Notes: generated from the letters alone by a model not told the origin. A stretch of DNA of 64,000 nt from Thecamonas trahens ATCC 50062 (GCF_000142905.1 NW_013657665.1:186001-250000), one strand, 5' to 3'; positions 1 through 64,000 are shown, counted from the first letter of the stretch. Made by a program: numbers and translations.

Positions 1-6
1 TTCTCG

Positions 7-1266
7 CTACTCGGGACAGCCCGCAGCAGCGAGGAGGTGGACGATGTGGAGGTGACCTGCGCGGCGGGCGGTAGTGAGCGGGCCTGGATCGAGCGACGGA
101 TCGACGCGTGGGTGTGCCAGCATGGTTGTGACAACGTCGACATGGCCGTGGTAGCTAGCCCAAAAGAGGGCGGCGTTGTGGCCCGCGTCTGGGTCGACGC
201 GGGCGTCATCGAGAAGGAGGACGACGGCGGCGACCGAGCCGGACTGCGCCGCCATGTACAGCGCCGACGAGTTTCGGATCGACGGGTTGGCATCGGTGTG
301 GGTGAGGAGGTAGGCGAGGACGTCGGCGTGGCCAAACTCGGAAGCGGCAAGGAGGGCGGCGGAGGCTGCGGCGGTTGTGTCGACATCCGGATGGGCGAGC
401 AAGAGCTTGACAATGTCGAGGTGGTTGCTCTCCGCGGCGGCCTTGACGGCGTGGACAGGATGGGCGGCCGCGAGGTCGACCCGGGAATCGCCCAGCAGGC
501 TTTGAATGATGGCAAGGTAGCCAAACTCGGCAGCCATGTGTAGGGCGTAGTTGCCGCCGGCGGTGGGATCTGCCTCGGGCGACGCCAGCAAGTACTCAAA
601 GGTGCGGACGGCGCCAAAACGGGCGGCGATGCGGAGGGCGGTGTCGCCGAGCGCGCACAGGTCAAAGTCGCCACGGACGATGAGGAGTTTTAGGACCTCG
701 AGTTGATCTTTGAGGGCAGCAACAAGGCCAGCCTGCCTGGCAGCACCGGGAGAGAGGCTCTTGTGGGCGGTAATGAGCTCAAGGGCGAGGTCAGGCAGAT
801 CGCGGCCGCAGGACCAGGCAAGGACGCCGACCGAGCGATCAACCTGCATGGCGACGTAGGTGTCGGTCCGGCGCGAGCCGAAACGTAGCGGGCGTGTTGT
901 GGCGTTGACGTCAAGAAGCGCGGCGACGAGCTTGCGCCACCCACGACAAAGCGGGTCAGCGGCATCAAAGATGGCAGCGAGGCCGCCGGTGCGGGCCAGA
1001 GGATCCGACTCGGAGCGGTGTGGGTCAACAGCAGGAGCAGGAGCAGCAACGATGCGGTGCGCGCCGTACCACAGCTTGCGTCTGATGCACACATCGATGC
1101 CCGCGAGAGCGTGAGCGCGAGCCGCCGAGAAGGGAGAGCCGAGCAGGGCTGCATGGAGCCGGGAGCATGTACAAGCAAGAGCCACAATGTCCGAGGCAGT
1201 CAGGACGGCAGCATCATATGCGATGGCATGGACGAGTTCTGGCGGGAGGACATGGAGCAGGGCCAT
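7..1266 (-). CDS. F-box-like/ankyrin-repeat protein
   Basis: ORF 7..1482, with the likely start at Met73 (MALLHVLPPELVHAIA...DIVALACTCSRL, F-box-like LPxE motif). About 7 C-terminal ankyrin repeats (GDTALRIAARFG, GNYALHMAAEFG, NSSALYMAAQSG, HNAALFWASYHG). Confidence 0.85.
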   Translation of the reverse strand: MALLHVLPPELVHAIAYDAAVLTASDIVALACTCSRLHAALLGSPFSAARAHALAGIDVCIRRKLWYGAHRIVAAPAPAVDPHRSESDPLARTGGLAAIFDAADPLCRGWRKLVAALLDVNATTRPLRFGSRRTDTYVAMQVDRSVGVLAWSCGRDLPDLALELITAHKSLSPGAARQAGLVAALKDQLEVLKLLIVRGDFDLCALGDTALRIAARFGAVRTFEYLLASPEADPTAGGNYALHMAAEFGYLAIIQSLLGDSRVDLAAAHPVHAVKAAAESNHLDIVKLLLAHPDVDTTAAASAALLAASEFGHADVLAYLLTHTDANPSIRNSSALYMAAQSGSVAAVVLLLDDARVDPDAGHNAALFWASYHGHVDVVTTMLAHPRVDPSLDPGPLTTARRAGHLHIVHLLAAAGCPE

Positions 1267-1667
1267 GTGTAGTCGGTCGAGGGGAGAGGGAGAGACTAAG
1301 ATCGTTGTTGACAGCGGGTTAGTCAGTTGGCTGTGGCTAGGCCCTGGCTTGGCCCTGGCTTGGCCTGTCGTGGTCTGCCTTGGCTTGGCATGTGCTGATC
1401 TGTGTGGCTGTTGGTGAACATTGGCGCATTGGCATTGGCATTGGCATTGACCGACTCTGATGTCTTCCATGTTCCATGGCACGGTGAGCCTGTCTCTTCG
1501 AGGAGAGCACGAATGTCATCGTAGTCTAGACCTGGCTACAGCCACAGTTACACACGCACATACGTACTTACGCCAGACCACTTGACGTCACAAACGGTGT
1601 AGGGAGTCTCATTCTACCTTGTCTGCCTGAAAGCCAAAGCCGAAGCCTTTCCAACCTGTTTGCTCTC

Positions 1668-2122
1668 ATGTCGGCCGCCTCGCAAACGCTGCAATGCGCC
1701 GAGTGCAAGACGATCTTGGCCGCTGGCTCCGAGGCCAAGATCGTTGCCTGTCCCTCGTGCGGTATCCATCTGACCAATCCGCATTACGCTGCTGAGCGCC
1801 GCCACCATACTCGGCCACTGCTGCTCCACCTGCTGTGGTTGCTTGCCCATCTTGCGCCACCCATCTGTCTGTTCCGCAGGGCGCGGCGCAGATGCAGTGC
1901 TCGGTCTGCGCGACTGTCATGGCGGTTCCAGGCACAAGCTCTCCGGCGCCGCAGGCTCCTACAGGCCCGATGTACGAGTGCCGCAAGTGTGGGAACAGAA
2001 CGCCATACACCCCCGGTGTCACCACTACAATCCCCTGCTCGCAATGCGGCAAGGTCGGCCTCCCGCCGCTTCAGCCCGGCGAGGGCTACGGCTCCAAGAC
2101 CATGCCGTTCATCATCATGTAG
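1668..2122 (+). CDS. LSD1-type zinc-ribbon repeat protein (one frameshift near 1796)
   Basis: The N-terminus (CAEC...CPSC) is in the 1668 frame and continues in the 1835 frame (CPSCATHLSVPQGAAQMQCSVC; CRKC...CSQC). Adding one G at gag^cg gives AAEAPPPYSATAAPPAVVACPSC, six CxxC pairs in total. Confidence 0.75.
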
Positions 2123-2339
2123 TGCGCGCTCTCTTCTTTTTCTCCCTGCCAGCTACCAGCTGCCAGCTATCAGCTGCATCAACCCGCTACCGCCACAACA
2201 CTCTGGTCCATGCCCGCGGTCGATCGCCGTCTTGTGCCGTGTCCCGTCGTCGTGCCGTACCCAATGCACCATCTCCTCCCACACTGGCACAACCACGACG
2301 CCATCCGCCCATCCCCCATCCATCCTCCCCCCCCCCCCC

Positions 2340-3049
2340 NNNNNNNNNNNNNNNNNNNNNNNNNNNNNNNNNNNNNNNNNNNNNNNNNNNNNNNNNNNNN
2401 NNNNNNNNNNNNNNNNNNNNNNNNNNNNNNNNNNNNNNNNNNNNNNNNNNNNNNNNNNNNNNNNNNNNNNNNNNNNNNNNNNNNNNNNNNNNNNNNNNNN
2501 NNNNNNNNNNNNNNNNNNNNNNNNNNNNNNNNNNNNNNNNNNNNNNNNNNNNNNNNNNNNNNNNNNNNNNNNNNNNNNNNNNNNNNNNNNNNNNNNNNNN
2601 NNNNNNNNNNNNNNNNNNNNNNNNNNNNNNNNNNNNNNNNNNNNNNNNNNNNNNNNNNNNNNNNNNNNNNNNNNNNNNNNNNNNNNNNNNNNNNNNNNNN
2701 NNNNNNNNNNNNNNNNNNNNNNNNNNNNNNNNNNNNNNNNNNNNNNNNNNNNNNNNNNNNNNNNNNNNNNNNNNNNNNNNNNNNNNNNNNNNNNNNNNNN
2801 NNNNNNNNNNNNNNNNNNNNNNNNNNNNNNNNNNNNNNNNNNNNNNNNNNNNNNNNNNNNNNNNNNNNNNNNNNNNNNNNNNNNNNNNNNNNNNNNNNNN
2901 NNNNNNNNNNNNNNNNNNNNNNNNNNNNNNNNNNNNNNNNNNNNNNNNNNNNNNNNNNNNNNNNNNNNNNNNNNNNNNNNNNNNNNNNNNNNNNNNNNNN
3001 NNNNNNNNNNNNNNNNNNNNNNNNNNNNNNNNNNNNNNNNNNNNNNNNN
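2340..3049. other. Assembly gap (N-run) flanked by poly-C
   Basis: About 710 N between C homopolymers. Confidence 0.99.
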
Positions 3050-3198
3050 CCCCCCACCCCCTTTTGCCGGCTGTCACAAACAGACCCGTTCACCCACCGC
3101 CGGCCTTCCACCCCCTCGCAGCCGGGGCCAACGCTCCCGACCCGGCGCCCACGCCTACCCTTGCACTCGACCACCTCACCCTGTAAAACACAAAGCCA

Positions 3199-5133
3199 AT
3201 GCCGGTCTCGTTCAAACGATACCGGCTAGGTGAGGGACGCAGAGAGGCAGGCGGTGGCGCAGGGGAAGGACCCGAGACGGGTGGCGGCGGGCATGGCCTG
3301 AGCCTGCGTTCCAAGCGGCTTCTTGGCCTGCGTAAGACGGCCCGACGAGTGGCAGAGAGCGCACCGAACGATGCCGAGGCGGTAGGCGCGTGCCTTGAGT
3401 TGGATCTCTCGCTAAATGATCTGACAAGTCTCGCTCCGTTAGCGGATGAGCCGTATTTTGCCCATCTGGCTGCGGTCAACGCGTCGATCAACTACCTGCC
3501 GTCGCTGGCGGCGCCAGTTATCCCGGATCTGGCGTATCTGCGGGTGCTTCGACTCGACAACAACGCCATTGACTCGATGCAGCCACTGGATGGCCGCTTC
3601 CCGCTGCTGGAGACACTGAGTCTTGCCGGGAACGCCATACCGCGGATCACCGGACTCGCCAGCGCAGTCAGCCTTACCTCGCTCGATCTCACCGCCAACG
3701 AGCTAACCGTGCTCGACTCGCTCAAGGGGTGCACAGCGCTGAAGACGCTCAAGGTCGCCGGCAACGCGATCACCGACGCCCAGCATGTCGTCTTCCTCCC
3801 GTCGCTCACCTCGCTCGACGTGGCTGACAACCAGCTTGCGGATCTCGGGGCGACCGCATCGGCCCTTCGCGGCTGTGCTTCGCTCGTCGAGCTGAGCGCC
3901 GGCGGCAACCCGCTGGCGGCAACGGCGTCGTACAAGGCTGTGTGCTTGGAGAGCGCGGCCCTGGAGCGACTCGATGGCCACGTGGTCACCCCGCTCTTCC
4001 GCGAGCGCATGTCCAACGTCGCCGCCGAGAGCAGGCTCTCCGACCTAGTGGCCGACACGACTGATGCGTACCTGCAGCGCATCGAGGAGGCGCGGGAGAC
4101 CAAGGCATCCAAGCTGCGGCTGCTCAAGGCGCGGACCCTCGAGATCGAGAGCCATTTCGACGCCTACCAAACCCATCTCGAGTCGGAGATGCACTCGCTC
4201 ACCCGCTACGTCCACGACGTGCTTGCCAGTGGGGGGCGGACTGACGTCGATTTGGATGAAATGCGCGCAGTGCTGGCGGTAACTGAGGCTGCGCGTTGGA
4301 AAGAGGTTCTTGGCATGCTGCAGAACGACGCCGATGCATGGGAGGCCGAGGTTGCCCGCGCCAAGGCCGCTACCTCGCACACTGATAAGCTGCGGACGCT
4401 GGCTAAGGACGATCCACGAGCGTGGCGCGAGCTCAAAGAGCGCGAGCGCGAGCTGGTTGCCCGTGAGGATGCCATTGCCGCCCGCGAGCATGCGGCTGCA
4501 GAGTCGGCGCAGACGTCGGCGGCGGCGGCGGCAGAGCGCCGCCGGGCCCAGGCCGAGTTTTCCGCTGCCCGCGGCAGCGCCTTCCAAGTTCACCGAACGC
4601 TTGACGCCGCACATCGACCGCACCACGCTGCGCTCGGCGCTGACCGCACTCGGACCATCGCGCCGCCGACCCACAGTGGGCCGCCCGACGAGGCCGCAGT
4701 GGAGGCTGCCGCCGCCTCCCGCATTCAGGGCCAGTGGCGCGCGTCGCGGGCTTCGCACGATCTAATTGATCGTGCCTCGCCGTCTCGGCGGTCGTCGTCT
4801 CGGCGGGCGTCATCGTCGCGGCGATCGTCATCGTCACGTACCTCGTCGCGAACCTCGTCGCGGCGGCTCTCGCGGACCTCGTCTCGCGGCGCCCGCTCGA
4901 CTGGGCCCGGACCACCTCCCGCTATTGCCGGGTCGGTGCAGTCTGGTGATGGCCAGAGCGAGCCGCGGCAGCAACCGTCGACCGAGCAACTGCGATCGCC
5001 GTCACCAGTGCGATCGCCGTCACCAGTGCGATCGCCGTCACCAGCGCGATCGCCGTCACCAGCACAAGCGCCAGCGCCAACGCCAGCACCAGCGCCAGAC
5101 GGCAAGAAGAGCCGTACTTGTGTAGTATCGTAA
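3199..5133 (+). CDS. Leucine-rich repeat, coiled-coil, IQ-like motif protein with C-terminal CaaX box
   Basis: SDS22-like LRRs (LRVLRLDNNAI, LETLSLAGNAI, LTSLDLTANEL), LRR cap (GNPL...YK...LERLDG), helical coiled region, AASRIQGQWRASR, and a KKSRTCVVS-stop end. Confidence 0.85.
   Translation: MPVSFKRYRLGEGRREAGGGAGEGPETGGGGHGLSLRSKRLLGLRKTARRVAESAPNDAEAVGACLELDLSLNDLTSLAPLADEPYFAHLAAVNASINYLPSLAAPVIPDLAYLRVLRLDNNAIDSMQPLDGRFPLLETLSLAGNAIPRITGLASAVSLTSLDLTANELTVLDSLKGCTALKTLKVAGNAITDAQHVVFLPSLTSLDVADNQLADLGATASALRGCASLVELSAGGNPLAATASYKAVCLESAALERLDGHVVTPLFRERMSNVAAESRLSDLVADTTDAYLQRIEEARETKASKLRLLKARTLEIESHFDAYQTHLESEMHSLTRYVHDVLASGGRTDVDLDEMRAVLAVTEAARWKEVLGMLQNDADAWEAEVARAKAATSHTDKLRTLAKDDPRAWRELKERERELVAREDAIAAREHAAAESAQTSAAAAAERRRAQAEFSAARGSAFQVHRTLDAAHRPHHAALGADRTRTIAPPTHSGPPDEAAVEAAAASRIQGQWRASRASHDLIDRASPSRRSSSRRASSSRRSSSSRTSSRTSSRRLSRTSSRGARSTGPGPPPAIAGSVQSGDGQSEPRQQPSTEQLRSPSPVRSPSPVRSPSPARSPSPAQAPAPTPAPAPDGKKSRTCVVS
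4992..5062 (+). repeat. 18-bp coding tandem repeat (RSPSPV/A x4)
   Basis: gcgatcgccgtcaccag(t/c) repeated four times. Confidence 0.9.
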
Positions 5134-5324
5134 GACACCTGGCTCTGGTGCGGCGCGGCTCGACCTGATCGGATCGGAATTGCAAAGTGGACTGACGTAG
5201 CCACCCCACACCCGAAATGCCCTTGATGCCTCCGATGTATCGATGTGTCTATGTCAAGCTAAACACCGAAAACATGGCTCCGCGTGTGGCTCCGCATTCT
5301 CTCTGTCACCTCACTCACTTTGTC

Positions 5325-7865
5325 ATGTCCGCCGGAGCCCGGCTTCTCCACGCGGCACGACAGCGGGACGCGCTTGCTGTGCGCAAGGTCATTGGTGAGC
5401 TGTCCAACAGTTCTGAAGTGCCTTCCATCATCAACCAACATACCGTACGTGTACAGTTGTCACCGTCCCCCTCATCGTCCCTGTGCCGCATCACATGCGG
5501 CCTTCCATGAACCCTTGTCGCTCCCGCTCGCCACGGCCAATGTTCCACGACGCGCGGGGCTCGTCAGCCATGGGTACCGCCACCACCACCACCACGCGCG
5601 TACTTGCCTCCCCTCCCCTCTCACACACACTCAAACTACTCGCACTACCCTGTGTTCTGCACTCCCAACGCATGCGAAGCAGGGCGTTTGGCCCCCCCCC
5701 CCCCCCCCCCCCCCCCTCCCGCCACTGTCTCACCCCGGAGAGCGATTGAGGCTCGATAGGATACAGGGTGGACGGCGCTGCACCACGCGGCGTACAACAA
5801 TGATGTAGAGTCGATAGCGTTGTTGCTGGAGGCTGGAGCTCAACTGGAAGCTCGTGATCGTATCGGGGCGACACCGCTGTATGTGGCGTGCTTGTCGGGC
5901 CATACCGAGGCAGCAGCGGTGCTTGTCGATGCCAATGCAGAGATTGATACCCGCAAGGACGAGGGCTGGACGCCGCTGCTTGCTGCCTGCCACTACGGCT
6001 TTGCGGCAGTGGTGGGCCTCTTGCTCGAGGCTGGGGCCAATCCGGATGCACAGACCCCGCTTGGCTCGACGCCGACGTTTCTGGCGGCGCAGGAGAACCA
6101 TATTGTTGTGCTCTCGCTACTTGTCGGCGTCGGCGCCTCGGTCAACTTGCTCAACAACGACGGCGTCTCGCCGTTGGTGGTGGCCGCATCCAAGGGGCAT
6201 TCCCAGGTTGTTGTCCTCCTCCTCGACGGCGGCGCCGATCCAAACGTCGGCCACAAGAACGGCTGGTCCGCGCTGCTGCTGGCCGCCCACAAGGGCCACC
6301 TTTCGATTGTGCAGGATCTGGTAGCGTGTGGTGCGGACGTTGACGCGTGCAACTCGTCGGGCGCGAGTGCACTCTACGTTGCCACCCAGAATGGCGCCGC
6401 CGACATTGTGGCGGCGATCATTACTGCTGGCGCGGATCCGAACATCCCCAAAAGCGACGGGTGGTATCCGCTTCTCATTGCCGCCCACAAGGGTGCCGCG
6501 CAAGTCACCGAGGAACTTCTGAGCCATCCTGACATTGATGTGCACGTGACCAACACAGCAGCGGCTACCTCGCTGTACCTGGCCGCACAATCTGGCTCGA
6601 TCGAGGTGGTGCGGATGCTGCTGGCGGCCGGTGCAAACCCCAACTCTGCCAAGGACGACGGCTGGACGCCGCTGATGATTGCAGTCCACCGGCGGCATCT
6701 CAAGGTGGCCCGCGTGCTCATCGGCAGCGGCGCCGAGGTGAACCAGCGCAACGCCAATGGAGCAACCGCGCTGTATGTGGCGGCGCAGCTCGGGTTCCTG
6801 GCCGCTGTCAACCTGCTGTTGGAGGCCCAGGCCTCGCCTTTGGCTGCCAAAGCGGTTGATGGCTGGACAGCGCTCCATGTTGCCACCACTGGCGGCTTTG
6901 AGGACGTTGTCGCCGCACTGCTTGCCGCAGGCGCCAACCCGCATGCTGCTGCCCACGATGGCGAGACACCGCTCCACATTGCCGCCATCTCACCGTCGCC
7001 GGCCATGCAGCGGCTCTTCCTTACATACACCACAGTGCCCGAGCTTCCGCACTCGGCACCACTGCCAACTCGGTCACGGTCGCGATCCAAGGCCAAGGCC
7101 AAGTCCAAGGCCAAGTCGCGGCCCAAGTCCAAGTCCAAGTTACGCTCCAAGTCGCGCTCCAAGTCTAAGACTAAGACCAAGGCCAAGGCCCGAATGAGCG
7201 GGAGCCCGAGCAGTGGCAGCCGCGAGCGGCATGACTTTGCCTCGCTCTCCTCGTCCGAAGTGTCGTTTGATGAGGCGGGCTCACTGGTGAGCCCGCAGCA
7301 GGTGCGATCGGGCTCGTCGTCGCCGCTGGGCGCTCCTCCGCCGCCGTCAAGTAGCACGCCTGAAAGCCGCGGTGAGCGGTACAGCTTGCAGCCGCCGCCG
7401 GTACCGGACTTTCTGCCCGGATCGAGCCCTGGTGCGTACGCGACGTCGCAGCCAACAACCAAGTCGTGGGAGTGCGTCAACTGCACCTTTGTCAACGCAT
7501 ACGTCTCGTCGTGCGAGGTGTGCGGCACTCCACAGGGCGGCGGACTCATCCCATCGGACATTCTTCAGCAGAACAAGGCGCTCGTGTCGGCACCTCCCTC
7601 GCACAGCCGGTCACGCGGCGGCGCGCGCGCGCGTGCTGCCGATGCTTCCAGCTCAGCCGATGACGCGTGTTCACAGGCAAGTGACGACGACGGCAACACG
7701 TGTCTAGTGTGCTGGGACGGGCCTAAGACTGCAGCGTTTGTCCACGGCGACACCGGGCACCTCTCGGCGTGCATGATGTGCGCACAGCAGGTTCTGCGCC
7801 GCAAAGACGTGTGCCCGGTCTGTCGCGAACCTATCGAGCGGGTGGTCGAGATCTTTAAAGTCTAA
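5325..7865 (+). CDS. Ankyrin-repeat, RanBP2/NZF zinc finger, MDM2-type RING E3 ubiquitin ligase; join(5325..5444,5760..7865)
   Basis: Exon 1 MSAGARLLHAAR...INQHT ends at the GTACGT donor (5445). A phase-0 TAG acceptor at 5759 gives DTGWTALHHAAY. About 12-13 ankyrin repeats, then WECVNCTFVN...CEVC and CLVC...FVHGDTGHLSACMMCA...CPVCR. Confidence 0.88.
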
Positions 7866-7900
7866 GCGCACACCATGCGAGGCGGGAGCAGGCTGCCGTG

Positions 7901-8893
7901 CTAGAGGCTCGCAGCAGCAGCAGCAGCGGCGAGGAGCTCGAGGTCGCGCGGCATGGTCTTGTTCGGCGTCTCCAGGATGAGAGGCACGCGGGCGACCATC
8001 GGGAGTGCCAGAAGTTCGACAAATGCATCCGCACCGATGTGGCCATGGCCGAGCTGAGCGTGACGGTCCTTGCGCGAGCCACGCGGGTGGACCGAGTCGT
8101 TGAGGTGCATGCCAGCGAGGACGCCCGCGCCGCAGACCGATTCAAACTCAGCCAAGACGCCAGCGATGTCGCCTGCAACATCGTAGCCTGCGGCGCACAT
8201 GTGGGCAGTGTCGAGACAAATTCCCAGGCGCGGGGCAAGCATAGGCTCATGGGCAATGGCGCCGTGGCGGATGGCGGCGAGCTCCTCAAAGGTTGCGCCG
8301 AGGAACGAGCCGCCGCCGGCGGTCGACTCGAAGACAAGCTTAACGTGGGGAAAGGCACAGCGAGCAAGGGCATCGACGGCAGCCGCAGCAACCCTGTCGA
8401 CGGCCTCGTCAAGTGGCGCACCAAGCGCTGCGCCCGGGTGTATGTTGAGGGCGCCAAAGCCGAGAGCACCGACGGCGTCGAGCTCGGCCACCAGCAGGTC
8501 GAGCGACTTTGCCCGCTTAGCCTCGTCGGGGTGGGCAATGTTGGTCAGGTACGCGCCATGGACAAGGACTCGCTCGCCATCGATGCCTTGGGCGTCTACC
8601 AAGGCCTGGCGTGCTGATCTTGCCTTTTCTTCGGTAATCTTTGGGTGCGCCCACGTCCGTGGGGAGGCGGTAAAGAGAGCCAGCGCCGTCATGCCGATGG
8701 CATCCGCCCGAGCAATGACAGCCGCATGTGATGGGCTCATCGAGAGATGCGCTCCGACCCACATATGGTCCGGAAACTCGACTCCTTTCTGCGGGCCTCC
8801 ACCCATTCGCCTCTCTTCCCGGCTCCGTAACCTCGATGCGTTCGCCATCCGCACCCGCAGCTGCCGCGCCAGCTCTCGCCGACCCGCGAGCAT
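7901..8893 (-). CDS. APN1: Endonuclease IV / AP endonuclease 2 family (Nfo/Apn1-like); start uncertain (8893, 8848, 8806 or 8764)
   Basis: Family motifs VGAHLS, VHGAYLTNIA, NIHPG, VFESTAGGG, GICLDTAHM, HLNDS...SRKDRHAQLGHG and LILETP. Confidence 0.92.
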   Translation of the reverse strand: MLAGRRELARQLRVRMANASRLRSREERRMGGGPQKGVEFPDHMWVGAHLSMSPSHAAVIARADAIGMTALALFTASPRTWAHPKITEEKARSARQALVDAQGIDGERVLVHGAYLTNIAHPDEAKRAKSLDLLVAELDAVGALGFGALNIHPGAALGAPLDEAVDRVAAAAVDALARCAFPHVKLVFESTAGGGSFLGATFEELAAIRHGAIAHEPMLAPRLGICLDTAHMCAAGYDVAGDIAGVLAEFESVCGAGVLAGMHLNDSVHPRGSRKDRHAQLGHGHIGADAFVELLALPMVARVPLILETPNKTMPRDLELLAAAAAAASL

Positions 8894-9567
8894 GTGCTGG
8901 TTGAGCCGAGTGTTGTCGCGCTTGGCCAATACGTCGGCTCGGGGGAAGTAAGCCACAATTTGTCGTTTAGCTGAGCGAGTGCTCCGATCAGGTTGGGTAG
9001 AACGTTGTGCTGTTGGAGCAGAGGGTAGGGTAGGGTCGTGTGGCTGAGTGTGCAGAGACAGCTGGGACTAGGGCTGTAGGGAGGGCTGCGCAGAGGCGAC
9101 CCGGCGACGCAACCGTGCACGACGACAGGTCCAGCCACGTCCGGAAAGCACGAGGCACGACGATAGGGACACCCACAGCAGATCCGAGACCACAACTCGA
9201 GAGGGGAACTCATTCAGGCATACTTGTTGGCCACCAGGTGATACATACACCCTAACCCTACCACAACCACCAGATCGAGTTGTTCTGTGGTTTCTCCCCC
9301 CCGCAAAAAGTGTGGTGTGGTGGTTGGCGGGGGAAAAGGGGAGTCCGCTTGTGTCTGCCAATTTCGCAACTCACCGCTTTCTCCCGTACTCGGCCGCGAA
9401 CGCCCTCCGCCCACCCCCCGCACGCACGCTACAGGCCAAGGGCACTCACCGTCCGTAGTGTGCCACACTTGGCTCGCCCACCTTCTCCTCCTCCTCCTCC
9501 CCCCCCCCCCCCCTCACCCCTCTAACCTCACACCTTGTACACATTCCCATAGCCAAGCCAAGTGGCC

Positions 9568-11863
9568 ATGAGCAGCCCTCCGCCACCACGGCCACCCAAA
9601 CCCATGGCTGTCACTGCCCTTCTCGGCTCGTCTGTCCGTGCACGATCTGACTCGGCTCCTGTCGCCCATCTACCGCCTGCACCTACTGCAGCTCACCCGC
9701 TCACGGGCCTAGATGCGCCCGGAAGCCATCCGATCACGGCGCCCCGGCCTGTGCCTGGCGCACGCCCTGTGCCCGGTGCGCGACCAGTGCCTGGCAGCCG
9801 GCCGGATGCTGGTCTGCCCTCGCCGGGAGGAGCAAGTACGGCGGAAAGCGACCCGATTGCCATCCCGTCGCACGGCTCGTTGTACGGGGCGACTGGAGCG
9901 TGCGAAAGCCGGAGCGAGATCGCGAGCAGACTGGCGAGGTCGCCGCCGCCGCAGCGGGTGCGGTCGCTGCGGCCGCAGCTGCCGCCGCGACCCGATGCGA
10001 TGAAGGGGGCCAAGCGGCGGTCGCGATCGTCGTCGCTGCCGGCGCTCATGCTTGCCAAGCAAATGGAAGAGGCACGAGCCGGGGCTGGCGGGCCGTCGCC
10101 GTTGCTGCGGGCGGCGATGGGTGGACTGCCAGACTCGTCGCTTCCGGACAACTTTACGCTGCGGCACCTGGGCGTGCAGCCGCGGCTGACGGCCGAGGAC
10201 CAACCGGACATCGACCCAATTGAGGTGGTATTTGGTGAGCGGCCGATTGAGGGCGTGCTGTTCCAGCACTCGACAGGCATCAAGACGTGGAAAAAGCGGT
10301 TTGTGCGGCTCAAGGCTTCGCTGCTCCAGGTGTTTGACAAGGAGGGCGCGTCCAAGGCGCGGAGCGTGGTCGACGCCGCAGAGTTTTTGTCAAGCCCGAG
10401 GTGCAAGGCAAGTTCTCGCGCGACTCGGTCTTTACGCTCGCCACCACGTCGGAGCAGCACACATTTGCGGCGTCGACCGACATTGTGCGCGACGCGTGGG
10501 TCGCGGCCATTGCGCGGGTCTCTCGCAACTCGGCCTTTGACCGCTCACCGAGAGGAACAGGCGGACTGGGTGCAGGTACACTGGGCAGTTTGCCGGGCGC
10601 ATCGCGATCGCTTTCGGCGCTCCCGGTCGAGGCTAGCAGCAGCGGCGTGTCTCCACAAGCGCCGAGCTCGCCGGCGGGCGAGAGCGTATGCTCTCCTGCG
10701 GCTTCGCCGCGGACGCAAGGTGCGACTACCGGGGACTCTTCGAACGACGGTGACGGAGTTGCGAGTGGCGAAGCGGCTTCCGGCGAGGAAGAGCTCGCGA
10801 ATGCCGAGCTGGAGGCCGTGGTGCGGAGACTGATCTCTCTCACGAGCTCCGAGGCAGCGTACATCGGAAATCTCAACGCGATGATTGAGGTGTGGTTCAA
10901 GCCACTGAAGGCGACGCCGTTTCCCATTGTCACCCCGGAGCAGTTTCAGATCATGCTCTCGTGCGTGGATGTGATTGCGAACAAGTCGTCCAAGCTTGTG
11001 GCGGCGCTGGAGGCTGCAGCGGCCGATGCTGGGCTTCCTACCGACGCCGGAGCTGAGATTTCCAGCGACCGCGAGCAGCAGGAGGCATACGTCAAGGCGG
11101 CGCTGGGGCTATGGGAGGAGTACGCTTCGGCGAGCGGCCCGCAATCTCTCATTGTGCTGTATTCCAAGTACTGCATCGACCACATTCCGCTAGAGCAATG
11201 CTGGCCGAGCTAGAGGAGGACTCGATGATTTTCAAGGGCTTTATGATGGACGCACACACACACGAGCTCTGTCGGGGGATGGAGTTTTCCGAGTTGAGCC
11301 GATTCCCGCCGCGGCGGATCCGCGAGTATCCGCTGCTGCTGCGTGACGTGCTGGGGCTGGCCAAGACGAGCGGTACTGCGGCGCGGCTGCGGGCGCTGTG
11401 TGACCGGCTGCAGTACGTGTCTGCCGAGGTTCAGCGGAACGAAGCATCGGGAACACGGGCGACGCAGATCCGGTCTGCACTGACCTTTGCCAATCCACTG
11501 GACAACTTGTTGACGGACGCATCGCTGTTTGTAGTGGACGTGGACGTCAAGATCGCCGTGAACGACGGGGCCAAGTTTTCCGACGGTGCCGTGGTTGTCT
11601 TTACCGACGCCATTTTTGTATGCCTGTCAAAGCGAAAGAAGGACGGCGAGCTGGTGTGCGACGAGGCGTGTGCGGTGGCGACGTCGCGGGTGTCTGAGCT
11701 CCCGCCACGCGGCAAGGCGAAGCATCTCGTGGCGATTGCCAACAACCTGACGCAGACAACGTACATTCTGTCTGCGGGCTCGTTTGCGGACCACAGCGCG
11801 CTGCTGCGGGCGCTCAAGGAGACGATGGAGGCAAGCGCGGCCGGCCCGTCCAAGAGCGAGTGA
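9568..11863 (+). CDS. PH-DH-PH Rho guanine nucleotide exchange factor-like protein (frameshifts near 10386 and 11185)
   Basis: Pro-rich N-terminus; PH domain (IEGVLFQ..GIKTWKKRFVRL...FAASTDIVRDAWVAAI); DH domain (LTSSEAAYIGNL...LYSKYC...FPPRRIREYPLLLRDVL); trailing PH-like region. Three overlapping ORFs join by adding one base at each of two T-runs. Confidence 0.8.
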
Positions 11864-11882
11864 GCTCGGGCGCGGGCCGGCG

Positions 11883-13438
11883 CTACTCGAGAGAATGCCA
11901 GAGGTAAACGTTGCCGTCGGCATCCGAGGTTGCGGCCTGGACATGGGCGCGGGCGCGGTCGGGCGAGGTGTTGAGAGCGAGGCGGAGGAAAGAGGCGGCA
12001 AAGTCGTCGCTGTCGCGCGGCGCCATGCTCATGCGGAGGGCGGCGTCCGGGTCGTCGAGATCGTACATGAGGAGTGAGCCGTTGGCCGACGGCACAACGC
12101 AGAGACCAAGCTCCGAGTCGAGTGCAAAGTTGGTCGATGCGAGGGCACCGTCGACGACCGGGAGTACAGCGTCGGCAATGGTACGCGGGATGACGGGCGA
12201 GGCCGCGTCGTCGGTATCGACACGTTCGGCCTCGTCGACCTCGTCGCCGAGGAGGGACCAGACGTGGACAAGGGCGTCGCGGCCAGACGAGACAACATAC
12301 CCGCCTGCGGTGTCGAGTGAAACGCAGTCGACATAGTCGGCGTGGGCAGCGGCGGCTTCGAAGAGCGGCAGGTGCGGCATGCGGAGGTCGTAGACGTGGA
12401 CGCCGCGGTAGCCGCCAAGGGCAAGGGTGCGGCCGTCAGGCGAGAGGTCGATGGCCCGGACGAGGTCCCACGCGGGCTCTGCGCCGGCGAGGCCGTCAGC
12501 TTCGGGCGCGATGGCGGCGACCGGATTGGCCTCCCGCCAGTCCCAAACCAGCCCGCCACCAACAGTGCCGGCCGAGGCAAAGCCGACATGCGAGGTGGCG
12601 AGCGCGTAGGTGGCCATTGGCGCATCGGCGCCGACGGCGTCCACCACTGCGCGCGAAAGCTCGTACGTCGCAACCAGGCTCCCAATCTCCATGTCGAAGA
12701 GCGAGAGCGCGCCGCCAGCGGCGTAGCCGGTGAGAATGGCGTTGTCATCGCCGACGAGGGTGGCGGCTGAGAGGCCGTCGAGCGGGCCAAACTCGGCACG
12801 GAGGCGCGGTGCGCCGCGGCTTGAAACATCCCACATGGCGAGCGTCCCGTCGAGCGCCGCGGTCATGAGCAGGAGCGGCGAGGTTGCCGCGCGGGAGTAG
12901 AGGTCGAGCGCAATGATGGTGTCGTCAGCGGCAGCAAAGGCAAACGACGGGACCCAGGCCGGGAGGGCGAGGGCGGCGTAGTCGGCCTCGGCCTCAGTCG
13001 CAGCCTCGTCGTTGGCGGCAGCAAGGGTAGCTGCGGCGTAGTCGGCCTCAGACTGACCGAGCTCCCAGGCGGCAGACTCGTACGCGGCCCCGACTTGAAC
13101 AGCGGCGAGTTGGCGCCAAAAGCCAATGACTGATTGGCGCCAAAAACGAGCGAGTCGTCGGGCACGTCCTCGTCGTACAGCGACGAGTACGTCGAGCTTG
13201 CGTCGTCAATGGCGTAGTAGACCGAGGTGTGTGCGGCGGAAGGGGCGCGTGCAGCGACAGACGGTGTGTGTGCGGCGGCAGGCGAGGCCGAAGCCGCGGC
13301 CGTGTGCGCGCCGGGTGACGGCGAGGGCGAGAAAGCGACGGTGAAGGCCGACGGCTCCGGTGAGAACTTGTGCTTCGAGTCCAGCGGGAACTGCACCTCT
13401 GGCACGGCGGCATCATAATAAGAGGTAGCCATTGCCAT
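11883..13438 (-). CDS. WD40-repeat protein (frameshift near 13090)
   Basis: WD motifs TAALDGTLAMWD, VRAIDLSPDGRTLALG, AHADYVDCV...SSGRDALVHVW and ATSDADGNVYLW. ORF 12863..13447 joins the WD frame if one G is added to tcggggccg on the minus strand. Confidence 0.8.
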
Positions 13439-14004
13439 CAGGGGCAAAGTGAGAGTGTGTGAAGGATGGATGGCGAGGAGTGTAGCCGTGTGTGTGTGTG
13501 TGTAGGAAGGGGGGGGGGGTGCGTGTTGGGGAAATAATCAATGACCAGTGGTGAACAGGTAGGAAGCAGCATAGCAGAAAGGCAGCAAGGAGCTGATCAA
13601 ATCCATGTTCGTGGTGATGAGGATTGGGTAGAAACCAACGGCTTGCGAGGCGAATTTTGTCAGGCAAAAAGGAGGAGGTGAGGGAGGAAACGAGGGGGGG
13701 GGAGAGGCGAAGCAGGCACTTTGTAGCCTTCCTCACCAACCTTACTCGGGGCACACTCGACGTGACCAAGGCCTTTCCCATCCCCCACCGCTTGCCACTA
13801 CCCACCATCCAACCTTCCTCTCACTCCTTCGTACCATTCAAAGTCTTCTCAAAGTCCTCTCGTACCCCCTTGTCGTCACCACCCCCGTCACCCCCGCCAC
13901 GTGTTGGTGTTCTTCCGAACGCGCCAAACGGACAGCGTTTGAGTCGGACACGGTTGGTGATCGTGGAAGCGAGCAAGGCAGTCAAGGCGAAGCAGGCAAG
14001 AGGC

Positions 14005-14022
14005 AGAGAGAGAGAGAGAGAG
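14005..14022. repeat. (AG)9 microsatellite
   Basis: agagagagagagagagag just upstream of the 14032 ATG. Confidence 0.9.
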
Positions 14023-14031
14023 TAGCTGGAC

Positions 14032-15311
14032 ATGTCGCGCAAGTCGTGGGACGCTGTTGAGGCGTATTTGCTTGACGCTGTGGCGGTGCTCGAAGCCAAG
14101 GTCGCACCCGAGGTCCTGGCGCGCATCTCAAAGGACCGACGCGGCTCGTCGGCGTCGACCTTGTCATCAAGTTCGAGCTCGGGCGACTTTTTGTCTGCCG
14201 AGAACGGTGGTGAGGCTGCGTCGCCCAAGGTTGCGCTCGCCAAGCGGGTGCTGGACCTCGCCAACGCGATCGAGGGCCAGGAGATTGCGCAGCTGTACAT
14301 GTTGCAGCTGGAGCAGGCACAGGCGTCGTACGAGGCCAAGCTAGAAGGGCTGACTCGCGAGATCCGCGCAATCGAGGCGCGGGCGGCTGCCGACGGCGTC
14401 GGGGCCAGCAGCGGCAGCGGGGTGGCAGGACCCGGCAGTGGCGGCGAGGCGCAGGCGTTGGTGGCAGCCAACGCGGCACTCGAGGCCAAGGTCCGCGAGC
14501 TGGACGAAGCCAAGCGCGAAGCCGAGGTGTGGCAGCCGGCGAATCTGGCGTCGTCGATCGGAGGCTACGTGTGGAACGCAACGGTCAAGGCGTTCGAGGT
14601 TGTGTCGTCGGCGACCCACCACCTCACACACAACCGCCGCTCGCGGCCCGGGGTGTACTCGGCGCTCGAGTCGGAGCAGATGCGGACGATACACGAGTAC
14701 TACAAGCGGTACATTGCGCCGACGCTTCCGGAGCTGCTCGAGGTGACCGGTCCGGACTATGCATCGTCGGCGACGGCGTCGCCGCCCAAGCCGCGCACCT
14801 TTCACCTTCGTTCGTGGCAGCACAAGCTCGGCGACGGCTTCCTCCGTCCGCTGGCCAGGAGGCACTCGCGCACGTCTGCTCGTACCAGGTCGAGCGTCAC
14901 GCCCGCATCGCCGGCGCCGGTTATCCCGACGACCCGACAAACTTGCTCCTCACCGAGCTCAAGACCTGGCTGGTGGCTGAGCTCTCGGTCGCGCCGCGCG
15001 ACTCGCCGACCGCCGTCGACTCGCTCCGTAACCGTATCAAATTTCTCCGCGATCTCGTCAACGCGTCGATCTTCCCAGTTGGCACCACGTCGTCGATCCA
15101 CCTCGTCACTGTCCTCAACTACGTCCTCTCGCTCCTCACAGAGGCGCACGCCGCGTTTGCGCCCGAGGCCCTCGAACGGGCCACGGTCGCCATCACCTTT
15201 TCTTCCCCGCCGACGCCGCCCTCGTCCGATGACGATGGCAGTGCCCCTCGGCGCCCCTCGCTCTCGGCCGCGAGAAGATCTTCCGTGTCGTCGTCGACCT
15301 CGCGCGAGTAG
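14032..15311 (+). CDS. Hypothetical coiled-coil protein (frameshift near 14841)
   Basis: Heptad-like helical N-half (QLEQAQASYEAKLEGLTREI; NAALEAKVRELDEAK). Protein-like sequence continues in the 14529..15311 frame (PPSAGQEALAHV...LLTELKTWL...) after adding one C at ttc^ctccg. Confidence 0.7.
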
Positions 15312-15657
15312 GCTGTTCTGTGCCACTCGCGTTCGTTTGCCTGTCGGCTTGAGTGGCAAGTAGCCAGCAAGCCGCGAACACACGTCGGAGCTGCCAGGAG
15401 AATGTCCGCGTCAGGCACAGGCCATGGCAATCGCACTCCGCCATAAAGCCCCCACGTCTGCTGCAAGCCGGGTACACACAAGTTGAGGCGGGTTCCTGAC
15501 CCGGGCGGACCGGACCGTGACACGTACGCACCTCCAGGTCCATCTGGTCACGTGATCGAGCCGATTCGGCTATGTTGACAGCGGTTTATGACCATTTTGC
15601 GGGAAATGTTAGACCTTCATTGATAAGCCACACTCCCCTCCTCCCCGCACCACCACC

Positions 15658-17974
15658 ATGGGATCCTGTGCCTCGACGCGAAAGCGGTCGAGTGTGGGGC
15701 CTTTGACAGCCAGCGTGGTCTTCTCACGGGAGCGAGGCTCAACCTTTCTCCCTGTAACATGTACGTTGGTCTTGGAGGTCAATGCCTGTCATGGGGCTTG
15801 TTTGAATCCGTCTTCCGCAGCCCGCCCCACGTTGACCAACGTCAGCCTTCTGTCTTTCGGCGGTGGTGGAGTCGGTGGTGTAGCAGCTACGGCTAGTGTG
15901 GGCCAAGATTGTTCCCCAACATACACCTACACGCATTGGTTTCCAGCCAGCAAGCATGTCTTGTCATCCTTGCCGTGTTATGTGGTAGAATGGCGTGTGG
16001 CGGCGGAGGTGGCGGCGTTACAACCCGGCTCGTTGGCAAGGCTGTGGTCAGGCGTGCGGCCATTTTCCCGCACCCTGCGGCGAGATATTTGAGGCCGTTG
16101 ACTGTATCAGTAGCTGCCATACGAGTTTGACTACGTCACACCAACTGGCCGAAACACTCACATGAGCAATGTCGATGACCTTATTTTTGCCGGTAATAGC
16201 TCGCAATGTGTGGCCGGAGACCGGAGGATTCAGGCCGGAAGGCCGTCGGCGGAAGTTGTTTGTTACCAGGGTCAAGCAGTACAACTCGGATGTGGTTTGG
16301 TTCGAGGTGAGCCGGTCGTCGTCGATGTTGGGATCGGGCGATTCGTCGCTTGACTCTGGCGGCTCGAGCGTCTCGCGCAACTCGCGCGGCTCACGGCGAC
16401 GGGCGGTTCTGAGCGAAAACGACTTGACTGTTCCCTCGACATGGTTTGTTACCGTGCATGTGAACATTGACGGCGGGCGCGAGCTGATCCGGACGGCGAC
16501 GCCGATCTCGTCCGGGCCAAACCATATGACCTTTCTCATGCGGATCTTCCCCAACACCGAGATCGGCCGCTTCCTCAGCAATTTGCAGGTGGCGGACGAG
16601 GTCAGCGTCTACGGCCCGCTCCCATCGCGGGTGGCGTTCAGCGCCAATGACGGCATTGCGTCGCTAGTCACCTCGGCACGGGTCTCGCAGTCGGATCTGG
16701 CGCAGAGTGAGCAGGTCAACTTGAAGTGCTCGTCAGTGGTGCTTCTCGCACAGGGCACGGGCATCACCACCTTTGTGCAGCTCATCGAGCGGTCGCTGAT
16801 GGCGACGTCGTCCAACGTGGTGATCCGGCTGGTGCATGTGGTCAAGACTGAAGCCGACTTTTTGCTCCAGCGCGAGCTGCGAATGCTTGCAGCGCAGGTG
16901 CCCGGCCGTCTGGTTGTGGTGCGTGTTGCTGAGCGGCTGGCCATGCCGATGCCTCGGGTAGTGGTGGGCAAGTTTGACGAGGACATGCTCGCGCGGGTCA
17001 TCGAGCTCCCGCTCTCGAGCAATACGCTGGTCCTTGTCTCGGGCTCGCGGCGGTTCAACATGGAGTGCGGTCTGTGGCTGGCACGTTCGGGCGTTGCCTC
17101 TGACCGGGTCAGCCTCATCCCAGACTCTGAGCCGCTGATGTCGTTTGACAACTCGGTGCCGTCGGCGGATGCGCTCGTTGCCGCCGTTGCCGAGCAGGAC
17201 TTGCCGCCGGCGCCCGCCAAGCCCAAGGAGGATCCCAGACCAGAGTGCTCCGCAGCTCCATCGCTTCCGATTATTTCCGCCTCAATGGTTGCGGCTCGCC
17301 AGGATTGGATTGTTGTCGACGGCTTTGTCATCGACATGGCTACCTTTAAGGACCGTCACCCGGGCGGACTGGAGACTTCCGGCAAGCGCGACGCGTCGGC
17401 CATGTTTCTCAACACATCGTCCGAGGCGCACAGCGAGCTGCTGAAGCTCGCGGTGGGCATTCTTGACGACGACGATGGTGCATCGGACATCCTTGCCGCC
17501 ACAGTGACGACGCTTGACCCGCTCAAGTCGTCAAACTCTGTTGTTGAGCGCGGCTCGGAGAGAAGCGGTTCTTCGCTCAATTCATCGCGGGCACTTTCGG
17601 TCGACCTTGTTGTCCGGGTCGACGCCTTTAACCCTTCGCCTGCAGAGCTGCAACTCATCAACACCTCGCCCGCCGTCGAGCAACTGACGCCGGTCATCCG
17701 CACCCACCAGGCGACAAACTCGTCGTCGTCCTTTTCGCTCTTTGACTCGTCGTCGGAGCAGCGAGAGTATGCCACCACCCCCGACTCGGTCTACGTCGCC
17801 GCAGTGGCGACGACCCGCTCGTTTGGCCATGTATCATCAAGCGCAGTCGACATGCAATCGTCGTCAACAACGGCATCTTCTTCATCCTCCTCGTTTTCGT
17901 CGTCGTACTCGACGTCATCGCGCCGGGGCTCACTCCCACGGTCAGGCAGCAACGACGATCCGTCCGCTATGTGA
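15658..17974 (+). CDS. Cytochrome-b5-reductase-like FAD/NAD-binding protein with C-terminal cytochrome b5-like domain; 5' structure uncertain
   Basis: RTATPIS, FLMRIFP..EIGRFL..LQV.DEV.VYGP, LLAQGTGITTFVQL and VLVSGS (FNR family); WIVVDGFVIDM..FKDRHPGG (b5). The MGSCAS ORF at 15658 could join via a 60-nt GTGCGG..TAG intron (16054..16113) plus a frameshift near 16185. The core 16169..17974 is secure; the 5' join is inferred. Confidence 0.72.
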
Positions 17975-18187
17975 CTGCGCCCAGCTGATTCGGGGAGCTT
18001 CTCTTGGCAGGCCGAGACTGTGGCTAATGCTGCGGTTTGTAGATTAATACTTACTGATGTGTCTGCAGTCCTACACCGAAGGCGTGATGGCGTGACTTCG
18101 AAATGGCGTGGAGGCGTGACGGCCCACCGGCTGTCGGGCCAGACCAACTCTCTCGCTCCCCCTTTGTCCCCCTCTCGCCCCGCTGCC

Positions 18188-19789
18188 ATGTCTGACAGCC
18201 CCCCACGTACAAGGGCGGCAGAGACAGAAAGCCCAGACCTCATTCCGACGACCCCTCCACCACCTCGTGCATGGGCTATGCTTCCGCGGATGGTGGCACT
18301 CGCGTGGCCGGTCGTCCTTGCCTACCTGCTGGAGATGATGATTCCGGTGACGGCACTGGCTGTGCTGGGCCATCTGGACTCGACCGAGGTGCTTGCCGGC
18401 GCTGCATTGGGCACCATGTTTGTCAATGTGACTGGTATGTCGCTTGGCTTTGGTCTCGCTACTGCTCTTGATACTCTCTGTTCGCAGGCTGTTGGGGCGA
18501 GGAAGCTCGCCCTCGTCGGCGTCCTCGCCCAGCGCGGCGCACTCGTCCTCATGGCCTTTGCTGCTGTCGTCATCTTGGGACTCTGGATCCACGCGGAGCG
18601 AATTCTCCTGGCACTGGGCCAAGGCGCGCCGCAGGCTGCTGTTGCTGGGCGATACATCCGGTATCTCATTCCATCGCTACCGGCGCTGCTGCTGGTAGAG
18701 GTGCTCAAGAAGGTCTGCTTTGCCCTGCAGATTGTCCGCCCGCAGATGGTCATCATGCTCTGCGTTAACGTGCTCAATGTGAGCGCGCAGGTTGTGGCCA
18801 TCCATGTGCTCAAGATGCCGTACATTGCGGTGCCGATCATTATTTCGGTGACAAGCGTGGTGACGCTTGTGGCGCTGGGTGGATACCTCGCGGGCTCGGG
18901 TCATGTTGCGGCGATCTGGACCGGTTGGTCGAGCGAGGCCTTCCGCGACTGGGCGCCTTTTCTCCGGCTCGGCGTCCCGGGCCTTGCCATGCTCTGCCTC
19001 GAGTGGTGGGCGTTTGAGGTGCTTGCGCTCGAGGCCGGGCGGCTGTCGACGGCGGATCTTGCGGCTCAGGTCGTGGTCCTCAACATCGCCTCGCTTGCGT
19101 TCATGGTTCCGCTTGGTCAGTCGGTAGCGGTCTCGACGCTAGTGGGCAACTTTCTGGGCGCGGCGCAGCCTGGGCATGCCAAGCGCGCGGCGTACGCGGC
19201 GATGGTGTGTGTGCTTGCGACTGCGGTAACCGTCGGCTCGCTGCTCATTGGGCTGAGGTACCAGCTTGCGCGGGCTTACACCCGCAACGAGCATGTGGTC
19301 CAGCTAGTGGCACGCTCGCTCGTGGTTGTCGGATTTTTCCAGCTCTGCGACGGGACGCAGGCTGTGTGTTCGGGTGTCATCCGGGGGACCGGGCGGCAAG
19401 CCATCGGCGCGCTGGCCAACTTTCTGGGCTACATTGTGGTCGGCCTCCCGCTTGGCGCACTCCTGACGTTCAAGGTCGGCCTTGGTATCGAGGGCTTGTG
19501 GCTCGGGATGACCATTGGTCTCCTCATCACTTCGTCGTTCTTTGCCTCGCTCGTTCTCCGGCAGGACTGGCAGCTGTGGTCGGAGGTTGCGGTGCGACGG
19601 TCGAATGAGGCCGCGGCGGGGCTTGCCGGTCCAGGCTCCGACAGGAGCGGAAGCGAACTGGCGACCGCGCCGCTGCTGATCAACAGCGACGGGCGCGCGC
19701 GCGTGTCCGAGTCGGGCCCCGAGTCGCCGGCAGCGTTTGTCATCGACCTCGAGTTGCCAGACTCGATCGAGTCGGCCGAGTCGGTTTGA
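18188..19789 (+). CDS. MATE family multidrug/toxin efflux transporter
   Basis: GLATALDTLCSQAVGA, PGLAMLCLEWWAFEVL, VSTLVGNFLGA, DGTQAVCSGVIRGTGRQ and GIEGLWLG; about 12 TM helices. Start taken at MSDSPP. Confidence 0.95.
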   Translation: MSDSPPRTRAAETESPDLIPTTPPPPRAWAMLPRMVALAWPVVLAYLLEMMIPVTALAVLGHLDSTEVLAGAALGTMFVNVTGMSLGFGLATALDTLCSQAVGARKLALVGVLAQRGALVLMAFAAVVILGLWIHAERILLALGQGAPQAAVAGRYIRYLIPSLPALLLVEVLKKVCFALQIVRPQMVIMLCVNVLNVSAQVVAIHVLKMPYIAVPIIISVTSVVTLVALGGYLAGSGHVAAIWTGWSSEAFRDWAPFLRLGVPGLAMLCLEWWAFEVLALEAGRLSTADLAAQVVVLNIASLAFMVPLGQSVAVSTLVGNFLGAAQPGHAKRAAYAAMVCVLATAVTVGSLLIGLRYQLARAYTRNEHVVQLVARSLVVVGFFQLCDGTQAVCSGVIRGTGRQAIGALANFLGYIVVGLPLGALLTFKVGLGIEGLWLGMTIGLLITSSFFASLVLRQDWQLWSEVAVRRSNEAAAGLAGPGSDRSGSELATAPLLINSDGRARVSESGPESPAAFVIDLELPDSIESAESV

Positions 19790-19963
19790 CTCGTGCGCAG
19801 ACTATGCGGAAGACAACGAACAGGCTGCTTGCAGCACGCTGACGAGCGCAAGCGGCCTGGTGTGGTTTTTGGGCGAGACGGTGACCGCGACAATAAAGCT
19901 CTTTGGTAGCTCAAGCGCAGGCGACAGAGGTTACATCATTTAGCAAGGTGAGCCGAGGCGAGA

Positions 19964-22279
19964 TCATGCCTGCGCAAGCTGCTGGAGCTTGGCAGTGCGA
20001 CGCGGGGTATCCGAGAACAGGGCGCGGATGAGGTGCTGAACTTCATGGCGCGAGAAGCCGGGCATGGCATCGAGGGTGATGGCGTCAAGGTCCATGCCCA
20101 GGAAGGTCTGCAGAGCTGAGAACCGTGTGAGGGCCGGGACGTACTTTGCGGCCGGCGCCGCCTCGCCGCCGTGGACAAACAGATGCGGGAGCGGGGCGGC
20201 GAGCGAGGCCATGAGGGCAACAAGCTGGTACGACTCAGCAGCGGCAATGTCGCGGAGAGTGAGAACGCCTGAGGTGACCTTGGAGAGGACGGCTTCAACA
20301 AGGACACCGACAGTGTGGAGGTAGAGCTGGCGCGGGAAGACGGCCCAGATGGTGGCGGCGTCCTGCAGGACGTGGACGACCGACTGGAGTGCGCCTTCAA
20401 CAGCGTCAAACTTATCGTCGAGGTGGGTGCCACCGAATCCGTCGACCTGCCCGAGCGCCGCGGCCACGCGCTTGCGCGCGCGCATGACGGCTGCGGCGTA
20501 GACCGACTCGCCGAGCGAGCGGAAGAGCGGGACAAGGTCGACAAAGGTGGAGACGTGCGAGCCCGTGGCCTCTGCGAGCTTGGGCGCAAACTCGAACGAG
20601 AGCAGGAGACAGTGGTGCGCGAGGTACATGCAGTCGTTGTGGAAGAGGGCGGCAAAGGTCTCGTCGTTTTCCAGGCGCGACGCGTGGTAGGTGGGCATGA
20701 GTGCGCGAAAGAGGTCGAAGAGGTCGCGCGCGCCAGCCGCAAGCTGCCGTGCCGTTGTTGGCGACGCGCCCACAGCCTCGTCGAGAGTTTGCCACGCCAT
20801 GGCCACCAGCGTCTGAGTCGAGCACGAGACGTGGCACGAGGGCATGACGATCAGGCCTGAGCCACCGACACCTGCACCGCCCTTTCCGCCCTTGCCGCCC
20901 TTCTTGGACGCAGCTGGCGCCGCACCCTTGACCTGGGCGTGGAATGGCGAGCGCTCCTCCTCAAACGCCACCACCACGGTGTTGCGGTCCAGCGAGAGCA
21001 GCAGCTCCCGCGCCATGACCACCAGCTCGCGGCGCTTGTTGGCGGCAAAGTGTGTGTCGATGTTGCGGACGTAGTCGCGAAGTTCCGACGTGGCACTCGC
21101 CACCAGACCCTTGTTGAGGACAAAGAGCTCAAAGGCTTCGACAGCGACCGCCACGTCGTCAAAGACCGTGAGCTCCTCCGTCGATGAAGGGACTGCCGGC
21201 GCAAGGACAGAGGCAATGATGCCCTGGACTAGCCGCGGCCAGACAAACTTGCCCATCCGCGCCATGTACCCGAGGTTGTTGCCGAAGAGCGCCTGCGAGA
21301 TAAAGTCGATGGCTTCCTTGAGGGCGGCAATGAGGGCGGTGACTGTGTCGAGCGCCGAGGTTGGCGCGGCGTCGGCATCAGCGTCGGCATCACCATCAGC
21401 ATCGACAGCGGCCGGCTCTAGCATGCCGCGAAGGTTGGCCATCACGCCGCTGATCTTGGCCGTGACCGTAAACGTTGTCGGGTTTGCCAGCAGCGGATCG
21501 AGAATGGTCTCAAACAGCTTGTTTGCCACCCACTCGAGCTTGTCGTCAAATGCGTCGAGAGTGGCGAGAGCGTCGAGAACGGCTGAGAGTGCAACCGGCG
21601 CGTCCGAGCCCGAGGCCGAGGCGATGGGCGCCAGCCGGCGGGTGAGGGTGACTGCGTGCAACGACGGCGTCTTGCCGGCGCTCAGCGCCTGTGGGTCGTC
21701 GAAGCGGACGCCGCGCTTAAAGAGCTCGGCAACACGTGCCTCGAGCTTGACCGCCAGCCGGAGGTAGTGGGCCTCGAGGATGGCAAAGATGCGCGCGTCG
21801 ACGAGGACGCCCGACTCGAGGCGGACCCGGTCCATGAGCACACCGAGCGCGGCAGAGGCCTCGGCGGCGTCGGCGTAGTTGCCGGCGGCGAGGGCTGAGT
21901 CAAGGCTTTCGAGGAGAGCATGAGCGGCGGCTAGCGTCTCGAGGACGTCGACCATGGCAGCAGCAGCAGCGACTTCGTCCGACGCGCCGCGGGCTGCACC
22001 GTGAGCTGCAGCGAGGGCGGCGGCGCCGTCGTCGGGCCCGGGCGCGCCAGTCTCTGCACCTACCACTCGCTGCAAATCGGCCACAACAGCAGCAAGCTCA
22101 GCCACATCAGCCGAGAGATCAGCGGTGTAGTTGAGCGTCGTCACAAACTCGGCGTAGTGTGCATTGACCGTAGCGTAGACCTTGGCCTTGACCTCTTCCG
22201 TCCGTGCGGCCAGAGCCTCAAGGCTCGCACCCGCGCCCGTCACTCCCCCGCCAATTGCCGCCACAACTTCGGCAGCCAT
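19964..22279 (-). CDS. ZW10: Centromere/kinetochore protein ZW10 homolog (Dsl1/NRZ tether)
   Basis: Conserved AALFHNDCMYLAHHCL, FVDLVP.FR.LG and EVQHLIRALFSDTPRR motifs; about 770-aa helical protein. Start taken at MAAEVV. Confidence 0.9.
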   Translation of the reverse strand: MAAEVVAAIGGGVTGAGASLEALAARTEEVKAKVYATVNAHYAEFVTTLNYTADLSADVAELAAVVADLQRVVGAETGAPGPDDGAAALAAAHGAARGASDEVAAAAAMVDVLETLAAAHALLESLDSALAAGNYADAAEASAALGVLMDRVRLESGVLVDARIFAILEAHYLRLAVKLEARVAELFKRGVRFDDPQALSAGKTPSLHAVTLTRRLAPIASASGSDAPVALSAVLDALATLDAFDDKLEWVANKLFETILDPLLANPTTFTVTAKISGVMANLRGMLEPAAVDADGDADADADAAPTSALDTVTALIAALKEAIDFISQALFGNNLGYMARMGKFVWPRLVQGIIASVLAPAVPSSTEELTVFDDVAVAVEAFELFVLNKGLVASATSELRDYVRNIDTHFAANKRRELVVMARELLLSLDRNTVVVAFEEERSPFHAQVKGAAPAASKKGGKGGKGGAGVGGSGLIVMPSCHVSCSTQTLVAMAWQTLDEAVGASPTTARQLAAGARDLFDLFRALMPTYHASRLENDETFAALFHNDCMYLAHHCLLLSFEFAPKLAEATGSHVSTFVDLVPLFRSLGESVYAAAVMRARKRVAAALGQVDGFGGTHLDDKFDAVEGALQSVVHVLQDAATIWAVFPRQLYLHTVGVLVEAVLSKVTSGVLTLRDIAAAESYQLVALMASLAAPLPHLFVHGGEAAPAAKYVPALTRFSALQTFLGMDLDAITLDAMPGFSRHEVQHLIRALFSDTPRRTAKLQQLAQA

Positions 22280-22864
22280 AGTGTATGTGTATGAGTGGCG
22301 TGTGGAGAGAGGTGTGCGCCCAGGGAATGGCCAAGGTGCGTGCAAGCGGTGTCTTGATGGCGTGTGCGAGAGGGGGAGTGTCTGGTTTGGCGCCAAATGG
22401 TCAAATGCCATGGATGCGCGCGTATGGCTGTCACCCGCACCCGAACAGCATCGTCATTGGGCTTGTGGGCTGCGTACGTGCTGTCGATGACTATCATATC
22501 TAGTGGTTGGCATATGTACGGGCTGAATGGTGTATGGGGGCATGGATATGCTCGACGATGGAGTTTATTGGCCGGAAGGTGTTGTAGTGCGCCTCTGAGT
22601 CAAGCACCCCTACCCTACACAATGCAATTGCTATGCCACCATCATAGGTACCCATAACCATCACAAACCGAGATCCACAACTGCATGTGCACAGAGCTAG
22701 CATACGTGGGCTATACCTCTTATCCCCCCCCCCCCCCCCACGCCCTCGCTTCTCCCATCAGAGCGAACCGAGTCGAGCGACGAAAAGGCCGAAACCACGA
22801 CGACTTGCGGTCGTACAGTTGTCACTCTCACAGCTAGCCGCCCCTCTCTCTCGTCAAGGTCACC

Positions 22865-24014
22865 ATGCTGCGGCTGTCGTCCACGCTCGCACGATTGGGT
22901 ATGCCTCCCTTCCCTTCCCTTCCCTTCCCGCCCTCCCCCCTCCCCTCCCCAACGTCCCCCTCCCTCCCTCCCTCCCCTCCCCCCCCCCCCCCCCCCTTCC
23001 ACCCCTTCCCTGGATGCCCTCCCACTCACACCCGCTCCTCCCCCTCGGTACACAGCCACCGCCGTGCCGACGCTGACCCCTGCGGGCTGCTCGGCCCTCC
23101 TCCGCCTTCCCTCTGCATCCCTCCACACTTCCACAGACTCTTCCGGTACGCCATACCCTTCTCGTTCGCCCCCCCTGCCCCTTCACCCTCCTTCCCGTCC
23201 ACCCCCCTCTTCCCCCCCCCCTGTATCGTCCCTCCCCCCTCGCCCCCCCCTCGCCCCCCCCCCCCCCCCGGCCGCTGCCCTTTGGCTGACGTCCAAATTT
23301 TTGCTCTCCACACACCGCCGCCTCCCCCTCCCCCTCCCCCCCCCCCCTTCCCCCCTTCCCTTCCCCCGCCCTCCGCACACCCCTTCTTCCTGCTTTGTGC
23401 TATGATGGAGAGACTCACAAGGAGAATGCGTTTTGTGGTCAGAGCCTGCTGCTGCTGAGTCTGCCCCTGTGGCCGGTGCTGGCACGCAGGGCGCCGTGGC
23501 TGGCCCGTCGTCGTCGGCCCTCGTCGCTGGCACACCGCCGTCCAACAAGGGCGAGTACGTGGTGGCCAAGCTTGACGATCTCGTCAACTGGGCTCGGAAG
23601 GGCTCGATCTGGCCCATGACTTTCGGTCTTGCCTGCTGCGCTGTGGAGATGATGCAGTGCGCCGCCGCACGGTATGACGTCGATCGGTTCGGGATCATCT
23701 TCCGCCCCTCGCCTCGTCAGTCCGACTGCATGATCGTTGCCGGCACGCTCACCAACAAGATGGCACCGGCGCTGCGCAAGGTTTACGACCAGATGCCCGA
23801 GCCGCGGTGGGTCGTCTCCATGGGCTCGTGCGCCAACGGTGGTGGCTACTACCACTACTCGTACGCCGTCGTCCGCGGCTGCGACCGCATCGTTCCCGTC
23901 GACGTCTACGTCCCGGGCTGCCCGCCTACCGCAGAGGGCCTCATGTACGGCCTTCTTGTCCTCCAGAAGAAGGTTGCCCGCTCCCAGGGTCTTTCTGCCT
24001 GGTACCGTAAGTGA
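22865..24014 (+). CDS. NDUFS7: NADH:ubiquinone oxidoreductase PSST/20-kDa subunit; join(22865..22898,23056..23145,23443..24014)
   Basis: [27 protein letters not shown] and [11 protein letters not shown]. Two phase-1 introns (GTATGC..CAG, GTACGC..CAG) join a mitochondrial presequence [15 protein letters not shown]...SLHTS. Confidence 0.97.
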
Positions 24015-24342
24015 GTGAACACAGTCTTGGACCGGCCTTCCCCCACCGCCCTTAGCCATCACCCCACCATGCAAGGGCCAGACAACGTAGATCAAACCCC
24101 TTTGAAGCAATCGAACCAATGGCTAACCATGATTCACTCTTTCCTGTCATGGCCCATCTTGCCGCCTCCTTGCCCTCGTGATCACACGTGGGGAGGGAGG
24201 GGGGGGGGGGGAGAGGAGGCACACTCCAGCGAAACCACGAGACCGACGAGACCACGAGACAACCACCAAGAGAAGGAGGAGGAGGAGGGAGCAAAGTCCA
24301 GCACCCAACTCTGTGGCCAGGCCACTCCACATCTCCACCACC

Positions 24343-26236
24343 ATGAGCTCATCCGAGCGTACGTACCCCCCTCGACATAGTTGGCATTGATGTACGCCTC
24401 AGCTTGCATGGCCTCCAGCTCGGCCAGCGAGGTTTGCGGAAAGTCCGAACCTGGTGGCGGAGTCATCGCCATGTGCGCCGGCGAGGGAATGGGAAGGCCG
24501 GGCAGTCCGAGCTTGACGTTGGTCATTTCCACTGGAATGATGTCCAGATATCTATTCTTGAACAGAATGGGCTTGGTTAGCTTGACCAGAGGCCGCTTCT
24601 CCTTCCGCTCCAGCTTGGCCAAGTGTTCGTACTCCTTGATAAATCCGATGCCACTCCCATGTGCCGTCATGTGCTTCTTGTACTTGGCAAACTGTGCGCG
24701 GACAAAGTGCAGCCGCTGCCAGAGCAGTGCCTCTGAGCCAGCAGCCTCCACCAGTCCCGCCAGTTCCAGCACTCCGTCATCAGTCCCTATCCCTCACATC
24801 CAAGCATAAGTACATACATGAGAGTATACGGTGAGTTGTAGTTGTAGTTGTAGTTGTAGTTGTAGTTGTAGTTGGGGGGGGGGGGACTACAACTACAACT
24901 CACCGTATACTCTCATGTATGTACTTATGCTTGGATGTGAGGGATAGGGACTGATGACGGAGTGCTGGAACTGGCGGGACTGGTGGAGGCTGCTGGCTCA
25001 GAGGCACTGCTCTGGCAGCGGCTGCACTTTGTCCGCGCACAGTTTGCCAAGTACAAGAAGCACATGACGGCACATGGGAGTGGCATCGGATTTATCAAGG
25101 AGTACGAACACTTGGCCAAGCTGGAGCGGAAGGAGAAGCGGCCTCTGGTCAAGCTAACCAAGCCCATTCTGTTCAAGAATAGATATCTGGACATCATTCC
25201 AGTGGAAATGACCAACGTCAAGCTCGGACTGCCCGGCCTTCCCATTCCCTCGCCGGCGCACATGGCGATGACTCCGCCACCAGGTTCGGACTTTCCGCAA
25301 ACCTCGCTGGCCGAGCTGGAGGCCATGCAAGCTGAGGCGTACATCAATGCCAACTATGTCGAGCTGTGGACCGAGCTGACGTACGTGGCGGCGCAGGGCC
25401 CACTGCCCAACACCGTGCTCGACTTTTGGAAGATGGTATGGCAGCAAGACTCAGCCATGATTGTCATGCTCACCAATCTCATCGAGCGCGGCATCGAAAA
25501 GTGCCATCGGTACTGGCCGTCATCCTCCAACGACCGCTCGGGCTCGCTCGCCCTCCCCGCCCGCGACAACGACGAAGAGGCGGCGCTGTATGCCGTCGAC
25601 GTCGGCCCGTTTGTGGTTGAGCTCCTCTCGCAAGAAGCCTCCCAAGACTACACCCTCCGCCGACTGCGCATGACGCACATCGAGTCGGGCGTGGTCAAGC
25701 CGGTCCTCCAGGCCCATTACACCGCCTGGCCCGACCAGGGCATCCCTGACCCGGAGCCGTTTGCTCGGTTCTGCAACGTCATCGACTCGAAGCTTGCGGC
25801 GCTCAAACCTGCGCCTCTTATTGTCCACTGCTCGGCTGGCGTGGGGCGCACAGGCGTTTTTGTTGCCTGCCACAACATCCTGCAGCACATGCGCAACTAC
25901 CTTATCTCAGGCTCGTCCAAGATGGCCTTCCTCTTTGACGTCATGGGCACTGTCCGCCGCATGCGGCAGCACAGACCGTTTATGGTCCAGAACGCTGACC
26001 AGTATCGCTTCGTCTACCTCTATCTCTGTGCTCAGATCGAGGCCTTCTTTGACTCTGCTGCCGTCTCGGAGTTTCTGGCAACCGCACCGCCCGGTGCCTC
26101 GCTGCCTGTCGAGCAGGAGGAGACCGACGCGTCGTCATCACTTGCCGCCGACGATGAGACCGACTATGTGTACGAAGATGACGACCTGGCCAGCGCTGTT
26201 GCCTATGTCACGGGCCCTTTTGCCCACAACGAGTAG
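24343..26236 (+). CDS. Classical non-receptor protein tyrosine phosphatase; join(24343..24358,24948..26236)
   Basis: KNRYLDIIP, YINANYV, AQGPL..T..DFWKMVWQ, KC.RYWP, WPDQG, VHCSAGVGRTG and MVQNADQY. Micro-exon accaccATGAGCTCATCCGAGC|GTACGT splices in phase to TAG|GGACT, giving MSSSERTDDGVLEL. Confidence 0.93.
24371..25363. repeat. Inverted repeat, apparently perfect: arms 24371..24848 and 24886..25363 (478 bp each), 37-nt spacer of (TTGTAG)n plus poly-G
   Basis: Identical translations on opposite strands (24182..24772- vs 24962+, and 24381+ vs 25353-); arm ends match by reverse complement. Confidence 0.95.
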
Positions 26237-26251
26237 CTGCTCTGTGCACAT

Positions 26252-29200
26252 TCATTCGGTAAACGTAATCGTCATGGATGACGAGAGCGAGATAACATCG
26301 TCGGCTGGCGATGAAAACTGGTCGATGCGCGGCCGGCGCCGGCGTCTGGCCGACACAGTCTGTGACGACGCGACATCACCCACTACGACCTTGGCGCTGC
26401 CAGCCGCGACAGAGACCGAAAACGAGGTCTCATGCTGGCCTGTCGGCTCGTCGACTGGCCGCCGACGCAGGGTGGCGTGCAGCGGGGAGCTGGCGGCAAA
26501 GATGCCCGACTGCGACGAGGCCACAGAAAGCGTCTCTTCAAAGTCATGAGTCGGTTCGTCGCGCGGGCGGCGGCGCGGCTGCGTCGCCGGTACAAAAGCG
26601 GAAGCAAAACGAGCCACTGGGGCATGGGCATGGGGCACAACTACGGCCGCGTCCTGATGGACGCCCAAAATGCTTGCCTCGTCGGCAACAGCGCCGACGA
26701 CGTCTGTGGCGTCGTCCACGACCGGGACATCGCGCGGACGGCGGAGTCGCGTCGTAGGCACGGTTACAGCACCAACAGCTTCAGTATGGGTGCGCGTTTC
26801 GGTAGTAGCAGCGACACAGGCAGGCTCAGTGAGCGAATCACTCACCTCGATGACGTCCGCGTCACTGGCGGCCAATTCGTCGCGCGGCACACGGCGGCGC
26901 GCTGAGCGGCGGCGAGTGACGTTGGCTGACTGCAAATCGGCAAATCGACGGGATGTGCGCTGAGGGGCATCCGCCTCGATGAGAGGATCCAGTTCGGATT
27001 GGGACGGCAACGCCGCAGGGACGCCAACAGGCTCTGTCGCAGCGTCGACGGGAGCGTCGACTGCGACGATGTCCCGCGGCAGACGCCGCCCAGGGCGGGT
27101 TCGCCGCAGCGGGCGGGTTGGGAGTGAAGCTGGGTTCGGAGTCATCACCATCGGCGGTACGTGCGCCACATGAGCATGAGGAGACGGATGCAGCGTAGCC
27201 GGTGGGTACAAGTGCGGCGAAGCCGGCGCATGAAGGAGTGGCCCGTGAGCAAGCGGGTGGGTGGCGGCCAAAGGCGGAGCATGCACTGGCTTTCTCTGGC
27301 CGGCTTCCTGGTCTTTCAAGTGCCTGGACGAGGTTACCGGGGCAGGCTTCACAAACACCACGTCTGGAACCTCGAGGTACGCCTCTGGAATCTTTGCGGG
27401 CTCGTGGCGATGCCGGCGGAGACGCGACGGGCGTCGGGGGGGCGGTGTCAGGGGAGCAAACGTAGACTCTTCGTCAGATTCGCTCGCGACAACACAGTCG
27501 AGGTCAGCTGTCGAGCCTGGAAGGGCAGCACCATCAACGCCGTTGTTGCCATCAGAGAGCTCTGCATCGGCATGCGGTACACGGCGGCGGAAAGCCACAG
27601 ATTCAGGCTGGTAGCAAGATGATTCGTCTGATACGGTCGACTCGGGAGAAAGGCGTCGCTGCGGACGGCGGAGAGCGACCGCATCAGTGGTGTAAAGTGA
27701 CATCGAGCTGTCGTGATCATCACCAGTCAATCCTCGCGGAGACGACGGTGGCGGCTTGCGCGCGATGACATCCGAGCCGTAGTGCGACGCCTCGAACGGA
27801 GAGTCGGCCTCTGACTCGGTGTACGAGCTCGAACTTGAGTACAAACTCGACGACGAGGACGACGCGGATGTAGGAGAAGAAGGGGACAACATCCGAGTAG
27901 GACGTGAACGGTAGGCAACGCTGTCCGTGCCAGCGTAAAAGGAGAGTTCAGACGTCGGAGACAATGACGAGCGCGTCGACGACGAGCGCGGCTTGAATCC
28001 GGCGGCGTCCTTCGAGTAGGACGACGGCGATGGCTCGTGCCCCGACGACGAGCGCATGGATGACGAGCGCGGCTTGAATCCGGCGGCGTCCTTAGAGTAG
28101 GACGACGGCGGTGGCTCGTGCTCCGACGACGAGTGCGTGGATGACGAGTGCGTGGATGACGAACGCGGCTTGAATCCGGCGGCGTCCTTCGAGTAGGACG
28201 ACGGCGATGGCTCGTGCCCCGACGACGAGCGCATGGATGACGAGCGCGGCTTGAATCCAGCGGCGTCCTTAGAGTAGGACGACGGCGATGGCTCGTGCCC
28301 CGACGACGAGCGCATGGATGACGAGCGCGGCTTGAATCCAGCGGCGTCCTTAGAGTAGGACGACGGCGATGGCTCGTGCTCCGACGACGAGCGCGTGGAT
28401 GACGAGCGCGTCGACGACGAGCGCGGCTTGAATCCAGCGGCGTCCTTAGAGTAGGACGACGGCGATGGCTCGTGCTCCGACGACGAGCGCGTGGATGACG
28501 AGCGCGGCTTGAATCCGGCGGCGTCCTTCGAGTAGGACGACGGCGATGGCTCGTGCTCCGACGACGAGCGCATGGATGACGAGCGCGGCTTGAATCCAGC
28601 GGCGTCCTTAGAGTAGGACGACGGCGATGGCTCGTGCTCCGACGACGAGCGCGTGGATGACGAGCGCGTCGACGACGAGCGCGGCTTGAATCCGGCGGCG
28701 TCCTTCGAGTAGGACGACGGCGAAGGCTCGTGCTCCGACGACGAGCGCGTGGATGACGAGCGCGGCTTGAATCCGGCGGCGTCCTTCGAGTAGGACGACG
28801 GCGATGGCTCGTGCTCCGACGACGAGCGCATGGATGACGAGCGCGGCTTGAATCCAGCGGCGTCCTTAGAGTAGGACGACGGCGATGGCTCGTGCTCCGA
28901 CGACGAGCGCGTGGATGACGAGCGCGTCGACGACGAGCGCGGCTTGAATCCGGCGGCGTCCTTCGAGTAGGACGACGGCTGCGACTCGGTCCCAGCAGCC
29001 CCGGAGCGGGAATGGAAGCCAGCAGCATCATTCGAGTAGGACGACGGCTGCGACTCGCCGGAGTAGCCCTTGAACCCGGCACCATCCGTAGAGTAGGACG
29101 ACGGTCGCGACTCGCCAGACCGGCCCTTGAAGCCAGCAGCATCCGTAGAGTAGGACGACCGCTGCGACTCGTCGGAGTGGCCCTTGAACCCAGCACCATC

Positions 29201-32200
29201 GGTAGAGTAGGACGACGGCTGCGACTCGATCCCAGCAGTCCCGGAGCGGGCATGGAAGCCAGCACCATCCGTAGAGTAGGACGACCGCTGCGACTCGTCG
29301 GAGTGACCCTTGAACCCGGTACCATCCGTAGAGTAGGACGACGGCTGCGACTCGCCAGACCGGCCCTTGAATCCGGTACCATCCGTAGAGTAGGACGACC
29401 GCTGCGACTCGGTCCCAGCAATCCCGGAGCGGGGATGGAAGCCAGCAGCATCCGTAGAGTAGGACGACCGCTGCGACTCGTCGGAGTGGCCCTTGAACCC
29501 GGCACCGTCCGTAGAGTAGGACGACGGCTGCGACTCGCCAGACCGGCCCTTGAAGCCAGCGCCATCCGTAGAGTATGAAGACGGCTGCGACTCGATCCCA
29601 GCAGCCCCGGACGGCCCTTGAACCCGGCACCATCCGTAGAGTAGGACGACTGTCGCGACTCGTCGGAGTGACCCTTGAATCCGGTACCATCCGTAGAGTA
29701 GGACGACGGCTGTGACTCGTCGGACCGGGCCTTGAAGCCAGCAGCATCCGTAGAGTAGGACGACGGCTGCGACTCGGTCCCAGCAGCCCCGGAGCAGGGA
29801 TGGAAGCCAGCAGCATCCGTAGAGTAGGACGACCGCTGCGACTCGTCGGAGTGGCCCTTGAACCCGGCGCCATCGATAGAGTAGGACGACGGCTGCGACT
29901 CGCCGGAGTAGCCCTTGAACCCGGCACCATCCGTAGAGTAGGACGACGGTCGCGACTCNNNNNNNNNNNNNNNNNNNNNNNNNNNNNNNNNNNNNNNNNN
30001 NNNNNNNNNNNNNNNNNNNNNNNNNNNNNNNNNNNNNNNNNNNNNNNNNNNNNNNNNNTTGAACCCGGCACCATCCGTAGAGTATGAAGACGGCTGCGAC
30101 TCGATCCCAGCAGCCCCGGAGCGGGGATGGAAGCCAGCAGCATCCGTAGAGTAGGACGACGGCTGCGACTCGGTCCCAGCAGCCCCGGAGCAGGGATGGA
30201 AGCCAGCAGCATCCGTAGAGTAGGACGACCGCTGCGACTCGTCGGAGTGGCCCTTGAACCCGGCGCCATCGATAGAGTAGGACGACGGCTGCGACTCGCC
30301 GGACCGGGCCTTGAAGCCAGCACCATCCGTAGAGTAGGACGACGGCTGTGTCTCGCCAGACCGGCCCTTGAACCCGGTACCATCCGTAGAGTAGGACGAC
30401 GGCTGCGACTCGGTCCCAGCAGCCCCGGAGCGGGGATGGAAGCCAGCAGCATCCGTAGAGTAGGACGACCGCTGCGACTCGTCGGAGTGGCCCTTGAACC
30501 CGGCGCCATCCGTAGAGTATGAAGACGGCTGCGACTCGATCCCAGCAGCCCCGGAGCGGGGATGGAAGCCAGCAGCATCCGTAGAGTAGGACGACTGTCG
30601 CGACTCGTCGGAGTGACCCTTGAACCCGGCACCGTCCGTAGAGTAGGACGACGGTCGCGACTCGCCAGACCGGCCCTTGAAGCCAGCGCCATCCGTAGAG
30701 TAGGACGACGGCTGCGACTCGCCAGACCGACCCTTGAATCCGGTACCATCCGTAGAGTAGGACGACGGCTGCGACTCGGTCCCAGCAATCCCGGAGCGGG
30801 GATGGAAGCCAGCAGCATCCGTAGAGTAGGACGACCGCTGCGACTCGTCGGAGTGACCCTTGAAGCCAGCGCCATCCGTAGAGTAGGACGACGGCTGCGA
30901 CTCGCCAGACCGACCCTTGAACCCGGCGCCATCCGTAGAGTAGGACGACGGCTGCGACTCGCCGGACCGGCCCTTGAACCCGGCGCCATCGGTAGAGTAT
31001 GAAGACGGCTGCGACTCGCCGGAGTAGCCCTTGAACCCGGCACCATCCGTAGAGTAGGACGACGGCTGCGACTCAGTCCCAGCAATCCCGGAGCGGGGAT
31101 GGAAGCCAGCAGCATCCGTAGAGTAGGACGACCGCTGCGACTCGTCGGAGTGACCCTTGAACCCGGTACCATCCGTAGAGTAGGACGACGGCTGCGACTC
31201 GATCCCAGCAGTCCCGGAGCGGGCATGGAAGCCAGCAGCATCCGTAGAGTAGGACGACGGTCGCGACTCGTCGGACCGGCCCTTGAACCCGGCACCATCC
31301 GTAGAGTAGGACGACGGCTGCGACTCGATCCCAGCAGTCCCGGAGCGGGCATGGAAGCCAGCAGCATCCGTAGAGTAGGACGACGGTCGCGACTCGTCGG
31401 ACCGGCCCTTGAACCCGGCGCCATCCGTAGAGTAGGACGACGGCTGCGACTCGCCGGACCGGCCCTTGAACCCGGCGCCATCGGTAGAGTATGAAGACGG
31501 CTGCGACTCGCCGGAGTAGCCCTTGAACCCGGCACCATCCGTAGAGTAGGACGACGGCTGCGACTCGGTCCCAGCAGCCCCGGAGCGGGAATGGAAGCCA
31601 GCAGCATCATTCGAGTAGGACGACCGCTGCGACTCGCCGGTGTGACCCTTGAACCCGGCACCATCCGTAGAGTATGAAGACGGCTGCGACTCCCCAGACC
31701 GGCCCTTGAACCCGGTACCATCCGTAGAGTAGGACGACGGCTGCGACTCGCCAGACCGACCCTTGAACCCGGTACCATCCGTAGAGTAGGACGACGGCTG
31801 CGACTCGATCCCAGCAGTCCCGGAGCGGGCATGGAAGCCAGCAGCATCATTCGAGTAGGACGACGGCTGCGACTCGCCAGACCGGCCCTTGAATCCGGTA
31901 CCATCCGTAGAGTAGGACGACCGCTGCGACTCGGTCCCAGCAGTCCCGGAGCGGGCATGGAAGCCAGCAGCATCATTCGAGTAGGACGACGGCTGCGACT
32001 CGGTCCCAGCAATCCCGGAGCGGGATGGAAGCCAGCACCATCCGTAGAGTAGGACGACGGCTGCGACTCGCCGGACCAGGCCTTGAAGCCAGCACCATCC
32101 GTAGAGTAGGACGACGGCTGTGTCTCGCCAGACCGGCCCTTGAACCCGGCGCCATCCGCAGAGTAGGACGACGGCTGCGACTCGGTCCCAGCAATCCCGG

Positions 32201-35200
32201 AGCGGACATGGAAGCCAGCACCATCATTCGAGTAGGACGACGACTGCGACTCGTCGGAGTGACCCTTGAACCCGGCGCCATCGGTAGAGTAGGACGACGG
32301 CTGCGACTCGATCCCAGCAGCCCCGGACCGGGCCTTGAACCCGGCACCATCCGTAGAGTAGGACGACGGCTGCGACTCGCCGGACCGGGCCTTGAAGCCA
32401 GCACCATCCGTAGAGTAGGACGACGGCTGCGACTCCCCAGACCGGCCCTTGAACCCGGTACCATCCGTAGAGTAGGACGACGGCTGCGACTCGCCAGACC
32501 GGCCCTTGAATCCGGTACCATCCGTAGAGTAGGACGACGGCTGCGACTCGGTCCCAGCAGTCCCGGAGCGGGCATGGAAGCCAGCAGCATCCATAGAGTA
32601 GGACGACGGTCGCGACTCGTCGGAGTGGCCCTTGAACCCGGCGCCATCGATAGAGTAGGACGACGGCTGCGACTCGATCCCAGCAGTCCCGGAGCGGGCA
32701 TGGAAGCCAGCAGCATCCGTAGAGTAGGACGACCGCTGCGACTCGTCGGAGTGACCCTTGAACCCGGTACCATCCGTAGAGTAGGACGACGGCTGCGACT
32801 CGCCAGACCGGCCCTTGAACCCGGCGCCATCCGCAGAGTAGGACGACGGCTGCGACTCGCCGGAGTAGCCCTTGAACCCGGCACCATCCGTAGAGTAGGA
32901 CGACGGCTGCGACTCGGTCCCAGCAGCCCCGGAGCGGGGATGGAAGCCAGCAGCATCCGTAGAGTAGGACGACGGCTGCGACTCGTCGGAGTGGCCCTTG
33001 AACCCGGCGCCATCGGTAGAGTATGAAGACGGCTGCGACTCGCCGGAGTAGCCCTTGAACCCGGCACCATCCGTAGAGTAGGACGACGGCTGCGACTCGG
33101 TCCCAGCAGCCCCGGAGCGGGGATGGAAGCCAGCAGCATCCGTAGAGTAGGACGACCGCTGCGACTCGTCGGAGTGGCCCTTGAACCCAGCACCATCGGT
33201 AGAGTAGGACGACGGTCGCGACTCGCCAGACCGGCCCTTGAAGCCAGCGCCATCCGTAGAGTAGGACGACGGCTGCGACTCGCCAGACCGACCCTTGAAT
33301 CCGGTACCATCCGTAGAGTAGGACGACGGCTGCGACTCGGTCCCAGCAATCCCGGAGCGGGGATGGAAGCCAGCAGCATCCGTAGAGTAGGACGACGGCT
33401 GCGACTCGCCGGAGTGACCCTTGAACCCGGCACCATCCGTAGAGTAGGACGACGGTCGCGACTCGCCAGACCGGCCCTTGAAGCCAGCGCCATCCGTAGA
33501 GTAGGACGACGGCTGCGACTCGGTCCCAGCAATCCCGGAGCGCGCATGGAAGCCAGCAGCATCATTCGAGTAGGACGACGGCTGCGACTCGCCGGAGTGA
33601 CCCTTGAACCCGGTACCATCCGTAGAGTAGGACGACGGCTGCGACTCGGTCCCAGCAGCCCCGGAGCGGACATGGAAGCCAGCAGCATCCGTAGAGTAGG
33701 ACGACGGCTGCGACTCGCCGGAGTGACCCTTGAACCCGGCACCATCCGTAGAGTAGGACGACGGTCGCGACTCGCCAGACCGGCCCTTGAAGCCAGCGCC
33801 ATCCGTAGAGTAGGAAGACGGCTGTGTCTCGGTCCCATTAGTCCCGGAGCGAGCATGGAAGCCAGCAGCATCCGCCGAGTAGGACGACTGCGGCTGGAAG
33901 GGATGGATCAGAGTTCCAGCACCATCGCTGTGTTGTGACGGTGTTGTCAGAGCTGGGGCAACACGTGCAACTGCATCGGTTCCGTACTCGGATAACGTCT
34001 CGACCGGGAGTAAATCAGAGCCAGACCTGGAATTCGAGTCAGACGAATAGGTCAGCTCGGAGAACGCACCAAAGTCGACACTGTAGCTTGAGCTATATCC
34101 TTCGCTGCTCGCTTCGTCAAGACATGAGCCGTCAGTGACGTATGTCGAGTGTGAGAATGACATGACGGTGGGCTGGCTGGGCTTGGCAAATACAGCTCCA
34201 TCCGTCGAGTACGACGACGGCTGAACGGCAACCTCAGACGACTCGCTCGGCTTGGCAAACCCAGCCTGGTCGGTCGAGTACGACGACGACGCGGCAGCCT
34301 CAGACGACTCGCTCGGCTTGGCGAACCCAGTCTGGTCGGTCGAGTACGACGATGGTGCCGACATGGTCGATGCCGCTGTCTTGGCCTGGAAACCGGCGTG
34401 GTCACCCGAGTATGACGACGGTGCGGCGGAGCTGGTGCTCATCGGCACAAACCCAGCCTGGTCGGTCGAGTACGACGACGACGCGGCAGCCTCAGACGAC
34501 TCGCTCGGCTTGGCAAACCCAGCCTGGTCGGTCGAGTACGACGATGGTGCCGACATGGTCGATGCCGCTGTCTTGGCCTGGAAACCGGCGTGGTCACCCG
34601 AGTATGACGACGGTGCGGCGGAGCTGGTGCTCATCGGCACAAACCCAGCCTGGTCGGTCGAGTACGACGACGACGCGGCAGCCTCAGACGACTCGCTCGG
34701 CTTGGCAAACCCAGCCTGGTCGGTCGAGTATGACGACGACGCGGCAGCCTCAGATGCCTCGCTCGGCTTGGCGAACCCAGTGTGGTCGGTCGAGTACGAC
34801 GACGGCGCGGCAGCCTCGGACGACTCGCTCGGCTTGGCAAACCCAGCTTGGTCGGTCGAGTACGACGACGACGCGGCAGCCTCAGACGACTCGCTCGGCT
34901 TGGCAAACCCAGCCTGGTCGGTCGAGTATGACGACGACGCGGCAGCCTCAGATGCCTCGCTCGGCTTGGCAAACCCAGTCTGGTCGGTCGAGTACGACGA
35001 TGGTGCCGACATGGTCGATGCCGCTGTCTTGGCCTGGAAGCCGGCGTAATCGCCTGAGTACGACGACGGTGCAGCGGAGCTGGCGCTCATCGGCACAAAT
35101 CCAGCCTGGTCGGTCGAGTATGACGACGGCTCAATGGCAGCCTCAGACGACTCGCTCGGCTTGGCGAACCCAGCCGGGTCGGTCGAGTACGACGATGGTG

Positions 35201-38200
35201 CCGACACTGTCGATGCCGCTGTCTTGGCCTGGAAACCAGCATAGTCGCCCGAGTACGACGACGGTGCAGCGGAGCTGGTGCTCATCGGCACAAACCCAGC
35301 CTGGTCGGTCGAGTGCGACGATGGCACCGACGCTGTCGATGCCGCTGTCTTGGCCTGGAAACCAGCGTAATCGCCCGAGTACGACGACGGCGTGGCAGCC
35401 TCGGACGACTCGCTCGGCTGGACAAACCCAGCCTGGTCGGTCGAGTACGACGACGGCGCCGACGCTGTCGATGCCGCTGTCTTGGCGTGAAAGCCAGTAT
35501 GGTCACCTGAGTAGGACGACGGCGCCGACGTGGTCGATACCGTCGTCTTGACCTGGAAGCCGGCGTAGTCGCCCGAGTACGACGACGGTGCAGCGGAGCT
35601 GGTGCTCATCGGTACGAACCCAGCCTGTTCGGTCGAGTACGACGATGGCGCGGCAGCCTCGGACGCCTCGCTCGGCTTGGCGAACCCAGCCTGGTCGGTC
35701 GAGTATGACGACGACGCCGACACTGTCGATGCCGCCGTCTTGGCCTGGAAACCGGCGTAGTCGCCCGAGTACGACGACGGTGCAGCGGAGCTGGTGCTCA
35801 TCGGCACAAACCCAGCCTGGTCGGTCGAGTGCGACGATGGCACCGACGCTGTCGATGCCGCTGTCTTGGCCTGGAAACCAGCGTAATCGCCCGAGTACGA
35901 CGACGGCGTGGCAGCCTCGGACGACTCGCTCGGCTGGACAAACCCAGCCTGGTCGGTCGAGTACGACGATGGTGCCGACATGGTCGATGCCGCTGTCTTG
36001 GCCTGGAAACCGGCGTGGTCACCCGAGTACGACGACGATGCAGCGGAGCTGGTGCTCATCGGCACAAACCCAGCCTGGTCGGTCGAGTACGACGACGGCG
36101 CCGACGCTGTCGATGCTGCTGTCTTGGCCTGGAAACCAGCATAGTCGCCCGAGTACGACGACGGTGCAGCGGAGCTGGTGCTCATCGGCACAAACCCAGC
36201 CTGGTCGGTCGAGTGCGACGATGGCACCGACGCTGTCGATGCCGCTGTCTTGGCCTGGAAACCAGCGTAATCGCCCGAGTACGACGACGGCGTGGCAGCC
36301 TCGGACGACTCGCTCGGCTGGACAAACCCAGCCTGGTCGGTCGAGTACGACGACGGCGCCGACGCTGTCGATGCCGCTGTCTTGGCGTGAAAGCCAGTAT
36401 GGTCACCTGAGTAGGACGACGGCGCCGACGTGGTCGATACCGTCGTCTTGACCTGGAAGCCGGCGTAGTCGCCCGAGTACGACGACGGTGCAGCGGAGCT
36501 GGTGCTCATCGGTACGAACCCAGCCTGTTCGGTCGAGTACGACGATGGCACGGCAGCCTCGGACGCCTCGCTCGGCTTGGCGAACCCAGCCTGGTCGGTC
36601 GAGTATGACGACGACGCCGACACTGTCGATGCCGCCGTCTTGGCCTGGAAACCGGCGTAGTCGCCCGAGTACGACGACGGTGCAGCGGAGCTGGTGCTCA
36701 TCGGCACAAACCCAGCCTGGTCGGTCGAGTGCGACGATGGCACCGACGCTGTCGATGCCGCTGTCTTGGCCTGGAAACCAGCGTAATCGCCCGAGTACGA
36801 CGACGGCGTGGCAGCCTCGGACGACTCGCTCGGCTGGACAAACCCAGCCTGGTCGGTCGAGTACGACGATGGTGCCGACATGGTCGATGCTGCTGTCTTG
36901 GCCTGGAAACCAGCATAGTCGCCCGAGTACGACGACGGTGCAGCGGAGCTGGTGCTCATCGGCACAAACCCAGCCTGGTCGGTCGAGTGCGACGATGGCA
37001 GCGACGCTGTCGATGCCGCTGTCTTGGCCTGAAAACCGGCATAGTCGCCAGAGTACGACGACGATGCACCTGACCCCATGTCCTTCGCCTGGAATCCGGT
37101 AGCATCTGTGTCGTAGCTGCTGGACTTCGCTGCAAGTCGCTCCTGCGCTGCTTGGAGTGCTAACGCAATCGAAGCCTCGGCCTCCGCTGCCACAAGCGCC
37201 TCCGCGTCAGCCTTCATATCCTCAAGGTCATCCACGTTGTCCTCGAGAGCCGCCACGAGCTTGGCGTTGTCGTCAAACACCTCCCCCATGCCTTGTGCCA
37301 GTCGAGTCACCTTCGACTTGACTCCTGCCAGTGAAGCGATCACTCCCGCGCGTCCAATCATATTCGACGTCGCCGCCGGCCCGTGGCCACGCCGTGCCAC
37401 CACATCTGTCCCGTAATCAGATGAGATGGGAGGTGCGGTGCCGCGCTCGGTTACCCCGGCCATAGCATATCCGGGCTCCTGGTCAGACCCATCAGTGCCA
37501 AGGATCTCACTCATGTCGCGACCAGTAAAGTGGCCAACGTCATCCGAGTCAGCTCTAGTCATCATCATCTCCGCATCATGGACATTGGTGGTGATGTCGT
37601 GCACTTTGCTGGCCACAGCCTGTGACGAGCCATGCATCGCAGCCTCCATCCCGCGCACATGGTTGTCCACCAGCTGAAGATACCCCAGTACATCTGCCTC
37701 ATCCGAAAACGTGGGTGTCTCTCCAACCTTGACACACTCCGACGAAGGTTCGCATGCAGGTTGACGCGGCGGCGCCTTGATGACAACTGCATCGGTACCA
37801 TAATTAGACGTGGCCGACCGCTCATCACGATCTGAGCTGGCGGCCAGCACCATGTCCACCGACGTCAACGATAGCGCCGACACTGTCGATACCCCTGTCT
37901 TGGCCTGGAAACCGGCGTGGTCACCCGAGTACGACGACGGTGGAGCGGAGCTGGTGCTCATCGGCACAAACCCAGCCTGGTCGGTCGAGTATGACGACGG
38001 CTCAATGGCAGCCTCGGACGACTCGCTCGGCTTGGCAAACCCAGCCTGGTCGGTCGAGTACAACGATGGCGACGACACTGTCGATGCCGTCGTTTTGGCC
38101 TGGAAACCGGCGTGGTCACCCGAGTACGACGACGGTGGAGCGGAGCTGGTGCTCATCGGCACAAACCCAGCCTGGTCGGTCGAGTACGACGACGACGCGG

Positions 38201-41200
38201 CAGCCTCAGACGACTCGCTCAGCTTGGCAAACCCAGCCTGGTCGGTCGAGTATGACGACGACGCGGCAGCCTCAGATGCCTCGCTTGGCTTGGCGAACCC
38301 AGCCTGGTCGGTCGAGTATGACGACGACGCCGACACTGTCGATGCCGTCGTTTTGGCCTGGAAACCGGCGTAGTCGCCTGAGTACGACGACGGTGGAGCG
38401 GAGCTGGTGCTCATCGGCACAAACCCAGCCTGGTCGGTCGAGTATGACGACGGCTCAATGGCAGCCTCGGACGACTCGCTCGGCTTGGCAAAACCAGCCT
38501 GGTCAGTCGAGTACAACGATGGCGACGACACTGTCGATGCCGTCGTTTTGGCCTGGAAACCGGCGTAGTCGCCTGAGTACGACGACGGTACAGCGGAGCT
38601 GGCGCTCATCGGCACAAATCCAGCCTGGTCGGTCGAGTACGACGACGACGCGGCAGCCTCAGACGACTCGCTCAGCTTGGCAAACCCAGCCTGGTCGGTC
38701 GAGTATGACGACGACGCGGCAGCCTCAGATGCCTCGCTTGGCTTGGCGAACCCAGCCTGGTCGGTCGAGTATGACGACGACGCCGACACTGTCGATGCCG
38801 TCGTTTTGGCCTGGAAACCGGCGTAGTCGCCTGAGTACGACGACGGTGGAGCGGAGCTGGTGCTCATCGGCACAAACCCAGCCTGGTCGGTCGAGTATGA
38901 CGACGGCTCAATGGCAGCCTCGGACGACTCGCTCGGCTTGGCAAAACCAGCCTGGTCAGTCGAGTACAACGATGGCGACGACACTGTCGATGCCGTCGTT
39001 TTGGCCTGGAAACCGGCGTAGTCGCCTGAGTACGACGACGGTACAGCGGAGCTGGCGCTCATCGGCACAAATCCAGCCTGGTCGGTCGAGTACGACGACG
39101 ACGCGGCAGCCTCAGACGACTCGCTCAGCTTGGCAAACCCAGCCTGGTCGGTCGAGTATGACGACGACGCGGCAGCCTCAGATGCCTCGCTCGGCTTGGC
39201 AAACCCAGCCTGGTCGGTCGAGTACGACGATGGTGCCGACATGGTCGATGCCGCTGTCTTGGCCTGGAAGCCGGCGTAATCGCCTGAGTACGACGACGGT
39301 GCAGCGGAGCTGGCGCTCATCGGCACAAATCCAGCCTGGTCGGTCGAGTATGACGACGGCTCAATGGCAGCCTCAGACGACTCGCTCGGCTTGGCAAACC
39401 CAGCCTGGTCGGTCGAGTGCGACGATGGCACCGACGCTGTCGATGCCGCTGTCTTGGCCTGGAAACCAGCGTAATCGCCCGAGTACGACGACGGCGTGGC
39501 AGCCTCGGACGACTCGCTCGGCTGGACAAACCCAGCCTGGTCGGTCGAGTACGACGACGGCGCCGACGCTGTCGATGCCGCTGTCTTGGCGTGAAAGCCA
39601 GTATGGTCACCTGAGTAGGACGACGGCGCCGACGTGGTCGATACCGTCGTCTTGACCTGGAAGCCGGCGTAGTCGCCCGAGTACGACGACGGTGCAGCGG
39701 AGCTGGTGCTCATCGGTACGAACCCAGCCTGTTCGGTCGAGTACGACGATGGCACGGCAGCCTCGGACGCCTCGCTCGGCTTGGCGAACCCAGCCTGGTC
39801 GGTCGAGTATGACGACGACGCCGACACTGTCGATGCCGTCGTTTTGGCCTGGAAACCGGCGTAGTCGCCTGAGTACGACGACGGTGCAGCGGAGCTGGCG
39901 CTCATCGGCACAAATCCAGCCTGGTCGGTCGAGTATGACGACGGCTCAATGGCAGCCTCAGACGACTCGCTCGGCTTGGCGAACCCAGCCTGGTCGGTCG
40001 AGTACGACGATGGTGCCGACATGGTCGATGCCGCTGTTTTGGCCTGGAAACCGGCGTAGTCGCCTGAGTACGACGACGGTGCGGCGGAGCTGGTGCTCTT
40101 CGGCACAGACCCAGCCTGGTCGGTCGAGTACGACGACGACACGGCAGCTTCAGACGACGCGCTTGGTTTGAAGAGCTTACTCCGGTCCGCCGAGTAGAAT
40201 GACGACATGCCCATTGGTGTCACAACAGGGTTCTTAAACACTACTGCGTCCGTGCCGGAATACGAAGTGGTCGAGACCTCATGGAGCTCCACGCCCGTAG
40301 TTGCAGTGTGATCCACCGAGTACGACGACGGCGCCGACACTGTCGATACCGCTGTCTTGGCCTGGAAACCGGCGTAGTCGCCTGAGTACGACGACGGTGC
40401 AGCGGAGCTGGCGCTCATCGGCACAAATCCAGCCTGGTCGGTCGAGTATGACGACGGCTCAATGGCAGCCTCAGACGACTCGCTCGGCTTGGCAAACCCA
40501 GCCTGGTCGGTCGAGTATGACGATGGTGCCGACATGGTCGATGCCGCTGTCTTGGCCTGGAAACCGGCATAGTCGCCAGAGTACGACGACGATGCACCTG
40601 ACCCCATGTCCTTCGCCTGGAATCCGGTAGCATCTGTGTCGTAGCTGCTGGACTTCGCTGCAAGTCGCTCCTGCGCTGCTTGGAGTGCTAACGCAATCGA
40701 AGCCTCGGCCTCCGCTGCCGCAAGCGCCTCCGCGTCAGCCTTCATATCCTCAAGGTCATCCACGTTGTCCTCGAGAGCCGCCACGAGCTTGATGTTGTCG
40801 TCAAACACCTCCTCCATGCCTTTGGCAAGTCTGTCCACCTTGACCTTCACGCCAGCCAGATAGTCGACGACGCCGTGCTTGCGAGCCTCTCCGTCCGTAA
40901 CAGCAAAAGCCCCACCCACACGTCGCGCAATGACATCAGTGCCATAGTCAGAAGAATCTGGTGGTGAAGTACTCCGCTTGGCAAAGCTTGCGCCGGCAAT
41001 TGCATACTCGGTTCCGTACATATCGTCGGAGAGCATTTGCTGCGTGCCAAGGAGCTCGTCCACAGGATGACCAGCCACGGTGGCCATACCATCCGTTCGC
41101 ATGTCGAGTCGGAGATGATTCTCGGCCCCATCCATGCGATCGGTCAATGAGCCGACTTTGTCCGTGACAGCGACAGAAGCGGTCTGCATCGACGTCTGTA

Positions 41201-44200
41201 GGCCACGGATATGTTGGTCAATCAGGTCAAGGTAGTTGAGCATGTCGCTCTCATGAGTTATGCGCGATGACGAGCTGCTGTATGTTTCAGCTGATGTAGA
41301 AGTCAGCGAGTGTGACTCTGACACAGGCTTCGCGTGGAAGCGTGCATACTCGCCTGAGTACGATGACGGCTCGATGATGTCTTCAGGTGGCTCACTTGGC
41401 TTGGTAAAATCTGCCCTGTCGGTCAGGTGCGATGATGGGGCCGACAACTCCGGCACAGTCGGCTTGGCCACGAAACCAGCTTGGTCGCCCGAATACGACG
41501 ACAGAGGAGTCATGACCTCAGATGACTCGCTCGGTTTGAAAAACTCAAAAGCTTCACCACTGTATGACGACGCCACGGTCTTGGAAGCAAGTCTGTCGAC
41601 ATGATCAAACACAGCAGCCTCGCCGCTGTACGACGATGGCGCTGACACAGTCGACGGCGCAGCTCGTGTCTTGTACCCAGCAGCCTCGCCGCTGTACGAC
41701 GATGGCGCAGCCTCGGACGGCTCACTCCCAGGCGCGTACCCAGCAGCCTCGCCGCTGTACGATGATGGCGCTGACACAGTCGATGGCGCAGTCCGTGCCT
41801 TGTACCCAGCAGCTTCGCCGCTGTACGATGATGGCGCAGTCTCGGACGGCTCGCTCCCAGGCGCGTACCCAGCAGCCTCGCCGCTGTACGATGATGGCGC
41901 AGACACAGTCGACGGTACAGCCCGTTCTTTGTACCCAGTAGCATCGCCGCTGTACGATGATGGCGCTGACACAGTCGATGGCGCAGTCCGTGCCTTGTAC
42001 CCAGCAGCCTCGCCGCTGTACGACGATGGCGCAGCCTCGGACGGCTCACTCCCAGGCGCGTACCCAGCAGCCTCGCCGCTGTACGACGATGGCGCAGCCT
42101 TGGACGGCGCAGCTCGTGCCTTGTACCGAGCAGCCTCGCCGCTGTACGATGATGGCGCAGCCTCGGACGGCTCACTCCCAGGCGCGTACCCAGCAGCTTC
42201 GCCGCTGTACGATGATGGCGCAGCCTCGGACGGCTCACTCCCAGGCGCGTACCCAGCAGCTTCGCCGCTGTACGATGATGGCGCAGCCTCGGACGGCTCG
42301 CTCCCAGGCGCATACCCAGCAGCCTCGCCGCTGTACGATGATGGCGCTGACACAGTCGATGGCGCAGTCCGGGCCTTGTACCCAGCAGCCTCGCCGCTGT
42401 ACGATGATGGCGCAGCCTCGGACGGCTCGCTCCCAGGCGCGTACCCAGCAGCCTCGCCGCTGTACGACGATGGTGCAGCCTCGGACGGCGCAGTCCGTGC
42501 CTTGTACCCAGCAGCCTCGCCGCTGTACGACGATGGCGCAGCCTCGGACGGCTCACTCCCAGGCGCGTACCCAGCAGCCTCGCCGCTGTACGATGATGGC
42601 GCAGACACAGTCGATGGCGCAGTCCGTGCCTTGTACCCAGCAGCTTCGCCGCTGTACGACGATGGCGCAGCCTCGGACGGCTCACTCCCAGGCGCGTACC
42701 CAGCAGCCTCGCCGCTGTACGATGATGGCGCTGACACAGTCGATGGCGCAGTCCGGGCCTTGTACCCAGCAGCTTCGCCGCTGTACGATGATGGCGCTGA
42801 CACAGTCGACGGTGCAGTCCGTGCCTTGTACCCAGCAGCCTCGCCGCTGTACGATGATGGCGCAGACACAGTCGACGGTACAGCCCGTTCTTTGTACCCA
42901 GTAGCATCGCCGCTGTACGATGATGGCGCAGACACAGTCGATCGCGCAGCTCGTGCCTTGTACCCAGTAGCCTCGCCGCTGTACGATGATGGCGCTGACA
43001 CAGTCGATGGCGCAGTCCGGGCCTTGTACCCAGCAGCTTCGCCGCTGTACGATGATGGCGCAGCCTCGGACGGCTCGCTCCCAGGCGCATACCCAGCAGC
43101 CTCGCCGCTGTACGATGATGGCGCTGACACAGTCGATGGCGCAGTCCGGGCCTTGTACCCAGCAGCCTCGCCGCTGTACGATGATGGCGTTGCCTCGGAC
43201 GGCTCGCTCCCAGGCGCGTACCCAGCAGCCTCGCCGCTGTACGATGATGGCGCAGACACAGTCGACGGCGCAGCCCGTGCCTCGTACCCAGCAGCCTCGC
43301 CGCTGTACGATGATAGCGCAGCCTCGGACGGCTCGCTCCCAGGCGCGTACCCAGCAGCCTCGCCGCTGTACGATGATGGCGCAGCCTCGGACGGCTCACT
43401 CCCAGGCGCGTACCCAACAGCATCGCCGCTGTACGATGATGGCGCAGACACAGTCGACGGTGCAGCCCGTGCTTTGTACCCAGTAGCCTCGCCGCTGTAC
43501 GATGATGGCGCAGCCTCGGACGGCTCGCTCCCAGGCGCGTACCCAGCAGCCTCGCCGCTGTACGACGATGGCGGAGACACAGTCGACGGTGCAGCTCGTG
43601 CCTCGTACCCAGCAGCCTCGCCGCTGTACGATGATAGCGCAGCCTCGGACGGCTCGCTCCCAGGCGCGTACCCAGCAGCCTCGCCGCTGTACGATGATAG
43701 CGCAGCCTCGGACGGCTCGCTCCCAGGCGCGTACCCAGCAGCCTCGCCGCTGTACGATGATGGCGCAGCCTCGGACGGCTCACTCCCAGGCGCGTACCCA
43801 ACAGCATCGCCGCTGTACGATGATGGCGCAGACACAGTCGACGGTGCAGCCCGTGCTTTGTACCCAGTAGCCTCGCCGCTGTACGATGATGGCGCAGCCT
43901 CGGACGGCTCGCTCCCAGGCGCGTACCCAGCAGCCTCGCCGCTGTACGACGATGGCGGAGACACAGTCGACGGTGCAGCTCGTGCCTTGTACCCAGCAGC
44001 CTCGCCGCTGTACGATGATGGCGCAGCCTCGGACGGCTCGCTCCCAGGCGCGTACCCAGCAGCCTCGCCACTGTACGATGATGGCGCAGCCTCGGACGGC
44101 TCACTCCCAGGCGCGTACCCAGCAGCTTCGCCGCTGTACGATGATGGCGCAGACACAGTCGATGGCGCAGCTCGTGCCTTGTACCCAGCAGCCTCGCCGC

Positions 44201-47200
44201 TGTACGACGATGGCGCAGCCTCGGACGGCTCACTCCCAGGCGCGTACCCAGCAGCCTCGCCGCTGTACGATGATGGCGCTGACACAGTCGATGGCGCAGT
44301 CCGGGCCTTGTACCCAGCAGCTTCGCCGCTGTACGATGATGGCGCTGACACAGTCGATGGCGCAGCTCGTGCCTTGTACCCAGCAACCTCGCCGCTGTAC
44401 GACGATGGCGCAGCCTCGGACGGCTCACTCCCAGGCGCGTACCCAGCAGCCTCGCCGCTGTACGATGATGGCGCTGACACAGTCGACGGCGCAGCGCGTG
44501 CCTCGTACCCAGCAGCCTCGCCGCTGTACGATGACGGTGCATCCTCGGACGGCTCGTTGCCGGGTGCGTACCCAGCAGCCTCGCCCGTTAGGGATGACAG
44601 CGTTGGATGCCGGCCAGAATTACCAACTGCAGAGCGGTAGATGACGTTGTAGGACGCTTCATACATCGACTCCGTACTACCAGGTGCGCGGTACAGCACC
44701 CTGGCTGATGCATCATAAGACGAGGTGTCAGGTGCTCGGTACTTGATGGAGTATGACGCGTCATACTCAGACGATACGGCATGTGTCGCAGACTTGAAAC
44801 CCTGACCGTTGTCTTGAACGCTACACGGTGGCGGCAGCGACCTCCTGTAAACCACAGCGTCGGTGCCGTATTGGATAGAAGAGGAGATAGTATCCTCGTA
44901 ATCGCCGCTGTGCGATGGCGACAACGCCTCAGTGGCGCCATGCCTGCATGTGAACCCAGTAGCATCGCCGCTGTACGATGATGGCGCTGACACAGTCGAC
45001 GGCGCAGCTCGTGTCTTGTACCCAGCAGCCTCGCCGCTGTACGACGATGGCGCAGCCTCGGACGGCTCGCTCCCAGGCGCGTACCCAGCAGCTTCGCCGC
45101 TGTACGATGATGGCGCTGACACAGTCGATGGCGCAGCTCGTGCCTTGTACCCAGCAGCCTCGTCGCTGTACGATGATGGCGCAGCCTCGGACGGCTCGCT
45201 CCCAGGCGCGTACCCAGCAGCCTCGCCGCTGTACGATGATGGCGTTGCCTCGGACGGCTCACTCCCAGGCGCGTACCCAGCAGCTTCGCCGCTGTACGAT
45301 GATGGCGGAGACACAGTCGACGGTGCAGCCCGTGCTTTGTACCCAGTAGCCTCGCCGCTGTACGATGATGGCGCAGCCTCGGACGGCTCACTCCCAGGCG
45401 CGTACCCAGCAGCCTCGCCGCTGTACGATGATGGTGCAGACACAGTCGACGGCGCAGCTCGTGTCTTGTACCCAGCAGCCTCGCCGCTGTACGACGATGG
45501 CGCAGCCTCGGACGGCTCACTCCCAGGCGCGTACCCAGCAGCCTCGCCGCTGTACGATGATGGCGCAGACACAGTCGATGGCGCAGTCCGTGCCTTGTAC
45601 CCAGCAGCTTCGCCGCTGTACGACGATGGTGCAGCCTCGGAAGGCTCGCTCCCAGGCGCATACCCAGCAGCCTCGCCGCTGTACGACGATGGCGCAGCCT
45701 CGGACGGCGCAGCTCGTGCCTTGTACCCAGCAGCTTCGCCGCTGTACGACGATGGCGCAGCCTCGGACGGCTCACTCCCAGGCGCGTACCCAGCAGCTTC
45801 GCCGCTGTACGATGATGGCGCAGCCTCGGACGGCTCGCTCCCAGGCGCGTACCCAGCAGCCTCGCCGCTGTACGATGATGGCGGAGACACAGTCGATCGC
45901 GCAGCTCGTGCCTTGTACCCAGTAGCATCGCCGCTGTACGATGATGGCGCAGCCTTGGACGGCTCACTCCCAGGCGCGTACCCAGCAGCCTCGCCGCTGT
46001 ACGATGATGGCGCTGACACAGTCGACGGCGCAGCCCGTGCCTCGTACCCAGCAGCCTCGCCGCTGTACGACAACGGTGGCTTAGACTCGCTACCGCCCAA
46101 GGGACCGTTGAACGGTAGCGCGTCCGTACCCCCGTACGATGACGACGACGGCAACGTCTCAGTGCCACCAGAAAGCGTTTGTGCTGGAGATCGCGACCCA
46201 AAGTCACCTGCCGGGTACGCGGAAGTCTCGTCATACGTCGTGCCCGGGACACGAGCATGAACTACGTACCGCGAGTCTGACGCCTCGTCGGCAGGAATGC
46301 GATACGCCACATTTTCGGGCACGTATCGCGACACATCCTCGACATACGAGACCTCGCCGTCAGAGGCGCCCTCGAGTCGGTCCGCAGCATCCTCGAGCCC
46401 AGCAACTCGCGCCTCCATGTCGTCGAGCGCCTCGTCCACGGCGTCCTGTTCGTCAGCAAGCTTCTCGGCCACCCGCCGCGCCATCGAGTCAAACGACTTG
46501 GCCATCTGCCTCACCTGCTCGCGGAGCGCTTCCTCTGGTCGCGTGCTGCTTGTTTCGGACGACTCGTCCGAAAGCACCTGCGTTTGGTGCGGCACGTTGT
46601 CCGTGGCATACACAGATCCTGTCGACAGTGGTGACGCTGTCGACTCTGATGACGACGTTGTCTCCATGAGAGCTGCTGCGATTGCTTCGTCTCCTTTGGC
46701 CACAGCAACCTCGGGTACTTTGTCCGCCATGTACTCGGATGAGACGGTGATCGAAGAGAGAGACTGCAGAGATCCGTACTCATCCGACCCGAATTCGTCT
46801 GACTTGCTCTTGTCCGACCCGTACTCGTACGACTCGTACTCGTACACGCTGCTGTCGCTCCTTGTCTCCTCGCCCGATTCGGTGTACGCAGGATCGAGCA
46901 TGCGAGTCTCCGCGACTCCAGCATCGCTCCCCCGTGGCTTTTGCGTCCTGTAGCGCCACGCATCGCGCTCTTTGGTGGCGATTGCGTCGAGCTCATCTTG
47001 CGATACTGAGCCTGCATGAGGCACAAACGCCCACTGCGACTTGTCCGCAGAACCAGCGCCGTCCATCACAGGAATAAGCAACATTGTCTCATCCTCGGCC
47101 CCGCCCACGCCATGACCATGGCCATTCTCGCCTTCGTCTCCGTGTCCGTGTCGACTCCGTCGCACCCGCCGCCGATGCCTGCCAGCACTACCATGCAGGT

Positions 47201-47594
47201 GGTGCCGGTGGCCATGCAAGTGCCGCCGGGAATGCTGGTGGTGGTGGCGACGATGGTGATGATGATGGCGATGGCCATGATGGCGACGGCCGCCACCGCC
47301 ACCGCTGTGATGACCGCTGTGATGACCGCTGTGATGACCACTGTGATGACCACTGTGCCGATGCCGATGCCGATGGCCGTGATACCGCCGATGACTGTCA
47401 CCTGTGCTGTGTCCGGTACCGTGTCCGTGCCCGTTTCCGTGACGGTGGTACCGCGACGAACGATGCCGCCGTGCCTTGACCCGCCGCACCCGATGCGAGT
47501 CAAGCGAGTGAGCCCGTGACGAGTGCCCTGATCTCACCAGCTCTTGTGATCCATGGAACTGCTCCCACGACTCGGCAGAGCCTGCAGAGTCCAT
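26252..47594 (-). CDS. Giant (~7,100 aa) Ser/Ala-rich tandem-repeat protein with His/Arg-rich N-terminus and coiled-coil spacers (frameshifts near 32023 and 29612, one gap)
   Basis: The 6204-codon ORF reads coherently to ~32023, where a G-run is one base short relative to sister repeats. The same repeat family continues to 28980 and runs into ORF 26252..28831. Start taken at MDSAGSAESW (47594). Confidence 0.85.
27970..28980 (-). repeat. Coding repeat block D: SSYSKDAAGFKPRSSS(M/T)RSSSEHEPSP (81/96-bp units)
   Basis: About 12 near-identical units visible in both DNA and translation. Confidence 0.95.
28980..33890 (-). repeat. Coding repeat block C: SSYSTDGAGFKG(H/R)SGESQP (57 bp) and SSYSTDAAGFHPRSGAAGTESQP (69 bp)
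   Basis: gtagagtaggacgacggctgcgactc recurs every 57/69 bp. Confidence 0.95.
29959..30058. other. Assembly gap (100 N) within repeat block C
   Basis: N-run; the true array length is unknown. Confidence 0.99.
34200..40600 (-). repeat. Coding repeat block B: SSYSTDQAGF.../SSYSGDYAGFQAKT... (60-69-bp units), interrupted by non-repeat sequence at ~37060-37900
   Basis: cctggtcggtcgagtacgacga recurs; 453-bp and 900-bp higher-order periods. Confidence 0.95.
41620..46080 (-). repeat. Coding repeat block A: SSYSGEAAGY(APGSEPSEAAP|KARAAPSTVSAP) (63/66-bp units), interrupted at ~44590-44950
   Basis: tacccagcagcctcgccgctgtacga recurs every 63/66 bp. Confidence 0.95.
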
Positions 47595-47761
47595 ATGCCA
47601 AGTGCCTTGTTGCCGACCTACCCCATTTCCACGCCCACCCACTCCGTCTATCTGTAAGTATCCCCATGTCCCTTCCCCGTCAACACAACAAGCAACAGTC
47701 CAGCAGCTTGCCAGGGAGAAACAGGAAAAGGGAAGAGGAGGGCGAGGGCGAGGGCGAGGGC

Positions 47762-47792
<31 letters not shown>

Positions 47793-47793
47793 G

Positions 47794-47893
47794 NNNNNNN
47801 NNNNNNNNNNNNNNNNNNNNNNNNNNNNNNNNNNNNNNNNNNNNNNNNNNNNNNNNNNNNNNNNNNNNNNNNNNNNNNNNNNNNNNNNNNNNN
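47794..47893. other. Assembly gap (100 N) between poly-G and poly-A tracts
   Basis: N-run. Confidence 0.99.
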
Positions 47894-48732
47894 TAAAAAA
47901 AAGAAAAAAAAAAGAAAAAAGAAAAAAAAAAAAAAAAAAAAAAACGTGCTGTGCTTTTCAAAAAAAAAGCTGTTGGGAGTAGGGAGTAAAAGTGAGGGAG
48001 GAGGAATGAAAAAAAGTAAAATGCCTTCGAGTAGGAATGAGCAAGGGTAGATGGGGGAGTCCCTCCGCCCACCACCCCCCCCCCACCCCCACCCCCACTT
48101 TGCACTACCACTAGCCATTCCCTCCTTCCTCCACCCTTCTTCTCCCTACCCACTACCACCACTACCATCCCTGCTACTCCCTTTTCCCTTTTTTCCCTCT
48201 CAACATACTACAGGACAGAGAGCAGGTTGGCTCTGTGAGTGACCACATAGACTACACACACCCGCTGGACTACCACCCGCCAGCGACATACCGCACAGAT
48301 TCCTCCGCCACTGTGTGCGACACACACACCCTTTTCTTCCATATCCTTCACTCACTCACTCACACTCATTCAATCATTCATTTCATTCTCCCATCATATT
48401 CCCAATCGATTCCCGCAATCACCGTATCCCCCCCCCCTCCCCCTCTCCATTCAACTCTCCTTCAGCTAACCGCCGCCCGCCACGGTCACCTTACCCTCCT
48501 CCACACCCGCCACTGTCACCCGCGACCACGTTGGAGCACCCCACTCCCACTCCTTCCACCACCACCACACACTTCCCCCCACCACCACTACCTACACTCC
48601 GCCCCATACCCACACCCTTTCCCCCCACCCACACCCCCCTCTTCCCCCCACACCCTCCCTTACGTATGTCCAATCTCTTCCTCCCCCCAACCCCCCCTGC
48701 CATTTGCCCAACCCATGCCGCTGGCCGTTGCC

Positions 48733-48800
48733 GAACGAACGAACAAACGAACGAACAAACGAACGAACGAACGAACGAACGAACGAACGAACGAACGAAC
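48733..48800. repeat. (GAAC)n microsatellite
   Basis: gaacgaacgaacaaac..., about 17 units. Confidence 0.92.
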
Positions 48801-49039
48801 CAATGATTTTTCGTTCGGTGGCCATCATGGTCCCCTCCCTCCCCCCCCCCCTCCCTCCTTCCCTCCTCCCCCCCCTCCCCCCCTCCCCCTCCCTTCCCCC
48901 GCCCCTCCCTCTCCCTGCCCATGCCACCTTTGCATGTCAAGACCACCACCACCACCACCCCCTCTCCCTCCCGTACTCACTCTGTCATGTTGACAGTGGT
49001 TGTTGTGGCCGAAGAAAAACCAAGCCAAGGAAGACTGAC

Positions 49040-50856
49040 ATGTCGTCAACCATGTCGTCGTCATCCTCCTCGTCCTCGTCCTCGTCCTCGCCATCGTCGT
49101 ACTCGTCCTCGCCGGTGGTTGAGCCGTCTTACACGGAACAACAGGAAAAGGTCCGGCGTAGGAAGACTGTGAAGAAGACAAAGAAGAAGAAGACGACAAA
49201 GGTCAAGTCCAAGTCGGGCAAGGGCAAGTCGGGCAAGAGCAAGTCGGGCAAGAGCAAGTCGGGCAAGGGCAAGTCGCTCAAGCGCGTTTACCACTCGTCG
49301 GGTGGCTTCTCGTACGAGTACCAGACCGATACCCGCTCCGGTGATGCGTCGTCGTCGGCTTCGGCCGCAGACTCGGCCGACGTGGCCGAGCTCCGTGCGC
49401 GGATGCGTGCTCTGGAGGACCAGCTCGCAGAGGCCACCATGGGCCACGGAACCCAGGCTGATCGCGTGGAGAAGGACATTTCGCAGCTGCAGGCGCTCAT
49501 TGCCGCCAAGACCCGCGACGGTGGCATCAATGGCTCGGACGGCCTCCCGCCCGTCAAGCGCAAGCGCCGCATTGTGCGTCATGCCTCGGGCTCGTCGTCC
49601 GGCTCGCTCTACGAGCTGATCAAGCTCCGCAAGCCGCCGACCTACTCGTACTCGTACTCCCCAGCCCATTCCTCGTCGTTCCGCGCTGACCCTCGGTTCT
49701 CGTCGTCGGACACAGGCGCATCATCTGCCTCGGACCGCCGCTACCGCAACGACTTTGCCGAGTTTGACGCCGACAAGGTCGGCCTCAACTATCGCTCCGA
49801 CTTTGCCGGCTTTGACGACGACAAGCTGGATCCCAACTACCATGGCGACTTTGCCGACTTTGCCGCAGACAAGGCCGGTGCCAACTACCGCACTGACTTT
49901 GCAGACTTTGACGCCGACAAGGCCGGGCCCACAAACTACAACTCCGACTTTGCCGTCTTTGCGAAAAGCTGGAAGAAGAGGTCCTCGACCACGCCGGTGC
50001 TCCGCCACCGTCAGACTCGGAGGAGGACATTGTCTGGAACAAATACGCCAAGGACTACGTCAAGTACGTTCCGCGCCGCAAGAAGTACCGTGTCCGCAAG
50101 CGCCCCAAGGTTTACTCGTACTCGGCCAGCCGCTCGTCGTCGTCGTCGTCCTCCTCCTCCTCCTCCTCCTCCTCGTACTCGTACTCGTCGTCCAACTCAG
50201 AGCTCGAGCGTCAGTTCCGCAAGCTCGCCAAGAAGTTCGACGCCCTCAACCACCAGCTCGCCTACGCCCTCGATGACCGCGACCGCCGCGTCGACGCCTA
50301 CGAGGAGGACATTGCCGCTCTTGAGGCCCAGCTCCGCCAGATGCAGCTGCAGGCCCAGATGCTCGCCATGGAGCCGACCTACTCGTACTCGTACACTTAC
50401 GAAACGTACTCGTACACCTACTCGGACTACGAGGCCCTGCCGCGCCGCGGCCGTCGTCGTATGCGCGTTGTCGCAGCCCCGTCTTACGATCGCCGTCGCC
50501 GCCGCGACATGGCCGTTGTCCTCCGCGGCGACCTCTCCGAGCGTTCCTTCGCCTCCACCTCGCGCCGCTCAGCAAAGGCCGTTCCCGACGACCTCGATGC
50601 TCGCCTCGCCGCCCTCCAGGCCAAGTTTGGCGCCATCGAGAAGAAGATCGCAGAGACAGACGCCGAGTACCGTGAGCAGGCCGACTACTTTGACCACCGC
50701 CTCAAGGAGGCCGACTCGCGGGCCGAAAAGGTCGAGAAGCTCGCCCACGGCTCGTCTGCAAAGTCGTCCAAGGCCAAGGCCAAGGGCAAGGCCAAAAAGG
50801 GCAAGGCCAAGAAGAGCAAGACCAAGAAGGGCAAGACCAAGAAGAGCAAGAAGTAA
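49040..50856 (+). CDS. Ser/Lys/Tyr-rich coiled-coil protein with five YxxDFAxF repeats (frameshift near 49965; possible upstream exon)
   Basis: ORF 48704 is protein-like from MSSTM to ...NSDFAVFAK. Adding one A at gcgaaaagct gives KLEEEVLDHAG...WNKYAKDYVKY, continuing into ORF 50341..50856 (coiled coil, KKGKAK tail). Confidence 0.8.
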
Positions 50857-50910
50857 CATGTTATCCACGCTCACGCTCCATACTACAGTACTATTATAGC
50901 AACATGGCTG

Positions 50911-53900
50911 TCAGCTCTGCACTTTGGACGCCGTCGCAGACTTGGGTGGCTTGTACGCCGACGGCAGAAGGAGCGCCTGGAACCGGTTGAACGCGTACGC
51001 CCGTTTGCCGGCGTTGAGCTCAGCATTCATCCGACGCACGCCATAACAACGCATCACAGCCGCAGTTGCACGGACCTCGTTGGCACCGTACTGCGACGCC
51101 AGGATCCGCGCATGCTCAAGCGTCGATGACATCGACGTCCGGTCTTTGGCCGACTTGCACGAGGTCACCCGCCCACCGCCGAGCATCCGCACGACATCCG
51201 CCACTCGCTGCAGAAGTGCGGACGACTTGGAAGACTTGCCGAGCTTCACCGTCCGGTGGATGGTCGCCAGCAGCGAGTAGATCTTGGTCGCCGGCGTCCC
51301 GTAGTCGTAGTTTGGGAACGCGCCACGCTGCAAGAGTACCGTCTTGCGAAAGTATCGCTGCAGCTTTCGCAGGTTGTGCTCGTTGATGTCCTGCTGCTGC
51401 TGTGCTCCGCCAAGCAAGTTGGACATGGTCTGCATCTCGTTGATGCCCTGCGAGAAGAGAACCGGCACAACCCGAATGACGTCGCCGGCCATGACTCGCG
51501 CTGGCAGCGTCACAAGCTGCGGATCGTACACCGCAAGGAGCGAGACGACCAGCCCGCCGCTGGCCTCATCTTCTTCGATTTGCACCGAGTCAGGGAGCAG
51601 GCCCACAAGGTCAGTCATCGCATCCGGTGCCTGCGCCAGCGTCGACGGCGCAGCCTGGAACCGCTCGTCGCGTTCGTCTACAATCTTGGTCTGGGTCGTG
51701 TCAAGGAAGAGCTGGTCCGGGAGCTGTGTCAGCGGTGCGGGCGGTGCGTACGCCGCTTGTGCCTTTGCCGCCACTCGTGCCTGCCGCCGCTGCCGCCGCC
51801 GAAGCGACTTGACGTCAACCACTACGGGCTCAGCCGACTCGGTCGCCCCGCGCCCACGTGCCAGCAGCTCTGATCCTGGCGGTGGCGTCCGCCGCAAACC
51901 TCGGGGAGACTTCATCGCAGGTGACCGGCTTCGCAGACTGGACGCGCCCAGCTCCTGCCCGCTAGCTGGGTGCTCGCTGCTGTCGGCTGGGGCACTCTTG
52001 TCGCTGCGGAGCCGGTTCATGACCATCGCACGTGCGCTGTGGTGGACCATCGCCTCGATATACTCTTCCAGCGAGGCCGACAAGCTATATGCTTCGTTCT
52101 CCACCACCGACGCCCGATCCTCCGCCTCGCTCGACGAGCCAAACGCCGAAGCCAATGTCGCCATCAGCTCGACCCGCCGCTCCAGAGTCAGTTCGTCGTG
52201 CCACGGCAGCTCTGACGAGTCGCCATCCGACGACGCAGACCCATCCGAGGCCTCCGCCACCAAAATTGACGGCCCATCGCCGCCATCGCACTCGTCGCTC
52301 CCCGACCGCGGCGTGTCCGAGGCTGAAAGCTCGGCCAGGTCGTCCGAGTCGGACGCCAGCAGCGTCGAGAGCAAGTTCGCGTCAGCATCGTCGTCGCTGT
52401 CGTCGTCGCCGTACATTGCGTCTGATGCCGTGCGCTTCCGCTCGGTTGCAAGATGCGACACTTGTGGGTCTGTGGCAAAGATCGAGAGGTCGCACGCCGC
52501 GAGCGACGCCGCAACCTCTGCCCGCACGCTTTCGGCGTCATCGTCGTCGCCCACCACGCCGGACCCGACGTCGGCGGCAGAGCCGGGTACCACCGCCCCG
52601 GGCCGCGCCACAGGCACAATCCGGAACGAGACTGTAGCCAACCGCTCCACCACCGCAGCCATGTCCGAGAGCATGACCGACTCTTTGCCCGACGTCGAGA
52701 GCAGCGACTCAAACTGGACCAAGTACCCATGCTCAGCCATGATGTCCAGCAGCGTCGCCTCGTCCGGCCCAAGTGGCGAGACGTCGGCGCGGAGTGCGGC
52801 GTTGACCGACTCGGCAAAGACAGTGACGAGCGCACTGACCGCCTGAGCAAATGCGGCCTCGGTCCGCAGCCGCGCCCGCCACGCCATCTTCTCCACCTTG
52901 AGCGCAGCCTTGTCCGACGAGACGTTGAGCGCCTCGGCCGCAGCCTTTTCGCGCAGCTCGAGAATGCCTGCATTCTTGCCGTAACCGTAGACATGAGCGG
53001 CAGGCGCGCCACAGGTGACCATGGAAAATCGCGCCAACGGGCTGCCTCGCACCTTGACCATCATCTCCATCACTTGCATGTTTGTCGCCACAAACCGCAG
53101 TGCCGGATCAGACTTGGTTGTCGACGGCTTGAACGCCACCTCGGTGTCAGCGTTGCTCACTTTGAGGCACGGCGCCAGAACCGACTCGAGGTACGTCACG
53201 TGGTTGTCGACTCGGTTGACGTCGGCCTGGTCAAGCTCACGCGGCGGGCCAGCCTCGACTGCGCCCACCAGCTGCGTCTCTACTAGCGCCAGCAGCTGCC
53301 GTGCTTCATCCACGTGTCGCGCAGCATACACGCCCAGCAGCGCCTTGGGCACCGAGAAGGCAAACGGCGACGGGAGCAGCGTCTCGCTGACAAGCACAGG
53401 CTCATCCGCCTCGCTCTCAAACACGTACGACTGTGCCACCGTGGCCTTGGATGACGGCACCCGCCCGAGCTGGACCACAGCCAGTCGTGCAAAGCAGAAC
53501 GGGCGCCCGCGCGTCGCCCCACCGACGTCAAGCCGGATAGAAAGCGCGCCCGTCTTGAGAAGATTGGAGACCGAGACCGCCCCCGTCGCCACCCGCTCGC
53601 CACCCATCATCGGCTCGAGCACCTTGTCCTCACTCCCGCAGCAAACCGAGACAAGCGTCTTGCCCATCGATGTCTCTGCCAGAGGCAAATCGATGTAGAG
53701 ACTGACCTCAAACTTGCCTGACGCCGCAAGCGCATCCCAAGTCCGAAGCTCGGTCTGCGCAAAGACCTGTCCGGCCGCCGCCGCCGTCGACGGCAAGCAG
53801 CTCGAGCCGCCGCCGCTGATAGCTGGACTCAGCCCAGCCACCTGCCGATCGCTGCTCCCGTGCCTCAGCGGCGATGGGGAGACAAGCGATGGGTCAATTG

Positions 53901-54759
53901 ATGGGCGGCGCGACGATTTCTTGCTCTTGTCCTTGCTCTTGCTCTTCTTCTTTCCCTTACTGCTTCCATTGCCAGCCACTTGGCCATCGGTTCCACTTGC
54001 TAACAGCGCCTCGGGATTGGTGACGATCTCCACAAAAGCGCCGTCGCGGCGCTTGCCCGGCACCAAGCCCGGATCGAGCCCCTTCAGCTCGACCACAAGC
54101 CAGACCCGGATTGAGCCCGACACAAACGCCGGTGGGACCGACGGCAGCGTCTCTCCGCGTAGCCGAGCCAGCCGTTCGCTCCACCGGTCGAGCAAGTGCT
54201 GCGTATCCGCCATCCAGCACGCGAGGCATCCGACCTGCTGGTCCTCGGCTGCCTGCGCCACGGCGGCGATCGACTCGGTCGTCACAAAGCTCTTCCGCCT
54301 CGCTACCTTGACATGCAGCGCGGCACCATCGACCCATGTGCGCTTTCTCTCCACCCGCAGTCCCGGCGAGCCCAGATGCGGCGAGCCCGGATGCGGCGCA
54401 TCACCTCCACCCCAGGTGTCATCGCCGGCCATTCCAGACGCAGCAGCAGAGGCAGGCGAAACAGCGGCCACCGAGACGAGGCTAGACGACCCACTCTGCG
54501 AACACACATCAAGAGAATGTGTTGGGGATTCTCCAGCCGTAGATGTTGTCGTTGCGGCCATTGCACGAGGAGCCAAAGTAGAAGACGAGGTAGACGTCCC
54601 AATTGGCGCCGAGTTGCGAAGGGGGAAGGCAAGACAGGGTGCACAGAAGACTCGGAGGCATGAGACACAGACTCGCTTCTTGCGCACACGAGCCGAACAA
54701 GACGTGCATGTTCTTGCTAATGACGGCATGTGGTCACAATGTGCTGCTGGTGACGACAT
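50911..54759 (-). CDS. INPP4: Inositol polyphosphate 4-phosphatase (INPP4A/B-like) with N-terminal FYVE-like zinc finger and C2-like region
   Basis: Catalytic CKSAKDRT, VLFSQGINEMQT, FKPST.K.D..LRFVATN, GAPAAH, GYLVQFESLLST.GKE..ML.DM and GVRR.NA..N.GKRAYAFN. Confidence 0.9.
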   Translation of the reverse strand: MSSPAAHCDHMPSLARTCTSCSARVRKKRVCVSCLRVFCAPCLAFPLRNSAPIGTSTSSSTLAPRAMAATTTSTAGESPTHSLDVCSQSGSSSLVSVAAVSPASAAASGMAGDDTWGGGDAPHPGSPHLGSPGLRVERKRTWVDGAALHVKVARRKSFVTTESIAAVAQAAEDQQVGCLACWMADTQHLLDRWSERLARLRGETLPSVPPAFVSGSIRVWLVVELKGLDPGLVPGKRRDGAFVEIVTNPEALLASGTDGQVAGNGSSKGKKKSKSKDKSKKSSRRPSIDPSLVSPSPLRHGSSDRQVAGLSPAISGGGSSCLPSTAAAAGQVFAQTELRTWDALAASGKFEVSLYIDLPLAETSMGKTLVSVCCGSEDKVLEPMMGGERVATGAVSVSNLLKTGALSIRLDVGGATRGRPFCFARLAVVQLGRVPSSKATVAQSYVFESEADEPVLVSETLLPSPFAFSVPKALLGVYAARHVDEARQLLALVETQLVGAVEAGPPRELDQADVNRVDNHVTYLESVLAPCLKVSNADTEVAFKPSTTKSDPALRFVATNMQVMEMMVKVRGSPLARFSMVTCGAPAAHVYGYGKNAGILELREKAAAEALNVSSDKAALKVEKMAWRARLRTEAAFAQAVSALVTVFAESVNAALRADVSPLGPDEATLLDIMAEHGYLVQFESLLSTSGKESVMLSDMAAVVERLATVSFRIVPVARPGAVVPGSAADVGSGVVGDDDDAESVRAEVAASLAACDLSIFATDPQVSHLATERKRTASDAMYGDDDSDDDADANLLSTLLASDSDDLAELSASDTPRSGSDECDGGDGPSILVAEASDGSASSDGDSSELPWHDELTLERRVELMATLASAFGSSSEAEDRASVVENEAYSLSASLEEYIEAMVHHSARAMVMNRLRSDKSAPADSSEHPASGQELGASSLRSRSPAMKSPRGLRRTPPPGSELLARGRGATESAEPVVVDVKSLRRRQRRQARVAAKAQAAYAPPAPLTQLPDQLFLDTTQTKIVDERDERFQAAPSTLAQAPDAMTDLVGLLPDSVQIEEDEASGGLVVSLLAVYDPQLVTLPARVMAGDVIRVVPVLFSQGINEMQTMSNLLGGAQQQQDINEHNLRKLQRYFRKTVLLQRGAFPNYDYGTPATKIYSLLATIHRTVKLGKSSKSSALLQRVADVVRMLGGGRVTSCKSAKDRTSMSSTLEHARILASQYGANEVRATAAVMRCYGVRRMNAELNAGKRAYAFNRFQALLLPSAYKPPKSATASKVQS

Positions 54760-55281
54760 GCCTTGTGTGTGAGGGAAAGGAGGGGGGGGGGTGCGGGGTC
54801 GGATGTGCGTGAGGTGTTGCTTTTGAGGCGAGCCCGATGCCCACAGAGTCGCGGATACTCACGGCCGACTCTGATGGCATCGACGCAGTCGAGTCTGGAG
54901 GAAGGAAAATCTAGTCATCCAGCATTGAAAGACGATCTACGACGCCGACGACGACGAGCACCCTTTGAGTGCCCGATTGTTACCTACGTACACGTGAACG
55001 CGGACGTTATGGGAAGAGGAGGTCTCCTTTGACCCAGAATTTAAGATCTTGGATTTGGTGACATAGTAAACACCAGGCGGCTTTCTGGCCAAGGCTATCT
55101 GGTCCTTGGATGAGCAATGCTTGGCAAGGTTGTCGGCATTAGCCAAGTATGCTCACGAGTGCCCCGATTGCCGATTTGGGTGATCTGCCATGATCCCTTG
55201 GATCCCACAGGCTTGTTGGGCAGACAAGTCGTCCTCCCTGCGATCTCATTCTACTCTTCCCACTCTTAACTAAAGCACAGC

Positions 55282-55812
55282 ATGCGATCGAAGAGATCTG
55301 ACTCCCACGTTTACATACTGTCGCCGTTTGTAGTCCCCGCGGCGGGGCCGTCGACGAGCATCAGCATCGTCTCGCGCCGCGCCACCGCCGCCACTGCCAT
55401 GGGCGAGTTTGAGGCCGAGTCCAAGAAGCCGGACGGCTCCATCTTGGTCAAGAAGTCGCTCGCGTTGCGTTCCGATCACCGCCGCACCCGGCGCCGCAAC
55501 ATGGTGCAGGCCGGGGCCGTCCACGCACTCGTCCATGAGCACGCTCTCGCGGGCGTGTTCGGCGGCGCGCGTGCTGCGCGGCGGGGCGAGTTCACGGCGG
55601 CGCGCCTCTTCGGCGAGCCGTGCTCGCTCATGTTCGACGCCGAGTCGTCACTGACGTTCTTGGACTACGCGTCGGCCGTCGAGCTCGCAGACCTCCAAGC
55701 CGCGCTCGCCGACGGTACGCTCATGTGCGCGGCGCCGACGCTGGAAGTCAAGCACCATCGAGTTGTTCACTTTGAGACGCGCGACGGCGCGTCCGAACGA
55801 CCGTACCGCTAA
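55282..55812 (+). CDS. Hypothetical protein (~140-176 aa)
   Basis: The ORF has GC3-rich, host-like codons from ~55320, lies divergent to INPP4 and ends 3 bp from the next gene's stop. No family recognised; alternative start at 55399. Confidence 0.5.
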   Translation: MRSKRSDSHVYILSPFVVPAAGPSTSISIVSRRATAATAMGEFEAESKKPDGSILVKKSLALRSDHRRTRRRNMVQAGAVHALVHEHALAGVFGGARAARRGEFTAARLFGEPCSLMFDAESSLTFLDYASAVELADLQAALADGTLMCAAPTLEVKHHRVVHFETRDGASERPYR

Positions 55813-55815
55813 GGG

Positions 55816-58800
55816 TTACATGCTTTCACTCTCGGTGGCCACATCTGACAGCCCCAAATACGCATCATTACGCATTGCCACCGCGGACGACGATCCCGAG
55901 CTCGATCCCGAGCCAGAGTCCGAGCCGCCATCCGTGCCTGCACCACTGCTGGCCTTGGCGTCGGAGCTCGACCCAGAGCGCACGCTTTTGCTCGAGCTCA
56001 GACTCAAGCTTGACGATCCCAGGCTTGAGGCATCCAGTTCGCGACGGGTAGCCTTTGTCGTCCCGGGCGGCGCGAGGTAGCGCGCAAAGAAGAGCGACTT
56101 GGGCACGACACCGTGCCTGTCGACAAAGCGGAAGAGCGCTTTCTGGTTGACGGCCACCCAGTCCGGGAATTTGAGGTTGGGCTGAGCGTCGAGATAGCGT
56201 ATGACCTTGAGCAGACCCTTGCGGTCGACAACAAGCTCGGCAGGCCTCGCGAGTCGTCGTGCGTCGGCCGACGCCGAGCCAGAGCCCGACATCTCGGGCC
56301 CGTCGACATAATCTGCCGGCGGTGGCTTGCCGAGCGAGCGCACGATCTTGGCCTCGAAAGCCTCGACCTCAGCCTGTGGCATCTCGGTCGTAGCTGCCCG
56401 CTTGTAGAGCTCAACGAGCGCGGTATCGCGCATGTTCTCATACGTCCGCGCGTCCTTGTACACCTGGTGGTTTGCTCGCGACTCCTTTGTCGCAGCCTCG
56501 AGGAACGCATCGTCGACAGCGTGCCGGAACGCGGTGGCGTCGAGCCCGGCGAGGGCCGTCTCGTACGCCGACGAGTCGGACCAGTCGAGGTCCGGCACAA
56601 AGTTGGCGTCGAGCTCGAGTCTCGAGTCAAGCTGCAGGATCTTGCGCAGCCACATGGGGAGCTTCTTGCGGAGCGACTTGAGCACTTCGCGGACCGCCAC
56701 CACAATCATGATGCTCACCACACCGATGAGGAGGACTACGAGAAAGACGGTCAGCGCGGTTGTCCACGGTGACGAGACGGCCTCGGCAGACGAACCGCCG
56801 AGCTTGTCGACGTAGTAAAACTGTGAGGCCATGAGGACCACAAAGGTCGTCGCCAGCGAGAGTAGTTCCAGCCGGGTGAGGATGGCGAATACAAATGGGT
56901 TCGACCGGATGTGCACAAAGACGGAGACAGCAATGACCCAGATGCCAGCGTAGACCTGCGCCACAGGATTTGTCTGCAGCAGGACCTTGATGCAGATGAT
57001 CGCCGTCTTGCGCACAAGAATGACCATTTCCCAGTAGTACCGCCGCGAGGTAAAGCCAAGGATGAGGAACGCGTACTTCTCCTTGACGCTGGCGGTGTGC
57101 AGCGCACCACGGTTGCGATAGAGGAGCACAAAGCCGGCAAGCGGAAGGCCCACGCAATAGCCCACCAGAAATACACCGGCCGCCGTCGCCCACGCCACCT
57201 GCCGCGCCTGCCCACACTCGACTGTCATGTCCGCCACCAGGTACCGCTTGCCGTTAAACGCGACACACGGGAAGGCCTCGAGCACAGTCGACGTGATCGA
57301 GGCGTGCGAAAAGAAGGCGAGAACGAGGACTGCCATCCGGTATCGCAGCACAAAGTGGTGGAGTGCCTTGGCCTTGAACCGCGCCGCGTCGATCGCCCGT
57401 CGAAGGCCGTACTCGAGCGCCACAACAACAAGCGGAATGCCGGCCACAAAGACGGGCATGAGCATCGCAGCCAGCAGCGTGTCGTAGAACGAGAGCGAGA
57501 ACAGGCACTGGATCGAAAAGAACCGCGTCGAGACCCCGTTCGACGAGTTGGAAATGCCAAACAGCATTTTGAGCGTCGACGGCCAGCGGGTCTTGAAGTC
57601 GCCCAAAAACGCGATCGATTGCAGGAAGTTGATCAGGATCTTGAGCACCGCAGACGCCGCCGAGTGCTTCTCCTTCTCGTGCGCATGGAGCGCCGACCGG
57701 ATGAGGACTAGCACCACCGTGACCGCTGCAAGCGCGATAAAGACAAGCACGGCCACAGACTCGCCCCGCGGCGGACAGAGCGTGCAGATTTCTCCAAACT
57801 TGGCGTACCCGTCTCGACACACGTCGCAAATCGGGCCGGTGTACTCGGGTGCGCATGCGGTCGTTCCGCCGCCGGCGCACGCAGACGGCACCGAGCACTC
57901 GTACAGCAGGTCGTTGGCCGATGCGCTCGCCCTCCAGAATCCGGCCGCCGGCTCGATGTTGCCGTCGCGGCACACGCCGCCGGCCACGCACGGGAGGCAG
58001 CAACCGGGGCACTCTGTCGAGTTGTAGTTGGGCATGTACCATCCATCCTTGCAAAAGCAAGCCTCCCGAGTCACCGAGCCTGTTGTGTTGGTCGCAAAGT
58101 TCGGCCCACATGGCAGGCACGCAGCATTGCTCGGTTCGGCCTTGTACTCGTTGACTTCGCACGCCACACACGAGCCCGACGTCGGCGATGGCGTGTAGCC
58201 AGGCAGACACTCGCACTCGACGCCTGACGCCGTCGCCACCGCAAACTGGTCGCTCGTCCCACACTCCTCCACAACAATCGCGCCAGGCAGAGCCAGCGGC
58301 GTCACCCCGCTGACGCCTGGCGCTTCAAACGAGATGGCGTAGCTCGCTCCGCGCACGCCCGAAAATGCAAGGTTGTCAAACGAGACCAGCCCGCGCGCAG
58401 ACGTCGCCTCCACACCCACCACCGACACCGGTGGGTCGCCCAGCGCCCGCGCAGGACTTGCGACTTCGGTGATGACTGCCCGCACCACCACGCCTGTTCC
58501 CAACGCATTCTCCACCCGCACGCCAAACGCGTCGACAATCTCCAGGACAGGAGTAGGCTCCATCGTGCCCGAGTTGCGCCACACTCCTCCGGGTGCCGAG
58601 ACCAGCGCGAGGCCCGACGGCGTCGAAAAGTACGTAAAGCTGATTGCTGCAGAGTAGTTGCCGCCGCGGTTCGTCACAGACAGCCGCGTTCCGCCCGAGA
58701 CCGGGAACGCCGGCGCGTCAAAGTTGATGACCGCGTTGCCAATGAGCGTCAGTGCCGACCGCGGCACGTCGACCACTGTGCTGTTGTCTGTCTCAGAAAC

Positions 58801-61800
58801 AAATCGCACCGCCAGCGTGGGCAAGTCCAGAAAGACCTCCGGATACTTGGCAAACAGGTACACGTTCTGCCCGCCAACTGTAAGCGAGTTGGCCGGCAGC
58901 GCTGCAAGCACCGCAGGCTCGCCGGTGTAGGTCACCGTCACCAGGCCCGCCGTCGCCACAGAGAGCACAGAGTTAACTCTCACCGTGATGTCCTGCGCTG
59001 TTCCAAGCGCGTGTCCAAACGGCACCGCGCACCCGCGGATCTCCGAGTAGCTCACCTCGAGGCGCGACCGTCCTGCGTCGCACGGGAGCTCGCCCACCAG
59101 CACCTCGACGCCTGTCCCGTTGAGCGAGACGCCGCGGATGGTCACAAACTCATACGCCTCTATCACGCTCGGTGTCACGCCCAGCACCCCAGCCTCATAG
59201 GTAAAGGGCAGCGAGTTGACCGACGGCACCGTATCGCCGAGCGCCACAACTTCGACTGTCACCGTCGCCACTTGACCAGCGCTCGGCACATTGCCCGGCA
59301 CCACGCACCCGACAATCGTGTCCGAGGCCACGACGCTTGGACTACCACCACACCGAACGCCGTCAAAGTACACCACCGTCTCGCCGTCAGTCGCGTTGAC
59401 AAAGCCGGCGCCGCGGATTGTCACTACTCCGCCGACAGGACCGGCTGCAGGCTCGATGGCGCTCAGACTGGGCGCGTACTGGAAGGCAAGGCCCGGCGTG
59501 AGGACCGTCGACACCACGCCACCCACCACAGCACCAACAGACGCGTTGGTGTTGGTAGGGAACGGCGGCGCCACGCACGATGCAAGCGTCAGCGGGAGAC
59601 CTGCTGGCGAGAGCGTAGCCGAGCACACCACTCCGCCGAGCGAGATGGCGTCGAGTGAGAGCCCAAAGTCGAACCATCCGCTGAGCGTGACCACCGTCCC
59701 TGGCGGGCCAGACGACGGCGAGATCGAGACCACCGTCGTCGCGTACCGGAACGGCACCGTGTTGGAGCTCAGCTCGAGGCCAAAGAGCTGGACTCCGACA
59801 GAGGCGCCCAGCGCTCCGGGCGGAATGACGCAGCCAGAGAGCTCCACCAATGACGGATCGCTTGCCGACACTACGATGGCACCGGTCGCGCTCGCCACCG
59901 GCGTCACACCAAACGCAATGTCGCCGCACGTCGCAGAGCCAAAGTTGGAGCCCACAAGCACAAACGGCTGACCGGCGACGCCGGCCCGCTCGCGAACCTC
60001 GGTGACCGCCGGCCGATAAGTAAAGAGCCCGTCAACGTCCGACTCCTCGCCGTTAAACGCCACAGCAACAACAGCTCGCAGCGAGCCGAGGTACCCGGGC
60101 GGTGCTGTGCATCCGCTGACCTTAGTGCCCGAGCCCGAGCTCGCTGTCCCACGAGCAGGCAGCCGCTGGCTCGCGCCAAACAGGATGTCCGAGCACGCGA
60201 TGCCAGCTAGCCCGCGCCCGCGGAGCACAAACGCCGTGTTCTGCGGGCCAGACGCCGGACTCAGGAGAGCCACCTCGGGAATGACCGTAAACACAACCGC
60301 GCCTACAGACACTACTCCCCCCATTTCCACGTCAACACTTGGCGTCGCGCCGACGGTCAAACCCATCGGCATGTAGCATCCGTCCACAAGGCGGCCACCG
60401 CCCGAGACGCTTGCCAACCCGGTGGCAACCGTGCCTCCGACACGGATCTGGCTGCAGCTCAACGTGCCGAGCCCGGTCCCGGTGAGGGTAAAGTTGGCGC
60501 CAGGCGGGCCGCGCAAGACCGAGAGTGCCGAGACTCGTGGAACAACCGTGAGGCTTCCCGAGGTACTCGAGACTAGGCCGTCGAGTTCAACAACTACTGC
60601 CCCAACCGTTCCACCAGGATGAGCGTCGGGGACCAGACAGCCGGTCACCGCGGTAAACGGTGCCGCGACGTTCGCGGTACCAGTAAGTGGTGCGCCATCA
60701 AGCTTGATGTCACTGCACTGCGCGAGCTCAAACCCTGTTCCAGTCACGGTCACCGCCGCCCCGATCGGCGCCGCGCTAGGGCTTACTGCCGCCACCACTG
60801 GGACCGACCGGACGGTTGTGAACGGGACAACCAACGGCGACTCGAGCAGGAAACCAGCCTTGGCTGCCGCATTCGTGCTGATCGTTAGCTCGTACCGGGT
60901 GAGGTGGGTAAGATTGCCAGGCGGGTAGAATGTGACCGTCTCGTTGGCAGGTGCGTCCCACACAAACGAGCCACCAGAAGCGTCGACACCATCGTCGACA
61001 TTGCGGAGCGAGATTGCGGCCTCAGTTGCCGCCACCGCCATCTCGCGCGAGAACGAGACGGTAATCGGGAGGTGAACGGCTACCGAGACTGCGCCCATGC
61101 TCGGGACTGTCGCCTCAATCCGAGGCGCGGAAAGATCGAGCGTCGTAAAAATGGTCGAGAGTGGCGCCATCAGACTGTTGCCGGAAATGTCTCGCCCGCC
61201 TGCCACTGTCAGATTGACCGTGTGGACCGTAAAGTTGGCAAGGAAGGCATGCGGCGTAAAGACAAGGATTGTGTCGCTGGCTGACCACGCGAACTCGCCC
61301 GAAATCGGACCGCCAGGCACAGCCGCGACCTCGAACCCGCCCTCGACTGCGCTTCGGTCCATCGGCTCGTCGAAAACAAGCCGAACAACCGTGGCAAACG
61401 AGACGCCAACGGCAGTCGCGGCCGGCGACGAGCTCACCAAGATCGGAGGCGTAAAGTCGGCAGAGCGGAAAGACGAGACAAAGCGGGTGCCGAGGGTGTT
61501 CGCGGCATTGGCCACATCGGTTGCGGTGCCGGCCACGGCCACTTGGCACACCACGTCGTCGTCGAGAGTAGATGTGGGCGCGAGCGTGAGTACCGAGTCC
61601 AGAGCCGACCAAACTGTGGTCACAGCAACAGGCACTCCGTTGCAGGCGAGGCTGGCAGCAGCCTCGGCCGACGCTCGGTCCATCGTCTCGGAAAAGGTGA
61701 TGGTGACGCTGGTGTCAAGCGAGACGTTCCATGCCGCCAAGGGAGGCTCAACTGACAACACGGTCGGCGCAATAAGGTCGACGGTGACAAACGAGGTGGC

Positions 61801-64000
61801 GACAGCCTGAGCGAGCGCGTTGGCGTTGGGCGAAGCATCAACCACCGACGCCAGCAGCATCACCTCGTATCGCGTCGAATTGACGAGCGGAGCAGCAGGC
61901 GTGAAGGTGTAGACAGTGAAAATGGCGTTCCACACGCCGGAGCCGGCGACATGGACTCCGCGGGAGCCGGCGTCGTCGACGGGCGTCAGAGTAAACGAGG
62001 CTCCGGGCGAGAGCGAGCCGACTGCCATTCGCTCCGAGAACTGGACGACAACAGTCGAGCCGAGGCTCGCCTCGATCGAGCCATTGCCCGGGCTCACCAT
62101 AACCACAGCTGGCCGTGTGACGTCTTCGGTAAACCAAGTAGTCGAGTACGAGGCTGCTAGCGCGTTGGGGTGTGAGATCGAGTCATCGAGGGCGGCGACG
62201 CTCAAGGCGACCTGGTAAAAGACGGTCTCTTCGAGCGGGGCAGCCGGAACAAAGGTGACGATGTGCGAGACGTTGGTTGGGAGGCTCCAAACAAAAGTGC
62301 CAGCCACGCGGGCCGCCGAACCTTGCTTCGTCAGCGCAAAGGCAGCCTCGACCGAAGCCGTGTCCATTCCCTCGTCAAAGACAAGAGTGATGTTGGAGCC
62401 AAGGACGACCGAGTTGTCGCCGTCGGGCGGGACCGAGGCAGCCGTGACGAGCTGCGGGCGGGTGTGGTCCTGAGCCCGAAACCAGAACACGACCGGCTCC
62501 ATGGCGTTGGAGCTTGCATCGAGTGCACCGGCTCCGTAGCTCAATATGTAGTCGGTGTCGTCTGGCAGGTCTGCAAAGGGAGTAAAGGTGAGGACGGTCT
62601 TGGGCGTGTTCCACGCAAAGGCGCCAGCCACTGGCGAGCCGGCCACCGAGACTAACGAGAACGCCGACTGGACCGGCGCCGGAATCATGGCCTCGGAAAA
62701 GGTGGTGACAATGGTCGAGTTGAGCCCGACCTCGGTCTGAGTGTTGTATGGAGCGGTGGCGACGACGCGCGGGGCGGAAAAGTCGCGCGTGAAAAAGGCC
62801 GAGCCAAAGGGCGCGCCAGCAAGGTTGTTGCCGGACGGATCGGCGGCAGCGGGCGCGAGAGTGATGGTGTACTCGGTGAACGACGCGAGGTCAGCGAGCG
62901 GCACAAACTGAAGTGCCGTGTTCTCGTTCGACCAGCTAATGTTGCCGGTGACGGACGAGCCGTCTTCGGCAAGCAGCGAAAAGGCCGCGGTAGTGGCCGG
63001 CACGTCCATGGTCTCGTCAAAGAGAACTCGGACAACAATGTCGGGATCGAGCCCGGCCTCGTCGCGGCCGGGCGAGGTCGACGTCACTCGCGGCGGCGTC
63101 GAGTCCTCGGTGACAAACGAGGCCGAGAGCTCAAAGCCGAGCTTGTTTCCCGCGAGATCGGTGGCGGCAGTGGTGACTGAGATAAAGTGGGTGGTCCGCT
63201 GCGCAAGCGGCATTGCTGGCGTAAACACCATCAGCTGCTCGTTGTTCGCGAGGGCAAAGTAGGCAAAGGTCCCGCTCACCGGCTCGTTGTCGAGGGTGCG
63301 GAGCGAGAACGCGCCACCGGCGTCGAGCGACGTCTGGTTCATGTGCTCGGAAAAGGTGACGTTGATGGTGGTAGCGACAGGGACTGAGGGCTCTAGGGCG
63401 CGCGGCGTGAACGAGTTGCGGTAGACCGGCGCCACAACGTCGATGCAGAGCGGCGCACTCGACGACCACTGGCCGTTGGCCTGACAGCTCCGAGACGAGA
63501 CGCCAACCAAAGAGTACGGCGCATTGCAGGCGTAGCTGCAGCTCGACGGGTAAGTGGTGGCGCACGATCCGATGTTTCCGTTCGTTGGCGGCAGCAGCGG
63601 CCCACAGTCGTGCAGGAGGCATACGGCGTTGTCACCGCTCCACGACGCGTCGGGAAGGCATGTCCGCGCCGCCATGGTTGTGGCGTTGGCCAGATAATAG
63701 CCCGTATCACACGAGAAGGTCTCGCACGTACCACCGACCGAGCGCACGCAGTCGCCGGCTCGCGAGCCAAAGGCCGGCGGCGAGAGGTCCGGACAGTACG
63801 ACAAGATGAGAGCACACGAGGCGGCCGGGCCTGACCAGTTGCCAACGCGATTCAACCCGACGAGGCACGTGCGCGAGGTCGAGCCGACGAGCGAGTAGCC
63901 GCCGTTGCAGGAAAAGGCGCAGGTATCTCCGAGCGTCTGCCCGCATACCGGCGGAGTGGTTACCGAGTTGGGCGGCGGGAAAAGGGTCGGACAGTAGAGC
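55816..64000 (-). CDS. Large multi-pass membrane receptor-like protein: Sushi/CCP repeats, 8 Big_5 (SbsA-type Ig) domains, 7-8 IPT/TIG domains, Cys-rich region, ~7-9 TM; 5' end lies beyond the window
   Basis: C..GY.L.G...R.C..NG.WS...P.C (Sushi); D..PP.V....P......V.F(S/D)E.M...GN.L....F.T x8; P.V..(I/V)SP..GP..G..VT..G.GF; C..C....YK...N..C..C; KILINFLQ and YAFL.LGF...YYWEM....RK TM block. Confidence 0.92.
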   Translation of the reverse strand, partial: LYCPTLFPPPNSVTTPPVCGQTLGDTCAFSCNGGYSLVGSTSRTCLVGLNRVGNWSGPAASCALILSYCPDLSPPAFGSRAGDCVRSVGGTCETFSCDTGYYLANATTMAARTCLPDASWSGDNAVCLLHDCGPLLPPTNGNIGSCATTYPSSCSYACNAPYSLVGVSSRSCQANGQWSSSAPLCIDVVAPVYRNSFTPRALEPSVPVATTINVTFSEHMNQTSLDAGGAFSLRTLDNEPVSGTFAYFALANNEQLMVFTPAMPLAQRTTHFISVTTAATDLAGNKLGFELSASFVTEDSTPPRVTSTSPGRDEAGLDPDIVVRVLFDETMDVPATTAAFSLLAEDGSSVTGNISWSNENTALQFVPLADLASFTEYTITLAPAAADPSGNNLAGAPFGSAFFTRDFSAPRVVATAPYNTQTEVGLNSTIVTTFSEAMIPAPVQSAFSLVSVAGSPVAGAFAWNTPKTVLTFTPFADLPDDTDYILSYGAGALDASSNAMEPVVFWFRAQDHTRPQLVTAASVPPDGDNSVVLGSNITLVFDEGMDTASVEAAFALTKQGSAARVAGTFVWSLPTNVSHIVTFVPAAPLEETVFYQVALSVAALDDSISHPNALAASYSTTWFTEDVTRPAVVMVSPGNGSIEASLGSTVVVQFSERMAVGSLSPGASFTLTPVDDAGSRGVHVAGSGVWNAIFTVYTFTPAAPLVNSTRYEVMLLASVVDASPNANALAQAVATSFVTVDLIAPTVLSVEPPLAAWNVSLDTSVTITFSETMDRASAEAAASLACNGVPVAVTTVWSALDSVLTLAPTSTLDDDVVCQVAVAGTATDVANAANTLGTRFVSSFRSADFTPPILVSSSPAATAVGVSFATVVRLVFDEPMDRSAVEGGFEVAAVPGGPISGEFAWSASDTILVFTPHAFLANFTVHTVNLTVAGGRDISGNSLMAPLSTIFTTLDLSAPRIEATVPSMGAVSVAVHLPITVSFSREMAVAATEAAISLRNVDDGVDASGGSFVWDAPANETVTFYPPGNLTHLTRYELTISTNAAAKAGFLLESPLVVPFTTVRSVPVVAAVSPSAAPIGAAVTVTGTGFELAQCSDIKLDGAPLTGTANVAAPFTAVTGCLVPDAHPGGTVGAVVVELDGLVSSTSGSLTVVPRVSALSVLRGPPGANFTLTGTGLGTLSCSQIRVGGTVATGLASVSGGGRLVDGCYMPMGLTVGATPSVDVEMGGVVSVGAVVFTVIPEVALLSPASGPQNTAFVLRGRGLAGIACSDILFGASQRLPARGTASSGSGTKVSGCTAPPGYLGSLRAVVAVAFNGEESDVDGLFTYRPAVTEVRERAGVAGQPFVLVGSNFGSATCGDIAFGVTPVASATGAIVVSASDPSLVELSGCVIPPGALGASVGVQLFGLELSSNTVPFRYATTVVSISPSSGPPGTVVTLSGWFDFGLSLDAISLGGVVCSATLSPAGLPLTLASCVAPPFPTNTNASVGAVVGGVVSTVLTPGLAFQYAPSLSAIEPAAGPVGGVVTIRGAGFVNATDGETVVYFDGVRCGGSPSVVASDTIVGCVVPGNVPSAGQVATVTVEVVALGDTVPSVNSLPFTYEAGVLGVTPSVIEAYEFVTIRGVSLNGTGVEVLVGELPCDAGRSRLEVSYSEIRGCAVPFGHALGTAQDITVRVNSVLSVATAGLVTVTYTGEPAVLAALPANSLTVGGQNVYLFAKYPEVFLDLPTLAVRFVSETDNSTVVDVPRSALTLIGNAVINFDAPAFPVSGGTRLSVTNRGGNYSAAISFTYFSTPSGLALVSAPGGVWRNSGTMEPTPVLEIVDAFGVRVENALGTGVVVRAVITEVASPARALGDPPVSVVGVEATSARGLVSFDNLAFSGVRGASYAISFEAPGVSGVTPLALPGAIVVEECGTSDQFAVATASGVECECLPGYTPSPTSGSCVACEVNEYKAEPSNAACLPCGPNFATNTTGSVTREACFCKDGWYMPNYNSTECPGCCLPCVAGGVCRDGNIEPAAGFWRASASANDLLYECSVPSACAGGGTTACAPEYTGPICDVCRDGYAKFGEICTLCPPRGESVAVLVFIALAAVTVVLVLIRSALHAHEKEKHSAASAVLKILINFLQSIAFLGDFKTRWPSTLKMLFGISNSSNGVSTRFFSIQCLFSLSFYDTLLAAMLMPVFVAGIPLVVVALEYGLRRAIDAARFKAKALHHFVLRYRMAVLVLAFFSHASITSTVLEAFPCVAFNGKRYLVADMTVECGQARQVAWATAAGVFLVGYCVGLPLAGFVLLYRNRGALHTASVKEKYAFLILGFTSRRYYWEMVILVRKTAIICIKVLLQTNPVAQVYAGIWVIAVSVFVHIRSNPFVFAILTRLELLSLATTFVVLMASQFYYVDKLGGSSAEAVSSPWTTALTVFLVVLLIGVVSIMIVVAVREVLKSLRKKLPMWLRKILQLDSRLELDANFVPDLDWSDSSAYETALAGLDATAFRHAVDDAFLEAATKESRANHQVYKDARTYENMRDTALVELYKRAATTEMPQAEVEAFEAKIVRSLGKPPPADYVDGPEMSGSGSASADARRLARPAELVVDRKGLLKVIRYLDAQPNLKFPDWVAVNQKALFRFVDRHGVVPKSLFFARYLAPPGTTKATRRELDASSLGSSSLSLSSSKSVRSGSSSDAKASSGAGTDGGSDSGSGSSSGSSSAVAMRNDAYLGLSDVATESESM

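Follow-up and report, generated by a model that had tools for sequence, protein, structure and literature searches.

The 64,000-nt stretch of the Thecamonas trahens ATCC 50062 genome analysed here (NW_013657665.1:186001-250000; hereafter the window, from the start of which all coordinates are counted) carries two genes in a head-to-head arrangement. One, on the minus strand, runs from 47594 to 26255, with its stop codon at 26252-26254, and encodes a giant conceptual protein of about 7,100 residues that was reconstructed by motif-based frame tracing and translation. The other, on the plus strand (49040-50856), encodes a neighbour of about 605 residues. Their first in-frame ATGs, at 47594 and 49040, are 1,446 nt apart, in good agreement with the spacing of about 1.4 kb given in an earlier, sequence-only reading of this DNA, and each gene is single-copy in the genome. 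The divergent intergenic region (47595-49039) includes an (ACGA)n microsatellite, extended tracts rich in C/T and an N gap. It could serve as a promoter for both genes, and 5' introns of both may lie there as well. The gap (47794-47893) is flanked by poly-G and poly-A runs, and the adjacency of the giant and its neighbour is provided solely by the scaffolding across it. An extended run of pyrimidines that terminates in YAG lies upstream of the giant's ATG. Since this may belong to an intron that spans the gap, a first exon is possibly missing from the model, and the 5' end of the giant gene, as judged from the sequence, is uncertain.

Both genes change frame. The giant is read in three frames, with stop-free segments of about 5,200, 800 and 1,100 codons, and the two 1-nt deletions responsible (32022-32024 and 29609-29619) lie in homopolymer runs within otherwise regular repeat units; judged against the sibling units, each is the loss of one base from a C/G run. 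The neighbour requires two frames (49040-49966 and 49963-50856), the switch being caused by a 1-nt indel in the A4 run of GAAAAG at 49966-49971, and it is owing to this frameshift that YSYSYTYETYSYTY and DLDARLAALQAK, both quoted in the sequence-only reading, come from the other frame of the same gene. Another N gap (29959-30058) lies inside block C of the giant, with the identical module type flanking both of its ends. Because it sits within a repeat array, the giant's module copy number is a lower bound, and because 100 N is a placeholder length, in-frame continuity across it is uninformative. We read the frameshifts and gaps as errors of assembly at homopolymers and repeats rather than as the marks of pseudogenisation. 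Database searches used separate frame or exon pieces of both proteins.

The giant is built largely of a short tandem module, S-S-Y-S-x-[DE]-x-A-G-[FY], of which a regular-expression count finds at least 242 copies at a spacing of 19-27 residues; the repeats originally quoted, SSYSGDYAGF and SSYSTDQAGF, both occur in the translations. The protein begins with a non-repetitive region (46101-47594) that contains a His/Arg/Gly-rich tract, the Tyr-alternating tract VYEYESYEY and a coiled-coil-like helical segment (about 46365-46547); for this region Pfam returns only weak coiled-coil noise. Block A (41580-46079) then has about 66 SSYSGEAAGY modules with a period of 21-22 residues (TRF periods 63/129/192), broken by one 149-residue non-repeat insert at about 44520-44978. 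A first helical spacer (40641-41390, from the translation) leads into block B1 (37935-40652), in which SSYSTDQAGF and SSYSGDYAGF alternate with a period of 20-23 residues and are organised, according to TRF, as a 453-nt, seven-module super-repeat with 94% matches. The second helical spacer (37113-37934) is a duplicate of the first (51% identity); the genome contains no other copy of spacer 1, and a PDB sequence search with spacer 2 gave no relative. Block B2 (34160-37124) is, by module count and TRF, a further SSYSTDQAGF/SSYSGDYAGF array, and block C (29000-33890), which holds both frameshifts and the N gap, consists of SSYSTDGAGF/SSYSTDAAGF modules with a period of 19/23 residues. The 12 SSYSKDAAGF modules of block D (28000-28990) are joined by Ser/Arg-rich linkers (period 27/32 residues) and form a 258-nt super-repeat with 97% matches (TRF). 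Finally, the C-terminal tail (26255-27960) is again non-repetitive; it carries Y-x-[TS]-D-[ASV]-[VI] three times in degenerate form, along with six Arg-rich motifs of the R-R-x-P-R-D kind, and has no Pfam match.

With respect to composition, which is of a kind expected for disorder, the giant is acidic (net charge about -270) and contains 22-38% Ser; in its arrays Gln accounts for some 3-4% and aliphatic residues for 1.4-7%, and [GS]Y[GS] triplets number 235. The linkers are flexible (Ser/Ala/Pro/Glu), three short helical segments interrupt the array, and cysteine is almost absent, with none in the 498-residue N-terminal region. An AlphaFold2 model of an eight-module piece has a pLDDT of 42 and is devoid of secondary structure, and almost the whole of the giant is predicted to be disordered. 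Neither in the giant nor in its neighbour does any 19-residue window reach the hydrophobicity of a signal peptide or membrane segment. Across 231 module cores, codon variability is dominated by the third position (mean entropy 0.41/0.52/1.20), and the conserved Ser at module position 4 is encoded by TCN in 165 copies and by AGY, mostly AGC, in 64; such codon patterns show that selection acts on the modules as protein-coding sequence. An exhaustive HMMER search of 1.84 billion protein representatives, with a 1,150-residue piece (spacer 1 plus block B1) as the query, detected no relative of the giant, and a word-index protein search with a 300-residue block B piece found nothing. Three weak matches to the giant (E 1e-6 to 4e-4) were unrelated repeat proteins in which inspection showed the module to be absent.

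The neighbour, by comparison, is small and basic, with a net charge of about +39, Lys-rich ends, a poly-Ser N-terminus and Tyr/Ser-alternating tracts. Its first coiled-coil-like helix (49361-49525, residues 108-162; pLDDT 72-84) is the only part that AlphaFold2 models with confidence, the module region having a pLDDT of about 50, and most of the protein is predicted to be disordered. The five modules (49739-49966; consensus N-Y-x-x-D-F-A-x-F-D-x-D-K, period 16-17 residues) are those reported earlier, YRNDFAEF, YRSDFAGF, YHGDFADF, YRTDFADF and YNSDFAVF, which occupy 49742-49960; TRF calls a 48-nt array there, the Y, D, F, A and F are invariant in their alignment, and the array is the sole one of its kind in the genome. 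Further on come the strongly basic motif DYVKYVP-RRKKYRVRKRPKVYSYSAS (50053-50130), which is near-identical in the ortholog described below, and two more helical segments with a Lys-rich C-terminal tail (50200-50856), which include a Tyr-alternating tract (50377-50433) and have Pfam matches of the coiled-coil type only. Every Tyr-alternating tract, basic tract and helical segment of the earlier reading is present, and as a sequence observation the whole of it is upheld by our translations, module counts and coordinates. The C-terminal half of the neighbour matches the Pfam FlxA-like family (PF14282; residues 61-132) with 34.3 bits against a cut-off of 26.3, but this stretch consists of poly-Ser and then a coiled coil, so the match is probably compositional.

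A word-index search with one piece of the neighbour (part A) yielded a single ortholog (P0001; 48% identity) on a Logan SRA contig (L006) of 49% GC, where the gene has a 49-nt GT-AG intron; the same search with a second piece (part B) retrieved only the neighbour itself. The ortholog keeps five modules, reads through the point equivalent to the neighbour's frameshift and conserves the downstream basic motif in full. Its contig is too short to reach any giant gene that might lie beside it. An ESM Atlas feature search with the neighbour gave no usable match, and a profile of its modules produced nothing meaningful against the PDB.

The sequence-only reading took the common register of the two modules as a sign that the proteins are related. 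What stands of this is an in-register core, Y-x-x-D-aromatic-A-x-F, that exceeds composition-matched chance; wider homology is not significant. In hhalign the giant and neighbour modules align in register with a score of 15.6, which none of 400 column shuffles reaches (maximum 14.3), and with nine neighbour-type modules, including those of the ortholog, the score is 14.4 (0 of 500 shuffles, maximum 13.75), although the associated probability is only 45-57%. When an ungapped PSSM of the giant module is compared with 45,773 background positions, four of the five neighbour modules rank in the best 1e-4 and the remaining one at 8e-4. They also outscore 2,000 residue shuffles, even though their absolute in-register scores are mostly negative. 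HMMER gave a different answer: the 13-column HMM of the giant module failed to detect the neighbour, whose scores of -20.8 and -11.3 bits did not exceed those of 4,000 shuffles. We judge the HMMER miss to reflect how local-alignment cost and correction for composition weigh on so short a model; the ungapped PSSM test took its place.

Six-frame searches of the genome with the neighbour-module model found only the neighbour and not the giant, while those with the giant-module model were saturated by the giant's own copies. The pattern Y-x-x-D-aromatic-A-x-F, which was defined after both proteins had been seen, occurs in the 28.7 Mb genome 24 times in the giant, five times in the neighbour and as three singletons (control: 1), and tandem arrays of a looser pattern are found nowhere else in it. 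The agreement between the module types extends to only 4-5 of about eight constrained positions; the neighbour modules have no S-S-x-S frame and mostly no Gly, and the shared core matches one subfamily of the giant's modules. Elsewhere in the proteins, the giant's N-terminal helical segment matches the second coil of the neighbour marginally (BLASTP E = 0.004, a single comparison), a kind of match that helical heptads often give by chance. A wider collinear comparison of the neighbour with the giant's N-terminus falls short of significance (hhalign P = 0.2). Judged from these alignments, the two motifs appear similar, but weakly so, and whether the similarity goes beyond chance depends on the test.

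The resemblance of the modules to the tubulin-binding Mn motif of MAP6/SAXO proteins, also proposed in that reading, did not hold up. The Mn-like criterion is a 15-residue motif in which T/S and F/Y are six residues apart, and the cut-off of the Pfam SAXO1-2 family (PF05217) is 26.5 bits; nine pieces of the giant and neighbour gave no PF05217 match even at E <= 10. Searched in six frames with PF05217, the genome yields a true SAXO gene on another contig only (C48; 39 bits) and nothing in the window; this gene, too, looks split between frames. The N-terminal cysteine cluster (motif 1) that defines the MAP6/SAXO family (PMC3280300) is present at the start of the genome's SAXO protein and absent from both the giant and its neighbour. 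Aligned by hhalign with the eight modules of this SAXO, the giant modules score 4.2 (probability 0.1%), and the neighbour modules match over five D-F-centred columns only (score 11.2, probability 15%). With all three tests negative, kinship with MAP6/SAXO is not supported. What the proteins have in common is tandem short motifs with Ser/Thr, an acidic and an aromatic residue, and one SAXO module that reads Y-K-R-D-Y (that is, Y-x-x-D-Y). They differ in that the SAXO modules have a P-F-x-G-E and D-[FY]-[VP]-P context not seen in the giant or neighbour, and in that the giant is acidic and about 15-20 times longer.

Other known systems offer looser parallels. The trypanosome MARP-1/2 are high-molecular-weight repetitive microtubule-associated proteins with 38-residue tandem repeats for which microtubule binding has been shown. 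Like the giant, they are very large intracellular protist proteins with tens to hundreds of near-identical short repeats between non-repetitive ends, but the repeat length and motif are different, and the likeness is to their general description rather than to their sequences. The tyrosine low-complexity domains of the FUS family share with the giant the [GS]Y[GS] triplets, evenly spaced aromatics, Ser-richness, scarcity of aliphatic residues and predicted disorder; the triplets and the aromatic spacing suggest multivalent weak association of the giant. Nevertheless, it has Asp/Glu in every module, a net charge of about -270, no richness in Gln/Asn/Gly, a fixed 10-residue motif instead of degenerate triplets, no RNA-binding domains and more than 30 times the length. 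Membership of the FUS-like tyrosine domains was rejected, the arrays being net acidic with only about 3-4% Gln, and the resemblance is one of mechanism only. Articulins, epiplasmins and alveolins are likewise lineage-restricted, repeat-built structural proteins that lack signal peptides, and would by analogy be the closest counterparts if a pellicle reading were right. Their repeats, however, are Val/Pro- or Glu/Lys/Ile/Val-rich and beta-prone, with no motif similarity to the giant.

We tentatively favour, at somewhat less than even confidence, two real divergent genes whose products are intracellular and largely disordered, an acidic multivalent motif scaffold and its basic coiled-coil partner. 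In this view the modules, aromatic and acidic, would be multivalent 'stickers' or docking motifs that bind one common partner or associate with one another; the acidic giant could form an extended scaffold or gel, perhaps oligomerising through its three short helical segments; and the small neighbour might be its adaptor or cross-linker, and both genes would be driven from a shared divergent promoter. A cytoskeletal role for either protein is speculation.

That unrelated Tyr/Ser/Asp/Phe-rich low-complexity proteins merely lie side by side, with a core of neither common origin nor common function, is possible but on the unlikely side. Such coincidence or convergence fits the shuffle-like HMMER score of the neighbour, the reciprocal search that found only itself, the mostly negative PSSM scores, the lack of significant similarity beyond the modules (hhalign P = 0.2), to which the only exception is the coiled-coil match with an E-value of 0.004, and a pattern chosen post hoc, after viewing both proteins. 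It fits badly with column shuffles that never attain the observed score (0/400, 0/500), with neighbour modules in the extreme background tail of the giant PSSM, with the near-absence of the exact pattern from the rest of the 28.7 Mb and with the fact that the sole two array-bearing genes adjoin, divergently. Lattice-binding repeats on flagellar-root microtubules or a submembrane pellicle, in the manner of the MAP6/SAXO Mn motif or of trypanosome MAPs, seem decidedly unlikely: the absence of a PF05217 match and of the Cys cluster, the score of 4.2 between giant and SAXO modules, the mere five columns aligned for the neighbour and the strong acidity of the giant, where typical lattice-binding repeats are basic, outweigh a flagellate genome with a SAXO gene, the Y-K-R-D-Y module in that gene, the regular 19-27-residue spacing, the lack of signal peptides in both proteins and Lys-rich tracts of the neighbour that could bind acidic tubulin tails.

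In protists, very large tandem-repeat proteins rich in Ser are often found outside the cell, and the giant, with 22-38% Ser and regular Tyr, could likewise be secreted or surface-exposed, as a Ser/Thr-rich, mucin- or cement-like adhesive or coat protein next to a functionally unrelated neighbour. Its uncertain 5' end and the putative pyrimidine-rich intron entering the 47794-47893 gap leave room for a signal-peptide exon in or beyond that gap. Yet the available sequence has no signal peptide or anchor, Cys is nearly absent, Pfam finds no extracellular domains, the His/Arg-rich N-terminus and helical spacers look cytoplasmic, and the motif-sharing neighbour is clearly non-secretory, all of which makes this very unlikely. 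Scarcely credible is a decaying pseudogene or mis-assembled satellite with genuine frameshifts. There are indeed three frameshifts and two gaps in 24 kb, but each frameshift is a single-base homopolymer change, and the frame-split appearance of the genome's SAXO gene indicates systematic assembly errors; moreover, the module codons bear a strong third-position, synonymous signature, the giant's frame segments remain stop-free over about 5,200, 800 and 1,100 codons, and the ortholog conserves the sequence 3' of the neighbour's frameshift.

The favoured scaffold-and-partner reading could be carried further, to a lineage-specific two-component system in which the giant's roughly 250 copies of a new motif, with the basic partner that carries the same motif, would form or decorate some periodic structure inside the cell; this we think unlikely. 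Such a structure might be a submembrane layer or a flagellar-root lattice, held by a new motif-receptor or motif-motif interaction, and the core Y-x-x-D-aromatic-A-x-F would then be a linear motif not previously described. In practical terms, the gene models need to be corrected at two gaps and at three frameshifts in homopolymers, and a MAP6/SAXO annotation should not pass to either protein. Should the motif turn out not to mediate interactions, the giant would be just another tandem-repeat protein of low complexity and restricted lineage, of a sort common in protist genomes. If it is a real interaction module, the giant would represent an extreme of natural multivalency, with about 240 motif copies per polypeptide, and the pair would provide a testable entry into a protist-specific intracellular structure without known components.

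The two genes lie in eukaryotic DNA of ~63% G+C with long uninterrupted ORFs, in an assembly of 28.7 Mb and 131 contigs (the window being C15:186001-250000). Around them are ankyrin/RING, ZW10, MatE and tyrosine phosphatase genes and a Sushi/Big_5/TIG receptor, and runs of N interrupt the window at 2340-3049, 29959-30058 and 47794-47893. The modules of the giant minus-strand gene switch reading frame twice, running from 47594 to ~32030, then to ~29615 and then to the stop at 26252-26254, with 5,187, 803 and 1,121 stop-free codons in the three segments. At both switches the 23-codon unit measures 68 nt rather than 69, being one base short in a C/G run when compared with its sibling units. The gap at 29959-30058 falls inside block C, one of the module arrays, and both flanks carry the same module type; since the 100 N serve as a placeholder, they give no measure of whether the frame carries on through the gap, and the modules counted are a lower bound. 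The plus-strand neighbour starts at ATG 49040, changes frame within GAAAAG (49966-49971) and continues in the second frame up to a stop after 50856. The motifs that the sequence-only reading took from other ORFs are indeed present, but they belong to the neighbour's own second frame. All of the searches described here used frames or exons as separate, unjoined pieces.

The giant opens with an N-terminal region of 498 aa (one tract rich in His, Arg and Gly, another with alternating Tyr, and a helical segment), followed by block A with ~66 SSYSGEAAGY modules. The helical spacer 1 separates this array from block B1, in which SSYSTDQAGF and SSYSGDYAGF modules form a 7-module super-repeat of 453 nt (94% matches); spacer 2, 51% identical to spacer 1, lies between B1 and block B2. 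Block C combines SSYSTDGAGF and SSYSTDAAGF with a period of 19/23 aa, and in block D Ser/Arg linkers separate 12 SSYSKDAAGF modules. The totals are 242 modules (a minimum, given the gap in block C) and 235 [GS]Y[GS] triplets, with aliphatic residues making up 1.4-7% of the arrays. AlphaFold2, run on a piece of eight modules with an alignment of 29 paralogous segments, gave a pLDDT of 42 and no secondary structure. The C-terminal tail (~570-590 aa) carries degenerate copies of Y-G-T-D-[AV]-[VI]. Six Arg-rich motifs, R-R-(R)-x-P-R-D-[EVI], also lie there ~35-60 residues apart (26347-27088, minus strand) and make up a second, unexplained motif family.

The neighbour begins with poly-Ser, has Lys-rich tracts at either end, and contains three helical segments, tracts of alternating Tyr/Ser and five N-Y-x-x-D-F-A-x-F modules (49739-49966). 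Confident AlphaFold2 prediction was limited to a helix at residues 108-162. The Pfam matches were all of the coiled-coil type, including FlxA-like (PF14282) in the C-terminal half (50140-50360, plus strand; 34.3 bits against a gathering score of 26.3), and as this match spans a poly-Ser run and a coiled coil it is probably compositional. The net charges of the two products are opposite, ~-270 for the giant (26255-47594) and ~+39 for the neighbour (49040-50856), and an electrostatic association would be conceivable.

With their frames broken as they are, the two could be read as pseudogenes. Across 231 module cores of the giant, mean nucleotide entropy is 0.41, 0.52 and 1.20 at codon positions 1-3, the variability being concentrated at third positions, and the conserved Ser at module position 4 uses TCN as well as AGC codons, which only selection on the protein explains. 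For the neighbour, the word index yielded a single relative, the protein P0001 (48% identity), its one known ortholog, on a 1,286-bp Logan contig (L006, run SRR23274481). The G+C of this contig, 49%, is far below that of the window. It encodes five N/G-Y-x-x-D-F-A-x-F modules and then reads continuously into a basic motif nearly identical to that of window 50053-50130; the frameshift at 49966 is thus almost certainly an assembly error. A 49-nt GT-AG intron (L006 895-943) lies within the third module, a point at which the window's gene has no intron. On this comparison, conservation of the neighbour's modules extends across species. The SAXO gene of the same genome likewise appears split between frames, and this fits systematic homopolymer errors in the assembly. 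On this evidence the giant and its neighbour are real genes, and both the coding selection and the conservation are directly observed.

The sequence-only reading also proposed that the pair shares a Y-x-x-D-[FY]-A-x-F module, a likeness that might simply be coincidence, and the tests of it gave a mixed picture. HMMER with the giant's module model did not detect the neighbour, and the neighbour's model matched only itself in the genome; by ordinary search standards the modules would not be classed as one family. However, a profile-profile alignment reproduced the proposed register, pairing Y, D, A and F, at a score of 15.6 (probability 57%) that none of 400 column-shuffled controls reached (mean 6.2, sd 1.8, maximum 14.3). 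With the ortholog's four intact modules added, the score was 14.4; the best of 500 shuffles reached 13.75 and a reversed control 5.6. An ungapped PSSM from the giant gave the neighbour's five modules scores between -16 and +6 bits. Against 45,773 background positions, four of them ranked within the top 1e-4 and the fifth at 8e-4, and their summed score exceeded that of 2,000 residue shuffles. At the codon level the pattern occurs 32 times genome-wide (24 in the giant, five in the neighbour and three singletons; one in the reversed control), and a looser pattern excluding most of the giant's Ser codons revealed no further cluster in the genome. The only other non-singleton match to the loose pattern is a pair of Y-T-A-D-S-A-x-F sequences 684 nt apart on contig C57 (G000:C57:4277-4300 and 4961-4984, plus strand), which could belong to a domain repeated within an unrelated gene. 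In BLASTP, the giant's N-terminal helical segment (46365-46547, minus strand) matched the neighbour's second coil (50200-50330, plus strand) with 36% identity over 45 residues, at an E value (0.004, from a single comparison) that would be marginal for coiled coils; wider collinearity of the neighbour with the giant's N-terminus was not significant. We would describe the module similarity as real but weak, and compatible with either an old partial duplication or a shared functional constraint; the connection between the pair is likewise weak.

A true lattice-binding role was suggested by the supposed resemblance to the Mn motifs of the MAP6/SAXO family, whose defining features are a cysteine motif at the N-terminus and 15-aa Mn-like repeats in which T/S and F/Y are conserved (PMC3280300). 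The genome does have a true SAXO gene, on contig C48 (G000:C48:85500-86820, L007-L011; minus-strand ORFs at 1174-2253 and 1809-2660 of L008), with an N-terminal Cys cluster and typical repeated P-F-E-G-E / D-F-V-P modules, and its presence marks the organism as a flagellated protist; the gene's apparent split over two reading frames is probably another homopolymer error. PF05217 matched neither the giant nor the neighbour, and the C48 modules failed to align with those of the giant (score 4.2) and aligned with the neighbour's over five columns only (11.2, probability 15%). Membership of the family was accordingly rejected, and a microtubule-binding function would be neither supported nor excluded by these comparisons.

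Another reading makes the giant a secreted coat protein whose first exon is hidden. On its coding strand, the sequence 5' of ATG 47594 consists of poly-T, the gap, poly-C and a C/T-rich tract ending in YAG, and similar C-rich tracts ending in YAG precede the neighbour's ATG (47660-48100, minus strand; 48400-49000, plus strand); an (ACGA)n microsatellite lies at ~48735-48800. These tracts may represent 5' introns in both genes, one of which would span the gap at 47794-47893, and a first exon of the giant may lie upstream, leaving its true N-terminus uncertain. If so, the transcription starts of the pair could be closer together. The available sequence of the giant contains neither a signal peptide nor a membrane segment.

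Within reach of the tools used, the giant appears to be an orphan. A 300-aa piece of block B had no match in the word index, and an exhaustive search of 1.84 billion representatives with a 1,150-aa piece gave three weak matches only, which on reading were unrelated repeat proteins. Atlas and PDB searches found nothing, and neither the spacer nor the C-terminal half of the neighbour has a paralog in the genome; like the sequence features themselves, this uniqueness in the genome is observed. Giant repeat proteins restricted to one lineage are common in protists. On the best-supported reading, the two genes would encode intracellular, disordered proteins built as motif arrays, for which we infer binding, assembly, localisation and co-regulation: the giant would be an acidic scaffold of very high valency, and the neighbour a small basic coiled-coil partner bearing the giant's motif core.
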